A stretch of 32,000 nucleotides of DNA from Candidatus Saccharimonadota bacterium (lineage in GTDB: Bacteria; Patescibacteriota; Gracilibacteria; Absconditabacterales; Absconditicoccaceae). The stretch is from the NCBI GenBank assembly GCA_965231145.1, contig OZ246420.1, positions 450,001-482,000 on the forward strand. The letters are read 5' to 3'. Position 1 is the stretch's first letter. Every line of letters starts with the position of its first letter. Made by a program: the position numbers and the translations under genes. Shown here one piece after another: positions 1 to 32,000 of this stretch. The notes beneath the pieces were generated by a model. That model was not told the origin of the DNA, ran no database searches, and was given only the letters and a program-made list of their open reading frames with translations.

Positions 1-84
1 CTCGACATGTCCTCCATGCCCAAAAGTACCGTCGACATATACTTTTCGGTCGACAGGCATAGAAGCAAGAGTCTCTTTCGCCAT
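1..84 (-). CDS. rsmH: 16S rRNA m4C1402 methyltransferase RsmH, first 28 codons only (gene runs off the window)
   Basis: The minus-strand ATG at 82-84 reads MAKETLASMPVDRKVYVDGTFGHGGHVE. VDGTFGxGGH is the N-terminal SAM-binding motif of RsmH/MraW. Confidence 0.55.
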   Translation of the reverse strand, partial: MAKETLASMPVDRKVYVDGTFGHGGHVE

Positions 85-133
85 AACTGGCTGGTGACGT
101 AACATAAGGCTAACTAACTTATAAAGTTGTAGA

Positions 134-196
134 GCAATTGGCAGCTAGCAGTTAGCATATCCCCTGCTAGTTGCTACCTGCTATAATCTACCTGCC
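134..196. repeat. Word-repeat imperfect palindrome (family A)
   Basis: Sequence is gcaattggcagctagcagttagca..tgctagttgctacctgctataatctacctgcc. The 17-mer gcaattggcagctagca (134-150) recurs exactly, inverted, at 19584-19600. The 14-mer tgctataatctacc (179-192) recurs at 24800-24813. Confidence 0.6.
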
Positions 197-237
197 ATAT
201 TAGTGAAATAAGGCTCAAAAACCACTATAAGTTACAA

Positions 238-265
238 TTGACTTAGATAAGCCGCTCAGTACAAT
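238..265 (+). promoter_or_regulatory. Sigma70-like promoter P1 (TTGACT-N16-TACAAT)
   Basis: TTGACT lies at 238-243 and TACAAT at 260-265. Promoter and leader are near-duplicates of those at 773-866. Confidence 0.6.
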
Positions 266-272
266 TTAACCC

Positions 273-286
273 TGTCGATCTCGACA
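273..286. promoter_or_regulatory. Perfect palindrome TGTCGATCTCGACA just downstream of the -10; candidate operator
   Basis: The 14-nt dyad sits right after the P1 -10. The equivalent position after P2 (808-821) carries TGTCAATATCGACA. Confidence 0.3.
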
Positions 287-325
287 AGCGTCATTAAAAA
301 TTAATCACAAATCTAAACACATTTT

Positions 326-703
326 ATGAAAAAAGCATTCTTATTGTTTGCAGCAAGCTTACTAACTACTACATGCGCTGTAGCCGCAAAACGCATCACA
401 GTGGATGCGGCTATGAAGCAAATCGCATCTGTTCTTCCGCAGCAGGGACCATCTACAAAATGGCTCTACATTGAAGCGGGTAAAGAGACCTGTAAAGTGT
501 TCAATAGCACAGACGGTCATACTCATGAATTTACCCTTTCTCATGTCGTATGGAAATACGATGAATTGACAGGGAAAATACAGAAAAACACTTCTGTATC
601 TAAGAAAGCGGCTCGTACTATCCGGCGTTTTTGTCGTGATATAAGCGAAAACGACTATTCCGTCGAGTATGTCTCTAAAGCGCAGGCTGAATGTATGAAC
701 TAA
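326..703 (+). CDS. Small secreted orphan protein (125 aa)
   Basis: Intact ORF with N-terminal signal peptide MKKAFLLFAASLLTTTCAVAA and a TAA stop. It has its own promoter and terminator, and I recognise no family. Confidence 0.7.
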   Translation: MKKAFLLFAASLLTTTCAVAAKRITVDAAMKQIASVLPQQGPSTKWLYIEAGKETCKVFNSTDGHTHEFTLSHVVWKYDELTGKIQKNTSVSKKAARTIRRFCRDISENDYSVEYVSKAQAECMN

Positions 704-720
704 TGCTAATATATTATCAA

Positions 721-750
721 TCAGCCGGTCCTCCGGCTGATTTTTCTTTT
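721..750 (+). terminator. Rho-independent terminator
   Basis: Hairpin tcagccgg-tcc-tccggctga followed by a T-run. Confidence 0.8.
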
Positions 751-772
751 CTAAAAGAAAAACCAGTTATCA

Positions 773-800
773 TTGACTTATATTGCTGGCTCCGTACAAT
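773..800 (+). promoter_or_regulatory. Sigma70-like promoter P2 (TTGACT-N16-TACAAT)
   Basis: TTGACT lies at 773-778 and TACAAT at 795-800. The leader is homologous to the P1 leader and includes the dyad at 808-821. Confidence 0.6.
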
Positions 801-866
801 TTACTCCTGTCAATATCGACACGTTCATTAACATTTATCACGAATCAAAAACACCAAACAATTACA

Positions 867-1793
867 ATGAAAAAAACACTATTGTTGCTCGTTTTCGCCT
901 TTGCGCTTTGTTCTAATACTGCTACAGCGCAGCAGGACTCTCTGCTTGATATTATGAGGGGGAGAATGAAAGAATATAAAGACTCTACTTACACCATCGA
1001 AGTTTCGCCGCAAACGGCTGACTTCATGCAATTGCTGACGGCTATTACGTTGGCTGGCGATGTGCCTCCCAAAATAAATTACTTCTTACAGCCTAGTAGT
1101 TCAACACGATTTATTATTGTGCCCCGTATGTTCAAATACCCAGCATTCATAGGCGCTGATTATTATGAGTGTGATTATCGGTACGGTCAGCTAAAGTGGC
1201 ATTACAACATGCATAACCAATCATGTGAAAATGTTACTATTCGTGTGAAAAGCGGTAATAGGTATACGCAGCGCGGTCAGGTGCTTGATATACAGGAGGG
1301 CCTCTACTCTTTGCTTGAGGACGTTAAACATAAACGTTTATACGAAATTCCTGTTATAGACGTTCGCAAGAAGAGTGAGTTGGAAATACTCCCTTCACCA
1401 GTCTTTACTTTTTTGGAACCTGAATACTTTAAGTATGATAGTGTCTTGGGCTTCTATAGCACCACTGTTCAGCCTGATGTAGAGGGTTCGGCTGAGCTTT
1501 TTCAGCTACTTAACAGCATTACTATGAAAACAAAAGGAAGTATCAGTAAAAATACCTACCAACTTGTTACACCTACGAAAGATATTCCTATTCAGGAGGT
1601 AATAGGAAGTTACTATTATCAGTTCGGAGATATAAGTTGGTATGCAGAACATGGTAAGGTTACTCAAGTACATATCTATACTTCCAATATCTCGAAACTT
1701 ATGGTGGAGGGTATTTTGTATCAGCATGTTCTGTCACTTGTGGCAAACGACATTCAGCAGGACAAATGGACGGTCGACAACCGTAAATTATAA
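867..1793 (+). CDS. Secreted orphan protein (308 aa) with an internal two-fold domain repeat
   Basis: The ATG at 867 gives the signal peptide MKKTLLLLVFAFALCSNTATAQQ; the track ORF starts upstream at a TTG. Two halves share the pattern T.EV.P...F.QLL.AIT ... YY..G..W...V.I. TAA stop. Confidence 0.7.
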   Translation: MKKTLLLLVFAFALCSNTATAQQDSLLDIMRGRMKEYKDSTYTIEVSPQTADFMQLLTAITLAGDVPPKINYFLQPSSSTRFIIVPRMFKYPAFIGADYYECDYRYGQLKWHYNMHNQSCENVTIRVKSGNRYTQRGQVLDIQEGLYSLLEDVKHKRLYEIPVIDVRKKSELEILPSPVFTFLEPEYFKYDSVLGFYSTTVQPDVEGSAELFQLLNSITMKTKGSISKNTYQLVTPTKDIPIQEVIGSYYYQFGDISWYAEHGKVTQVHIYTSNISKLMVEGILYQHVLSLVANDIQQDKWTVDNRKL

Positions 1794-1818
1794 ACATTCC
1801 ATATCATTTCAATAATAG

Positions 1819-1848
1819 ATCAGCTGGGCTTTCCCGGCTGATTTTTTG
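1819..1848 (+). terminator. Rho-independent terminator
   Basis: Hairpin atcagctggg-ctt-cccggctgat followed by tttttt. Confidence 0.75.
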
Positions 1849-1861
1849 TTTGAATCGGGTC

Positions 1862-1889
1862 TTGCTTTGGCTATCAAAACACTTATTAT
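1862..1889 (+). promoter_or_regulatory. Weaker promoter P3 (TTGCTT-N16-TATTAT)
   Basis: It has the same 16-nt spacing as the four TTGACT promoters and lies between the terminator at 1819-1848 and the ATG at 1916. Confidence 0.4.
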
Positions 1890-1915
1890 TCTCTTGTTCA
1901 TCAAATGTAGATCAT

Positions 1916-2059
1916 ATGGAAAAAGAATCACTCGTCATTGAAATTAAGAATCATCCCTCCTATTTGCTGGATGTTCATGGTACATATGAGTACCTTATGG
2001 GTTTGGATATAACCAAGCTTCAGGAGATAGTAGCTGAGCAAAAACAGAAGGCAACATAA
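1916..2059 (+). CDS. Very small orphan ORF (47 aa from the ATG)
   Basis: Reads MEKESLVIEIKNHPSYLLDVHGTYEYLMGLDITKLQEIVAEQKQKAT. It is bracketed by promoter-like and terminator-like signals, which is the only support for it. Confidence 0.35.
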   Translation: MEKESLVIEIKNHPSYLLDVHGTYEYLMGLDITKLQEIVAEQKQKAT

Positions 2060-2071
2060 GAGAAAAAGGAC

Positions 2072-2100
2072 GCAACCGAGCATCTGCCGGTTGTTTTTCT
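2072..2100 (+). terminator. Rho-independent terminator
   Basis: Stem caaccg ... cggttg followed by ttttt. Confidence 0.6.
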
Positions 2101-2137
2101 TTATCGGATAAAACGCGGACTTTATCAAAAGCTCTGC

Positions 2138-2165
2138 TTGACTTCCTTGTTTTCGTAAGTATTAT
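2138..2165 (+). promoter_or_regulatory. Sigma70-like promoter P4 (TTGACT-N16-TATTAT)
   Basis: TTGACT lies at 2138-2143 and TATTAT at 2160-2165. The leader carries the hairpin cgtca-N10-tgacg and then a CA-rich tract up to the ATG. Confidence 0.55.
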
Positions 2166-2237
2166 TACTTGCGTCAGCCGTATTGGTGACGTTGAACCTT
2201 AAAAATCATTACAACAAACAGATTAAATCAACATTTT

Positions 2238-3023
2238 ATGAGAAAAATCACAAACAGGACCTTTCTAGTTTCGGAAGAAAAAAAGGAAACTTTACATGTA
2301 TTTACTGTGGGAGATAAGAAATTTTGTCTTCATCAAGTTTTGCGTGAAGAGTCGGGTGAGAGCATAATAATCAATAATATCTATATTGTACCGTACGAGT
2401 TTGAGTGCAGTTTTAAGTCATTGTATGTATTCTTGGAAGTCGCTCAGCCCACATCCTATTTGTCTATCGTGGGCAAAGATGATAAAAGCATTACTGCGAT
2501 TGGTCGTGGCTTCGAAAACTATGATGCGTATAAGACTTTTTCTGAAAAAATGAAGATAAAACCTTCATCAGAGGAAGCATATCAATTCTTTGACGCACTT
2601 GAAGGTACTAACAAGATTTTGTTCGCAATGATGATTGCGGACTTACCTGATGAAATGATAGTTCCTTTCCAGCCAGCAGATAGTGTGCCCGTTTCCCCAA
2701 AGCCTCCACTTGATACGCCAGTTTCATTTGAAGTATTGCTTAAAGCATATAATCACAAACCTGATTCAACACTTCTAATGAACATAAGCTATCACCTTGC
2801 TTATTCTGATAAGGGAGATGTCACCTATGATGTCCTGAAATATGCTCATTCTGATGTTCTTCAGGTAGCGTTCAACTGGGTTAACCCGCCCCGTCTTACT
2901 CCTGAAGAAATAGTGAAAATATGTCAAACTCGCAGGGATGAAACAATAACAAGGCATGCCCTGGCCAGTAATCGGCTTGATCCGAGCCAAGCAAATATAG
3001 TATATGCGCTTCTATCATCTTAA
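2238..3023 (+). CDS. Orphan protein (261 aa), paralogous in part to the 3206-3607 product
   Basis: Intact ORF with a TAA stop. It shares VFTVGDKKFCLHQVLREESGE / ENYDAYKTFSEKMKIKPSSEE with VFMVDSRVYTAEMSILQQEGE / TDYASYAAFCTAHDSKPVEEE of the next cassette. Confidence 0.65.
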   Translation: MRKITNRTFLVSEEKKETLHVFTVGDKKFCLHQVLREESGESIIINNIYIVPYEFECSFKSLYVFLEVAQPTSYLSIVGKDDKSITAIGRGFENYDAYKTFSEKMKIKPSSEEAYQFFDALEGTNKILFAMMIADLPDEMIVPFQPADSVPVSPKPPLDTPVSFEVLLKAYNHKPDSTLLMNISYHLAYSDKGDVTYDVLKYAHSDVLQVAFNWVNPPRLTPEEIVKICQTRRDETITRHALASNRLDPSQANIVYALLSS

Positions 3024-3043
3024 GTGTATATGCTAAATATCTT

Positions 3044-3072
3044 AAAGCCCTGCTATATGCGGGGCTTTTTTT
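3044..3072 (+). terminator. Rho-independent terminator
   Basis: Hairpin aagccctgc-tatat-gcggggctt followed by tttttt. Confidence 0.75.
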
Positions 3073-3108
3073 ACTCGTGAAATACTATTGTTACTATTCT
3101 TTTCTTAT

Positions 3109-3136
3109 TTGACTTTCATAGATCCGCGAGTATAAT
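3109..3136 (+). promoter_or_regulatory. Sigma70-like promoter P5 (TTGACT-N16-TATAAT)
   Basis: TTGACT lies at 3109-3114 and a consensus TATAAT at 3131-3136. The leader hairpin is tcaatag-N9-ctattga. Confidence 0.65.
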
Positions 3137-3205
3137 ATATACAAGTCAATAGTCTAAAAATCTATTGATGACACAAAATCTAAAAACACAAAAACACACA
3201 ATATT

Positions 3206-3607
3206 ATGAACAAACAATTCTCTATTGTTATGCTTACCCCAGGGTTCGCATCAAACAATTTCCGTAAAGATGTTTTTATGGTAGACAGCCGGGTTTACAC
3301 TGCTGAAATGTCAATTCTTCAGCAAGAAGGCGAAATAGTGTGCCATATAAAGCATGAAGGCGTTATTATAATGACTCTCTATTATGCTTCTAAAGAGCAT
3401 GCTATGGAAGCTGCTACTATTACAGACTATGCGAGCTATGCTGCTTTTTGTACAGCGCATGACTCTAAGCCAGTGGAAGAAGAAAAGGGCCTGAAACTCC
3501 TTATGACTAACGGGGTAACTATCCCGCAGCTCATAGAGCTTTTCAATCCTCATCTTACTGATGCTTACTGGGCCGCCTTGGAAGAGGTGAAAGCAAACAT
3601 CAACTAA
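3206..3607 (+). CDS. Orphan protein (133 aa)
   Basis: Intact ORF with a TAA stop, its own promoter and terminator, and partial paralogy to the 2238-3023 product. Confidence 0.65.
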   Translation: MNKQFSIVMLTPGFASNNFRKDVFMVDSRVYTAEMSILQQEGEIVCHIKHEGVIIMTLYYASKEHAMEAATITDYASYAAFCTAHDSKPVEEEKGLKLLMTNGVTIPQLIELFNPHLTDAYWAALEEVKANIN

Positions 3608-3631
3608 TGTACATGCGGTTTCTCGCATGTG

Positions 3632-3663
3632 GTCAGCGGGTTATTATCTGCTGACTTTTTTTG
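3632..3663 (+). terminator. Rho-independent terminator, preceded by a second hairpin at 3611-3630
   Basis: Stem gtcagc ... gctgac followed by ttttttt. Just upstream is acatgcg-gtttct-cgcatgt. Confidence 0.75.
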
Positions 3664-3700
3664 TTATTTAAATCCAACTGGAAATAGATACTCTGTGTGT

Positions 3701-4741
3701 ATGAATTACGAGCGCTTTGAGCAAGCATGAAAGAAAATATTTTTGGTAGATATGAAGCAGGATAAGACGGCTTCTGGTTTTTCGTCGTTGGCTGATGGTG
3801 GGATTCGTAAGATGCTTGCTACAGGTAAGAAAGTATTGATCATTGCCAATAAGAAATGATATGCCACGGGTATGCTGTGCGATGACTGCGGGTATATTCC
3901 CAAATGCGACCACTGTGACATTCCTGTCGCGTTTCATCAAGATGAGAACCAGCATCTGTACGGTATTTGTCATATCTGCAAGAAGCACTACCCTGCATTT
4001 GGCGAATGTCCGCAATGCCGCTGACACAATATTCATCTCTATGGAAAAGGCGTGCAGAAACTGGAGACGATTTTGGGTAAAGAGTTTGGTACGAAGAAGA
4101 TCCTGACGATTGAGTCTGAAACCGCTGGTAGTATGCCGAAGGTAAAAAAGATCTTGCAGCAACTGCCTGAGACACAGATCATTATTGGTACATCTCTCCT
4201 CATGACTCCTCCGGCAGGTCGAAAGCCAGATCTTGTGGTGGTCATGAACGCTGATAGCTCGCTACATATTCCTGACTACAAATCACATGAAAAAGCATTT
4301 TCTACTCTCAAGACGATTATTGATAATTATCCCGATAATATCATTGTCCAATCATATCACGTAGACAATCCCGCGATACGCTTTGCATGCAGCGGTGATA
4401 CGGACGCGTTCCGCGTCCGAGAGGATCAATTTCGCAAAGATCATAGCTATCCTCCATATAGTCAGCTCGCGGTGCTTTTGTTCAAAAATGAGATCGAACA
4501 GAAGATGTTTACGACAGTCAACAAACTCTATCAAGAACTTCTGTTTCTCAATGAGCAGCAAAAAGCCGGCATCGAAATCTATGCGACGCCGCCACTTGTC
4601 TACAAGATGCACGATAAGTACAGATATAACATTGTGCTCAAAGGCAAAGAACTTCGTCCTTTCCTTGACCGTGCATTTGACCAACTCAACATCTTTTGAC
4701 GCGGCTTCAAGATAGACCGGATGCCGGAATCACTGATTTAA
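3701..4741 (+). CDS. priA: Primosomal protein N-prime (PriA), C-terminal piece only (346 aa)
   Basis: Table 25 joins 3701-4051 to track ORF 4052-4699 and reads on to the TAA at 4739-4741. Four in-frame TGAs lie at 3728, 3857, 4022 and 4697. Recognisable features are LVDMK, NKK-G-YA, four CxxC pairs (CDDC, CDHC, CHIC, CPQC), YPPYSQL and a C-terminal KIDRMPESLI. Nothing upstream of LVDM is present here, and there is no Shine-Dalgarno sequence. Confidence 0.75.
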
Positions 4742-4756
4742 ATAATACCTTATTGT

Positions 4757-4784
4757 AGGACAGGATTATTCCTGTCCTTTTTGT
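4757..4784 (+). terminator. Rho-independent terminator
   Basis: Hairpin aggacagg-attatt-cctgtcct followed by ttttt. Confidence 0.75.
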
Positions 4785-4796
4785 TTGAATAAAAAT

Positions 4797-4820
4797 AAAA
4801 AAACCCCGGACATGCCGGGA
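4797..4820 (-). terminator. Probable terminator for the convergent minus-strand gene
   Basis: Short GC hairpin (ccccgg/ccggg) with an A-run on the plus strand, which is a T-run on the minus strand. Confidence 0.45.
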
Positions 4821-4824
4821 GTTA

Positions 4825-5382
4825 CTAATATTTTTCTGCTTTTGTTATGATCCCATCATTACCAACTCCCTGTAGGGAAGTCGAATAATAGATTTCATTA
4901 TCAGCCCCTAGCCAGACGTGTGCCATATAAGGTACGAGTACTTTACAGGCAACATAATTGTCCAATTCAAGTGACTGAAGTTCGTATGGTGTGCCATCAT
5001 AGCCTGCCGATAGTTTCTTGTCAGACTGCTCTACAAAAAACGAGAGTTGTGTATAGCCGTTTTCGGGTGCTTGAGTTTTTTCGTAGTAAACAACTTTACA
5101 TAATGGATTAGTAATCTCATAATACGTAAAGTCGCCTGAACCAGCCCAATAAGGCCCTTCTCTAGATTCTGCTACTCTTTTTTTCATGTAATACCCCATC
5201 CCTTTAACGGCTTTCACTACTTTATTCATGAGGTCTTGTTCTTCAGAACGAATGCCCAATGAAGCCATGCATACTGTTTTTTTATCCTGCATATATTGTA
5301 TAGCTTTGAATGCTAATGCATGAATACGTGCCTGTTCTGGAGTGAGTTTTTCTTGTGGGAATAATGATATATGTGGTGTCAT
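4825..5382 (-). CDS. Orphan protein (185 aa)
   Basis: Intact ORF from ATG to TAG. I recognise no motif. Confidence 0.55.
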   Translation of the reverse strand: MTPHISLFPQEKLTPEQARIHALAFKAIQYMQDKKTVCMASLGIRSEEQDLMNKVVKAVKGMGYYMKKRVAESREGPYWAGSGDFTYYEITNPLCKVVYYEKTQAPENGYTQLSFFVEQSDKKLSAGYDGTPYELQSLELDNYVACKVLVPYMAHVWLGADNEIYYSTSLQGVGNDGIITKAEKY

Positions 5383-5442
5383 AAGAGTTTTATTTTGTTT
5401 GTTGACATTTTATCATTTTTGACCGACAAAGCAATGCAAAAA

Positions 5443-6510
5443 TTAATAATACTGATCGGGAAATCTTGTTCCATCTGTATCGATAATATCTTTTCTTTTT
5501 ATTCCCCCTTTATATTCATAATTTTCCCATTCAGTCAATTTTTTTTCAAAATTTTTCGTTCAAAGATCCCCAGGACTCATTCATATGAGTCTTGTATTTA
5601 TACGAGGGTTGTTGTGATATGCACGGATGAAATCCTCTATGAGAGCCTGTTTCTCTGCATTGCCAGTCTGTCGCCTATCCACATATGCTTTTACATCATC
5701 AATTCCACTGAAATAACAGAAAAACGCCTCGAGAAACCACTGTTGGCTTGAGCCTTCTCCCCGTGAAGGTAACTTTCAAAGCTTTTGTATATGTAATGCT
5801 TCGGATAGTTCATTCAGTATTTCTTGAGGAAGTCACGTAGATCTAATATCTTGTTCCAAAGCATTTTTTAGATGAGAAAAATCTCCAAAGTCATTGACTT
5901 GTGATTCCCAACCATTGTGAATACAAAAGCTATGTGCGTCTCCTAAGGCTCTCTCCTTTGCTTCTTGCTGGGTCAATTTTTCGCCAGCCTGCATAAAATC
6001 ATTACGATAGTAGTCATACATGCTGTTATATGTATTTTTATATTTTACTGCAGTTTTTATAATGTTATTCAATAATCCCGAGAGAGACGCTCTTGAATAT
6101 CCAAGAGATAGTGATCCAAATCTCGGAAACCTTTTATTCCCTTTATTTTGTATATAAAAACCATAGCTGTCTTCTTGCATCTTAGCATTGGTAGTTACTA
6201 TTTCTTTAATCACCCTTGTATATCAGTTTGTATCAACAAGAATCTGTTTAAGTCGATATAGCAGATCTCTTTTTATACCGATTTTTAACAGAGCATAGAT
6301 ATGTGTTCTAGGAAGTCATGTTACTATTAAACTCTGTTCTATTTCCTGTAAAACCCCTGTTATCTTAAGAACAGATTGCAGATTGTCTTTGTTCTTTTTC
6401 AGTAAATTATCTATGTATGGCGAAAATTCTGCAGCATTACCAGAAAATTGAGCTTGTTCAAAAGCTGTCTTTAAGGTGTCATAGGTAAATTTCTCTGATC
6501 AATGCATCAT
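5443..6510 (-). CDS. Orphan protein (355 aa) visible only in table 25
   Basis: Track ORF 5833-6213 extends in frame both ways through 7 TGAs (6499, 6316, 6223, 5833, 5776, 5581, 5560). It runs from the ATG at 6508-6510 to the TAA at 5443-5445. I checked every codon and found no TAA or TAG. Confidence 0.6.
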
Positions 6511-6633
6511 GTTGGAAGATTATACTCATGTGATAATACATGTCAATGTGTTAGACGTAGTAAAAGTCTTCTAGAATTACACAAGCAAATCAATAGTTTA
6601 TAGAACGATTGTTTCATTTTTGTAATTCATTTC

Positions 6634-8931
6634 ATGGATATAAAGCAATATATAAGCGGACAGTTGAACGCAGAGCAGACAGGTGCAGCCCTTCATACTG
6701 ATACATCATCACTCATCCTTGCGGGTGCGGGTTCCGGAAAGACAAGAGTGCTCACCTATAAGATAGCATATCTTTTGTATGAGAAAAAAATAAAACCAGA
6801 CCAGATCTTGGCGGTTACTTTCACCAACAAAGCTGCAAAGGAGATGAAAGAACGTCTTGTGAAAATTTCAGAAGAAATTTCGACAACTCAAAACTCAAAT
6901 CACAAAACTCAAAACTCCCCCGCCGAATCAGTCATGGATTTTGATTCATTGGTTTCTGGAGTTCAGGAGGCTACCTCAGTTGCCTCTTCTTCACTCCCTC
7001 ATTTCAATGCTACTTCATTCAAATGGATAGGAACCTTTCACGGTATGTTTCTTCGTTTTCTTAAAGAAGAGATGAAGCATGCTGAAGGCTTTGGGTATAA
7101 CGGAAGCTTTGGTGTCTATGATGAGCAGGAAGCGCAGTCTGTCATGAAAGATATCATCAAGCAGCTCAAGATGGAAGAAGATGTCGAGCTTAGAGAGGTA
7201 AGATCATTTATTTCAAAACTGAAAAGTCAGGGTATTACTGCGAAGCAGTTTGGTCATGGTAACGATGGCTACGAGCAAACCATGGGTATGATCTATGAGC
7301 TTTATGAAAAAAAACTCAGGGAAAATAATAGTTGTGACTTTGATGATCTGTTGCTCCTTCCCTATCTTATCCTCAAGAAATATCCAGAGATTGCTCAGCG
7401 CTGGCAAAAGAAATTTTCATATATTCTTGTCGATGAGGCGCAGGACACAAACTGGATTCAATTCGAACTCATGAAACTACTGACAGCCGGTGGTAGCAAT
7501 ATCACCTTCATCGGTGATGATTACCAAAGTATTTACCGCTGGCGCGGTGCCGTCATGGAAAACTTCCTCCAGGTAAAAAGGATACGGCCGGATATTGAGA
7601 TCTATAAGCTCCAGACAAATTATCGTTCTCGTCCACACATTGTGAACGCAGGTAATTTCATCATTAAAAATAATAAGAACCAGTACGATAAGACGGTCGT
7701 TCCGCACCGTTCTGGGGAAGAAAAGATTATGATTTTTAACCACGGAGATGAAACTGATGAGGCTATGACACTCATCGATCTTATGAAGAAGATGAAGACT
7801 GATAAAAATAAGTCACGAGCAGACTTCGCTATCCTCTATAGGACGAATGCACAGTCAGCGATCTTTGAGCAGGTGCTTTTGCAGGAAGCTATCCCCTATA
7901 AGGTCTTTGGATGATTTAAGTTCTTTGAAAGAAAAGAAGTAAAAGACATTATCTCATATTTGAAATACTTATTGAATCCCAGAGATACTGTAGGTCTTAA
8001 GAGAATCATCAATACGCCAAAGAGAAAGATATGATCGGATAGCGTTGCTAAACTTGAGGAATATGCGGCTGCGCATGATGTCTTATTGTCAGATGTGGTG
8101 GAACAGATCGACACGCAGCCGGTGACTATCGGGCCTGCGACACAAAAAGCAGTCAGCCAATTTGCAACTTCTATGAAGTTTCTCAGGCAGGCCGCAGCAG
8201 GACTCTCCCCCGCAAAGCTTATAGAGCAGATCGTGAAGACGATCAAATATAGAGACTATTTGATCGATGCAGAAGGTCGTGAAACAGGCGAGGAAAAGTT
8301 TGAAAATATCGGTCAGCTTATCAATATCGCCACAAGATACGACAGCGATGAGGTCGAAGAGCTCCAAAATGGCATGGTGCTTCTGACGCAGTTTCTCGAG
8401 GAAGTGTCGTTGATGACGGATATCGAAGATAATAATGAGTGAGAGTTAGAAGCAGTGAAACTGATGAGTATCCATTCGAGTAAGTGACTGGAGTTTCCTG
8501 TTGTCTTCATCGTAGGCCTGGAAGAAAATATCTTCCCATTGGCAAAGGCAGTGTTTGAGGAAGCTGAGCTTGAAGAGGAAAGACGTCTCATGTATGTTGC
8601 TATCACACGTGCAAAAGACCATCTCTTTATGTCTCATGCAAATAGCCGTAAACAGTGGTGACAAACTAAGTATAACGAGCCATCACGTTTCATTGAAGAG
8701 ATTCCCGAAGAACTGAAGAAAATGTTTGATCTGACTGCGGCGTCAGGAGCCACCAGAGCAACGAGCCGTTATGCGGTACAAACTACCCTCGAAGAAGGCG
8801 ATGTAGTCAAACATAAACTCTTTGGTATGGGTGTGGTCATCGAAGTATGGCGTGACACCGCAGTCGTCAGATTCCAAAACGAAAAGTTCGGTGTCAGAAA
8901 GATAGAAGCAAGATTCTTAGAAAAGAAATAA
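6634..8931 (+). CDS. pcrA: ATP-dependent DNA helicase PcrA/UvrD (765 aa)
   Basis: Track ORFs 6634-7914, 8086-8442 and 8722-8931 share one frame and are joined through TGAs at 7912, 8032, 8440, 8485 and 8659. Motifs seen are [42 protein letters not shown] and YVAITRAK. A low-complexity insert lies at about 6883-7010. Confidence 0.9.
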
Positions 8932-8946
8932 GGAAAAACAGTGACC

Positions 8947-8978
8947 AAGAAGAGACGTGCCGCGGCACGTCTCTTCTT
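8947..8978. terminator. Bidirectional terminator between convergent genes
   Basis: Perfect 15-bp stem aagaagagacgtgcc-gc-ggcacgtctcttctt. Confidence 0.8.
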
Positions 8979-8999
8979 GTATGTAGTATCTATCATTTC

Positions 9000-10529
9000 T
9001 TAGTGAATAGTAATCTGCATATGTACACTCTTCATGCTATTGTTCGTCCCATTTGCCATATAGTAGAGAAGGTTATGCGAGAACGGTGTGTCGAACAGTT
9101 GACTTGTTCTCATCTGGCCTGTAGGATGGGAAATGGTCACATGTTTTGGTGTATAGACTACTCCTCTTGTTGCCCATACCGGAAACACTCCTAAGATGCT
9201 TTTTTCTCTAACAGTTAATTCGATGCCGTATTTCTTTTCGAGTCCTGAAATTTCATCCGTATAGGTAGGTGGCACCGTCATCATATAACTAACACTGACA
9301 TGATATGTTCCTTTTGGGAGCGATGCTATATCCACGATATCTTTTGTTGTATCAATCACCCTTTTCCCTTCACTATTAGTAAAGACAATATTCTTCTTAA
9401 TGAACATATCGATCTTGTTATAACTGCTGTTATAATCCCAGAAGTAGATCTGATCGTCACGGAAACTGGTCGTGAGACCCTGGGTTACCAGTGATTTGGT
9501 AAGGCCTCCTCCGATGTCTTCAAGATAGACGTGCACGTAATTGTTATCCAGGAGATAACGAATATTTTTTATGGTGTTTTTTATAATAGTATCTTTTTGG
9601 CTATTGAGGATCGCTGCCACCTCTTCTAGATAATGCTGCTTCTTGTTTGGGAAGTTTCCTCCACGAATGATATCGGTAGCTGCGTTGGTAAACATCCATT
9701 CTCTGAGCTTCTTGTCAAAGTCAGGGATAAGATCCGCAAACATCTGTGAATTTACAAAGATGACTCCTCTCACCTTCTGGTGAAATGCATTTTCGTAGAT
9801 AGCTTTAATATTTTTTCCATCCATGTCGGTAAAGCCGAACTTATTGGACGCGAGAAATGTAATGGTGCTATCTCATGAAAGAAATGTATTGGTCGCCCAG
9901 TCTGGAGCCTGTACAGTGGCAGATGGATCGATCTTATTTGGATAGTAACTGTCCATGAGCTCAATATTTTTGATCCTTGCATCTTTGATAGTAACGATTG
10001 CAAATGAACCGAAAAACCCACCATTTGGACGTTTTTCTGCACTGTTTTGTAGTACGACGAGATATCTTTGTTCGCGATCTTCGCCTAAAAGAGAAAAGAT
10101 GTCGTTGTTGTATTGAGAAATATCACTGACGAGATCGATGATGCCTGCGTAATCATGGAGACCAAGCTGTTTGAGTTGGTCGGGATGATTTGAAAGGTAT
10201 TGGAGGATGTATTGGATATTACCTTTGTTATCTCTGAGAAAATGATCTTCTTCCTTGTCGTAGCTATGTTTTACAGCATCGATAGACATGAGTAGATTCG
10301 CAGTTTTCTGGTCTACTCCCATAAAATAAAATGCAAGGTCTTCCAGATTATTCGCAAAAAGATCTGTCTTGCTCTCGGCAAAAACAAGTCTTGAAACATT
10401 GTTATAGAGAGAAAAACACGAGAAAGCGAGAAATACTAAAATAACAAAACCCCGATTGACGTGTTTTGCATAAAATTTCCAATCTCTCTTTTCTGGCTTT
10501 TTCCAGCCAAATTCCTTATTTATTTGCAT
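9000..10529 (-). CDS. DUF4012 domain membrane-anchored protein (509 aa)
   Basis: Track ORFs 9873-10529 and 9000-9824 are joined in frame by the TGA at 9873. There is an N-terminal TM helix, and LQNSAEKRPNGGFFGSFAIV matches the DUF4012 signature (QN.aE.R.tGGf.Gs). Confidence 0.8.
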
Positions 10530-10661
10530 TACTCATGTGAGGTGTCTTAAATGAGTATTTGTGAGTGTCGAATTGGGATGATGATTAAGTATATACATAT
10601 CTTTATCCAGCGCAAAAGCAATGTGCACTATGATGCTATAGCCTGGTTAGCGTTGACATAA

Positions 10662-11213
10662 TTATGCTACGGTTTTAAATCAGGTTTCCTCTACTACGGA
10701 ATTGTTCGTCATGCAAAGTTCTCTCATGATCGAAACCATTCCATCGCGTAGATTCTTGCCATTGTCTGTGCTAGCACACTCTTCTATCACATAGGTGAAA
10801 TACCCCAGGTCAAATGCTTCCTGTGCAGTTGCAAAGACACAATCATAAATATCATATCCGACAATATGTACTTCTTCGATGTCATATTCCTGTAGTGCTT
10901 TATGAAGATCTGGATTTCATTTGAAACATGATTTCGTTGTTTTCTCCAGCGGTATTTGTGGTTTGTTAGCAGGAATATATGGGGCAATCATATTTTGATA
11001 GTCAGGATGAGACTTGGGAAATGTCCATTGTGCTTGTTGGTCCCATAGTGCCCCTTCTTCTGTATGGAACGACGCATTCACATAGAGATCATACTCTACA
11101 TACGATAATAATTTCTGAGTATATACAAAAGCTGAAGGCTCCTCTGCCATAAATCATTTCTGAAAATCTACGAGAATCAGTGCTTTGCATCTTCCTGATT
11201 GAGGTATTTTCAT
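10662..11213 (-). CDS. Isochorismatase-family cysteine hydrolase (183 aa)
   Basis: Joined through TGAs at 11154, 10917 and 10680. The D/K/C triad context is LILVDFQK-G-F, KTTKSCF and VGYDIYDCV. TAA stop. Confidence 0.7.
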
Positions 11214-11250
11214 GGTTATATATAGATGAGATAAATTACTTTATTGCTCA

Positions 11251-12420
11251 TTAATTCGGTAGAGCCCATCGTGAACTATACTCATCTGACCATGCAAATG
11301 AAAATGTTGGATCGAAAGGATAAATAAGCTTTCAGTCCAGAGAGATAAGTTTCGCCTGGAGTCCGTCACGAAGGAGAATACATCTTATATTGCTTTGATT
11401 TTTGCCTGCCTCACAGAGCTCTGTTCGACTATGCTGGGTACTTTCTTTGATTGCTCATGCTTTTTGCAAGCATGTATAACTTGTTCCGCACTCTTCATGC
11501 TTCTCACTCGCTTCGGTGATGAGCTGTAATTGTATCTCAAACAGAGCTTTTCACCATGCTCTTTTTGCTTCAGATTCATCTTCGTTTGCAAGATTGGTAT
11601 ATCTGTCGTATCGCAGCGTAGCACTCTTCAAATGCTGTCCGGCTCTTCCATACACCAATGCGGCAAGTGTTGGCGTCAATGCAGGTGCATCATCATGAAA
11701 CGCAGAGATTCTATACTGCTCTGCTGCATGCTCACTGTCAGCAAGATACGTAAAGTAATTAAACGCCATATAATGCGGCAACTCATAGTTCATGCAAGGA
11801 TTTTCGATTTCCATATTTCATTCTGCTCTTTGCTCTTTGCTCTTTCAGTTTAATACTATGAACTCTTCTTCGGTGAGTCCTGTAATAACTTTAATCTTAT
11901 CTTCATTGCATAAATAATATTCTCATTTCTTTGCAAGGCGTATTGCCTCCTCTCGAGACTTTTCCTGCGATTGATTATAATGACCGCTTGCGGTCTCCCG
12001 CTGTAGCGGGGTTTTTGGTAAAGGAATAATGAGTTGTCCAAATATGTATGGATAGTTCCAAAAGGGCGATAAGGTGGTGAGAGAATCGAGAACCGTTGCG
12101 ACGCCATTGTTGTCGAGTGTGTCGGGGTTTGTACCGATGTACTGGATGCTCCCAAGCCATAAGATGTCAGCATAGAGTTGTTGCCGAGGCATGAACTGAC
12201 AGAGCTTTTGGTTTGTATGACAGTATTCGTTATATGCAGGAAGCATGGGGGTTTGGAAAATAGCATGCGGCTTTTGTCTTTGTGTTTCAAGATGTGCGAC
12301 ATACGGCATAGGATTGATGCTTTCAGTCAGATGGCTTGCTTTTTGTGTGCGCACAAAAACACTGTTGTAACTTACAACAAGCGCAAGTGATATGGTTATG
12401 ATTCATACAGATTTCCGCAT
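11251..12420 (-). CDS. Signal-anchored orphan protein (389 aa)
   Basis: Track ORFs 11923-12354 and 11551-11814 plus their flanks form one frame with 7 TGAs. The N-terminus MRKSVGIITISLALVV is hydrophobic. An in-frame ctgctcttt-word module lies at 11821-11848. Every codon was checked through to the TAA at 11251. Confidence 0.6.
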
Positions 12421-12431
12421 ATGAAAGACGT

Positions 12432-12902
12432 CTATCTGCTTCTAAAAGCTTTAATTTCCTTCTCCGCTAATCTTGCCGTATCTTTATCTTTAATAAGCTG
12501 TTTTTTCTCTATTTTCTTCCTCAGTTTGCCGACACCTATTGTTACTTTGATAATTCTGAATTTGTTTTCCCATATTGTAAGCGGGACAATAGAAAGTCAT
12601 GTTTTCGTTGTTGCTGCTGCTATCTTCGCAAGTTCTTTCTGGTTGACCAGCAGTTTTCTTCTCCCTTTTGCTTCGTAGCCTGGCACAGAGTCGAAGCTGG
12701 TTTTGGCATATAGAGGGATATCCATATTGGTAATATACAATTCTTTTGTGTCATAGTCGAGCTTTACGATAGCATCTTTGATGTTTACATTGCTGGTTTT
12801 GATAGACTTCACCTCATGTCACTGCAAAACAATACCAGCTTCATACTCCTGCTGGATATCATAGTCACTATAAGCAAATTTATTCTTGGTGATTACACGC
12901 AT
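12432..12902 (-). CDS. smpB: SsrA-binding protein SmpB (156 aa)
   Basis: YEAGIVLQ-G-HEVKS (TGA at 12819) and KT-G-LSIVPL (TGA at 12597) both sit at conserved SmpB glycines. RRKLLV is present. TAG stop. Confidence 0.85.
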
Positions 12903-12907
12903 GTTAT

Positions 12908-13534
12908 TTACTCAATGATAATAACTTCTCCGTCTTTCAGTGTTTTATAGGCGATAGCATGTTCTTGTAAATATTTTTCCATAATTTCTGTTTTCCTTCA
13001 CATCTCTCAGTCTTTATATGTCGACTTATAGTGAGGTATAACCATATAATCAATTAGTTGTACCCCGGGCTCTATAGATGAACGAATTGTTCCATAAGGA
13101 TTTACTGTAGGATCATCAATAAGTTCCATGCCTTCCAGGGTAGGAGCTAATACGCATACTCCAGCGCTGTCTCCTCCATAAACTAAAGTATGGTTTTCTT
13201 TAGAGAAATTCTGAAGGATAATGTCTAATCCACTAAGTCTCATAGCATCTCTGAGCACATAGGTATTTCCTCACATAACTCGCAGGAGATCAATGTTTCT
13301 AATAAGATCTTCTAATATGTCTTGTTTCGTAAAGTAATCTTGCAGATCTATGATCTCTGTATTTACTGAGAGGGTGTTTTTACACTCATTGATTATGTTG
13401 GTATGTACTTCCTGAATATGAGCAACGCCGTCTTTAGCATTCGGTATAATGCCAATGCGAGCATTCTTTGGAAGCATAGCCTTAAGCTCCTCTATCTTTT
13501 CTCCAAATAAATATGAGCTTAAATACAGTTTCAT
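12908..13534 (-). CDS. Peptidase S51 / type-1 glutamine-amidotransferase-like (dipeptidase E family)
   Basis: Track ORFs 13271-13543 and 13007-13258 are joined in frame. VM-G-GNT (TGA at 13271) and GDSAG (nucleophile Ser) are present, with further TGAs at 13007 and 12998. Confidence 0.75.
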
Positions 13535-13554
13535 CGTATACAATAGTTGTTAAA

Positions 13555-15033
13555 TTAGTTAGTAAGTTCTTCCGTATTAATACTCTCAAATACCTCTTTC
13601 AAATCTGCTTCGGCTTTGAGCTCAAAGCCTTTGAGATATTTTGCTAAGTAAGGCTTTTTCTTAATAAGATCTCCGAGTGACTTCATAAGGAAGTCATAAT
13701 CCCCCGCTTTTGGATAGACGTATGTACGAGGATCTAAAAGACCAGTCGGTCTGATGATCTGTTCTACGACCTGATCACTATGATCAATCTCGTATTGAGA
13801 TGGTGTCGCAGAGACAAAGAGAGTTTTTGGAGCTTTCTTGATCTTATCTTTTTGGTAATTTGCGAGATCGTGTTGCTCCCATCTCATCGTCGTTGAGAGC
13901 TCTTCAAAGTTTAGAGGACGATGATCTGCAGCCGATGGTAAACGAAATCCGTGCTCTATAAGCGATCTCTTTCTTGCTTTATCTCCTTCCGGCATAGCAC
14001 GGAGCTGAGGTACAGACATGTGGGACTCGTCGACGATCATCAACATGTCGTCTGGGAAATAGTCGAAAATGGTATATGGAGCTTGTCCCGGTTGTCTCTT
14101 ATCGAAGTAGATACTGTAATTTTCGATACCGTTCACAAAGCCAGTTTCTTTGATCATTCTGATATCGTACATAACACGCTTTCCTATTCTATGAGCTTCG
14201 ATATCTTTACCTGCTTTCTTGAGTTCATCTACTCTATATTTCATCTCAGCTTCTATGGCTTTGAGGATGTTCTCTAAGTCTGACATGTCTTGCAGATATT
14301 GAGAACTTGGCCAGATAAGACACTTTTGCACATTGCCGAGAGCCTTAAATGAGACCGCGTCTTTGCTTTCTATGATCTCGAGCTTATCTTCGTTGAAGTG
14401 CATGCGGTAGATCACGTTTTCAATAGACGCATAGACATCGAGCAGCTCTCCTCTCAGGTCAAAAGTTCCTGGCTCGATTTTGCTCTGCATGGGCTTGTAT
14501 TGCATGGCAATAAGCTGGCGTTTGATAGTGTCGCGGTCGTAGGTTTTCCCTACTTCAAAGTAGATACTATGTTTTTGAAAATACTCTTTTTGTCCGAGAC
14601 CGTAGAGAGATGAGACCGATGAAACAACGATAACGTCTTCGCGAGTCAGGAGCGAAGCCAATGTACCAAGACGGTACATCTCTATTTCTTTGTTGATAGT
14701 TGCTTCTTTCTCGATGTACATGTCCTTATCTGCAAGATATGCTTCCGGCTGATAGTAGTCGAAGTAACTCACGAAATAGTGCACGGCATTGTGCGGGAAA
14801 AAATATTTGAACTCGGTTGCGAGCTGTGCAGCAAGTGTCTTGTTGTGCGAAATAACAAGCGTTGGCTTCTGGAGTTTTTGTATGACGTTGGCCATGGTAA
14901 ACGTCTTACCAGTACCTGTCGCACCAAGAAGCGTGATCGCTTTTTCGCCATTTTGAAAACCTCCCACAATTTTTTCGATTGCTTGTGGCTGGTCTCCTTG
15001 CGGTTGATATGCTGATTCGAGCTGAAATGACAT
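13555..15033 (-). CDS. uvrB: Excinuclease subunit UvrB, C-terminally truncated form (492 aa)
   Basis: GATGTGKT, YYQPEAY, IVDESH and EQIIRPTGLLDP are present. The ORF ends at a TAA about 40 aa after RPTGLLDP. Helicase motifs IV-VI and the UVR domain are absent. Confidence 0.85.
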   Translation of the reverse strand: MSFQLESAYQPQGDQPQAIEKIVGGFQNGEKAITLLGATGTGKTFTMANVIQKLQKPTLVISHNKTLAAQLATEFKYFFPHNAVHYFVSYFDYYQPEAYLADKDMYIEKEATINKEIEMYRLGTLASLLTREDVIVVSSVSSLYGLGQKEYFQKHSIYFEVGKTYDRDTIKRQLIAMQYKPMQSKIEPGTFDLRGELLDVYASIENVIYRMHFNEDKLEIIESKDAVSFKALGNVQKCLIWPSSQYLQDMSDLENILKAIEAEMKYRVDELKKAGKDIEAHRIGKRVMYDIRMIKETGFVNGIENYSIYFDKRQPGQAPYTIFDYFPDDMLMIVDESHMSVPQLRAMPEGDKARKRSLIEHGFRLPSAADHRPLNFEELSTTMRWEQHDLANYQKDKIKKAPKTLFVSATPSQYEIDHSDQVVEQIIRPTGLLDPRTYVYPKAGDYDFLMKSLGDLIKKKPYLAKYLKGFELKAEADLKEVFESINTEELTN

Positions 15034-15095
15034 GCCTCTTTTCTAGTGAGGTAAATAGACAGTATGGTAATAGGGAAAATTAGCATTTTTGCAAT

Positions 15096-15123
15096 CAAAA
15101 AAGAGAGGCAAAACCGCCTCTCT
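15096..15123 (-). terminator. Rho-independent terminator of the 15150-15941 gene
   Basis: Hairpin agagaggc-N6-gcctctct with a T-run on the minus strand. Confidence 0.7.
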
Positions 15124-15149
15124 GTAACATTCTGTAGTAGGTCTGTTTT

Positions 15150-15941
15150 TTATGCTTCTTGCAGCTTCTTAGAGCCGAAGCCCAGCTCTTGTAACTGTGC
15201 GAGTGTCGCCAGTAAGCCTTTACTGCCGCGAGTCGAAAGCAAGCTTGCGATGCCCTCCATCTGTCCGAGATTGTCGCAAAATGCATCGGAATTCTCTAAC
15301 AGAGCGAGGATTCTTGGGTCGCCAGTTGCTCTCAATATCTCTATATTTTGAGCATTTTCTAGTGCCGCTATTTTGTTATAAAGTTCCTTATCGAAACGAG
15401 CAGCAGTTACCAGTGCGTCAAATGCAAAGATGTTCTGAGTAGTTACTGCTTGGGCTTCCTGCAGAATAGCCTGAGCTACTTCTGTTTGTGTAGTTTTACA
15501 CTCTGCCGCCGTTGGTGCTGCTTCAGAAAGCGCCTGCCAGAATAACTTCTTATTCGTCATGCTTAAGCCACCTAAGCATAAATTTGCCATAGGGATATCG
15601 TGTACCTCTATTTCTTTGCCTATAATAGCAGCATTTCCTGGCACAATGGCTAGTTTACCATTTTCTTCCTTTACATAAGGGGTCGTTATTACCTCATTGT
15701 CTTTGTTAAGGTAAAAACCTACATATAATCCTTTTGTATTAGTTGTTGTGGATGATCTGCTTTGATATCTTTCCAGTAGTGTTACGCTGCTTTCGGGAGT
15801 GTACTCAGAAACATCTAAGAGTGATGTGATGAGACTGTATCCCGTAGGTTTGTTGTCTGCTATTGCTACATGAGGTAACAATAGTCTTTTCTGTTTTGCC
15901 AATGTGATGGCGTCTGTTTTGTTGAATTGGTGTGGTTGCAT
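15150..15941 (-). CDS. Orphan protein (263 aa)
   Basis: Intact ORF with a TAA stop and terminators on both sides. The 3-prime ~300 nt are visibly more GC-rich than the surrounding sequence. Confidence 0.55.
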   Translation of the reverse strand: MQPHQFNKTDAITLAKQKRLLLPHVAIADNKPTGYSLITSLLDVSEYTPESSVTLLERYQSRSSTTTNTKGLYVGFYLNKDNEVITTPYVKEENGKLAIVPGNAAIIGKEIEVHDIPMANLCLGGLSMTNKKLFWQALSEAAPTAAECKTTQTEVAQAILQEAQAVTTQNIFAFDALVTAARFDKELYNKIAALENAQNIEILRATGDPRILALLENSDAFCDNLGQMEGIASLLSTRGSKGLLATLAQLQELGFGSKKLQEA

Positions 15942-15985
15942 ACGAGTTGATAATATTTGTTTTTGAGGTGAATAATATGTTTTTT

Positions 15986-16023
15986 AGCCAAAAGAAAATA
16001 CTCCTTTTGATTAGGAGTATTTT
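15986..16023 (-). terminator. Rho-independent terminator of pepF
   Basis: Hairpin aaaatactcct-N7-aggagtatttt followed by a T-rich tract on the minus strand. Confidence 0.6.
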
Positions 16024-16049
16024 ATGGAATATGCTTAGTAAGTCAATAA

Positions 16050-17750
16050 CTACTCTTTTATGAGTTTCTCTCTTTCATTCCAGACGAATTCAGCGAGTTC
16101 CTTAATTCTTGCAGGAGAGAAGTCAAATGGAATGCCGGCTGTTTCATAGAGCATTGGGAGTTTTCTGGTGTATCCAAGCGATAGTGCAGCTATATATTGC
16201 TCCAGCGCTTTCTTTGGATCTGCCATATAGTTTTTCCATACTCCTATTGCTCCAAGCTGAGCGATACCGTACTCGATATAGTAGAATGGTACTTCGAATA
16301 TATGCAGCTGTGCTTGTCGACGTTTATGTGCAAACTTCTCATATCCACTGTAATCTATCCAGGGCATATATTCCCTCAACAGAGAGCTGAATTTTTCATC
16401 TCTTTGTGCAATAGTATGATCTGGATTTTTATAGAGCCAGTATTGAAATGAATCAATAATTGATATCCATGGAAATATATCTAATCCTCCTTCAATCTGC
16501 ATTTCCTGAGCTCTATGAAGCTCTGCTTCGCTTTCGTAGAAATTTCACCAGAAGTACATACTCATGAACTCCATGCTCATAGATGCAACCTCACCAAACT
16601 CGATAGGATAGTTTTTAAATAGATTATTACTAATTGCACCTTCCATGCAGAAGCTATGCATCGCATGTCACGCTTCGTGGACAAATGTCTCTACGTCTCT
16701 TTGAGTTCCTGCTGCATTCATGAAGATGAATGGATAGAGACTCACGGGCATAGAACAATTATATCCCCCAGGTCTCTTTCCTTTTCTTGATGAAAGATCA
16801 AAGCGTCAGTTTTTTTCCATAAGACGGAGATTGTCTCCAAATGGCTTATGAAGAGCCTCTACTGTCGCTATTCCTTTTTGAAGCAGCTCCTCTCCCGTTT
16901 GAAAAGGCTTGAGTGGCTTTTCATCTTTATTTCTTATCTCAAGATCATATGGCTTAAGTGATTCTACTCAAATTATTTGTTTTCTTTTATCATAAATTTT
17001 CTGCAGTATTGGAACTATGTGCTGTTTTACACCTTCATGAAAATTAAATACATCTTGCTGATTGTAGTCAAATCTATTCAGATTGTCCCACTGATATTCA
17101 ACGTAGCTCTCATAACCTGCATTTTTAGCAATGGCGTTTCTTAAGTGAATGAGATCTGTCATAAGATTATCAAGCTTGTTTGCGTCTTCTAATCTTCTAT
17201 TTTGTATTTTTTCATAGATATTTTTTCTCAGATTTCTATCTGGTTCTTGTATCAATTTAGTAGCTTGTTGTAGCGTCAAAGTTTCTCCTTCATGCTCTAT
17301 CATCATAGAGCCAGTAGTTTCTCCATATATTTTTTCTTTTTCAGAATCTTGCGTCTTAAGAGAAATATTTTCTTCTTTATACATTTCGCGAGCTTTCCTA
17401 ATGCTTCTTATCCATATCTCATATCCTTCTTCGCCGGCACTTAACTCCTCTATCCCAGGTAGCTCAAGTACTTTCTGATTGAGTACGTCATCTATCTCCT
17501 GAAGTTTTGGTGATATTTCAGTGATAAAATCATCATATTTTTTCTTCAATGCTTCATTTGCTGTATCACAGGTGTGGCGTACAAACCTTCGATTTACATC
17601 TTCCTGGATTTGAGACTGCAATAAATCATAATCCTTTATCCAAAGCGCCGTCTCTTCTTTTGTGCTTACGGTGCGATTTACTAAATCATCAAGATATGGC
17701 TTGAGATCGTCGTATGTATTCAATACAAACGTATCAAAGGAGAAATCCAT
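16050..17750 (-). CDS. pepF: Oligoendopeptidase F (M3B family, 566 aa)
   Basis: Track ORFs 16968-17753 and 16050-16502 are joined in one frame through TGAs at 16968, 16806, 16668 and 16548. The zinc motif reads H-E-A-[TGA]-H-A-M-H. The frame has no TAA or TAG. TAG stop. Confidence 0.85.
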
Positions 17751-17784
17751 CACTTACATCATAAGGGATAAAAGGCTTGTTGTA

Positions 17785-18366
17785 TTAATTAGTCTTATTT
17801 CTATTTACCCATCGCTGATCATCTTTGTCGGTAAATCGTCGTTCATCATATGCTGTTTCAAGGATCTGAGTACACATCTCTTTTGCAACATCCGTCTTGA
17901 GTCTTTGTCTTGCTGAATCGAGCCAGTTCTTTGCGCGCTGATTTCCAAGATCCCATTGCTCTTTGAGCACCAGGATAAGTTCTATATTATCAGCATCCTT
18001 TGCAATGAGAGATTCTTTACTCTCGCGCTGTTCATATTCTTCCAAGATATGACGCATTGCATTTCCGAAAGGGAGATTTGCTGTGAGATCTTCGATAGCC
18101 TTGTGTTCATCAACTTGTACATATTTCTGATGCACATAGTTATGATCGAGTGTTCTTCCCTCAGCAAGGTCGTGGAAAAGACACATCTGCATTACTTTAC
18201 CAGCATCAACCGTACCATCGAGCATGGCCAATGCATATCAGATGTAACATACCCTGTTCGTATGCTCTGCAACGCTCTGACTTCCGCTTCCAAGGAAAGC
18301 AAATCAACTTCTTGGGGTCTTAGCAAGCATTCCAACTTCGAAAAGAAAATTTGCGACACTTTTCAT
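17785..18366 (-). CDS. HD-domain phosphohydrolase (YfbR/5-prime-deoxynucleotidase-like, 193 aa)
   Basis: PRS-G-FAF, SVAEH, FHDLAE and KDADNIE are present, with TGAs at 18304 and 18238. The ATG is at 18364-18366. Confidence 0.8.
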
Positions 18367-18407
18367 CCACAATAATAATGAATAAAAATACCTTATGTAA
18401 TTCGTAA

Positions 18408-19523
18408 TTATTTAGTAATTATGACAATCTGTCTTCCGACCTTCTGCTTTGGTCTCTTATAGACCTCAGGTAAGAACTCATAATTAATCTTACGGTCATT
18501 ACACCACTCTTCCAAGCTTTCTTTCACGTAGCTCGATGTTCAAAGGTGGATTGGTATCGTAAATACTGCTACTATCTTGTCGTAAAATGTATCAATATTT
18601 TCTAGAAATGCCTTATAGAGTTTCACGATTTCATCCTGTGCTTTGAAAATTTCTTTTTCTGATGTTCTATCGGTAATGATAGGACCAAGCCATCCTTCGC
18701 TTGCTATAACTTGTACGCTCTTAAGAAATGGTTTCTTTCGTGACTCAAAAATATCATGTTTAAATGTCGTGATTCTCTTGTCTGCATGAGCATATTTCTG
18801 CTCCAGCCATCGATCAGCATTTCTTTTCATCGCAGTGATTTCTTTGTCTGATGCGATACAATCATATCCGAGTGCATTTGCCAGAAATGCTGTTGTTCCT
18901 AGTCCTACAAACGGATCATATATGGTCACGTTATTAAATCATAACTCCTTTCATTCTCAATTTGAAGTGCTCAATTCTCAATCCTTATTTAATGTAGAAT
19001 TTAGAATTCAGAATTTAGAATTAGTAAGTTGTGACACTCAAATATTAATGAGCATAAGAGCGAGTTTAGACGGCATCATGCCAATATTCATGCTGTTGAC
19101 TGGCTTGTCAAAGTCGATGGTTTCATAGAGAGCAATGTCTTGGTAGCCAGTTACTTCAATGACTTCTGATTGCTCATTGAGGTCTTCATAGCTTCCTACC
19201 AGGATATACTCTTTTCCTTTCTCGCGAACTTCCATATCGGTCTGATCCAGATCAACTTCTTTAAATCTTCTGGTCAGTCATTTTCCTTTCAGATACTTTC
19301 CTACTGCTCTTTCCGATACTCCGCACAGCTCTGGTACCTCTGAGAGCTCTTCGAGCTTTTTTACTTCTCATCGTTTGATGAGGCCTCCGAGGGAGGCAAG
19401 TTTTTGAGGTGAATTAGTGCTGAAAAGAGCAATATGTCACTGTACGTGAAGATTTTCCGGTTGCACGAGCTCCAGTTCTTTCAGTGAAATTGTTCTATTT
19501 TTCCCAAGGATTGCTCCGTACAT
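18408..19523 (-). CDS. Putative SAM-dependent RNA methyltransferase (UPF0020/Trm11-like, 371 aa)
   Basis: One frame with about 10 TGAs. The SAM motif I is IYDPFVGLGTTAFLANALGYDCIASD, preceded by MPSKLALMLINI. A roughly 35-aa low-complexity insert encoded by 18939-19037 separates the two. Confidence 0.6.
18939..19037. repeat. In-frame word-repeat module (attctca / agaattt words)
   Basis: Sequence is tcattctcaatttgaagtgctcaattctcaatcc...gtagaatttagaattcagaatttagaatt. It is translated as GVSQLTNSKFGILNSTLNKDGELSTSNGEGKELGF, contains 7 TGAs and has no TAA or TAG. Confidence 0.65.
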
Positions 19524-19545
19524 ATTTTCTTTTAAACCTATAAAA

Positions 19546-19602
19546 GCAGCTCGCAGATTGCAGTTAGCAAGTAGCAGACTCTATGCTAGCTGCCAATTGC
19601 TA
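19546..19602. repeat. Word-repeat imperfect palindrome (family A, second copy)
   Basis: Its reverse complement aligns with 134-196. The first 17 nt are identical, then ctgctacttgctaactgc aligns with ctgctagttgctacctgc. Confidence 0.6.
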
Positions 19603-19759
19603 TATGCGAATAAGAATAGTGAATAAGCCATTTTTTTCAAGTAAGAAAAAACCCCAGCACGCAGTCCGTCAACGTTATCTAGGGTTTTTATATTGTAGAA
19701 AGATTCTACCTGTTCTATCAGATGATAGCTCACTATCATCTATCAAAGATTGTGTATTT

Positions 19760-20971
19760 CTACTTTCCTCCGTTCATAAGTCTTTTTCTCATGAATGGTG
19801 GAGTTTCGAAATCCTGCTGTGGTTGCTGTGGAGCTTCCATAGCAGATGTGGCAGGAGTGTTGTCTCTTGCCGTGTTAAGCTCTCTTGATACAAAGTCTTC
19901 ACTTCTTGTCGGTCTTGCTGATCCCATAAATCCACTTGTCGATCTCATTCCAGTATATTTGCTTCCTGACATCTCTCTAAGTGATCCTCCCTTAATCATA
20001 ACCTCCTGATTAGAGTCAGAGAACCCAGTTGCGATGATCGTTACTTTCACTTCACCCTGGTATGCTTCATCGATAGACATTCCCCAAATGATGTTTGCTT
20101 CAGGGTCTGCGATCTCTTCTACGATACGAGCTGCTTCTTGTACTTCGATAGGAGTAAGGTCATCACCACCAGTTACGGCGAAGATAACGTTCTTAGCTCC
20201 AGCAAGATGAGACTCAAGAAGTGGGTTGTCGATGGCGCGTCTTGCAGCTTCTACTGCTCTACTTTCACCATCTCCGTATCCGATACCAAGAAGTGCTGTT
20301 CCAGAACTTTGCATGATACGCTTGATATCTGCGAAGTCGATATTGATGAGACCTGGCTTGATAACGAGGTCAGTAATACCCTGTACACCGAGTGTCAGGA
20401 TCTTGTCGATCATAGAAAATGCCTGTTTGAATGTTGTTTTCTTATCAACGATATTGAAGATTTTGTCGTTCGGGATGATGATAAGTGTATCAACATTGTT
20501 CTTCAATCTTTCAAGACCGTCGATAGAGTTAATAAATCTCTGCTTCCCTTCAAATGAGAATGGCTTTGTAACAACAGCTACTGTAAGGATACCCATTTCC
20601 TTTGCGATTTGCGCGATAACAGGTGCTCCACCAGTACCAGTTCCACCTCCCATGCCAGCTGAGATGAACACCATGTCAGCATCCTTAAGCATATGCTTGA
20701 TGCTTTCTACGTCTTCTTCAGCAGCCTTTCTTCCGATATCAGGATTTGCTCCTGCACCGAGACCCTTTGTAAGGTTAAGACCGATATTTACTTTATGAGG
20801 TGCAAGGCTATTTACAAGCTGCTGAGCATCTGTATTTACTGAGATGAACTCTACACCTTGGATACCTTCACCGATCATGCGGTTTACTGCATTCACTCCA
20901 GCTCCACCAACACCAATCACCTTGATACGTGCGCCTGGGATAAATTCTGGATTAATTTCCTGTATTACCAT
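19760..20971 (-). CDS. ftsZ: Cell division GTPase FtsZ (403 aa)
   Basis: GVGGAGVNAV, GGGTGTGGAP and NIDFAD are present. No in-frame TGA. TAG stop. Confidence 0.95.
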   Translation of the reverse strand: MVIQEINPEFIPGARIKVIGVGGAGVNAVNRMIGEGIQGVEFISVNTDAQQLVNSLAPHKVNIGLNLTKGLGAGANPDIGRKAAEEDVESIKHMLKDADMVFISAGMGGGTGTGGAPVIAQIAKEMGILTVAVVTKPFSFEGKQRFINSIDGLERLKNNVDTLIIIPNDKIFNIVDKKTTFKQAFSMIDKILTLGVQGITDLVIKPGLINIDFADIKRIMQSSGTALLGIGYGDGESRAVEAARRAIDNPLLESHLAGAKNVIFAVTGGDDLTPIEVQEAARIVEEIADPEANIIWGMSIDEAYQGEVKVTIIATGFSDSNQEVMIKGGSLREMSGSKYTGMRSTSGFMGSARPTRSEDFVSRELNTARDNTPATSAMEAPQQPQQDFETPPFMRKRLMNGGK

Positions 20972-21007
20972 TGTCCATAAGATTACAAAGTTAAAGATTC
21001 AATGCTT

Positions 21008-21066
21008 GATACAGATACAGATGACAGATACAGTAGTTAGCGTATCGGTATCTTGTATCAGTATCT
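21008..21066. repeat. GATAC-word element (family B, copy 1)
   Basis: gatacagatacagatgacagatac-N16-gtatcttgtatcagtatct. Both arms are identical to those at 30018-30067. Confidence 0.7.
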
Positions 21067-21097
21067 TTTTTAAAAGTAAGTGAGTATGTAAGTTTTG

Positions 21098-22297
21098 TTA
21101 GAAGACATTTTTGATCCATTCCCATATCTTTGAGAGCCAATTTGTGCCCGCGCCGATATTGAAGTTCAGGTTGAGATTTTTAAATAGTCCTTTTTTCCCT
21201 TCATAATATTTTTCTGACCACGTATAGATACCGATAAGGTTTGTGAACTGTGGATTGAGCGAGAGCTCTCCAAGGTTCATTACCCTGTCTTTTCCATAGT
21301 GAGTCACGAGCTTAAAGATTGTCTTTCCAAATATATCAAGGTTTTTCATCTTAGCTCCTCCTCCTATAAGGATGATACCTCATGGTAATCTTCCTTCTCT
21401 TTCGATTTCTCCAAGTTTCTGATTAACGAGTTCAAATATTTGCTCATATCTTGCACCGATGATTTCTGATAAGAAGCCAACGTCGATCTGTGTTTCCTGT
21501 AAGTTTTTTTCTGGAGCGAGAAGAAGCCCATTGTTCTTTTTCATTTCTTCTGCCTCCTTGATGTCAACCTGCATACCGAGTGATATGTCTCTTGTTACAT
21601 CCTCACCTCCAACTGGTAATGTGCCATATGACAGAGGATTTCCTTCTTCGTAGACTACGAAGCTTGTATGATTTGCCCCAATGTCGATAAGAGCTACACC
21701 AAGGTCTCTCATATCGAAGTCGAGTGCAACTTCACTTGCTCCAAGTATGTTCGGTATGATATCAACAACGTTAAGGTTCAGTTTATCAAATATTTCGATG
21801 AGGTTATTATAGAAATTTCTTGGTATCATGAACACATCTGCTACAAGCTCAAGTTTTTTTGCCTGTAGGCCGAGTGGGTCCTTCTCTCTCTTATTGTCAT
21901 CTATTAATCGATAGACAGGCATGATCTTAAGTGTTTCATAGTTTGCATGTCCGCTGATTTCACTGACGATTCTTGAAAGGTGCTGGATGTCATCATTAGT
22001 GATCCTGTCACTCATGATTCTCTTTTGTTCCTGTATTCTGGTAACAAGCATCTCAGGATGAGAAACTCCAATGAATACCTGCTCGAGAAAATCACCTCCA
22101 AGCTTCTTATGAAATCCATCTATGATGTTGCTCATCGACAGCATGAGGTCGTCCATATCAAGCACTTTACCTTTGCGAAGACCTTTTGTCTTTACAATTT
22201 CCTTAGCAAGGATGAGTTGTTTTCCATCATCTTTACCAAAGAGAGCTGCTTTTATGTACCCATTGCCTATGTCAAAGATTGCTTTTAGTTCCTGCAT
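21098..22297 (-). CDS. ftsA: Cell division protein FtsA (399 aa)
   Basis: Track ORFs 21380-22297 and 21098-21349 are joined by the TGA at 21380, inside LP-G-GIILIGGGAK. The actin-fold motifs DIGNGYIK and LIDIGANHTS are present. Confidence 0.9.
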
Positions 22298-22653
22298 ATC
22301 ACCTCAGCTGATTAGTAGATGTAAAATAGATTAGTCATTATTTATAGAAAGGCTTTATCATTACAAGAAGATGAAAAACAATACTGATAGCTTATAGTTA
22401 TCAGTTGATATTTTGCTATATAACCGATGGTTATATGGTTTAAAATTGATGATATGATAGAATAAATATATTTCGATAAATAATATTTATGGTTATCGCC
22501 ATTTATGAGGTAGGTCCTTAAAATAAAATACAAAAAAATACCAGTCATTTATCTCATAGATTTCCATATTTTTATGAGATTTTTAAAAAAAGAACGCATA
22601 TTACTGCATTCTTATGATATTTCATTTTGTTCTTTGATTTCTGAATTATGTAT

Positions 22654-23517
22654 TTAGTTGATATTCCCCCCCTGCCATACAGCACACTTTTTTTCTGTTC
22701 CATATTGTGAACACTTCTGGAGGAACATATCGCTTACCCTGGTATCAAAGAATATTCTATGACTTTCTTTACATTGTACTGCTGTATTACATGTTCGGAA
22801 TGTGATCGCACCTGTATTAACATCTGCGAGTGCTCATGAAAACCATTGTGATGGTTGGATAAGCATTTTTCTCGCATTTATAGATGCCGAGTTTTGAAAT
22901 CCTACGCGGAGCGCGGTAGTGTTTGGATATGCACTTGAGATAGTATACGTGACAAAGAACTCAGCATTTGCACACCCTTTGACAGGGGTATATTCTGGTG
23001 AAAGTGGATAGTTGATTCACCATACGGGTAGATATAAGATACCATAGACATCTCCTGTGAGATCCAGAGGCTCATCTATATCCCCTGTTCCTCTGTACAG
23101 ATATGCCCAGGAAGTAATATTTGAAGAACGAAGTGCTTCACCATCATAACTGCCAAGAACGCTAAGATTGGATGGCGTTTCCCTGAGAGCTTGAACAATT
23201 CAGGAAGCATTTTCTACATTTACGATAAACTGAGGGTCGCTATATTTGCTAGGAGTTCTCAAAACGATGTTATATCGATCAGGAGTCTCTATATTGTTTC
23301 CTCCAGAGAGAAAGAGCCCTGAAAGAGTTCTTGTCCTTCATAGAAGCGCGGCATTACTGATTTCTCTCAGATTATAGAACATATTGTTTATGCAACTTTC
23401 CCCTGCATAGTAGATCTTATTTTCATTTGAAAAATACTGTCTGCTCATCAGGAACATGATGCTCAGTATGGCCATAACAATCATAAACTCCACGATCGTG
23501 AATGCGGGTTTTTTCAT
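22654..23517 (-). CDS. Type IV pilin-like protein (287 aa)
   Basis: MKKPAFTIVEFMIVMAILSIMFL is a prepilin-type N-terminal cleavage/methylation segment. The frame continues through TGAs at 23338, 23200, 23017 and 22834 to the TAA at 22654. I checked it triplet by triplet. Confidence 0.7.
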
Positions 23518-23584
23518 TACATAACATAAAACATAAAACTTAAACCTCAAAACTAGATTTTAGTTTTAAGTCTTCGGGTTTTAG
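23518..23584. repeat. Word-repeat imperfect palindrome (aaaac / gtttt words)
   Basis: Sequence is acataacataaaacataaaacttaaacctcaaaactagattttagttttaagtcttcgggttttag. It fills the whole dnaN-pilin spacer. Confidence 0.55.
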
Positions 23585-24727
23585 TTATTTCACCAGTGGT
23601 CTGATCACATACTTATAATTAGCATCGTCTTTGTCCATAAAGATGACAGGTTTTTCACTATTGACGATATTCATAGAAATGTCACTATTTTCTGTTGCTC
23701 TGACGAAGTCTGTGACATATTTGCCATTGAGACCGAGTATGACATCTGGTCCATCAACGATGGCTGAAAGTGTACTATTTGCTTCTCCTCTATCAGTTTC
23801 TCCTGAATTGATGAAAAGAGTGCTTGGCGAAATCTGTAGAGAAATATAATTATTGATATCTCTTGTGATGATAGAAATTTTTCTGATAGCCTTCTCTATT
23901 TGATTCTTGTCGATCATGACCTTTGTGTTGAAGCTTGTTGGCATGATGTTCTCATTTTCGTATTCCGGGAATGAACCTTGGATAAGCAGAGAGGTCATAG
24001 TAACCTGCATACCATCCAGAGATGCGCTACATGAAAGGAGGTTATCTGAAAATTTCATAGCGATCTGTTCTCCACCCTTTCCGATGAAATAATCTACTAC
24101 TTTCTTGATATCACCAATATTTGACTTAGGAATGATAACATCCATGGCTCCTGCATCACCGTGAAAATCGATCTTGTACTCGGCAAGTCTGAACGAATCA
24201 GTTCCGACGAATACGAGCTTATTACCACCTTCTGATGCTTTGAGTCTCATCAAAATACCTGTTAATACAGGAGAAAAATTCTTTTCTGTCACTGCGTATT
24301 CTACTTTCCCGATACCTTTTGAAAAGGCCTGTGCTTCAAACGTAATACTCTTATCACTTTGTACCTCCGGTACTGCAACATATTCGCTTGCAGAGATACC
24401 TTTGATCTTGAAGTCATCTGATGCAGTCTTGATAGTCATAAGATCCTTACTTCCATCGATATGGATCTGGACCTGGTCGTCATCGAGCGTCTTGATGATA
24501 TCTCCGAAAGTTCTTGCATTGACTGTCAGTGCTCCCTCATTGTCGATACTTGCAGGAATTTGTACTTCGATGTACTTTTCCATGTCCGTTGCTCTCAGTA
24601 AGAGTGTATCTATATTGCCCTTAATATATATGTTTTCCAAAATAGGCAGTGTCGAATGCTTAGAAACGAATCTTCCTACAATATCGATAATCTCCTGAAG
24701 CTGTAGAGTATTGAGGGTTACTTTCAT
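23585..24727 (-). CDS. dnaN: DNA polymerase III beta sliding clamp (380 aa)
   Basis: Full-length ORF with typical beta-clamp layout, starting MKVTLNTLQLQEII.. and ending ..YKYVIRPLVK. The SD gagaaagg precedes the ATG. No in-frame TGA. Confidence 0.9.
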   Translation of the reverse strand: MKVTLNTLQLQEIIDIVGRFVSKHSTLPILENIYIKGNIDTLLLRATDMEKYIEVQIPASIDNEGALTVNARTFGDIIKTLDDDQVQIHIDGSKDLMTIKTASDDFKIKGISASEYVAVPEVQSDKSITFEAQAFSKGIGKVEYAVTEKNFSPVLTGILMRLKASEGGNKLVFVGTDSFRLAEYKIDFHGDAGAMDVIIPKSNIGDIKKVVDYFIGKGGEQIAMKFSDNLLSCSASLDGMQVTMTSLLIQGSFPEYENENIMPTSFNTKVMIDKNQIEKAIRKISIITRDINNYISLQISPSTLFINSGETDRGEANSTLSAIVDGPDVILGLNGKYVTDFVRATENSDISMNIVNSEKPVIFMDKDDANYKYVIRPLVK

Positions 24728-24737
24728 CCTTTCTCAT

Positions 24738-24839
24738 GTATAAAGTAATAAAGTATAATAGTTTGGCAATTAGATATTGGATTTTAGATATTAGCACGAT
24801 GCTATAATCTACCATCTATAATCTATAATCTGATTGCTG
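24738..24839. repeat. Word-repeat imperfect palindrome (tagatatt / ataatcta words)
   Basis: Left arm ggcaattagatattggattttagatattagca, centre cgat, right arm gctataatctaccatctataatctataatctgattgctg. It shares the 14-mer tgctataatctacc with 179-192. Confidence 0.55.
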
Positions 24840-24854
24840 TATATGTTTATTAGT

Positions 24855-25559
24855 TTATTTGCCGTAATTTCTTTTGTCTGCGACCTCATTGAACCATTGT
24901 AGTGCAATATCTATGTCTGCAGGTCCAAATGCTGGATACGTCTTTGGTGTAAAGTAGAGCTCTGCATAGCCTATCCGTCGAGCCATAAAGCCAGATGTTC
25001 TTTGTGCTTCATCTCCTTTTGTTCTTATAACCATTTCTACAGGAGGTAGATGACCCAAGTCCATAGATTTGCTCAATACTTCTTCATTGATACTACTGGT
25101 CTCCTGACCAGATGCTAGCATCTTTTTTATGCCTCTTATTATTTCGTCTCTTCCTCCATAGTTTATAGCAAATACCGAATATCTCTCTGACTCGGGAAAT
25201 GAGAAGTTTTTTTCCTTTTTATCAAGGAACTCTTTGAAATCATCAGGTATCCCCTCAGGATTTCCTATCCATTTGAAGTTTATATGGTTTTCAGCAAGAA
25301 ACTCATCTAAGTCGTTCCCAATAACCTTGTAGATACTAAAGATGAATTCTAATTCTGCAGTCGATCTTTTCTGAAGGTTTTCTGTGCTTAAGAACCACCC
25401 TGTTACTACTTTTACTTCTGTTGTGCTGAATATGTGCTTAAACAGGTCTATGGTGTTCTTTGCTCCGGCAAAATGCCCATCCATTGGTGTCATTCACTCA
25501 TTCTTTGCTCGTGTTCTGTTTCCGTCTGCGATGACAGCGAGATGCTTTGGATATATCAT
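24855..25559 (-). CDS. uppS: Undecaprenyl-diphosphate synthase (234 aa)
   Basis: HLAVIADGNRTRAKNE-G-MTPMDGH (TGA at 25494), FLSTENLQKRS, INYGGRDEI, and RTSGF near the C-terminus. Confidence 0.85.
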
Positions 25560-25622
25560 GCTTTCTTCATAACTAGTGCTTAAAAGCTCCGATTAACTCA
25601 ATTTTTGATATTGTGTATGAGT

Positions 25623-26462
25623 TTATGAACCCTCAACTGTGTAATGATCTTTATAGTAGTTGATGCATTTACTCAGTATAAGATTGAGTTTCTCCATGCT
25701 TGCGAGATCTTTTTTATCGATAACTAATTTCAGACTTACATATCCCTCATAATTTGCATGAGAAAGTTTTCTCATAAGCGATGGAATGTTGAGAACTCCT
25801 TCTCCTGGACTAACATGAGACTGATCGTATTTTGTCTTATCCGAAAGATAGAGCGTTGAGATATAAGGAACATAGTTATTGATGTTTCTGAGCAAAGCTC
25901 CTTCAAACTCCTCTTCTTCCATATTTGAAATATCCAAACCAAGATATGCATGATAGATCTTGATGATCTTGATGATGCTATTGAAACGATATTTTGGCAA
26001 TGCGAGCAAGATGGTTCCCTTTTCTGGATTGATGATTGAAAATTTGATCCCGGGATTAGCCTTTTTATATGTTTCCAGATTATCTACGACAAATTTATAT
26101 GCTTTGATATTGAAAAAGCTTGGTGGATTGATGGTGATGGTGTTTACCCCAAGTAAACCTGCAAGGTCAAGAGCCTGATTCATCTCTTTTACATTGAGAT
26201 CTTTAGATGTCTGGATAACTTTTACTGGAAGCCCATACTTCTCTACAAGTCTTTTTACGTATTCGATATTCCAGCTGTCGAAATTTTTCCAGATCGCGAG
26301 ATCTATTCCGTCAAATCCATTTTGCTTCGCAAGCTCGAAAATAAGGTCGAGCCCATATCCTGTTAGTGTATCAGTACTCAAGAGAAATGGAGGTATTTTC
26401 TGCTCTGCCATGTAACGTCGAAAAACAGTAAAAGTTTCGTTTAATCTATCTAATATTGCCAC
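25623..26462 (-). CDS. Sugar-phosphate isomerase/epimerase-like TIM-barrel protein (279 aa)
   Basis: NGFDGIDLAIW and SPGEGVLNIPSLMRKLSHANYEGYVSLKL resemble the xylose-isomerase-like TIM-barrel family. GTG start. Confidence 0.6.
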   Translation of the reverse strand: MAILDRLNETFTVFRRYMAEQKIPPFLLSTDTLTGYGLDLIFELAKQNGFDGIDLAIWKNFDSWNIEYVKRLVEKYGLPVKVIQTSKDLNVKEMNQALDLAGLLGVNTITINPPSFFNIKAYKFVVDNLETYKKANPGIKFSIINPEKGTILLALPKYRFNSIIKIIKIYHAYLGLDISNMEEEEFEGALLRNINNYVPYISTLYLSDKTKYDQSHVSPGEGVLNIPSLMRKLSHANYEGYVSLKLVIDKKDLASMEKLNLILSKCINYYKDHYTVEGS

Positions 26463-26469
26463 TAGTTCA

Positions 26470-26563
26470 ATAGGAAAACGTCATAAAAGTTCATAAAGTG
26501 GAAGGTTTATAAAGTTGAAAGTTCAAAGGAATTTTAACTTTATACTTTACAAACTTTATGAAC
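26470..26563. repeat. Word-repeat imperfect palindrome (cataaagt / actttat words) overlapping the priA-N stop codon
   Basis: The 11-nt arm gttcataaagt (26489-26499) is a perfect inverted repeat of actttatgaac (26553-26563). The latter contains the TAA that ends the priA N-terminal piece. Confidence 0.6.
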
Positions 26564-27359
26564 TAAATATTTGTACTCCGGTCATTTCGAGTCTCGCCTC
26601 ATGTAATTGGGCAATTTTTTTCATAATTTCGCGTGTATCGTAGCGAGGATCTTGCTGGCTTTTATAGTATCGTTGGTGACTATCCATAAGCGTAATGAGT
26701 TTAAGATCTTTTCGATCCTGAAATACCTGAGATGATGTACAAATAAGTGTATTTACATGACCCATTTTGATTCCCCATCGAGCTTTGTCTTTCTGCTGCT
26801 GTGTCGAAGTGCTGTTGAGTATGACAATGCCTGATTTTTCAACTATTCCTCGCTTTTCGAGCGTGTTTATCATAGTTCGGACGTCAGGGAAGACGATAAG
26901 TTGTTGTCCCTCCATATTATTTTGAATTTTGAATTCTATATTTTGAATTATTTTTGTATCTGTATCTTGTATCTGTATCTTAGGGAAAAAAGGCTTCTTT
27001 TTGACCGTAAGTTCTTTCTTAAATAAGTCTGCTAATTCTCCTGTTACAAATAACTTTACGACATTTTTATAAGATGTATAATACTCCTTCACCATTCGTC
27101 TTATCAATTCTACAGTTTCTTTGCTGAGAAATCATTTATGATGCAAGGTTAGCTCTTCAGTAATTTTCGATTTCGGAGTCAATTCTGCTCTCTGCTCTTT
27201 GAATTTTGATTTCCCCTCATTTCCTCGTTTCCTCGTTTCCTCGATAACAAGAAACATATCGTGAGAGCCAACTAATAAGTCTCACACCAAAAAATTATCT
27301 TGGTCTGTTCGACAAAGCTTATCTCCGCCATATCGTCACTGGAAGGCGTATAATAACAT
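26556..27359 (-). CDS. priA: Primosomal protein N-prime (PriA), N-terminal piece only (267 aa), helicase motifs degenerate
   Basis: Track ORF 26556-27107 extends upstream through TGAs at 27132, 27282 and 27336 to the ATG at 27357-27359. LIRRMVKEYYTSY and QQLIVFPDV...RWGIKMGHVNTLICTSSQVF...LMDSHQRYYKSQQDPRYDTRE follow the PriA pattern. There is no GxGKT, and DEEH is replaced by MDSH. The ORF stops where the 3701-4741 piece begins. Confidence 0.65.
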
Positions 27360-27364
27360 ACTTA

Positions 27365-27472
27365 CTTAAAATGGTGTAAAATGGTGTAATACTTCGTGTG
27401 TAACAATAGTGTAATATTGATATGTGACTATGTTACACAATCATTACACGATATTACACAGATTGTGTGTCA
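27365..27472. repeat. Long word-repeat palindrome (four gtgtaa words, then four ttacac words)
   Basis: Sequence is ggtgtaaaatggtgtaatacttcgtgtgtaacaatagtgtaatattgatatgtgactatgttacacaatcattacacgatattacacagattgtgtgt. It can fold as a long imperfect hairpin. Confidence 0.65.
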
Positions 27473-27678
27473 TGAGGCTTAAGTGCTTCTAAGTCTTCAA
27501 TAGGCTCTGCTTTCGCTTCATCAATAATTCCTTGTAACTCTTTTGGCGCATCAGCAAACATCTCTTTGAGTCTGAGCTCTCTTATATGTCTTGCCTTCTC
27601 CTCTTCCACGCTTTCGTGGTCTGCTACCTGGAGACTAAGATCTTCTTCCTGGATGGTCATACCATATGCATTATACAA
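27454..27678 (-). CDS. Doubtful small acidic ORF (74 aa from a TTG)
   Basis: There is no convincing start or SD. The only in-frame ATG is at MTIQEED. The last codons are encoded by the palindromic element. Confidence 0.3.
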   Translation of the reverse strand: MYNAYGMTIQEEDLSLQVADHESVEEEKARHIRELRLKEMFADAPKELQGIIDEAKAEPIEDLEALKPHDTQSV

Positions 27679-27796
27679 TAAATGCGCATAAAATGCTTGC
27701 TTTTGACTATAGGATTTTCCTTTGCTAATACCATAGTTTTCATACGAAAAAATCCTAGCCGAAACTAGAATTTCTCATTAGTTTGATCGTATAAAT

Positions 27797-29995
27797 TTAT
27801 TCTTTCATAGCCTCTATCACCTCAGGTATAAACTCTTCCAATGGAATATTGAGGAAAGTCTCACAATTTCTGAGGTGTTCTCTGCTCACACCAGCGGCAA
27901 ACTTGCTATCTTTGATCTTTTTCATGACCGATTTCACCTCCATACCCTCGAAACCTTCTGGCCTCATAAGTGAGTATGCATAAAGGAATCCAGAAAGCTC
28001 ATCGACTGAGGCCAGATATCTTCTGATAAGAAGATCGACTGGGACTCCGGTTTTCTCGTGGTAGTGAGAACGTATGTCGTCGATAAGTGCCTGTGGTAAA
28101 TTGATTTCTCCTACGATAGTATGAAACTCATCCCCCAGATGTTTATCGGCATCTTTCCCAATATGATCCCAGTCTACATCGTGCAATAGTCCTGCAAGAT
28201 ACCAGACATCTTCATCCTGACCAAGCTTTTTCGCAAAATAATGCATCACCTTTCCAACCTGTTCGCAGTGCTTGCGAGTCTCTGTCAGATATTTATCTGC
28301 AAGTGCCTGTGAATCGCTAATAGAGGGTATATTTTCATATGAGACTTCTCTGTCTGTATGTATTGGTGTAACTGAACCTTCTTTATTTGATTCTGAACTT
28401 TGATTTTTGCTTTCTGAATTTCAATGAAGTGGTTTCATCATAGGGAAAAGTATAACATCACGGATGTTTGACTGCTCGGTGAGTAATGCGAAAATACGGT
28501 CAATTCCCATACCCCAACCAGATTGTGGAGGCATACCGTATTCCATAGCTTGAACAAACTCAGGGTCTCCTGATGTTGCTTCTTCGTCTCCTGCGGCAAG
28601 CGCTCATGCCTGTGCATCAAAATTAGCCTGCTGCTCTATTGGATCGACAAGCTCTGAATATGCTTTGATCACCTCCCATCCATTGATAAGAAGCTGCCAC
28701 TGTTCTACTATGTTTTTGTCGCTATCGCTTGTGCGCGCAAGAGGCTGCATCAGTTTTGGATAGTTGACGATGAAGGCCGGACCGACGATCTTAGGTCTTG
28801 TCACCTTTTTGTAGAGGTAGTCGATCATCGTTGTCAGACCTTGCTTATCCATCCCTTCCCAGCTATGACCTGCTGCTTTGATGTCAGCTCTGAGTTTCTC
28901 GTCATCTCCTTCCTTATATGCGCCCACGTCTATTCATGAGTCTTTCTTGATCTGGTCAACATAATTGACGCGCTGCCATGGTGTCTGAAATGATACAGAC
29001 TTAGATACTCCTTGTTTATCCACAACATTGATCGTCTGCTGAAGTTCTGGGATATTTGCAAAGATGTAGTTGAACATCTCTTCAGTAAACTTCATATTAT
29101 CTTCATGATTCCAATACGCAGCATAGTGCTCGATCATCGTGAATTCCTGATGATGACTTGGATCTGATCATTCATTGCGGAAATCTTTCGCTACTTCAAA
29201 TACCTTTTCTAACATTCCGACAGTAGCTTTCTTGAGGTTCGTTTCTGGGGAAATTCTCAGGTACATATCGAGATCAAAGTCATGGTGATGTGTTACGAAG
29301 GGCTTCGCCGCTGCCCCAGAGGCAGAGTTTCCAAGCACTGGTGTCTCAATTTCTATAAAACCTTTATTCCAATAGAAATCTCTTATCGTCTTCATAAATT
29401 TTGCACGAAGCTTCATTCTATCGAGCGATTCTCTATTGAAGATCATATCGAGATATCTTTGTCTGTATGCTCTTTCCTGGTCTTCTCCGATCCCATGAAA
29501 TTTGTCACCAAGCGGCTGTATCGCCTTTGCGAGAAATGTATAATTTGTCACGAACAATGTAAGCTCTCCCTTATGTGTCACAAAAAGCTCTCCCTCTACT
29601 CAGATGAAGTCACCAACATCTACCAGTTTTTCCAATATCTTATATGCGGTCATTTCTAATTCCTCCTTGTTTGATTGTGCTTTGTGACCTGTGCTTTGTG
29701 AATTGATAACGCAGTTATCCTTGTGAAACATAAGTTGAATCTCTCCAGACTCATCCAATAACTTTCAAAAAGAAAGTTTACCATGACTTCTGAAAAGAGT
29801 GAGCCTTCCGGCCGTTTTATACTGATTTTTTGGAGCAGGAATAATTTCTTCTACATCGCGGAAACTTTCACCTTCCTTTCCCAGAAGATCGCTGATCATC
29901 GATGTCTTATCATACTTTTGTGCATAAGGATTTATCCCCAATGAACGGAGTGTTTCCACTTTCTGTTTTCTTACTTCATATTCTGAAAGAGCCAT
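27797..29995 (-). CDS. lysS: Lysyl-tRNA synthetase (class II) fused in frame to a C-terminal HD-superfamily domain (732 aa)
   Basis: Track ORFs 29765-29995, 29168-29581, 28934-29137, 28604-28927 and 27797-28249 share one frame with TGAs at 29765, 29602, 29168, 28934, 28604 and 28421. [13 protein letters not shown] and ILFPMMK are present. A linker then leads into [32 protein letters not shown] checked every triplet and found no TAA or TAG. Confidence 0.85.
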
Positions 29996-30017
29996 TTATC
30001 ATCATAACATAATTAAA

Positions 30018-30067
30018 GATACAGATACAGATGACAGATACGGTCTCAGTATCTTGTATCAGTATCT
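30018..30067. repeat. GATAC-word element (family B, copy 2)
   Basis: gatacagatacagatgacagatac-N7-gtatcttgtatcagtatct, 23 nt upstream of the lysS ATG. Confidence 0.7.
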
Positions 30068-30181
30068 ATTGGAATAATGCTTTATTCTATATAGAAAGCT
30101 GGCTTATTTTCAACCAGAACCCATGTTAAATAAGAGATAAAAGATAATAAATAAAAAATATTTCTTATCTCTCATTTTTAT

Positions 30182-31135
30182 TTATAAGAAATAATGTTTA
30201 TACGTTACATTCTCTTTCGGCTTCGTATTCGCTTCAAGGATGTATCTACGAAACCGAGTTCTTTGTTTCTTTGCAAAGTAATGTGTGTTTTTCTTGAGTT
30301 CCTCTTCGAGCGTCTCTCTGCCATATTTCCCTTGCCGATAGAGTACGGTTTCCTTATAGCCGATGCCATTCATCGCTTGATGCTCCAACGTATATCCTTG
30401 CTTCATCAGTCATTGGACCTCTTCTAGTAGTCCTGTCTGGAGCATCTCTTTAATACGGCAATTGATACGCTTATTGCTGTCGTCTTTTTCACGCCAGAGA
30501 CCGATCATGAGTAATGGCTGCTTGACTGGCATCTCATTGGCAAGTGAGGTCTTAGTCTTACCAGTTTTTTCATATATTTCCAAAGCACGGATGATATATC
30601 TCGTACTATTTGGATGGTGTTTATTTGCTTCTTCGGGATCTATTTCTTGTAATCTTTTTCGAAGGATCCCTGGTTCTTTTTCCTCTTCAGCAGACCATTT
30701 GTCGCGAAGTGGCATATCTGCTTCGATATCAGGCATCTCAAAGTTTTTGTAGATCATATCAATATAAAGCCCCGTTCCTCATACGATAAGTGGGATATTG
30801 CCTCTTGCTATGATCTCTGGTATGAGTCTGTCGGTTGCTGTTCTTCGCTGTCCAGCAGTATACGTCTCATCAGGATTGACAATATCTATCTGATGGTGAG
30901 GAACTTTCTGACGAATCTCTTCAATTACTTTATCTGTCCCAATGTCCATAAAACGAAAAATCTGACGTGAGTCAGCTGAAATGATTTCTACCGGAAAATG
31001 TTCCGCTAATAAAAGAGAAAGCTTGCTTTTCCCTGTCGCAGTCGCTCACCGTATCACTACAGCGCCTGTTGGATTGCTTTCGTGAAAAGTCTGAATTGTT
31101 TTTTTTGCATCCTCTAGGATGTCAGATACTTCCAT
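30182..31135 (-). CDS. miaA: tRNA dimethylallyltransferase MiaA (317 aa)
   Basis: Joined through TGAs at 31046 (P-loop G-ATATGKS), 30779 (LIV-G-GTGLY) and 30410. SADSRQIFRFMDIGTDK is present. The frame was checked and ends in TAA. Confidence 0.9.
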
Positions 31136-31137
31136 TA

Positions 31138-31512
31138 TTAGTCGGGGTCTTTTTGTGCTAATAGTAATTTTGCAATTTGAGCTTGGTCGGGAAATAATTT
31201 TTCGATAAGGTATATCATATAAGCTGCTGCTTTATCAGGAGGATAATAGTAATTTAACCTAGCTCTTATCTTCATAGCATTACGCCTTATACGTTCTCTC
31301 TGCTCCCTAGTTCGAGGAAGTGTGAGAAATTGTTCTTGGAATTGATCATACCAGCCCTGCTCTATCATAACAAAACACATATGCAATCTGTTTTTACCAA
31401 TGTGTTCATCAGCAAGCAGTAATTCAATGGTTTGGTCCGGTTGCTGTTGAATGCGCCCAAGAAGTGTATCTGATATATCTATAAGACCTGTATTCACCTG
31501 TGCCTCAACCAT
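31138..31512 (-). CDS. Orphan protein (124 aa)
   Basis: Intact ORF whose TAA lies 2 nt upstream of the miaA ATG, suggesting translational coupling. I recognise no family. Confidence 0.5.
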   Translation of the reverse strand: MVEAQVNTGLIDISDTLLGRIQQQPDQTIELLLADEHIGKNRLHMCFVMIEQGWYDQFQEQFLTLPRTREQRERIRRNAMKIRARLNYYYPPDKAAAYMIYLIEKLFPDQAQIAKLLLAQKDPD

Positions 31513-31531
31513 CTCGTTTCGCTTTTACTGG

Positions 31532-32000
31532 CTAAAACTTACTAGAGAAATTTTCTTCCACCTGTTTCCAGTTGATCACATTCCAGAAGTTTTCTATGTA
31601 TTCTGCTCTCTTGTTTTGGCATTTCAAATAGTATGCGTGTTCCCAAAGATCGATCCCCATTACTGCTTTCTCTCCGAGCATCAAAGGATTGTTCTGATTT
31701 GCTGTCGTCATGATTTCGAGATCATCATGTTTCTTGATCACCCATGCCCACCCAGAACCAAATACACTCATGGCAGCATCCGTAAAAGTCTTTTTGAATG
31801 CATCCATACCGCCAAATGAACCTGCAATTACCTTCTTAAAAGCATCGCTTGGCTCACTCTTTTCTGGTGACATAATCTTCCAAAAAAAAGCATGATTCCA
31901 GTGACCTCCGCCATGGTTCCTTACTGCATTACGCATATCTTCTGGCAGGATATCTATTGACTGTAACAGCTCTTCGAGCGATTTTTCTTCAAACTCAGTT
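31532..32000 (-). CDS. sodA: Fe/Mn superoxide dismutase, N-terminus off the window
   Basis: HGGGHWNHAFFW, FGSGWAWV and DLWEHAYYL are the Fe/Mn-SOD metal-ligand motifs. The frame stays open to position 32000. TAG stop. Confidence 0.85.
   Translation of the reverse strand, partial: TEFEEKSLEELLQSIDILPEDMRNAVRNHGGGHWNHAFFWKIMSPEKSEPSDAFKKVIAGSFGGMDAFKKTFTDAAMSVFGSGWAWVIKKHDDLEIMTTANQNNPLMLGEKAVMGIDLWEHAYYLKCQNKRAEYIENFWNVINWKQVEENFSSKF

Follow-up and report, generated by a model that had tools for sequence, protein, structure and literature searches.

The reading of UGA as glycine is established for candidate division SR1 (Campbell 2013 and Rinke 2013, as cited in PMC8629427; also PMC8080830), and proteomic data support it in the sister group BD1-5 (PMC4032931). 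This code, with UAA and UAG as stops, is translation table 25 (SR1/Gracilibacteria code), which keeps CGA and CGG as arginine. An extended code in which CGA and CGG both take tryptophan as their new meaning was predicted for the Absconditabacteria with Codetta (Shulgina and Eddy, 2021; PMC8629427) and PMC13092985 assumes it; it is a computational prediction only, for which we found no experimental confirmation in the searchable literature. Two other systems are comparable. Table 4, used by Mycoplasma/Spiroplasma and several insect endosymbionts, also makes UGA a sense codon and also leads to fragmented genes under table 11, but there UGA is tryptophan. A CGN codon has been taken over in Anaerococcus and the RFN20 Bacilli (Onthovivens), where CGG is read as tryptophan by a tRNA that stems from tRNA-Trp or is similar to it and whose anticodon differs from CCA by a single mutation (PMC8629427, PMC13092985). 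Only CGG has changed in these organisms, CGA remaining arginine via tRNA(ICG).

The window, by which we mean the whole stretch of 32,000 nucleotides analysed here, is very probably chromosomal DNA of the Absconditabacterales (candidate division SR1) in which UGA encodes glycine, CGA and CGG both encode tryptophan, and only UAA and UAG terminate translation. It shares with table 25 the meaning of UGA, the two stop codons and the clade, but its CGA and CGG codons are Trp-like. With the Codetta-derived Absconditabacteria code it has in common all three reassignments, the dominance of AGA among arginine codons and, in its relatives, a Trp-like tRNA(CCG). In contrast to table 4, UGA is glycine and the additional tryptophan codons come from CGA and CGG. 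As in Anaerococcus and the RFN20 Bacilli, CGN codons would have been captured here by a tRNA that stems from tRNA-Trp or is similar to it, its anticodon one mutation from CCA, but both CGA and CGG have changed, which fits the reported absence of tRNA(ACG) in CPR bacteria.

Judged by its FtsZ sequence, the one marker gene used for this purpose, the window is placed in the Absconditabacterales/SR1. The best relatives are 91% identical, and RAAC1_SR1_1 and SR1 HOT-345 are among the relatives found. Every clade name among the 80 loci kept from the FtsZ search is Absconditabacterales/SR1 or Gracilibacteria/'Peribacteria', in agreement with an earlier note on this DNA, which had assigned it to this group. 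The gene models on which the comparisons are based, and four that lack recoded codons or avoid them, are as follows.

3701–4741, plus strand: C-terminal half of PriA (Cys-rich region, helicase lobe 2, PriA_C; Pfam PriA_C); TGA at 3728, 3857, 4022 and 4697, CGA/CGG at 4220, 4418 and 4718
5443–6510, minus strand: hypothetical protein without a Pfam match, open only with TGA as sense; seven TGA, three CGA/CGG
6634–8931, plus strand: PcrA/UvrD helicase (Pfam UvrD-helicase and UvrD_C, crossing TGAs); TGA at 7912, 8032, 8440, 8485 and 8659, CGA/CGG at 7585 and 7816
9000–10598, minus strand: DUF4012 protein (Pfam DUF4012); two TGA, one CGG
10662–11213, minus strand: isochorismatase-family protein (Pfam Isochorismatase, 11–159, crossing two TGAs); three TGA
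11251–12420, minus strand: hypothetical protein, supported by the codons of relatives; seven TGA, seven CGA/CGG
12432–12902, minus strand: SmpB (Pfam SmpB, 4–151); TGA at 12819 and 12597
12908–13534, minus strand: peptidase S51 (Pfam Peptidase_S51); three TGA, CGA at 13280
13555–15033, minus strand: UvrB N-terminal gene without TGA, CGA or CGG, an example of the 12 avoiding genes
16050–17750, minus strand: oligoendopeptidase F (M3), PepF (Pfam Peptidase_M3); TGA at 16968, 16806, 16668 (in HEAxH) and 16545, CGA at 17589 and 16317
17785–18366, minus strand: HD_3 phosphohydrolase (Pfam HD_3); two TGA, three CGA
18408–19523, minus strand: putative methyltransferase-like protein (weak N6_N4_Mtase match); ten TGA, three CGA
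19760–20971: FtsZ, avoiding recoded codons by codon counts
21098–22297, minus strand: FtsA (76 relatives, PDB FtsA); TGA at 21380, CGA at 21908
22654–23517, minus strand: pilin-like protein with N-terminal methylation motif (Pfam N_methyl); four TGA, two CGA
23585–24727: DnaN, avoiding recoded codons by codon counts
24855–25559, minus strand: undecaprenyl-diphosphate synthase, UppS (PDB UppS); TGA at 25494, CGA/CGG at 25509, 24978 and 24975
26556–27359, minus strand: PriA lobe-1-like fragment, hyp26556 (BLASTP to E. coli PriA); three TGA, nine CGA
27797–29995, minus strand: lysyl-tRNA synthetase (LysRS) fused to an HD domain (Pfam tRNA-synt_2, 173–520, crossing three TGAs); TGA at 29765, 29600, 29168, 28934, 28604 and 28421
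30182–31135, minus strand: MiaA (PDB MiaA, 120 database SR1 MiaA sequences); TGA at 31046 (P-loop), 30779 and 30410, CGA/CGG at 31049, 30845, 30659, 30335 and 30254
31532–31999: SodFe, avoiding recoded codons by codon counts

The ten TGA coordinates quoted in the earlier note could all be confirmed as TGA on the coding strand, in frame with the gene named for them. Its view of these codons as in-frame sense codons holds, and its hand count of about 65 in 17 genes compares with 68 in 18 of the 30 gene models here, a count based on provisional start codons, so that a few TGAs near N-termini may precede the true start. By comparison, there is no in-frame TAA or TAG inside the 30 genes. TAA closes 25 of the 30 models and TAG the other five, and in this sample, limited to 32 kb, no gene depends on TGA for termination, just as had been claimed. 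With TAA and TAG as the only stops, open stretches of 100 codons or more add up to twice the length (66.4 instead of 32.8 kb), and the longest of them increased from 496 to 776 codons; the gain in open-frame length was much smaller when TAG or TAA was made sense instead. Single Pfam domain matches (UvrD_C, tRNA-synt_2, Peptidase_M3, IPPT and SmpB) cross TGAs. Under table 11, 18 genes are split into 2–11 pieces, and the fragmentation that had been predicted is seen in the gene calls on identical public contigs (FtsA, 305 + 83 aa; PepF, 260 + 150; LysRS, 137 + 67 + 107; MiaA, 56 + 115 + 63). The identical sequence is present on several independently assembled contigs.

The assignment of UGA to glycine is supported by two separate comparisons, which agree. 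Alignment to PDB proteins from standard-code organisms was possible for 28 TGA sites. Glycine is the majority residue at 16 of these (binomial P about 3e-11, with an assumed glycine background of 8%), tryptophan and cysteine at none, so that the columns opposite TGA are glycine-enriched, as the earlier note had expected. The glycine sites include HEAGH, the MiaA P-loop, FRNEG, two positions in SmpB and four in PcrA. About 12 of the 28 are not glycine in distant homologues, which have Ala, Ser, Glu/Asp, Lys or variable residues there; such columns would be expected at non-conserved positions, and the glycine assignment is to be taken as statistical, not per site. In the second comparison, a codon-level alignment to 80 related loci, the TGAs of the window face GGN 190 times, TGA 125 times and TGG never. 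Conversely, the 2,560 TGAs of the relatives face glycine of the window in 1,726 cases (67%), tryptophan in 11 and cysteine in one. The relatives form one clade, and sites in this comparison are not phylogenetically independent.

The same picture emerges for individual genes. In alignments to PDB homologues, TGA 3857 of PriA lies opposite the glycine of NRRGF, TGA 13271 of the S51 peptidase and TGA 18304 of the HD_3 protein (PRSGW) lie opposite glycine, and the HEA-TGA-H of PepF reads HEAGH in three PDB PepF proteins. Four of the five PcrA sites are glycine in PDB PcrA, UvrD and UvrD1 alike, and two MiaA sites in all three PDB MiaA proteins. The LysRS sites comprise three that are glycine in all PDB LysRS, one alanine and one variable. 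Both SmpB sites are glycine in the three PDB SmpB proteins shown, and relatives have only TGA or GGN there. FtsA, with G/A/A opposite its TGA in PDB structures, has glycine in 46, TGA in 28 and alanine in two of 76 relatives. Glycine is found in three of four relatives at TGA 9873–9875 of the DUF4012 protein; relatives carry GGN or TGA at three TGA sites of the hypothetical protein at 11251–12420 and, among 51–55 relatives, at the conserved TGA sites of the methyltransferase-like protein, in which five of the ten TGAs are located in a period-7-repeat insertion (18939–19010).

The 51 CGA and CGG codons of the window (36 and 15, respectively) do not behave like arginine codons. Opposite them, relatives have TGG, CGA, CGG or codons for Phe, Leu or Ile: for CGA, the values are 34% CGA, 30% TGG, 9% Phe and about 1% Arg; for CGG, 35% TGG and 26% CGA. 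Together, TGG, CGA and CGG represent about 70% of the aligned codons, and arginine about 1%. The control codons CGT, CGC and AGA face arginine or lysine. Standard-code homologues could be compared at 21 CGA/CGG sites, 16 aligned to PDB structures and five in hyp26556 aligned to E. coli PriA. The columns are those of tryptophan or otherwise aromatic or hydrophobic, with tryptophan at five, another aromatic residue at nine and an Arg/Lys majority at none; a few sites are opposite Val, Leu/Ile, Gln or Asn, which are not aromatic.

The five tryptophan sites are PepF 478 (CGA 16317, the invariant Trp of FWQRQ in three PDB PepF proteins), MiaA 294 (CGG 30254, the invariant Trp of TWF in three PDB MiaA proteins), UppS 17 (CGA 25509, Trp of DGNxRWA in PDB UppS), UppS 194 (CGA 24978, Trp of FLLWQ) and PriA-like 194 (CGA 26778, opposite a Trp of E. 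coli PriA). The last lies in a fragment matching E. coli PriA residues 247–340 by BLASTP (E = 2e-9), in which CGA supplies nine of ten Trp codons. For UppS, the codons at 25509 and 24978 are CGA, CGG or TGG in each of 29 relatives; at CGG 24975, 28 have one of these and one has Met. Other aromatic residues in PDB homologues are Phe opposite CGA 30845 of MiaA, Tyr opposite CGA 13280 of the S51 peptidase, Y/F/Y opposite the CGA of FtsA, and Y/F/Y and Y/L/Y opposite the PcrA sites (PcrA, UvrD and UvrD1). At the FtsA site, 76 relatives have TGG (38), CGA (20), Phe (15) or CGG (3). CGA 18810 of the methyltransferase-like protein is opposite CGA or TGG, and four sites of the hypothetical protein at 11251–12420 are opposite TGG, CGA or CGG. 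Among 120 database SR1 MiaA sequences, the columns at three CGA/CGG sites contain only R and W, those of true arginines R and K.

Codon usage in the 9,499 codons analysed (per 10,000: AGA 196, CGT 74, CGC 45, AGG 35, CGA 38, CGG 16) is dominated by AGA among the Arg codons, with CGN depressed, as expected of the extended Absconditabacteria code. CGA and CGG supply 38% of the Trp codons. The ranges given in PMC8629427 are below 37 for CGA and, with one species excepted, below 7 for CGG; the window is at the upper limit of the first and exceeds the second. Usage of the two codons thus appears to have rebounded, in a sample that is small and not genome-wide. The reassignment itself matches that predicted by Shulgina and Eddy (2021) for Absconditabacteria (PMC8629427).

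Neither the window nor about 12 kb of flanking sequence from its own genome contains a tRNA gene or prfB, the gene for release factor 2. The 1.29 Mb of related loci contain no tRNA with anticodon UCA, and no tRNA(UCG) was seen there. The relatives retain tRNA-Trp with anticodon CCA and have twelve tRNA(CCG) genes, two of which adjoin tRNA-Trp(CCA). All twelve carry A1:U72, G73 and U20, like tRNA-Trp. Tryptophan identity in tRNA(CCG) and tRNA(UCG) would be marked by G73, A1:U72 and a residue other than A20, A20 being the arginine identity element; tRNA-Gly(UCA) would be expected to have G1:C72, C2:G71, G3:C70 and U73. Following published work on the clade, UGA would be read by tRNA-Gly(UCA), with release factor 2 absent, and CGA and CGG by tRNA(UCG) and tRNA(CCG) with tryptophan identity elements, both of which probably originated from tRNA-Trp(CCA).

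Other readings of these codons have to be weighed. That UGA is still a stop, with pseudogenes, sequencing errors, selenocysteine or programmed read-through behind the interruptions, would account for genes that appear broken under table 11 and for the fragmentary public calls. It is extremely improbable in view of 68 in-frame TGAs against no TAA or TAG in 30 genes, the recurrence of the sequence on independent contigs and the conservation of these positions in 80 relatives, which have TGA or GGN there; it would also inactivate the essential genes lysS, smpB, ftsA and pcrA. Selenocysteine in particular was rejected, with cysteine opposite only one of the 2,560 TGAs of the relatives and no match to SECIS or any other Rfam family at the gathering threshold in the window. 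UGA as tryptophan (table 4, Mycoplasma type) is the commonest bacterial UGA reassignment (PMC8629427), and public pipelines have translated many SR1 relatives in this way, the database MiaA sequences having W at TGA sites. This reading has equally little probability: tryptophan is found at none of the 28 PDB-aligned sites and opposite 11 of the relatives' 2,560 TGAs, TGG never lies opposite a TGA of the window, the relatives keep tRNA-Trp(CCA), and tryptophan is implausible in P-loops and HEAGH. The earlier note had dismissed both tryptophan and selenocysteine, and our data rule them out as well.

Plain table 25, with CGA and CGG still arginine, is what NCBI officially assigns to the clade and what the earlier note proposed; the few CGA/CGG sites opposite Gln, Val and Asn could be cited in its favour. 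Its glycine part is correct and needed, but it is not sufficient: the note overlooked that CGA and CGG behave as tryptophan, so that translation with this table still has arginine in place of about 38% of the tryptophans. We consider it improbable. None of the 21 sites has an Arg/Lys majority and five are conserved tryptophans; CGA and CGG exchange with TGG and Phe codons but practically never with codons such as AGA, CGT or those for Lys, with which the control Arg codons do exchange; and the database MiaA columns are purely R/W.

The recoded codons are very unevenly distributed. Twelve of the 30 genes are without TGA, FtsZ having 45 GGN and no TGA, while TGA reaches 39% of the Gly codons in some genes (permutation test for heterogeneity, p = 5e-5) and recoded codons reach 90% of the Trp codons in a few. 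This could indicate ambiguous or inefficient decoding, with UGA mostly Gly and CGA/CGG mostly Trp but misread to an appreciable extent or decoded slowly, and therefore acceptable in certain genes only. In BD1-5, proteomics detected other readings of UGA at a low level (PMC4032931), and U34 wobble may allow ambiguity between UGA and UGG (PMC8629427). The uneven spread could equally result from codon-usage bias or differing gene ages, however, and recoded codons in catalytic motifs (P-loop, HEAGH, conserved Trp) argue for fidelity; we regard this explanation as unlikely, while giving it more weight than any other alternative to dedicated glycine and tryptophan codons.

With UGA as glycine and CGA/CGG as tryptophan, the correct translation is that of table 25 plus CGA/CGG = Trp, and tables 11, 4 and 25 each yield wrong proteins. 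The recoding is already known, UGA as glycine in SR1 since 2013 and CGA/CGG as tryptophan since 2021, and the value of the present data is practical, not conceptual: every standard table fails here. Table 4 places tryptophan in P-loops and zinc-binding motifs, and table 25 places arginine at 51 Trp positions; errors of all three kinds can be seen in public gene calls and protein databases, in entries of this organism or of relatives. The window also provides a clean comparative data set for CGA/CGG as tryptophan, for which there is no NCBI table. If the partition between genes proved to be genome-wide and to track expression, the reassignments might still be costly for translation or leave decoding ambiguous, a suggestion that we make tentatively. 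If true, the lineage would lend itself naturally to studies of the way in which a reassigned codon comes back into use, former Arg codons now making up about 38% of the Trp codons.

The window (32 kb, approximately 39% G+C) breaks into many short ORFs under translation table 11. When only TAA and TAG were treated as stops, the total length of open stretches with 100 codons or more doubled, to 66.4 kb versus 32.8 kb, and the longest open stretch rose from 496 to 776 codons. Opening TAG or TAA in place of TGA gave 40.8 kb and 49.9 kb, respectively, far below the effect of TGA. With TAA and TAG as sole stops, 30 non-overlapping gene models were obtained, which contain 68 in-frame TGA codons spread over 18 genes. 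All 30 models end at TAA (25) or TAG (5), in agreement with the earlier note, which had counted about 30 coding sequences, none of them terminated by TGA; the ten TGA codons it had quoted are all in frame. Single Pfam domain matches span TGA codons.

Pfam identified PcrA/UvrD, DUF4012, isochorismatase, SmpB, peptidase S51, the N-terminal part of UvrB, oligoendopeptidase F (PepF), HD_3, FtsZ, FtsA, a pilin-like protein, DnaN, UppS, an AP-endonuclease-2 fold protein, a LysRS fused to an HD domain, MiaA, an Fe/Mn superoxide dismutase and the C-terminal half of PriA. When six of the hypothetical proteins were retranslated with TGA as Gly and CGA/CGG as Trp, one weak methylase match was the sole Pfam result. 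A run of five hypothetical genes at 326-5382 (326-703, 864-1793, 2238-3023, 3206-3607 and 4825-5382) is devoid of TGA, and none of the five has a Pfam match or a homolog among 80 related loci. Two of them have signal-peptide-like N-termini. These five genes may be lineage-specific or acquired.

The related loci were collected by an FtsZ search with one genome per GTDB species, of which 80 were kept. All clade-named ones belong to Absconditabacterales/SR1 or to Gracilibacteria/‘Peribacteria’, and RAAC1_SR1_1 and SR1 HOT-345 are among them. The best FtsZ matches are 91% identical. The source organism is an SR1/Absconditabacterales bacterium. Genes identical to those of the window were found on the Logan assemblies of runs ERR4405439-41; the broken gene calls on these assemblies bear out the expectation that table-11 annotation would be fragmented.

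The meaning of UGA was analysed with TGA masked as X before aligning, which keeps the alignments unbiased. Ten window proteins were aligned to solved structures from standard-code organisms. Gly is the majority residue at 16 of the 28 aligned TGA sites, including PepF HEAGH, the MiaA P-loop and GGTGLY, LysRS FRNEG, both sites of SmpB and four of five in PcrA (P = 3e-11, assuming a Gly background of 8%). The other sites carry Ala, Ser or variable residues, and none of the 28 is Trp or Cys. For the related loci, all open frames were translated with TGA masked and aligned to the window proteins, and codon pairs were counted. Window TGAs face 190 Gly codons and 125 TGA codons of the relatives, Lys being next with 41. 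In the reverse direction, 1,726 (67%) of 2,560 TGAs in the relatives face Gly in the window, 11 face Trp and one faces Cys.

The codon-pair counts and the structure-aligned sites together support the predicted reading of UGA as Gly. A table 4 reading, with UGA as Trp, is excluded by the complete lack of Trp codons opposite window TGAs, and selenocysteine by the single Cys among the 2,560 comparisons; the same TGA-Gly pairing excludes an interpretation of the interrupted frames as pseudogenes. For Absconditabacteria and Gracilibacteria, the reading of UGA as Gly is already established (PMC8629427, PMC8080830), and proteomics backs it in the sister group BD1-5 (PMC4032931).

Table 25, as proposed in the earlier note, proved correct for UGA but not sufficient, the note having overlooked that CGA and CGG behave as Trp codons. 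These codons were predicted as Trp codons in Absconditabacteria (PMC8629427). The window contains 36 CGA, 15 CGG and 84 TGG codons. Window CGA is found opposite CGA (34%), TGG (30%) and Phe (9%) in the relatives, window CGG opposite TGG (35%) and CGA (26%), and Arg faces the two codons in about 1% of cases; the control codons CGT, CGC and AGA pair with Arg and Lys. A screen of all 64 codons against the relatives gave convincing flags only for TGA (Gly), CGA (Trp) and CGG (Trp). AGG also appeared odd, but was not accepted as reassigned because few, variable positions underlie its signal. Alignment of 21 CGA/CGG sites to standard-code homologs revealed conserved Trp at five (FWQRQ of PepF, TWF of MiaA, DGNxRWA and FLLWQ of UppS, and one site in a PriA-like fragment) and Tyr, Phe or His at nine; the others are mainly hydrophobic, and none shows a majority of Arg or Lys. 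The best 120 matches of a protein database search with MiaA are all from SR1/Gracilibacteria and translated under table 4 or 25. Being circular for TGA, they were used solely for the R/W signature at CGA/CGG: three such columns consist purely of R and W, while columns at true Arg positions mix R with K. The right code for the window, as predicted from these comparisons, is table 25 plus CGA and CGG as Trp.

ARAGORN and Rfam gave no match in the 32-kb window, and ARAGORN detected no tRNA in approximately 12 kb of own-genome flanks (Logan contigs). BLASTN with the relatives' tRNA(CCG) and tRNA(CCA) against window and flanks returned chance 10-12-mers only, and tRNA(UCA) was not found in the related loci. 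Going by its clade, the source genome would be expected to carry a tRNA-Gly(UCA) and to lack RF2. The related loci contain 12 tRNA(CCG) genes, labelled Arg by ARAGORN, with A1:U72, G73 and U20, features shared by their three tRNA-Trp(CCA) genes and used as criteria for tryptophan identity in PMC8629427. In two related loci, such a tRNA(CCG) lies in tandem with tRNA-Trp(CCA), 56-169 nt apart (L061, 17511-17827; L080, 7760-7962). An origin of the CGG-reading tRNA by tRNA-Trp duplication would fit this arrangement.

Use of the recoded codons is very uneven among genes (permutation p = 5e-5). TGA is absent from 12 of the 30 genes, among them FtsZ (45 GGN versus no TGA), UvrB-N and DnaN, and reaches 10 of 27 Gly codons in the hypothetical gene 18408-19523 and seven of 18 in 11251-12420. 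CGA/CGG account for nine of ten Trp codons in the PriA-like fragment and for none of nine in LysRS. TGA use in this lineage is below that of most SR1 relatives.

Several genes are, or appear to be, split or fused:

3701-4741 (+), PriA Cys-rich region, lobe 2 and PriA_C
13555-15033 (-), UvrB residues ~1-490 only (ResIII, UvrB_inter), stop TAA
26556-27359 (-), PriA-like fragment, lobe-1-like
27797-29995 (-), LysRS with C-terminal HD-domain module

The UvrB C-terminal and UVR domains form a separate 162-aa gene about 5 kb past the right end of the window (locus L082, 6566-7054), and six SR1 relatives also have a UvrB-N frame of 486-508 aa. PriA appears to be encoded in two separate parts, on opposite strands and with 22 kb between them. 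The lobe-1-like fragment matches E. coli PriA 247-340 by BLASTP (E = 2e-9) and has MDSH in place of DEEH; no Walker A motif is visible in it by eye. In the LysRS fusion, TGA 28421-28423 lies exactly at the junction, where LysRS of the closest relative (L002) stops. A stop reading of this TGA was rejected because the same fusion runs through a single open frame in another relative (L004).

The 11-mer GATACAGATAC occurs in eight copies with at most one mismatch versus 0.64 expected, clustered and partly in inverted pairs, in the ftsA/ftsZ spacer, the miaA/lysS spacer and inside the frame 26556-27359. Its sites, and tandem repeats of period 7 within coding sequence, are:

12478-12488, GATACAGATAC
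21008-21065, GATACAGATAC
26956-26979, GATACAGATAC
30018-30066, GATACAGATAC
6885-6917, period-7 repeat
18939-19022 (-), period-7 repeat
26919-26949, period-7 repeat
29675-29700, period-7 repeat

A regulatory or terminator-like role is possible for the 11-mer. The repeat in gene 18408-19523 adds about 25 aa in frame, with five TGA codons, and this insertion is missing from approximately 40 of 53 relatives; other period-7 repeats coincide with lineage-specific inserts of PcrA and LysRS.

The 120 MiaA entries (P0015-P0134) show W at TGA sites, for example at the P-loop Gly in 84 of 120, which reflects table-4 translation, while their CGA/CGG sites appear as R. Wrong translations of these proteins thus occur widely in reference collections. 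As both reassignments have already been described, the novelty is low; all support for CGA/CGG = Trp within the literature searched is computational. The finding is of use for annotating such DNA correctly, and it supplies clean comparative data on this computationally supported reassignment.

What the first reader, a model, noticed from the sequence alone, without database searches (positions are those of the whole stretch)
3701..4741. priA is split: its C-terminal half sits here on the plus strand, 22 kb from the N-terminal half on the minus strand
The 3701-4741 ORF begins almost exactly at the PriA position ..NYERFEQAGKKIFLVDMK. It carries the four CxxC zinc-finger pairs and the C-terminal domain. 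The 26556-27359 ORF on the minus strand carries the N-terminal DNA-binding and first helicase lobe, and it stops at ..LEMTGVQIFSS, where SATPSxES normally lies. The two pieces abut with essentially no residues missing. A single inversion of about 3665-26555 would place them head to tail on one strand and rebuild one gene. Both pieces remain open over 346 and 267 codons and contain 4 and 3 UGA-Gly codons. This argues either for a very recent rearrangement or for a tolerated two-piece PriA. The C-terminal piece has no visible SD and follows directly after the terminator of the last orphan cassette. The stop codon of the N-terminal piece lies inside a palindromic repeat (26553-26563).
Basis: partly seen in the sequence, partly recalled or inferred. 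Interest (0 to 1): 0.66.

Follow-up and report, generated by a model that had tools for sequence, protein, structure and literature searches.

The report
PriA naturally split into two genes
In this SR1/Absconditabacteria genome and every relative examined, the replication-restart protein PriA is encoded by two separate, conserved genes that have also lost their ATP-using helicase motifs, so the "broken" gene is an old, selected two-piece design, not a recent accident or assembly error.

Summary
Under genetic code 25, 3701-4741(+) encodes the PriA C-terminal half: helicase lobe 2, four CxxC pairs and the PriA_C domain. 26556-27359(-) encodes the N-terminal half: the 3' DNA-binding domain and lobe 1. 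Joined, they align collinearly to solved PriA structures with no residues missing at the junction.

It is not a recent inversion, a relic or a misassembly.
- Both junctions recur at 100% identity in independent single-run assemblies.
- No inverted repeats link the two sites.
- The C piece is a stand-alone ~346-aa gene in at least 119 species genomes. The N piece is a stand-alone ~225-290-aa gene in more than 140 clusters at 50% identity.
- No fused form and no adjacent pair was found in about 160 loci. One relative has the halves on different contigs, at least ~300 kb apart.
- Both halves are under purifying selection: dN/dS 0.02-0.11 for C, median 0.14 for N.

It keeps the aromatic-rich DNA-binding loop, the zinc region and the C-terminal domain.

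Best reading: a two-subunit PriA "pseudohelicase" that recognises stalled forks and recruits the replicative helicase without ATP. The interaction of the halves and this function are inferred.

UvrB in the same genome is also split between its RecA lobes.

The parts
3701..4741 (+). priA-C gene (346 codons plus TAA). It encodes the lobe-1/lobe-2 connector, RecA-like lobe 2 with the embedded Cys-rich region, and the PriA C-terminal domain.
   Evidence: ORF under code 25. Pfam PriA_C. Collinear alignment to PriA structures. The AF2 model of orthologue P0001 has PriA as its top 9 Foldseek hits, E down to 5e-23. About 85 homologues of ~346 aa cover it 100%.
26556..27359 (-). priA-N gene (267 codons plus TAA). 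It encodes the 3' DNA-binding domain, a helical linker and a RecA-like lobe 1 without a P-loop. There is no winged-helix domain.
   Evidence: ORF under code 25. The family profile hits only PriA in the PDB, E 2.3e-7. The AF2 model of orthologue P0093 has PriA as its top 9 Foldseek hits, TMq up to 0.65, including the WH-deletion PriA 6DCR. The 150 best representatives are all 287 aa or shorter.
3878..4018 (+). Cys-rich (zinc) region: four CxxC pairs, C-piece residues 60-106.
   Evidence: Regex match. All eight Cys are invariant in the C family and in canonical PriAs.
4454..4690 (+). PriA C-terminal domain (PF18074), C-piece residues 252-330.
   Evidence: Pfam E 2.1e-7, 32.1 bits against a cutoff of 26.9.
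4313..4339 (+). Site where helicase motif VI (QxxGRxGR) should lie. It reads TIIDNYPDN, with a deletion and no arginines.
   Evidence: Alignments A2 and A5: motif VI is present in canonical PriAs and deleted in every split-family member. No GRxGR match.
26640..26669 (-). Aromatic-rich loop YYKSQQDPRY (N-piece residues 231-240). It is the most conserved element of the N family.
   Evidence: Invariant Y231 Y232 Q235 Q236 D237 P238 R239 Y240. It aligns with the 'sYKq..(p)rY' loop of canonical PriAs. Role in fork DNA contact: review PMC5778457.
26676..26687 (-). Degenerate motif II: MDSH in place of DE(E/S)H (N-piece residues 225-228).
   Evidence: Alignment A5 column by column. Family consensus is x-D-S/x-H. 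No DExH match.
26907..27002 (-). Variable linker (N-piece residues 120-151) occupying the place of the Walker A P-loop and its helix. There is no GxxxxGK[ST].
   Evidence: Alignment A5: GxTGSGKT of canonical PriAs faces a gap and unrelated residues. The linker length varies by 0-30 aa in the family and never holds a P-loop. Regex negative.
26565..26582 (-). Motif III position (GSATP in PriA), which reads TGVQIF here. The N piece ends two residues later.
   Evidence: Alignment A5. All 74 complete N ORFs in metagenomic loci stop 0-7 codons after the profile end.
3631..3666 (+). Terminator-like hairpin plus T run, 35 nt upstream of the priA-C start codon.
   Evidence: (z = -4.2).
4757..4788 (+). 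Terminator-like hairpin plus T run, 16 nt after the priA-C stop. With the upstream hairpin, it makes priA-C look like a self-contained unit.
26488..26564 (-). 77-nt AU-rich imperfect hairpin. Its 5' arm contains the priA-N stop codon. It lies between priA-N and the AP-endonuclease-2 gene.
   Evidence: MFE -22.4 kcal/mol, z = -4.98, 0 of 200 shuffles as stable.

Best explanation
Shown. PriA in this lineage (candidate division SR1 / Absconditabacterales, UGA = Gly) is encoded by two independent genes. priA-N encodes the 3' DNA-binding domain and a RecA-like lobe 1 that lacks the P-loop. priA-C encodes lobe 2 with the two-zinc Cys-rich region, plus the C-terminal domain. The cut lies immediately after the motif III position, at the boundary between the two RecA-like lobes. 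It is at the same residue in all members. Each piece has its own conserved start or stop codon. Both are under purifying selection, and they are never fused or adjacent in the roughly 160 loci examined. The family has lost Walker A, the DExH acidic pair, motif III and motif VI. It keeps the aromatic-rich DNA-contacting loop, all eight zinc ligands and the C-terminal domain.

Inferred. The two polypeptides are translated separately and reassemble non-covalently into a PriA-shaped heterodimer. In solved PriA structures, the 3'BD is tightly packed against the helicase domain, and the SSB-binding pocket is formed jointly by lobe 1, the 3'BD and the CTD. These are elements that now sit on different chains. 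The complex cannot hydrolyse ATP, so it is a natural 'pseudohelicase'. It acts as a structure-specific scaffold that recognises abandoned forks or D-loops and recruits the replicative helicase. This is the part of PriA function that survives in E. coli priA300 (K230R) and in Deinococcus PriA. Loss of the ATP site, which is built at the lobe 1/lobe 2 interface, probably removed the need to keep the lobes covalently linked and made fission at exactly this boundary tolerable.

The 22-kb opposite-strand layout in this window is simply the local arrangement in this clade.
For: Identity and collinearity.

Lineage-wide stand-alone C piece:
- About 85 hits at 38-75% identity, almost all 343-393 aa and covering 100% of the query.
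- 119 species-representative genomes, including complete SR1 genomes CP006913.1, CP060225.1 and MPSQ01000001.1.
- M1 is invariant and the upstream in-frame open stretch is about 10 codons at the median.

Lineage-wide stand-alone N piece:
- 21 hits of 154-255 aa.
- In an exhaustive profile search, the 150 best cluster representatives are all 287 aa or shorter, and 141 have E below 1e-30.
- 114 metagenomic stretches encode a relative; of the 80 loci kept, 74 hold a complete N ORF, and all 74 stop 0-7 codons after the profile end.

Never adjacent or fused:
- 0 of 82 C loci have an N piece within +-10 kb, and 0 of 80 N loci have a C piece.
- With the concatenated query, the nearest single-chain proteins are canonical PriAs at only 21-28% identity.

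Same layout in a relative: on contig SRR32417865_260, C lies at 65038-66078(+) and N at 91275-91967(-). Different contigs in GCA_038211735.1.

Independent assemblies match the window at 100% across both junctions.

Selection:
- dN/dS is 0.02-0.11 for C.
- Median dN/dS is 0.14 for N, range 0.03-0.33 over 144 pairs.
- Identity to the relative (75% and 55%) lies within the 55-92% range of neighbouring housekeeping genes.

Motif loss.

Precedents:
- ATPase-dead PriA K230R supports restart.
- An E. coli suppressor yields near-functional PriA from two segments.
- The SSB site lies between lobe 1, 3'BD and CTD (all three from review PMC5778457).
- Deinococcus PriA lacks ATPase and helicase activity but binds forks and DnaB (PMC4504706).
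Against: - No direct evidence that the two polypeptides interact.
- No expression data. priA-C has no recognisable SD, and no consensus promoter lies between the upstream terminator and its ATG.
- Pfam detects only PriA_C. The 3'BD, DEAD and Helicase_C models do not hit either piece.
- I could not search whole SR1 genomes for an additional canonical priA, so a second copy is not formally excluded.
- ATPase loss is inferred from sequence. A non-canonical nucleotide site cannot be excluded.
- The helicase loader and other restart partners in this lineage are unknown.
Confidence: 0.7

Rival explanations
1. Recent inversion or relic: a single recent inversion of about 3.7-26.5 kb broke an intact priA in this genome, and the halves are decaying pseudogene fragments.
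For: Geometrically, inverting 3665-26555 would place the halves head to tail. The two pieces abut with no residues missing.
Against: - The same start and stop positions occur in more than 100 species-level genomes at 30-75% identity.
- Both halves are under strong purifying selection.
- A relative has the same layout, and another has the halves on different contigs.
- No inverted repeats lie at the putative breakpoints.
- The N piece is followed by the same AP-endonuclease-2, uppS and dnaN genes in genomes where N identity is only 33%.
Confidence: 0.02
2. Assembly artefact, or a population-level invertible segment that restores a contiguous priA in some cells.
For: The halves lie on opposite strands 22 kb apart, which is the signature an inversion or a chimeric join would give.
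Against: - Independent assemblies of runs ERR4405439, ERR4405440 and ERR4405441 reproduce window 1-8975 and 16556-32000 at 100% identity, across both junctions.
- No contig with the alternative junction was found among those carrying the exact N-piece or flanking proteins.
- No inverted repeats or recombinase lie at the boundaries.
- Separate start and stop codons are conserved family-wide.
Confidence: 0.01
3. Two independent proteins: after fission the halves became functionally autonomous and no longer form a PriA-like complex. For example, the N piece could be a small fork or 3'-end binding protein, and the C piece a zinc-finger/CTD adaptor for SSB or DnaB.
For: - The genes are unlinked and lie in variable contexts. 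Only 1 of 68 metagenomic N loci keeps the AP-endo/uppS/dnaN neighbourhood.
- The N piece evolves faster than the C piece: 55% against 75% identity to the relative, and median dN/dS 0.14 against about 0.04.
- With no ATP site left, nothing requires lobe 1/lobe 2 apposition.
Against: - Both pieces co-occur in every genome where both could be looked for: the window, SRR32417865_260, GCA_038211735.1 and the 94,580-bp contig carrying P0005 and P0101.
- The cut removes nothing, and both keep PriA-specific surface elements.
- In solved PriA, the 3'BD packs tightly on the helicase domain, and the SSB pocket needs parts from both halves (PMC5778457).
- E. coli PriA works as two segments only when both are present.
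Confidence: 0.2
4. Protein or RNA trans-splicing, as with split inteins or split introns, rejoins the halves into one chain. Cyanobacterial DnaE is the model.
For: Split genes on opposite strands, far apart, whose products abut exactly are what split-intein genes look like. This comparison is from my own knowledge of Synechocystis DnaE.
Against: - There is no room for intein halves. The N piece ends 2 residues after the motif III position, and 0-7 codons after the profile end in all members.
- The C piece starts with an invariant Met at the next PriA position.
- No Cys, Ser or Thr lies at the +1 position (the sequence is M-N-Y), and no extra ~100-aa or ~35-aa extensions exist.
- Both ORFs have ordinary stop and start codons.
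Confidence: 0.01

Closest known systems
Canonical single-chain PriA (primosomal protein N'; E. coli and K. pneumoniae; PDB 4NL4, 6DGD, 8FAK)
   Same: The domain order is the same: 3'BD, RecA lobe 1 with the aromatic-rich loop, lobe 2 with the two-zinc Cys-rich region, then the C-terminal domain. The alignment is collinear across the junction. Predicted folds of both halves match PriA best.
   Different: It is encoded as two unlinked genes. There is no winged-helix domain. Walker A is deleted, DExH is replaced by xDSH, motif III is lost and motif VI is deleted. Identity to canonical PriAs is only 21-28%.
Deinococcus-Thermus PriA 'pseudohelicase' (Lopper et al. 2015, PMC4504706)
   Same: It is a naturally ATPase/helicase-motif-degenerate PriA retained by a whole lineage. 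In D. radiodurans it still binds fork DNA and DnaB. This gives an experimental precedent for restart function without ATP hydrolysis.
   Different: Deinococcus PriA is one polypeptide and keeps a recognisable P-loop with GKT changed to GRT. Here the P-loop segment is gone altogether, motif VI is deleted, and the protein is split in two. The origin appears independent (unrelated phylum); this is an inference.
E. coli two-segment PriA suppressor and priA300 (K230R), as described in review PMC5778457
   Same: [quoted passage not shown] K230R abolishes ATPase and helicase activity but supports restart. Together these show that both peculiarities of the SR1 protein are compatible with function.
   Different: The E. 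coli split lies in the flexible winged-helix linker, not between the RecA lobes. It arose in the laboratory, its segments are encoded adjacently, and it keeps ATPase activity. The SR1 split is natural, ancient and unlinked, and it is combined with motif loss.
Naturally split protein genes in reduced genomes (e.g. Nanoarchaeum equitans split reverse gyrase and other split genes) and the split-intein DnaE of cyanobacteria (own knowledge, not checked here)
   Same: One ancestral protein is encoded by two distant genes, sometimes on opposite strands, in a small genome.
   Different: There is no intein here (tested, not met). I know of no earlier report for PriA, and four literature searches found none.

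Membership tests
PriA (primosomal protein N', replication restart protein) | Overall homology and collinear domain order | tested here: met
   Concatenated N+C against PriA structures: one stretch, E about 4e-27. It covers 62-87% of the query in full-length PriAs. Alignment A5.
PriA (primosomal protein N', replication restart protein) | N-terminal 3' DNA-binding domain | tested here: inconclusive
   Pfam PF17764 does not hit. The AF2 model has a beta-rich domain at residues 1-62, and whole-length Foldseek alignments to PriA span 249-294 columns for a 230-aa query, TMq up to 0.65. The binding-pocket residues were not examined.
PriA (primosomal protein N', replication restart protein) | SF2 helicase motifs I (Walker A), II (DExH), III (SAT) and VI (QxxGRxGR) | tested here: not met
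   All four are absent or degenerate in the window and in every family member. Regex for GxxxxGK[ST], DExH and GRxGR is negative. Pfam DEAD, ResIII and Helicase_C do not hit, although they hit all full-length PriAs.
PriA (primosomal protein N', replication restart protein) | Aromatic-rich loop in lobe 1 | tested here: met
   YYKSQQDPRY is invariant in the N family and aligned to the PriA loop.
PriA (primosomal protein N', replication restart protein) | Cys-rich region with four CxxC pairs (two zinc sites) inside lobe 2 | tested here: met
   C60/63/69/72/90/93/103/106 are invariant.
PriA (primosomal protein N', replication restart protein) | PriA C-terminal domain (PF18074) | tested here: met
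   E 2.1e-7, 32.1 bits against a cutoff of 26.9.
PriA (primosomal protein N', replication restart protein) | Single polypeptide | tested here: not met
   There are two genes 21.8 kb apart on opposite strands. They are never fused in about 160 loci or in the 150 best cluster representatives.
PriA (primosomal protein N', replication restart protein) | Fork or D-loop binding and loading of the replicative helicase | not testable with these tools
   This needs biochemistry or genetics.
PriA pseudohelicase (Deinococcus-Thermus type) | PriA homologue with non-consensus Walker A and B, retained by a whole lineage | tested here: met
   Motif loss is family-wide, under purifying selection. Definition from PMC4504706.
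PriA pseudohelicase (Deinococcus-Thermus type) | Measured absence of ATPase and helicase activity with retained DNA binding | not testable with these tools
   Only sequence inference is available here.
Split-intein (trans-splicing) gene pair | N-intein appended to the N piece, C-intein preceding the C piece, and a nucleophile (Cys/Ser/Thr) at +1 | tested here: not met
   There are no extra residues at either end, and the C piece starts M-N-Y.
Invertible DNA segment or recombinase-mediated gene switch | Inverted repeats at both boundaries, a nearby site-specific recombinase, and both orientations present in the population | tested here: not met
   No inverted repeat pairs about 3.6 kb with about 26.5 kb. 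No recombinase domain was found in the neighbouring ORFs scanned. Independent assemblies show one orientation only. The halves are unlinked in other genomes.

The most novel reading that the evidence does not exclude
Fission of SF2-type DNA-repair and replication proteins exactly between their two RecA-like lobes may be a general, selected trait of Absconditabacteria. PriA is split with its ATP site lost. UvrB is split with all ATPase motifs kept, so its ATP site would have to be assembled in trans from two polypeptides. For PriA, assembly of the two halves around fork DNA could replace the ATP-driven and conformational gating that single-chain PriA uses to encircle the lagging-strand template. 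That would give a minimal, energy-free, two-subunit restart factor.
Probability: 0.2. Interest if true: 0.8.

Novelty: new variant of a known kind. Interest (0 to 1): 0.6.

Why it matters
PriA is the near-universal bacterial gatekeeper of replication restart, and its helicase motifs are conserved almost everywhere. Until now the Deinococcus-Thermus phylum was the one described exception.

Here an entire candidate phylum-level lineage with ~1-Mb genomes keeps PriA in a form that is both cut in two at the lobe 1/lobe 2 boundary and stripped of every ATPase motif. Both halves are nevertheless under strong purifying selection.

This is a natural experiment defining the minimal PriA. It says that fork recognition (3'BD plus the aromatic loop), the zinc region and the C-terminal domain are what selection retains. 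It also says that covalent continuity and ATP hydrolysis are dispensable.

It gives biochemists a ready-made two-subunit system for mapping which half contacts DNA, SSB and the helicase or loader in bacteria that lack PriB and DnaT.

It matters practically as well. Annotation pipelines call these genes 'hypothetical' or truncated, and completeness or pseudogene metrics for code-25 genomes would miscount them. The parallel UvrB split suggests the phenomenon is broader than PriA.

Tried and rejected
I worked around this with database orthologues (A3, A4) and with UGA-free neighbouring ORFs.
2. I suspected that the 564-aa gene abutting the C piece in L002 was the N half, which would mean an adjacent split. 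BLASTP shows no similarity, E above 1.
3. Looking up the code-11 fragment window:4052-4699 found nothing.
4. A search for inverted repeats joining the two sites found none among 102 pairs.
5. Split intein or trans-splicing was rejected because there are no extra residues.
6. My first impression was that N, AP-endonuclease-2, uppS and dnaN synteny is universal. It holds only for the window's clade and one deep branch (window, L003, L090, L004/L005). Only 1 of 68 metagenomic N loci has it. A first count with BLAST and strict geometry was re-done with HMMs and gave the same result.
7. Literature searches for PriA with Absconditabacteria, Gracilibacteria, the Candidate Phyla Radiation or 'split gene' returned nothing relevant.
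8. No sigma-70 consensus promoter lies between the upstream terminator and the priA-C start, so how priA-C is transcribed is unresolved.
Full report
**Genetic code and ORFs.** The window is read with UGA as a sense codon. Removing TGA from the stop set doubles the summed length of ORFs of at least 100 codons, from 10,878 to 21,884. One UGA of the C piece (residue 53) sits on the Gly of the 'NRRG' motif, which is invariant in canonical PriAs. Under table 25, 3701-4741(+) is a 346-codon ORF with four UGA codons. 26556-27359(-) is a 267-codon ORF with three. Both end in TAA.

**Are the two ORFs the halves of PriA?** Yes.
- The C piece carries four CxxC pairs (residues 60-106) and hits Pfam PriA_C above threshold.
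- The N piece has no Pfam hit. A profile of its family hits only PriA among all PDB sequences (E 2.3e-7; next best 0.11), over E. coli PriA residues 241-340.
- The concatenated N+C sequence aligns to PriA structures in one uninterrupted HMMER stretch (query 152-580, E about 4e-27). It also aligns to full-length PriAs from the protein collection over 62-87% of its length.
- In alignment A5 the N piece ends two residues after the position of motif III (GSATP), and the C piece's Met occupies the next PriA position. Nothing is missing and nothing is added.
- AlphaFold models of orthologues of each half (P0093, pLDDT 82.6; P0001, pLDDT 83.3) have PriA structures as their nine best Foldseek matches. 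For the N half these include the winged-helix-deletion PriA 6DCR, which fits the absence of a WH domain.

**Is it an artefact or a recent break?** No.
- Contigs assembled independently from three sequencing runs match the window at 100% identity. L089 covers window 1-8975, including the terminator and priA-C junction. L006 and L007 cover 16556-32000, including the junction of priA-N with the AP-endonuclease gene. L008 covers 25946-28964.
- No inverted repeat links the two sites.

**Comparative evidence for the C piece.**
- A search with the C piece returned about 85 homologues from 38 to 75% identity. Almost all are 343-393 aa and cover 100% of the query. Some are named Absconditabacterales.
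- A scan of species-representative genomes found relatives in 119 genomes. The 80 loci kept include the complete SR1 genomes CP006913.1, CP060225.1 and MPSQ01000001.1.
- In these loci the in-frame open stretch upstream of the conserved Met is about 10 codons at the median. None contains N-like sequence.

**Comparative evidence for the N piece.**
- N-piece homologues are likewise stand-alone proteins of 154-255 aa.
- In an exhaustive profile search of 1.84 billion cluster representatives, the 150 best hits are all 287 aa or shorter, and 141 have E below 1e-30.
- All 74 complete N ORFs in metagenomic loci stop 0-7 codons after the end of the profile.

**Linkage of the two pieces.**
- 0 of 82 C loci carry an N piece within 10 kb, and 0 of 80 N loci carry a C piece.
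- With the concatenated query there is a sharp gap between split-family pieces (at least 41% identity) and the nearest single-chain proteins. Those are canonical PriAs of 632-845 aa at 21-28% identity, with the full Pfam set.

**Layout in relatives.**
- On contig SRR32417865_260 (240,818 bp; C 75% and N 55% identical), the C piece lies at 65038-66078(+) and the N piece at 91275-91967(-). That is about 25 kb apart on opposite strands, as in the window.
- In GCA_038211735.1 the pieces are on different contigs. N lies at about 195.6 kb of a 406,560-bp contig. C lies at about 113 kb of a 676,678-bp contig. They are therefore at least about 300 kb apart.
- The gene that abuts the C piece there is unrelated to PriA.
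- The order N, AP-endonuclease-2, uppS, dnaN is shared by the window, L003, L090 and L004/L005, but by only 1 of 68 metagenomic N loci. Elsewhere the N piece sits in other neighbourhoods.
- The two pieces thus behave as ordinary independent genes. An inversion of 3665-26555 would formally join them, but the separation long predates this genome.

**Selection.**
- Nei-Gojobori estimates under code 25 give dN/dS of 0.02-0.11 for the C piece in about 29 species pairs.
- For the N piece the median is 0.14, with a range of 0.03-0.33 over 144 pairs with dS below 1.5.
- Identity between the window and its relative is 75% for C and 55% for N. This lies inside the 55-92% range of the neighbouring housekeeping genes: dnaN 92%, ftsA 87%, uvrD 81%, and an M3 peptidase 56%.
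- These are not relics.

The family has lost the helicase engine.
- Where canonical PriAs have G(V/I)TGSGKT, the N family has a linker of variable length (0-30 residues) with no P-loop.
- DE(E/S)H is replaced by x-D-S/x-H.
- GSATP reads TGVQIF.
- The motif VI segment Q-x-x-GRAGR is deleted in every C-family member.

By contrast, the aromatic-rich loop (YYKSQQDPRY) is invariant, all eight zinc ligands are invariant, and the C-terminal domain is retained.

**Mechanistic reading.** Several points from the literature bear on function.
- According to the review PMC5778457, the aromatic-rich loop contacts DNA at the fork junction.
- The 3'BD packs tightly on the helicase domain.
- The SSB-binding site lies between lobe 1, the 3'BD and the CTD.
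- PriA K230R has no ATPase yet supports restart in vivo and in vitro.
- An E. coli suppressor producing PriA as two segments, split at residues 154/157, is almost fully functional when both segments are present.
- Deinococcus radiodurans PriA is a measured pseudohelicase that still binds forks and DnaB (PMC4504706).

I therefore infer that the SR1 pieces are translated separately and reassemble into a PriA-shaped heterodimer. That heterodimer would work as an ATP-independent fork-recognition and helicase-recruitment scaffold. Loss of the inter-lobe ATP site is probably what made fission at this boundary tolerable.

The interaction, the lack of ATPase activity and the restart role are inferences. 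The main rival is that the halves now act independently (about 0.2). A split intein is excluded by the lack of any extra residues.

**Local signals.** priA-C is bracketed by terminator-like hairpins at 3631-3656 and 4757-4778. It has no obvious SD or consensus promoter in the 44 nt before its ATG. How it is transcribed is open. The priA-N stop codon lies in the 5' arm of a 77-nt AU-rich hairpin at 26488-26564.

**Novelty.** Four full-text searches found no report of a split PriA or of PriA in this lineage. Public records call the pieces 'hypothetical protein', or for a few C pieces 'primosomal protein N''. I classify it as a new variant of a known kind. It is a PriA homologue and works, by inference, like the Deinococcus pseudohelicase. 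It fails the 'SF2 helicase motifs' and 'single polypeptide' features of canonical PriA.

**In passing.** UvrB in the same genome is also cut between its RecA lobes.
- The N part lies at 13555-15033(-) and has Walker A, DESH and SATP.
- The C part (Helicase_C, UvrB and UVR domains, with motif VI intact) is a separate gene after valS, just beyond the right end of the window.
- The same arrangement is seen in relatives, and the two parts are never fused in the fetched loci.

Noticed in passing
window 13555-15033 (-); partner gene at L006 1792-2634 (+), which is about 2.5-3.3 kb beyond window position 32000 on the minus strand: UvrB is also split between RecA lobe 1 and lobe 2 into two genes about 20 kb apart. 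The N part (492 aa) has Walker A GATGTGKT, DESH, SATP and UvrB_inter. The C part (~273 aa) has Helicase_C, UvrB and UVR domains, with motif VI QIIGRAARN intact, and lies right after valS. Unlike PriA, all ATPase motifs are kept. Separate N or C ORFs also occur in L003, L010, L012, L051 and L108/L109, and none is fused. Both halves carry a similar 'DDL..I...KK' helix at the junction, which may be a duplicated junction.
   Followed up: partly
window 326-703, 2238-3023, 3206-3607 (+) and 4825-5382 (-): Four ORFs flanking priA-C contain no UGA codon at all and have no Pfam hit. Most other genes in the window use UGA 1-10 times. They could be recently acquired or fast-evolving lineage-specific genes. 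In relative L001, the region upstream of priA-C also holds unannotated ORFs.
   Followed up: no
window 26488-26564 (-): A 77-nt AU-rich imperfect hairpin (MFE -22.4 kcal/mol, z = -5) begins inside the last codons of priA-N and fills most of the spacer before the AP-endonuclease-2 gene. It has no T run and few G-C pairs, so it is not a classical intrinsic terminator. Its function is unknown.
   Followed up: partly
window 21008-21085, 26955-26999, 30016-30086: A GATACAGATAC-type repeat occurs as inverted pairs in two intergenic regions: downstream of ftsA, and between the aaRS-HD gene and miaA. One arm also occurs inside priA-N, in the variable linker that replaces the Walker A segment (codons ~120-151, '...IQIQDTDTKI...'). 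The closest relatives P0092-P0097 lack this ~30-codon stretch, while more distant ones have a linker of similar length.
   Followed up: no
window 27797-29995 (-): A class II aminoacyl-tRNA synthetase (tRNA_anti-codon plus tRNA-synt_2; the sequence looks LysRS/AsnRS-like) is fused to a C-terminal HD-domain module, giving 732 aa. The orthologue in L003 is 867 aa and additionally hits DUF2000 and HD.
   Followed up: no
window 19583-20980: My greedy code-25 ORF picker chose a long antisense ORF on the + strand here (465 codons, 7 UGA). The real gene is ftsZ on the minus strand, by synteny with L003 16387-17595 and the Tubulin/FtsZ_C Pfam hits there. This is a reminder that with only two stop codons, long spurious antisense ORFs are common in these genomes.
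   Followed up: partly
L140 7872-9950 (+), upstream of its priA-N at 10001-10714: In some SR1 lineages priA-N directly follows a 693-aa ORF. To my eye its N-terminal sequence looks RecG-like; I ran no search on it. If so, it would be a different DNA-repair neighbourhood from the one in the window.
   Followed up: no

What the first reader, a model, noticed from the sequence alone, without database searches (positions are those of the whole stretch)
18939..19037. Low-complexity word-repeat modules inserted in frame inside at least six ORFs
Stretches of 25-100 nt built from 6-10-nt words repeated with small variations sit inside coding sequences. They preserve the reading frame and never create TAA or TAG. 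They encode hydrophilic linkers at positions where the protein families normally have nothing. The RNA methyltransferase carries one at 18939-19037, between the substrate-binding part and SAM motif I, and it includes 7 UGA-Gly codons. PcrA carries one at about 6883-7010 ([17 protein letters not shown]...). LysRS carries one at 29676-29701 ([12 protein letters not shown]), and the LysRS-HD linker at 28385-28425 is another. The priA N-terminal piece carries two, at 26917-26980 and 27181-27243. The signal-anchored orphan carries one at 11821-11848. The same kinds of words fill the intergenic spacers. The behaviour recalls the Rickettsia palindromic elements, which insert in frame into genes, but these sequences are different and to my knowledge undescribed.
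Basis: seen in the sequence. Interest (0 to 1): 0.7.

Follow-up and report, generated by a model that had tools for sequence, protein, structure and literature searches.

The report
In-frame heptamer word repeats in genes
A UGA=glycine (SR1/Absconditabacteria) bacterium carries many short tandem arrays of 7-base "words", and some sit in frame inside flexible loops of essential proteins. This is a lineage-specific form of a known repeat class, not yet shown to be a new mobile element.

Summary
The window uses genetic code 25 (UGA=Gly). It holds 24 short tandem arrays against 6.6±2.5 in shuffles, and ten have a 7-nt unit against 0.73 expected. Twelve arrays lie inside genes.

The flagged segment is an 84-nt in-frame insert (about 18936-19019, minus strand) in a Trm11-like tRNA methyltransferase. 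It lies in the loop just before SAM motif I. It is absent from the four closest homologues and from a syntenic relative. It consists of two mutually inverted heptamer arrays, the same design as the intergenic "word hairpins".

The PcrA, LysRS, priA-N and orphan modules are also confirmed. However, they sit in loops that already vary in length across the phylum, not at sites that are normally empty.

The words form a small repertoire: AACTCAR, AGAGCAR, AATTCAA, CACAAAG and GATACAG hairpins. This repertoire recurs at different loci and in related genomes. At one PcrA site, two relatives carry different words in the same register.

Best reading: these are lineage-specific heptanucleotide simple-sequence arrays. 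They arise by slippage or template switching with some copying between loci, and they are translated as tolerated linkers. Membership of the Rickettsia palindromic element family or of MITEs is not supported. True mobility remains open, because the whole genome could not be read.

The parts
18936..19019 (-). 84-nt (28-codon) in-frame insert in a Trm11-like tRNA methyltransferase (ORF 18408-19523). It lies between the helix ...MMPSKLALMLINIG and strand beta1/motif I (TIYDPFVGLGT). It contains 5 UGA-Gly codons.
   Evidence: Codon view. DNA and protein alignments with L001-L003 and 29 homologues. The site maps to loop 163-170 of the AF2 model of P0001.
18991..19022 (-). Arm 1 of the methyltransferase insert: (AATTCTN)x4.6.
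   Evidence: TRF. It pairs with arm 2 in the predicted fold.
18953..18982 (-). Arm 2 of the methyltransferase insert: (ATTGAGA)x4.3. This is the reverse complement of AATTCTC, so it is an inverted copy of the arm 1 word.
   Evidence: TRF. RNA fold -19.5 kcal/mol, z -1.35.
6885..6917 (+). (AACTCAA)x4.7 array in PcrA, between helicase motifs Ia and Ib. It encodes [12 protein letters not shown].
   Evidence: TRF. PDB alignment gap against 2pjr. Relative L126 carries (AGAGCAR)x3 in the same register.
11824..11845 (-). (AAGAGCA)x3.1 perfect array in a membrane-anchored orphan protein. It encodes KSKEQRA.
   Evidence: TRF. Orthologue alignment. L133 has (AACTCAG)x4 at the same site.
26919..26981 (-). 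Two adjacent arrays, (AATTCAA)x4.4 and (GATACAGATACAA)x2.2. They make up most of a 27-aa insert in the PriA N-terminal-like ORF.
   Evidence: TRF. The insert is absent from L002 and L128. The GATACA word is shared with intergenic hairpins.
27184..27243 (-). (AGAGCAG)x2.1 and (CGAGGAAA)x3.6 arrays in a 12-aa insert of the PriA N-terminal-like ORF.
   Evidence: TRF. Alignment. The flank ATTCTGCTCT is shared with the orphan array (family D2).
29675..29700 (-). (CACAAAG/CACAGGT)x3.7 array in the OB (anticodon-binding) domain of LysRS. It encodes [11 protein letters not shown].
   Evidence: TRF. PDB alignment gap. The loop varies in length in 16 relatives.
28385..28425 (-). Degenerate A-rich heptamer words (AATTCAG AAAGCAA AAATCAA AGTTCAG) in the LysRS-HD interdomain linker.
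   Evidence: Codon view. TRF does not flag it. The linker is 10 aa longer than in the closest relative, P0213.
21008..21067 (.). Intergenic GATACA 'word hairpin' in the ftsA-ftsZ spacer.
   Evidence: TRF. DNA fold z -3.75. The arms are identical to the copy at 30017-30075 (families D1/D8).
30017..30075 (.). Second copy of the GATACA word hairpin, in the miaA-lysS spacer.
   Evidence: (z -3.41).
19553..19604 (.). GCAGCTAGCA-type word hairpin upstream of the methyltransferase gene. An inverted homologue lies at 130-181.
   Evidence: the repeat finder pair I1, 52 nt, 71% complementary. Fold z -1.82 and -2.14.
24765..24835 (.). Word hairpin (TTAGATA / CTATAAT words) in the uppS-dnaN spacer.
   Evidence: TRF. 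Fold z -2.04. It shares TGCTATAATCTACC with 179-199 (family D3).
27367..27460 (.). Word hairpin (TAAAATGGTG / TTACACAATCA words) upstream of priA-N.
   Evidence: TRF. Fold -15.2 kcal/mol, z -2.65.

Best explanation
These are lineage-specific tandem arrays of A-rich heptanucleotide words. They belong to the 'long simple-sequence repeat' class known from other bacteria.

How they form (inferred): replication slippage and template switching create the arrays and turn them over. Fold-back copying would produce the inverted-array hairpins. Units or whole arrays are occasionally copied between loci.

Where they survive: in spacers they accumulate freely, often as hairpins. Inside genes only some copies persist. 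A surviving copy must have a net length divisible by three and be free of TAA/TAG in all three frames. It must have the A-rich strand as the sense strand, so that it encodes hydrophilic residues. It must also lie in a surface loop or interdomain linker that already tolerates length variation. Surviving copies are simply translated as extra linker residues and probably have no function of their own.

Role of the code: because UGA means glycine here, TGA-containing words such as ATTGAGA and AATTCTGA can be carried in frame. This makes the 28-codon methyltransferase insert possible.

Shown: the arrays, their excess over chance, their insertion status, their loop location, word sharing between loci and genomes, and strand bias. 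Inferred: the slippage and template-switch mechanism, translation of the inserts, and lack of function.
For: - Excess of arrays, especially period 7: 24 against 6.6, and 10 against 0.73. Several are perfect, which suggests recent duplication.
- All four window-specific insertions of 5 aa or more relative to the syntenic relative L002 overlap arrays.
- Homologous arrays evolve unit by unit in a fixed register. At the PcrA site the window has AACTCAA|AACTCAA|ATCACAA|AACTCAA. L126 has AACTCAG|AGAGCAG|AGAGCAA|AGAGCAA, with the same length and the same seed ACAACTCA. At the orphan site the window and L133 share the seed AAACT(C/G)A and then diverge. This is the pattern of satellite turnover.
- The host sites vary in length across the phylum. 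A distant lineage fills the same methyltransferase loop with its own AATGACA words.
- The insertion site is a helix-to-strand loop in a model with pLDDT 94.7. The PcrA and LysRS sites are gaps in alignments to solved structures.
- All 8 single-arm coding arrays have the A-rich strand as sense. Intergenic words often contain TAA. Both point to selection on the peptide.
- Flanking domains stay conserved and in frame: 65% identity to P0001 over the full length.
- Published background: heptanucleotide repeats are the most abundant long simple-sequence repeat class in many bacteria, and a polymerase-slippage origin has been proposed (PMC4679880 and PMC4692102, both summarising Mrazek et al. 2007).
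Against: - Independent local slippage cannot explain two GATACA hairpins whose arms are identical, including the irregular unit GATGACA. They lie 9 kb apart in the window. Two more lie at different positions in relative L133.
- It also does not explain AGAGCAR arrays at four or more non-homologous loci in 41.5 kb, plus a different locus in L126.
- Word sharing between genomes exceeds chance, P about 0.001-0.004. It does not reflect a universal preference for that word: in IMG/VR, AGAGCAA arrays occur in 14 contigs against 27, 16 and 5 for controls of the same composition.
- Inverted array pairs need more than simple slippage.
- Arrays of three to five heptamers in essential genes would be lethal on a change of one unit, so a high slippage rate would be costly.
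- Translation of the inserts has not been demonstrated.
Confidence: 0.55

Rival explanations
1. The modules are copies of very small non-autonomous mobile or duplicative elements. These would resemble Rickettsia palindromic elements, MITEs or the small dispersed repeats of cyanobacteria. They would insert into spacers and, in frame, into genes, and the arrays would be their cargo or their decayed remains.
For: - There are dispersed families with long identical stretches: the GATACA hairpins at 21008-21067 and 30017-30075, and a one-arm copy inside priA-N at 26954-26981.
- The same hairpin family sits at other positions, flanking smpB, in relative L133.
- GCAGCTAGCA hairpins lie at 130-181 and 19553-19604 in opposite orientation.
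- The methyltransferase insert has the same two-inverted-arm design as the intergenic hairpins.
- A limited word repertoire is shared across loci and genomes.
Against: - No terminal inverted repeats distinct from the arrays and no target-site duplications are visible; only an AAT triplet occurs at both junctions of the methyltransferase insert.
- There is no second copy of the methyltransferase insert in 41.5 kb.
- Most coding modules are single unstructured arrays of 15-33 nt.
- Orthologous arrays differ by unit turnover in a fixed register, not by presence or absence of a whole element.
- No transposase candidate was seen in the window.
- Genome-wide copy numbers could not be obtained.
Confidence: 0.25
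2. The arrays are functional. In one version the RNA or DNA words are binding sites, for example for an S1/CSP-type or other sequence-specific factor, or they act as promoter or mRNA-stability elements. In another version the encoded heptad-periodic hydrophilic peptides are selected linkers.
For: - A restricted word set is reused in related genomes.
- Intergenic hairpins sit in spacers within co-directional gene strings, as REP elements do.
- Some intergenic words resemble -10 boxes, such as TGCTATAAT and TGTGTAAT.
- Coding arrays show a strict sense-strand bias.
- A regulatory role has been proposed for TAACTGA heptamer repeats in Beggiatoaceae (PMC4679880).
Against: - The arrays are not conserved at orthologous positions, even between genomes of about 80% nucleotide identity.
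- The closest relatives lack the inserts and keep intact proteins.
- The hairpins are not terminator-like and match no Rfam family.
- Coding arrays show no predicted structure.
Confidence: 0.1
3. The methyltransferase insert is not translated. Either it is bypassed by ribosome hopping between the two AAT codons that flank it, as with T4 gene 60 or the mitochondrial 'byp' elements, or the gene is a pseudogene or split gene.
For: - The hairpin-forming insert is flanked by identical AAT codons.
- UGA density is unusual: 5 of 28 codons against 0.70% genome-wide.
Against: - The insert is exactly 28 codons long and open in frame under code 25.
- No stop or unassigned codon follows the putative take-off site.
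- All other modules are in frame too, which bypassing would not require.
- Both halves of the protein are conserved and collinear with orthologues.
- A 3-nt repeat at the junctions is expected by chance.
Confidence: 0.04
4. The modules are assembly or sequencing artefacts.
For: Two Logan contigs end exactly at 11821, at the edge of the orphan array.
Against: - Three independent assemblies of separate runs are 100% identical across the methyltransferase, priA and LysRS modules, and a fourth contig confirms the PcrA module.
- Logan contigs also break at an ordinary palindrome, 8946-8979.
- Relatives carry comparable arrays.
Confidence: 0.02

Closest known systems
Heptanucleotide long simple-sequence repeats of bacteria. 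Examples are the STRR heptamers of heterocystous cyanobacteria, TAACTGA repeats of marine Beggiatoaceae, and GGGAATC/GGGGAYT repeats of Xanthomonas and Nostoc.
   Same: - Short tandem arrays of 2-6 units of 7-nt words.
- A few favoured words per lineage, recurring at many loci.
- Strong over-representation against chance.
- Frequent inverted pairs that can form stem-loops.
- Extensive length and sequence variation between close relatives.
- Mechanism unknown, with slippage proposed (PMC4679880, PMC4692102).
   Different: - The described cases are essentially intergenic. TAACTGA cannot be read through in the forward orientation.
- Here about half of the arrays, and 7 of 10 heptamer arrays, lie in frame inside conserved genes.
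- The words are A-rich and stop-free, and there are several related words rather than one.
- The host is a code-25 Patescibacterium, where TGA-containing words are translatable.
Rickettsia palindromic elements (RPE)
   Same: Insertion in frame into conserved protein genes as well as spacers. The encoded peptides are hydrophilic and surface-located. The host protein stays intact. The methyltransferase insert is palindromic. (Properties of RPEs are from my own knowledge and from mentions in PMC1779305 and PMC10969869.)
   Different: - RPEs are 100-150 bp elements with a conserved family consensus present in tens of copies.
- The modules here are 15-84 nt and built of tandem heptamers, and most are not palindromic.
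- The methyltransferase insert has no second copy in the 41.5 kb read.
- There is no sequence similarity.
Low-complexity, lineage-specific insertions in conserved proteins of A+T-rich genomes, for example Plasmodium (own knowledge)
   Same: Hydrophilic, repetitive, rapidly evolving segments confined to loops or linkers of otherwise conserved proteins. They are thought to arise by slippage and to be largely neutral.
   Different: Those are mostly triplet or homopolymer-codon repeats (Asn/Lys runs). Here the DNA unit is 7 nt, so the peptide period is 7 aa and all three frames are read. The same words also build intergenic hairpins.
REP/BIME-type intergenic palindromes of enterobacteria (own knowledge)
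   Same: The intergenic word hairpins are short imperfect palindromes. They are dispersed in spacers inside co-directional gene strings and are not Rho-independent terminators.
   Different: The arms are made of tandem words. The hairpins are A+T-rich. No RAYT-like transposase was seen. Copy number is unknown.

Membership tests
Heptanucleotide long simple-sequence repeats (STRR-like) | Head-to-tail copies of a 7-nt unit, 2 or more copies, in excess over chance | tested here: met
   10 period-7 arrays against 0.73 in shuffles.
Heptanucleotide long simple-sequence repeats (STRR-like) | A few lineage-favoured words recurring at many loci | tested here: met
   AGAGCAR occurs at 4 or more loci, GATACAG at 3, and AATTCAA/AACTCAR at several. 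Words are shared with L126 and L133, P about 0.001. This covers only 41.5 kb of a 1.1-Mb genome.
Heptanucleotide long simple-sequence repeats (STRR-like) | Predominantly intergenic location | tested here: not met
   7 of 10 heptamer arrays are in coding sequence. The density per base is still several-fold higher in spacers.
Rickettsia palindromic elements | Dispersed family with a conserved consensus of 100-150 bp in many copies | tested here: not met
   The modules are 15-84 nt. The methyltransferase insert arms are unique in 41.5 kb. Genome-wide copy number was not testable.
Rickettsia palindromic elements | Palindromic structure | tested here: inconclusive
   The methyltransferase insert folds as an imperfect hairpin, but z is only -1.35 as RNA and -0.25 as DNA. 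The PcrA, LysRS, orphan and priA arrays show no structure.
Rickettsia palindromic elements | In-frame insertion in conserved genes with the host protein retained | tested here: met
MITEs | Terminal inverted repeats plus target-site duplication | tested here: not met
   No terminal inverted repeats distinct from the arrays. Only a 3-nt AAT occurs at both junctions of the methyltransferase insert.
Translational bypass elements (T4 gene 60 gap, mitochondrial byps) | Matching take-off and landing codons, a stop or unused codon after take-off, and a length not constrained to multiples of three | tested here: not met
   AAT occurs at both ends, but the next codon is TCT (Ser). The insert is exactly 28 sense codons, and all modules keep the frame.
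Trm11/THUMP-type RNA methyltransferase (host of the flagged insert) | N-terminal THUMP-like domain plus a class I SAM methyltransferase with the DPFxGxGT motif | tested here: met
   The AF2 model of homologue P0001 (pLDDT 94.7) matches Archaeoglobus Trm11 6zxw, E 7e-17, TM 0.67. The motif TIYDPFVGLGT is present. Pfam gives only a sub-threshold N6_N4_Mtase hit. Activity and substrate were not tested.
Genetic code 25 organism (Absconditabacteria/Gracilibacteria) | UGA at conserved Gly positions, and ORFs intact only if UGA is a sense codon | tested here: met
   Homologues are annotated as Absconditabacteria/SR1.

The most novel reading that the evidence does not exclude
A clade of Absconditabacteria carries a previously undescribed family of ultra-small duplicative elements. 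These are heptamer 'word' arrays and inverted array pairs drawn from a shared repertoire (A-R-N-K-C-A-R words, GATACAG hairpins). They spread between loci by transposition-like or templated-repair copying and repeatedly colonise the same permissive loops of essential genes. The UGA-to-Gly reassignment makes such colonisation survivable by removing one stop codon from the sequence space.
Probability: 0.25. Interest if true: 0.65.

Novelty: new variant of a known kind. Interest (0 to 1): 0.45.

Why it matters
If the reading is right, a non-triplet simple-sequence repeat process is a main source of new length variation in essential proteins of a reduced, recoded episymbiont genome. It also shows that stop-codon reassignment widens what can be inserted in frame.

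The finding gives a concrete, checkable case of protein loops being written by DNA-level repeat dynamics rather than by selection on the protein.

There is a practical point as well. Under code 11 these genes are called as fragments, and the inserts look like intergenic DNA.

If the arrays prove to be mobile, they would be among the smallest mobile sequences known and a new parallel to Rickettsia palindromic elements.

Tried and rejected
- Genome-wide copy number of the GATACA family. The source genome was not among the rows listed.
- Retrieval of the source genome. It exists as a 1,107,293-bp NCBI contig but could not be fetched through P0087. I extended to only 41.5 kb through Logan contigs.
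- Metagenome scan for (AGAGCAR)3. It gave 120 or more contigs of 33-69% GC, which was uninformative about the clade. Four IMG/VR scans showed the word is no commoner than controls of the same composition.
- Structure prediction of the window protein itself. I modelled homologue P0001 instead.
- Sequence search of the methyltransferase against PDB and Pfam. It gave nothing useful, so a fold search was needed.
- Word hairpins as intrinsic terminators or known RNAs. This was rejected.
- Translational bypass and split-gene readings of the methyltransferase. These were rejected on frame and conservation grounds.
- Contig breaks at 11821 as evidence of copy-number polymorphism. I judged this weak, because Logan contigs also break at an ordinary palindrome.
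- The pattern A-R-N-K-C-A-R for the words is post hoc and was not tested independently.
Full report
**1. The window and its code**

With the standard bacterial code the window breaks into fragments. Treating TGA as a sense codon roughly doubles the length of long ORFs. It restores a 776-codon PcrA, a 733-codon LysRS-HD fusion, FtsA, FtsZ, UvrB, DnaN, MiaA and others. TGA falls on conserved glycines: the MiaA P-loop gATATGKS and VgGTGLY, PcrA HSSKgLEF, and FtsA LPgG. Homologues come from Absconditabacteria/SR1.

**2. The flagged segment**

The ORF on the minus strand at 18408-19523 reads ...IGMMPSKLALMLINIgVSQLTN-SKFgILNSTLNKDgELSTSNgEgKELgF-NNVTIYDPFVGLGTTAF....

- In an alignment of 30 family members, the four closest homologues (59-79% identity) and most others have only 8-12 residues between INIG and TIYDPF. 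The window has 38.
- DNA alignment with three relatives places an 84-nt, 28-codon block at about 18936-19019.
- The block consists of (AATTCTN)x4.6, an 8-nt spacer and (ATTGAGA)x4.3. ATTGAGA is the reverse complement of AATTCTC, so the second array is an inverted copy of the first.
- As RNA the block folds into an imperfect hairpin of -19.5 kcal/mol. This is not significantly better than shuffles of the same low-complexity sequence (z -1.35).
- Five of its 28 codons are UGA. A sixth UGA just upstream replaces the GGA of the conserved Gly of INIG. UGA makes up 0.70% of codons in 20 genes of the window.

The host protein had no useful sequence match to PDB or Pfam. An AlphaFold model of the insert-free homologue P0001 (pLDDT 94.7) superposes on archaeal Trm11 m2G10 tRNA methyltransferase (E 7e-17, TM 0.67). 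The label 'RNA methyltransferase' is therefore supported. The insertion site is the short loop (residues 163-170) between helix 149-162 and strand beta1, which carries motif I.

**3. The other modules**

- PcrA has about 44 extra residues between motifs Ia and Ib compared with Geobacillus PcrA.
- LysRS has [12 protein letters not shown] in an OB-domain loop that is absent from solved LysRS structures.
- The syntenic relative L002 (50-91% protein identity) lacks the methyltransferase insert, both priA-N inserts (12 and 27 aa) and a 29-aa stretch of the orphan. No other window-specific indel of 5 aa or more is seen in 14 orthologue pairs.

Closer relatives qualify the picture.

- The variable region in PcrA is shared by the whole phylum.
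- The LysRS loop and linker vary in length in all 16 relatives examined. The window is only 5 and 10 aa longer than its nearest relative.
- Most of the 29-aa orphan stretch is present in L126 and L127, so the window-specific gain is about 5 aa.

The modules therefore lie in loops that are already permissive. The methyltransferase loop is itself a hotspot. Several distant family members carry unrelated repetitive inserts there. In one of them (L317) the insert is built from AATGACA words, again with in-frame UGA.

**4. Excess over chance and authenticity**

- The window has 24 short tandem arrays against 6.6±2.5 in 100 dinucleotide-preserving shuffles. Ten have period 7, against 0.73 expected with a maximum of 4.
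- Twelve arrays are in coding sequence and twelve in the roughly 12% of the window that is intergenic.
- Three independent assemblies from separate sequencing runs are identical to the window over 19 kb that include the methyltransferase, priA and LysRS modules. Another contig encodes the same PcrA module. The modules are not artefacts.

**5. Intergenic counterparts**

Spacers contain hairpins whose two arms are themselves tandem word arrays: GATACA/TGTATC, GCAGNTA/TAGCTGC, TTAGATA/CTATAAT and TAAAATGGTG/TTACAC. Their fold z-scores run from -1.8 to -3.75.

- The GATACA hairpin occurs twice with identical arms, at 21008-21067 and 30017-30075. The arms include an irregular GATGACA unit. A one-arm copy forms part of the priA-N insert.
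- The GCAGCTAGCA hairpin occurs twice in opposite orientation.
- These hairpins are not terminator-like and match no Rfam family.
- The methyltransferase insert has the same inverted-array design. The other coding arrays are single and unstructured.

**6. Comparison with related genomes**

Array density varies by lineage.

- Heptamer arrays are rare in L002 (1), L127 (0), L126 (2) and L128 (2).
- L133, at 78-84% nucleotide identity, has 16 arrays against 3.6 expected. These include two GATACAG hairpins flanking smpB, where the window has none.

At orthologous sites the arrays differ.

- In PcrA the window has AACTCAA units and L126 has AGAGCAR units. Both are in the same register, have the same length and start from the same seed ACAACTCA. 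L133 has no array and L127 is shorter.
- In the orphan the window has (AAGAGCA)x3 and L133 has (AACTCAG)x4 plus two further arrays. Both follow a shared seed AAACT(C/G)A.

The same few words recur at non-homologous loci.

- AGAGCAR is found in the window's orphan, in priA-N, in ValRS and upstream of ValRS, and in L126 PcrA.
- AACTCAR is found in the window's PcrA and the L133 orphan.
- AATTCAA and CACAGGTCACAA occur in both the window and L133.

All five period-7 words of the relatives lie within one mismatch of a window word, P about 0.001. Two are exact matches, P about 0.004. This is not a universal property of the word. In IMG/VR, (AGAGCAA)3 occurs in 14 contigs against 27, 16 and 5 for controls of the same composition. 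Its presence in 120 or more metagenome contigs of all G+C contents reflects the general background of heptamer repeats.

**7. Interpretation**

Several features fit simple-sequence arrays that arise and turn over by slippage or template switching and are filtered by selection when they land in genes.

- Units are replaced in a fixed register.
- Seeds are shared between orthologous arrays.
- Some arrays are perfect, which suggests recent duplication.
- Host loops are hypervariable.
- All 8 single-arm coding arrays have the A-rich strand as sense.
- Words containing TAA are confined to spacers.

Over-represented heptanucleotide repeats, lineage-favoured words, inverted pairs and rapid variation between relatives have all been described. 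Examples are cyanobacteria, Xanthomonas and Beggiatoaceae, and a polymerase-slippage origin has been proposed (PMC4679880, PMC4692102).

What differs here is the frequent in-frame residence in essential genes. The words are free of TAA/TAG in all three frames, and code 25 adds TGA-containing words to the permitted set.

Simple local slippage does not explain everything. The identical complex hairpins at different loci, the inverted arrays and the reuse of AGAGCAR at unrelated sites all imply some copying between loci. Whether that copying is gene conversion or templated repair, or true mobility, cannot be decided from 41.5 kb.

I therefore rank the simple-sequence repeat explanation first (0.55) and a mobile micro-element second (0.25). 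A functional role follows at 0.10, non-translation or bypass at 0.04, and artefact at 0.02.

**8. Comparison with known families and verdict**

The modules behave like Rickettsia palindromic elements in one respect: they are tolerated in-frame inserts. They fail the defining features of that family, which are a conserved 100-150-bp consensus, many copies and a general palindromic structure. They also fail the MITE criteria of terminal inverted repeats and target-site duplications.

They meet the definition of heptanucleotide long simple-sequence repeats except for that class's intergenic bias. Literature searches found no description of this behaviour in Absconditabacteria.

I rate it a new variant of a known kind, of moderate interest.

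Noticed in passing
whole window; e.g. 19038-19040, 30182-31231: The genome uses code 25 (UGA=Gly). Public gene calls for the same DNA under code 11 split PcrA, LysRS, MiaA, PepF and the methyltransferase into fragments (gene tables). A conserved Gly codon of the INIG motif is GGA in relatives and TGA here.
   Followed up: yes
26556-27365 (-) and 3608-4741 (+): PriA appears split into two ORFs about 22 kb apart on opposite strands. The C-terminal piece hits Pfam PriA_C and has the Cys-rich zinc motif. By eye, the N-terminal piece has degenerate helicase motifs: GSGKT becomes GELAD and DEEH becomes DSHQ. It is conserved in this form in L002 and L128.
   Followed up: partly
13555-15042 (-); L130 6566-7054: The UvrB gene in the window encodes only about 490 aa (ResIII, UvrB_inter, UvrB_3rd). 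A separate 162-aa ORF with the UvrB C-terminal and UVR domains lies about 20 kb away, beyond the window end. This may be a second split gene.
   Followed up: no
27797-29995 (-): LysRS is fused to a C-terminal HD-domain module through a variable linker. Relatives carry NUDIX or DUF2000 modules at or near the same position.
   Followed up: no
extended genome 35363-38872 (L130 2641-6150): ValRS carries about 150 extra residues between HRIPVW and DVLDTWFSS. This region includes another (CAAAGAG)x2.9 array encoding KSKSKEQR.
   Followed up: partly
11821: Logan contigs from two different runs both end exactly at the edge of the orphan heptamer array. This could reflect copy-number heterogeneity in the population, or it could simply be assembler behaviour. 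Another contig ends at the 17+17-nt perfect palindrome at 8946-8979 downstream of pcrA.
   Followed up: partly
179-199, 24800-24820, 27433-27460: Several intergenic words look like -10 promoter boxes. TGCTATAATCTACC occurs at two loci. TGTGTAAT-type extended -10 motifs are repeated on the minus strand upstream of priA-N. The word hairpins may overlap promoters.
   Followed up: no
19524-19759 vs L002 9491-9958: The syntenic relative L002 has a 155-aa gene with an ATP-synt_DE_N domain between ftsZ and the methyltransferase gene. The window has only a 236-nt spacer there, containing a GCAG word hairpin. This looks like gene loss or gain at a repeat-bearing spacer.
   Followed up: no
L317 1117-1163 and 1819-1833: A distant Absconditabacterium (38% identity in the methyltransferase) has its own AATGACA/GAAATGA word array, with in-frame UGA, in the same methyltransferase loop. 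The same word also forms an array in the downstream spacer. The process seems to be phylum-wide, with lineage-specific words.
   Followed up: partly
L133 16419-16475 and 16966-17022: In a relative, two nearly identical GATACAG word hairpins bracket smpB. One lies a few bases after the uvrB stop and the other a few bases after the smpB stop. This position resembles that of REP-like mRNA 3'-end elements.
   Followed up: no

What the first reader, a model, noticed from the sequence alone, without database searches (positions are those of the whole stretch)
27797..29995. Lysyl-tRNA synthetase reads through a UGA-Gly codon into a C-terminal HD-hydrolase domain
With TGA 28421-28423 read as Gly, lysS does not end after its normal C-terminus (..[10 protein letters not shown]). 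It continues through a Ser/Asn/Lys-rich linker ([16 protein letters not shown], encoded by a ttctgaa-word repeat). The linker leads into a complete HD domain of about 190 aa (..[45 protein letters not shown]..), which resembles the uncharacterised COG2316-type HD hydrolases. I scanned the whole frame from 27797 to 29995 and found no TAA or TAG. The first conserved His helix of the HD domain lies upstream of the only internal GTG/ATG (28244-28249). No other start codon lies between the TGA and that helix, so an intact domain cannot come from an independent start. LysRS is the classical producer of Ap4A, and some HD-fold enzymes such as YqeK hydrolyse Ap4A. A covalently coupled synthetase-hydrolase is therefore an attractive hypothesis, but it is untested.
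Basis: partly seen in the sequence, partly recalled or inferred. Interest (0 to 1): 0.72.

Follow-up and report, generated by a model that had tools for sequence, protein, structure and literature searches.

The report
Lysyl-tRNA synthetase fused to HD hydrolase
In a bacterium that reads UGA as glycine, the essential lysyl-tRNA synthetase gene really does continue into an intact metal-dependent HD hydrolase domain, and this fusion recurs in many small-genome bacteria and seems undescribed, so the hydrolase probably degrades a nucleotide by-product of the synthetase.

Summary
Window 27797-29995 (minus strand) is one 732-codon ORF. It has six in-frame TGA codons and ends in TAA. Two TGAs sit on Gly positions conserved in standard-code LysRS, including the Gly of the conserved FRNEG sequence, so TGA is read as Gly (code 25). 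The "read-through" at 28421-28423 is therefore ordinary sense decoding in a disordered linker.

The fusion does not depend on that codon. The closest HD-bearing relative (P0001) and several others cross the junction with no TGA. Seven standard-code genomes, mostly labelled as candidate-phyla-radiation (CPR) groups, carry uninterrupted LysRS-HD ORFs. A reverse-order HD-LysRS also exists, as do LysRS-NUDIX-HD and LysRS-DUF2000-HD. Yet two syntenic close relatives have lysS ending in TAA with no HD, so the module is gained and lost.

The HD domain gives a confident model (pLDDT 92.7). It keeps an H..HD..H..H..D six-ligand set in fused and free members, so it is probably catalytic. No solved structure is close. 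YqeK ranks first, but only weakly, and the domain is not a YqeK family member.

My best reading is a synthetase with an attached di-metal phosphohydrolase that clears nucleotide by-products such as Ap4A, as in NadD-YqeK. The substrate is inferred, not shown. A tRNA-directed role is the main rival. I found no paper describing the fusion.

The parts
27797..29995 (-). Complete lysS-HD fusion ORF: 732 codons plus a TAA stop at 27797-27799, translated with table 25.
   Evidence: The sequence is identical in Logan assemblies L001 and L002.
30084..30113 (-). Best sigma-70-like promoter match (10 of 12), about 90 nt upstream of the ATG. No minus-strand promoter-like site lies in the junction region.
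   Evidence: This is a consensus match only, and the counts are not above shuffles.
29537..29815 (-). LysRS N-terminal OB-fold anticodon-binding domain (residues 61-153).
   Evidence: Pfam PF01336, E 4.6e-11.
28436..29479 (-). Class II catalytic core (residues 173-520). It contains the conserved FRNE-G sequence, whose Gly is TGA codon 276, and the conserved GMGIDR sequence.
   Evidence: Pfam PF00152, E 1.4e-79, model positions 2-307 of 308. Alignment.
29765..29767 (-). In-frame TGA, codon 77 (variable column).
29600..29602 (-). In-frame TGA, codon 132. It aligns with Gly in 11 of 14 sequences.
29168..29170 (-). In-frame TGA, codon 276. It aligns with the invariant Gly of FRNEG (14 of 14).
28934..28936 (-). 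In-frame TGA, codon 354. Gly is the commonest residue in this column (6 of 14).
28604..28606 (-). In-frame TGA, codon 464 (variable column).
28421..28423 (-). Junction TGA, codon 525, read as Gly. The homologous codon in relative L004 is TCA (Ser).
28322..28435 (-). Ser/Asn/Lys/Glu-rich inter-domain linker (residues ~521-558). It is predicted disordered and varies in length and sequence among relatives.
   Evidence: In the AF2 model, mean pLDDT is 54 and 53 for residues 1-10 and 11-20 of the fragment and 81 for residues 21-30; DSSP assigns no helix or strand before residue 34. Junction alignment.
27800..28321 (-). HD phosphohydrolase domain (residues ~559-732), all-helical.
   Evidence: Pfam HD. 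AF2 model with mean pLDDT 92.7 and pTM 0.85. 2303 homologues.
28268..28270 (-). H576, the first metal-ligand His. It lies upstream of the only internal start codon.
   Evidence: Invariant in A1. 35 of 36 fused and 85 of 89 free members have His.
28172..28183 (-). H605-D606-V-D608: the HD doublet plus an invariant Asp.
28139..28141 (-). H619, a candidate ligand for the second metal.
28064..28066 (-). H644, a candidate ligand for the second metal.
28001..28003 (-). D665, the final Asp of the H..HD..H..H..D set (Asp or Glu in all members).
28244..28249 (-). GTG-ATG pair. This is the false start used by table-11 gene callers and yields a 149/150-aa product lacking H576.
   Evidence: P0003.

Best explanation
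Shown:
- The locus encodes one 732-residue polypeptide. It consists of a complete class II lysyl-tRNA synthetase, a disordered linker of about 35 residues, and an HD-superfamily domain of about 175 residues.
- UGA is a glycine codon in this genome, so the TGA between the two parts is an ordinary sense codon.
- The HD domain belongs to a widespread family with no characterised member among its relatives here. It usually occurs as a free-standing protein of about 180 aa.
- This family has been joined to LysRS repeatedly, in both orders, and sometimes with a NUDIX or DUF2000 domain in between.

Inferred:
- The domain is an active di-metal phosphohydrolase. All six residues of the H..HD..H..H..D set are kept in fused and free members alike.
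- Tethered to LysRS, it most likely hydrolyses a nucleotide made by the synthetase's adenylate chemistry. Candidates are dinucleoside polyphosphates such as Ap4A, Ap3A and Ap4N.
- In that case a small-genome cell would carry producer and degrader in one protein. This mirrors the NadD-YqeK fusion of mycoplasmas, where an HD diphosphatase cleans up after the adenylyltransferase it is fused to.

My graded confidence is:
- single fused protein, about 0.95
- catalytically active HD, about 0.8
- small-nucleotide substrate, about 0.55
- specifically Ap4A-type by-products of LysRS, about 0.35-0.4
For: Fusion:
- It is a single ORF under code 25, and TGA falls on conserved Gly positions.
- The TGA junction is identical in three assemblies.
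- Junctions are free of TGA in P0001 (88% HD identity), P0121, P0006, P0026 and P0033.
- LysRS-HD ORFs are uninterrupted under the standard code in L011, L022, L030, L032, L041, L045 and L084.
- Full-length representatives of 683-732 aa exist.
- 36 of 150 sampled family members are LysRS>HD, and they fall in several separate branches of an NJ tree.
- The reverse-order HD-LysRS protein P0356 belongs to a cluster of 8 sequences, some of them fragments. Several are full length, and one was seen on 9 contigs.

Catalytic competence:
- H576, H605, D606, D608, H619 and H644 are conserved in at least 35 of 36 fused members and at least 85 of 89 free members. D665 is always Asp or Glu.
- The review PMC8177086 states that the six-residue H..HD..H..H..D motif diagnoses a dinuclear site, as in YqeK.

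Nucleotide link:
- YqeK is the top hit by PDB profile (8jja, E 0.009) and by Foldseek (8wmy_B, E 0.043).
- The NadD-YqeK model PRK07152 is matched by 61 of 98 family members.
- P0228 carries a NUDIX domain between LysRS and HD.
- P0290 joins the HD to a Ham1/ITPase, either fused or immediately adjacent.
- LysRS and LysU are listed as Ap4A producers in PMC10148737.
- The NadD-YqeK proofreading precedent comes from a minimal genome (PMC9426524).
Against: - No biochemical data exist for any member of this HD family.
- Similarity to YqeK is marginal. It covers only the H..HD region in sequence. Its TM-score of 0.43 is no better than that of the GlyRS-beta HD (0.49-0.50), a small alarmone hydrolase (0.47) or PgpH (0.42).
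- The YqeK model TIGR00488 is matched by only 4 of 98 members.
- About 60 free-standing homologues in Balneolales, Gemmatimonadota, Cytophagales and Ignavibacteria show no conserved link to lysS or to nucleotide metabolism.
- The DUF2000 insert hints at a tRNA-linked chemistry instead. This rests on my recollection that its fold resembles peptidyl-tRNA hydrolase 2.
- The syntenic relatives L005 and L007 manage without the domain on lysS.
- Whether these genomes lack ApaH, YqeK or Nudix Ap4A hydrolases could not be checked.
Confidence: 0.5

Rival explanations
1. The HD domain works on tRNA rather than on free nucleotides. It could be a tRNA(Lys) 3'-end healing activity (2',3'-cyclic phosphodiesterase or phosphatase), as I recall for the HD domain of bacterial CCA-adding enzymes. 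It could be a hydrolytic editing or deacylation helper. Or it could be an acceptor-stem binding module like the HD domain of bacterial GlyRS beta.
For: - The GlyRS-beta HD gives the highest query TM-scores in the fold search (7eiv_C 0.49; 7eiv_D and 7yse_C 0.50; probability 0.99-1.00).
- An HD domain inside an aminoacyl-tRNA synthetase has a precedent that is thought to contact the acceptor arm (PMC8464048).
- A DUF2000 domain lies between LysRS and HD in P0251 and L009. I recall its fold as peptidyl-tRNA-hydrolase-2-like. The tested evidence is the Pfam match and the match to 2gax.
- There are weak family hits to an archaeal tRNA methyltransferase-HD model, PRK12703 (8 of 98 members).
- A conserved basic patch, K692/K695/R705, is present.
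- Free-standing HD genes sit next to serS in four loci, three of them labelled as CPR groups.
Against: - In E. coli GlyRS-beta the HD doublet is lost (Ser-Lys). Here every metal ligand is retained, so a purely structural role is unlikely.
- The NUDIX and Ham1 partners point to small nucleotides.
- Most family members are free-standing 180-aa proteins with no tRNA-binding appendage.
- All fold matches are weak (E >= 0.04).
Confidence: 0.22
2. The HD domain is a general housekeeping nucleotide hydrolase, for example for damaged NTPs or dNTPs, nucleoside monophosphates or (p)ppGpp. Its chemistry is unrelated to LysRS. It is attached to an essential, constitutively expressed gene only for co-expression and gene economy in reduced genomes.
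For: - The family is mostly free-standing and widespread (1362 clusters at E<=1e-3).
- Its neighbourhoods vary by lineage.
- It also joins AMMECR1, GIY-YIG and Ham1.
- A small alarmone hydrolase is the third fold hit.
- The domain is dispensable on lysS in L005 and L007.
Against: - Fusion is specifically and repeatedly with LysRS: 36 of 150 sampled members, several tree branches, both domain orders. lysS is also a near neighbour of a free-standing HD gene in L029.
- No fusion to any other aminoacyl-tRNA synthetase was seen.
- Such repeated partner-specific fusion is the classic signature of a functional link.
Confidence: 0.2
3. The TGA at 28421-28423 ends LysRS. The downstream HD frame is then untranslated, a decaying remnant, or a separately initiated gene.
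For: - The syntenic relatives L005 and L007 end lysS within 7-13 codons of this point.
- Table-11 gene callers split the locus.
Against: - Five other TGAs interrupt the essential LysRS itself, two of them at conserved Gly positions. There are 94 in-frame TGAs across the window.
- No in-frame ATG, GTG or TTG precedes H576.
- HD residues are under clear purifying selection. Identity to L004 is 88-94%, with all ligands kept, while the linker is only 50% identical.
- The nearest relatives have TGA-free junctions.
- No promoter-like site lies in the junction.
Confidence: 0.03

Closest known systems
NadD-YqeK fusion of mycoplasmas (HD diphosphatase fused to nicotinate-mononucleotide adenylyltransferase; PMC9426524)
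   Same: - An HD-superfamily hydrolase is covalently joined to an ATP-using, adenylyl-transferring enzyme in a reduced genome.
- In other lineages the two genes are separate but clustered.
- The proposed logic is that the hydrolase removes wrong or surplus nucleotide products of its partner.
- The model containing this fusion (PRK07152) is weakly matched by 61 of 98 family members.
   Different: - The partner here is an aminoacyl-tRNA synthetase, not NadD.
- The HD is not of the YqeK/COG1713 family. TIGR00488 is matched by 4 of 98 members, and the PDB profile E-value is 0.009 over the H..HD region only.
- No activity has been measured.
YqeK (COG1713), symmetrical Ap4A hydrolase of Gram-positive bacteria
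   Same: - The size is similar (~190 aa).
- Both carry the six-residue H..HD..H..H..D motif that is diagnostic of a dinuclear site.
- YqeK is the top hit by PDB profile and by Foldseek.
   Different: - Similarity is at superfamily level only (TM 0.43, 14-19% identity).
- The spacing between the HD doublet and the next His is 12 residues here, against 31 in YqeK (H50/D51 to H83).
- This family has its own signature motifs (HDxDxD/E, DELSGF, KDKxFAAxVxR).
- Its substrate is unknown.
HD domain of the bacterial heterotetrameric GlyRS beta subunit (PDB 7eiv and 7yse; PMC8464048)
   Same: - It is an HD-fold domain built into an aminoacyl-tRNA synthetase.
- It is the best structural match by query TM-score (0.49-0.50).
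   Different: - In E. coli GlyRS-beta the catalytic His-Asp is replaced by Ser-Lys, and the domain is thought to contact the tRNA acceptor arm.
- Here all metal ligands are conserved.
- Here the domain hangs on a long flexible linker rather than being integrated.
LysRS/LysU as Ap4A synthase, paired with separate Ap4A hydrolases (ApaH, Nudix/RppH, YqeK)
   Same: The LysRS part is a standard class II enzyme of the kind listed as an Ap4A producer. One relative even carries a NUDIX domain between LysRS and HD (P0228).
   Different: In known systems the producer and the degrader are separate proteins. In my searches I found no LysRS covalently joined to a nucleotide hydrolase.
Genetic code 25 (SR1/Gracilibacteria; UGA = Gly)
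   Same: In-frame TGAs fall at conserved Gly positions, and the window is densely TGA-recoded. The closest labelled relatives are Absconditabacterales MAGs.
   Different: Nothing differs. This part is ordinary for the lineage. No tRNA gene lies in the window, so tRNA-Gly(UCA) was not seen.

Membership tests
Class II lysyl-tRNA synthetase (LysS) | N-terminal OB-fold anticodon-binding domain | tested here: met
   PF01336, residues 61-153, E 4.6e-11, above the gathering score.
Class II lysyl-tRNA synthetase (LysS) | Complete class II (D/K/N) catalytic core, including the conserved FRNEG and GxGxDR sequences | tested here: met
   PF00152, residues 173-520, model positions 2-307 of 308, E 1.4e-79. 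FRNE[TGA=G] and GMGIDR align with standard-code LysRS.
Class II lysyl-tRNA synthetase (LysS) | Lysine-specific aminoacylation of tRNA(Lys) | not testable with these tools
   The best relatives are named lysine--tRNA ligase by their sources.
HD superfamily (PF01966) | H...HD...D metal-binding signature in an all-helical fold | tested here: met
   Pfam HD scores 27.5-29.8 bits against a cutoff of 22. H576, H605-D606 and D665 are conserved. The AF2 model is all-helical with pLDDT 92.7.
Dinuclear HD enzymes | Two extra His between HD and the final D (H..HD..H..H..D) | tested here: met
   H619 and H644 are invariant in 36 of 36 fused members. Among 89 free members H619 is kept in 87 and H644 in all 89. 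The criterion comes from PMC8177086. Metal content itself was not tested.
YqeK / COG1713 Ap4A hydrolase | Match to the family model (TIGR00488) at or near its cutoff | tested here: not met
   The window protein gives no hit. Only 4 of 98 family members reach E<=0.01, with a best E-value of 1.8e-4.
YqeK / COG1713 Ap4A hydrolase | Close structural similarity to solved YqeK structures | tested here: inconclusive
   YqeK ranks first, but with E 0.043, TM 0.43-0.45 and rmsd 11.7 A. It is not separable from other HD families.
YqeK / COG1713 Ap4A hydrolase | Symmetrical hydrolysis of Ap4A to 2 ADP | not testable with these tools
   This needs an enzyme assay.
GlyRS-beta-type non-catalytic HD module | Degenerate HD doublet, with the domain serving tRNA binding | tested here: not met
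   The doublet is intact here (36 of 36 His, 35 of 36 Asp in fusions). In E. coli GlyRS-beta it is Ser-Lys.
COG2316 'predicted hydrolase (HD superfamily)' | Assignment by the COG profile | not testable with these tools
   No COG library is available. JGI names many homologues 'predicted hydrolase (HD superfamily)'. That is consistent with the assignment but is not a test. No paper mentions COG2316 in the library.
Genetic code 25 (UGA = Gly) | In-frame TGA at positions conserved as Gly in standard-code orthologues | tested here: met
   Codon 276 aligns with Gly in 14 of 14 sequences, and codon 132 in 11 of 14. There are 94 in-frame TGAs in 30 ORFs.
Genetic code 25 (UGA = Gly) | tRNA-Gly(UCA) present and release factor 2 absent | not tested
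   No tRNA gene lies in the window. The rest of the genome was not available.

The most novel reading that the evidence does not exclude
LysRS-HD (with its LysRS-NUDIX-HD, LysRS-DUF2000-HD and HD-LysRS variants) may be a self-contained synthase-hydrolase module for dinucleoside polyphosphates. In it a previously uncharacterised di-metal HD family would be a third, CPR-centred class of Ap4A/Np4N hydrolase, tethered to the enzyme that makes the alarmone. This would give small-genome bacteria cis control of Ap4A, and hence of Np4A RNA capping. It would also assign a function to the whole free-standing HD family found in Bacteroidota, Balneolales and Gemmatimonadota.
Probability: 0.35. Interest if true: 0.75.

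Novelty: new variant of a known kind. Interest (0 to 1): 0.56.

Why it matters
Aminoacyl-tRNA synthetases with appended catalytic domains are known. In the full-text library I searched, I found no description of a LysRS covalently joined to a catalytically intact HD hydrolase.

The fusion recurs across Absconditabacterales, Gracilibacteria, Peribacteria, Microgenomates, Pacebacteria and some other lineages. It occurs in both domain orders and with NUDIX or DUF2000 inserts. Repeated, partner-specific fusion is a "Rosetta-stone" signal: it ties a large HD family with no characterised member found here to LysRS chemistry.

If the hydrolase degrades Ap4A-type products, three things follow:
- It would add a new Ap4A hydrolase family.
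- It would explain how minimal-genome symbionts handle a synthetase by-product that also caps RNA.
- It would give a clean biochemical system, with producer and degrader in one chain, for a long-debated alarmone.

There is also a practical lesson. Table-11 gene calling shreds this gene in public assemblies and yields a truncated HD protein without its first metal ligand. The architecture is therefore invisible in much of the public annotation of code-25 genomes.

Tried and rejected
- Direct sequence search of the HD domain against PDB found nothing at E<=1. A profile search gave only marginal hits.
- Foldseek against PDB gave no match better than E 0.04, so no function could be transferred by structure.
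- I considered P0002 (177 aa, 90% identical, with its own ATG before the His helix) as proof of a separate HD gene. I rejected this. Its DNA (L004) is a continuous code-25 lysS-HD ORF with TGAs in the linker, so the free-standing call is a table-11 artefact.
- A neighbourhood census of about 60 free-standing HD loci found only lineage-specific neighbours and no universal partner.
- The NUDIX domain of P0228 could not be assigned to a subfamily. It gave only generic MutT, RppH and Ndx1 hits.
- The trigger factor-HD protein P0247 carries the tail of a DUF2000 domain at its junction. I set it aside as a probable chimera.
- The HD-Ham1 protein P0290 has a junction that could be read-through of two adjacent genes, so I treat it as "fused or adjacent" only.
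The exact 732-aa sequence is not in the protein collection.
- I did not predict a full-length structure. No inter-domain error map is returned, so docking of the HD onto the LysRS active site could not have been judged.
- Literature searches for COG2316 and DUF2000 returned nothing.
Full report
**1. Observation**

Translated with table 25, window 29995->27797 (minus strand) is one ORF of 732 codons. It ends in TAA at 27797-27799. In-frame TGAs lie at codons 77, 132, 276, 354, 464 and 525, and codon 525 is 28421-28423. Table-11 ORF listing breaks the same stretch into eight pieces.

Pfam places three domains in the one polypeptide:

| Domain | Residues | E-value |
|---|---|---|
| OB-fold anticodon-binding domain (tRNA_anti-codon) | 61-153 | 4.6e-11 |
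| Class II catalytic core (tRNA-synt_2), model positions 2-307 of 308 | 173-520 | 1.4e-79 |
| HD | 575-630 | 4e-06 |

- The Ser/Asn/Lys-rich linker is present.
- TTCTGAA occurs twice.
- GTG-ATG at 28249-28244 is the only internal start.
- No in-frame ATG, GTG or TTG lies between the TGA and the first conserved His. This is visible in the codon print-out.

The junction and HD sequence, TGA included, are identical in three separately assembled sequencing runs. A 207-codon stretch free of TAA/TAG has a probability of about 0.002 from window composition. The frame also encodes a protein with homologues down to E 4e-105.

**2. The TGA is a sense codon, not a read-through event**

The window holds 94 in-frame TGAs in 30 ORFs. 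I aligned the protein with thirteen LysRS-HD proteins. Six of them are translated here from DNA under the standard code with no in-frame TGA.
- Codon 276 falls on the Gly of the conserved FRNEG sequence (14 of 14).
- Codon 132 falls on a Gly in 11 of 14.
- Codon 525 lies in a variable linker column.

This is genetic code 25. The closest labelled relatives are Absconditabacterales MAGs. In relative L004 the homologous linker reads KPLIS-NSESK, against KPLHG-NSESK here. TCA (Ser) there corresponds to TGA (Gly) here.

**3. The fusion is real and does not depend on that codon**

Protein fragments from relatives run from the LysRS C-terminus into the HD domain with no stop of any kind. These are P0001 (88% HD identity), P0121, P0006, P0026, P0032 and P0033.

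P0002 looked like a free-standing HD with its own ATG. It is a table-11 artefact, because its contig L004 carries a continuous code-25 lysS-HD ORF.

A scan of one genome per species returned 80 loci holding this HD family.
- Twelve have LysRS directly upstream.
- Seven of those are uninterrupted ORFs under the standard code with no TGA involved: L011 (Peribacteria), L022 (Microgenomates), L030, L032, L041, and L045 and L084 (Pacebacteria).
- L009 and L010 are code-25 fusions.

An exhaustive profile-free search found full-length fusions of 683-732 aa among the top 150 cluster representatives. In my classification, 36 of 150 sampled family members are LysRS>HD. They fall into several separate branches of a rough NJ tree, intermixed with free-standing members.

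P0356 has the opposite order, with HD at the N-terminus and LysRS at the C-terminus. Its cluster holds eight sequences, some of them fragments. Several are full length, one was seen on 9 contigs, and JGI names two of them lysyl-tRNA synthetase.

**4. The fusion is labile**

Two close relatives have the same gene order (miaA, lysS, a small ORF, an unnamed ORF, an AP-endonuclease-family gene, uppS, dnaN). They are L005 (GCA_030429145.1) and L007. In both, lysS ends in TAA 7-13 codons after the ..FPMMKP motif, and there is no HD.

Their LysRS is 78-90% identical to the window's. L004 keeps the HD at 88-94% identity but has a catalytic core only 55-65% identical. So the HD module has been gained or lost, or lysS has recombined internally, or both, among related strains.

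In L029 (WWE3) the order is lysS, a 73-aa ORF, a separate HD gene, then serS. L012 (Gracilibacteria) has a free-standing HD. It does not bear on this locus, where no start codon could yield an intact domain.

**5. What the HD domain is**

An alignment of the window domain with 97 homologues (A1) has invariant H51, H80, D81, D83, H94 and H119, and near-invariant D140 and E141. In fusion numbering these are H576, H605, D606, D608, H619, H644, D665 and E666.

The same residues are kept in 36 fused, 89 free and 24 otherwise-extended members, as are K692, F699 and R705. A review of the superfamily states that six residues in the pattern H..HD..H..H..D diagnose a dinuclear site, as in YqeK (PMC8177086).

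AlphaFold2 with this alignment gives a confident all-helical model (mean pLDDT 92.7, pTM 0.85). The first ~25 residues, which are the linker, have low confidence.

No solved structure is close.
- The single sequence finds nothing in PDB.
- The profile finds YqeK at E 0.009, over the H..HD region only, and PgpH at 0.025.
- Foldseek gives only weak hits, listed below. HD-GYP proteins also appear among the weak hits.

| Foldseek hit | E-value | Query TM-score |
|---|---|---|
| YqeK (8wmy_B) | 0.043 | 0.43 |
| GlyRS-beta HD (7eiv_C) | 0.063 | 0.49 |
| Small alarmone hydrolase (7qoe) | 0.088 | 0.47 |
| PgpH (4s1c_D) | 0.13 | 0.42 |

NCBIfam gives the following:
- the generic HDIG domain in 89 of 98 members
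- the HD part of DVU_1551-type NTP transferases in 71 of 98
- the NadD-YqeK model PRK07152 in 61 of 98
- the YqeK model itself in only 4 of 98

The domain is therefore a distinct family of the HD superfamily with no characterised relative in these searches. That assignment could not be tested.

**6. Clues from other architectures**

| Protein | Architecture | Comment |
|---|---|---|
| P0228 (935 aa, code-25 organism) | LysRS-NUDIX-HD | The NUDIX part is generic |
| P0251 (863 aa, five cluster members) and L009 | LysRS-DUF2000-HD | The insert matches Atu0240/2gax. I recall that fold as peptidyl-tRNA-hydrolase-2-like, which I did not test |
| P0330 | AMMECR1-HD | |
| P0321 | GIY-YIG-HD | |
| P0290 | HD-Ham1/ITPase | Possibly two adjacent genes read through |

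Free-standing homologues in Balneolales, Gemmatimonadota, Cytophagales and Ignavibacteria have only lineage-specific neighbours. Four loci, three of them labelled as CPR groups, have serS next door.

**7. Mechanism**

Shown: the locus encodes one protein with a complete LysRS and an HD domain whose metal ligands are under selection.

Inferred: the HD is an active di-metal phosphohydrolase whose substrate is linked to LysRS. The basis is repeated, partner-specific fusion in both orders.

The most likely substrate class is a nucleotide made by the adenylate chemistry of LysRS, such as Ap4A, Ap3A or Ap4N. Five points support this:
- LysRS and LysU are listed as Ap4A producers (PMC10148737).
- The only HD phosphatase the review describes with this ligand set is the Ap4A hydrolase YqeK.
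- YqeK is the nominal best hit by two methods.
- NUDIX and Ham1 partners are nucleotide pyrophosphatases.
- NadD-YqeK is a direct precedent. There an HD diphosphatase is fused to an adenylyltransferase in mycoplasmas and shown to hydrolyse the enzyme's off-target products (PMC9426524).

I put about 0.35-0.4 on this specific substrate class and about 0.55 on "a small nucleotide".

The main rival is action on tRNA(Lys), at about 0.22. It rests on the GlyRS-beta HD precedent (PMC8464048), the DUF2000 insert and the conserved basic patch. The intact catalytic residues argue against a purely structural role, because GlyRS-beta has lost them.

A generic housekeeping hydrolase fused only for co-expression is possible, at about 0.2. 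It does not explain the specificity for LysRS. Termination at the TGA is very unlikely, at about 0.03.

**8. Comparison with what is known, and novelty**

The LysRS part and the genetic code are ordinary. An HD fold inside a synthetase is known (GlyRS-beta), and an HD hydrolase fused to an adenylyltransferase is known (NadD-YqeK). Full-text searches for LysRS or lysyl-tRNA synthetase together with "HD domain" or "fusion", and for synthetase domain fusions in Patescibacteria, found no paper describing a LysRS-HD fusion.

Public annotation calls the proteins lysyl-tRNA synthetase, 'HD domain-containing protein' or hypothetical. In code-25 genomes it splits them. I class the finding as a new variant of a known kind. 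It is a solid, testable functional lead rather than a categorically new system.

**9. Surroundings**

- miaA lies upstream at 30182-31135.
- The best promoter-like match is at 30084-30113, with none in the junction region. This is weak evidence.
- Downstream are a 74-aa ORF and a 267-aa ORF without family hits. By synteny with L001 and L005, an AP-endonuclease-family gene, uppS and dnaN follow.
- A second, unrelated HD protein (HD_3/YfbR-like) lies at 17785-18372.

Noticed in passing
window 27797-29995 compared with L004:631-2835, L005:3001-4596 and L007:3001-4578: lysS is mosaic among related genomes. L004 shares 84% amino-acid identity over residues 1-100, only 55-65% over the catalytic core (residues 201-524), and 88-94% over the HD. 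The HD-less L005 and L007 share 78-90% over the whole LysRS. This suggests intragenic recombination, modular gain or loss of the HD, or both.
   Followed up: partly
window 17785-18372 (-): A second, unrelated HD-superfamily protein of 195 aa lies here. It matches Pfam HD_3 (E 6e-28) and YfbR-like 5'-deoxynucleotidase (E 5e-09). The genome therefore carries at least two different HD hydrolases within 10 kb.
   Followed up: partly
P0228 (935 aa); P0251 (863 aa); L009:1922-4546: There are three-domain relatives: LysRS-NUDIX-HD, and LysRS-DUF2000-HD. In the latter the insert matches PDB 2gax/Atu0240 at E 0.009. The DUF2000 version occurs both in an Absconditabacterales genome and in a five-member protein cluster.
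   Followed up: partly
P0356 (715 aa) and its cluster members P0376, P0377 and P0382: This is a reverse-order fusion, with the same HD family at the N-terminus and LysRS at the C-terminus. Its cluster holds eight sequences, some of them fragments, and one full-length member was seen on 9 contigs of up to 85.6 kb. The source organism is unknown.
   Followed up: partly
L024, L029, L066 and L079 (WWE3, Paceibacterota and Woesebacteria, plus L024, which is labelled Pseudomonadales): serS lies directly downstream of a free-standing HD gene of this family. In L029 the order is lysS, a 73-aa ORF, HD, serS.
   Followed up: partly
window 1-32000; L001-L003: The whole window is TGA-recoded (94 in-frame TGAs in 30 ORFs). 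Public gene calls on the same contig are fragmented by table 11. For example, miaA is in three pieces, lysS is in several pieces, and the HD is called as the 149-aa P0003 without its first metal-ligand His.
   Followed up: yes
window 29996-30181, compared with L005:2435-2920 and L007:2392-2913: The syntenic relatives have a 161-173-aa ORF without Pfam hits between miaA and lysS. The window has only about 190 nt of intergenic sequence there.
   Followed up: no
P0330, P0321, P0290, P0247: The HD family has further partners: AMMECR1-HD, GIY-YIG-HD and HD-Ham1/ITPase. The junction of the Ham1 protein..EIRGGARINMKRLL.., may be read-through of two adjacent genes. A trigger-factor-HD protein retains the tail of a DUF2000 domain and looks chimeric.
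   Followed up: partly
L030, L053 and L054 (records titled 'uncultured Pseudomonadales bacterium'); P0160 ('Spirochaetota bacterium'); P0179 and P0180 (GC-rich sequences): LysRS-HD fusions also occur in records not labelled as CPR. Either the architecture extends beyond Patescibacteria (CPR) or these MAG labels are unreliable.
   Followed up: no
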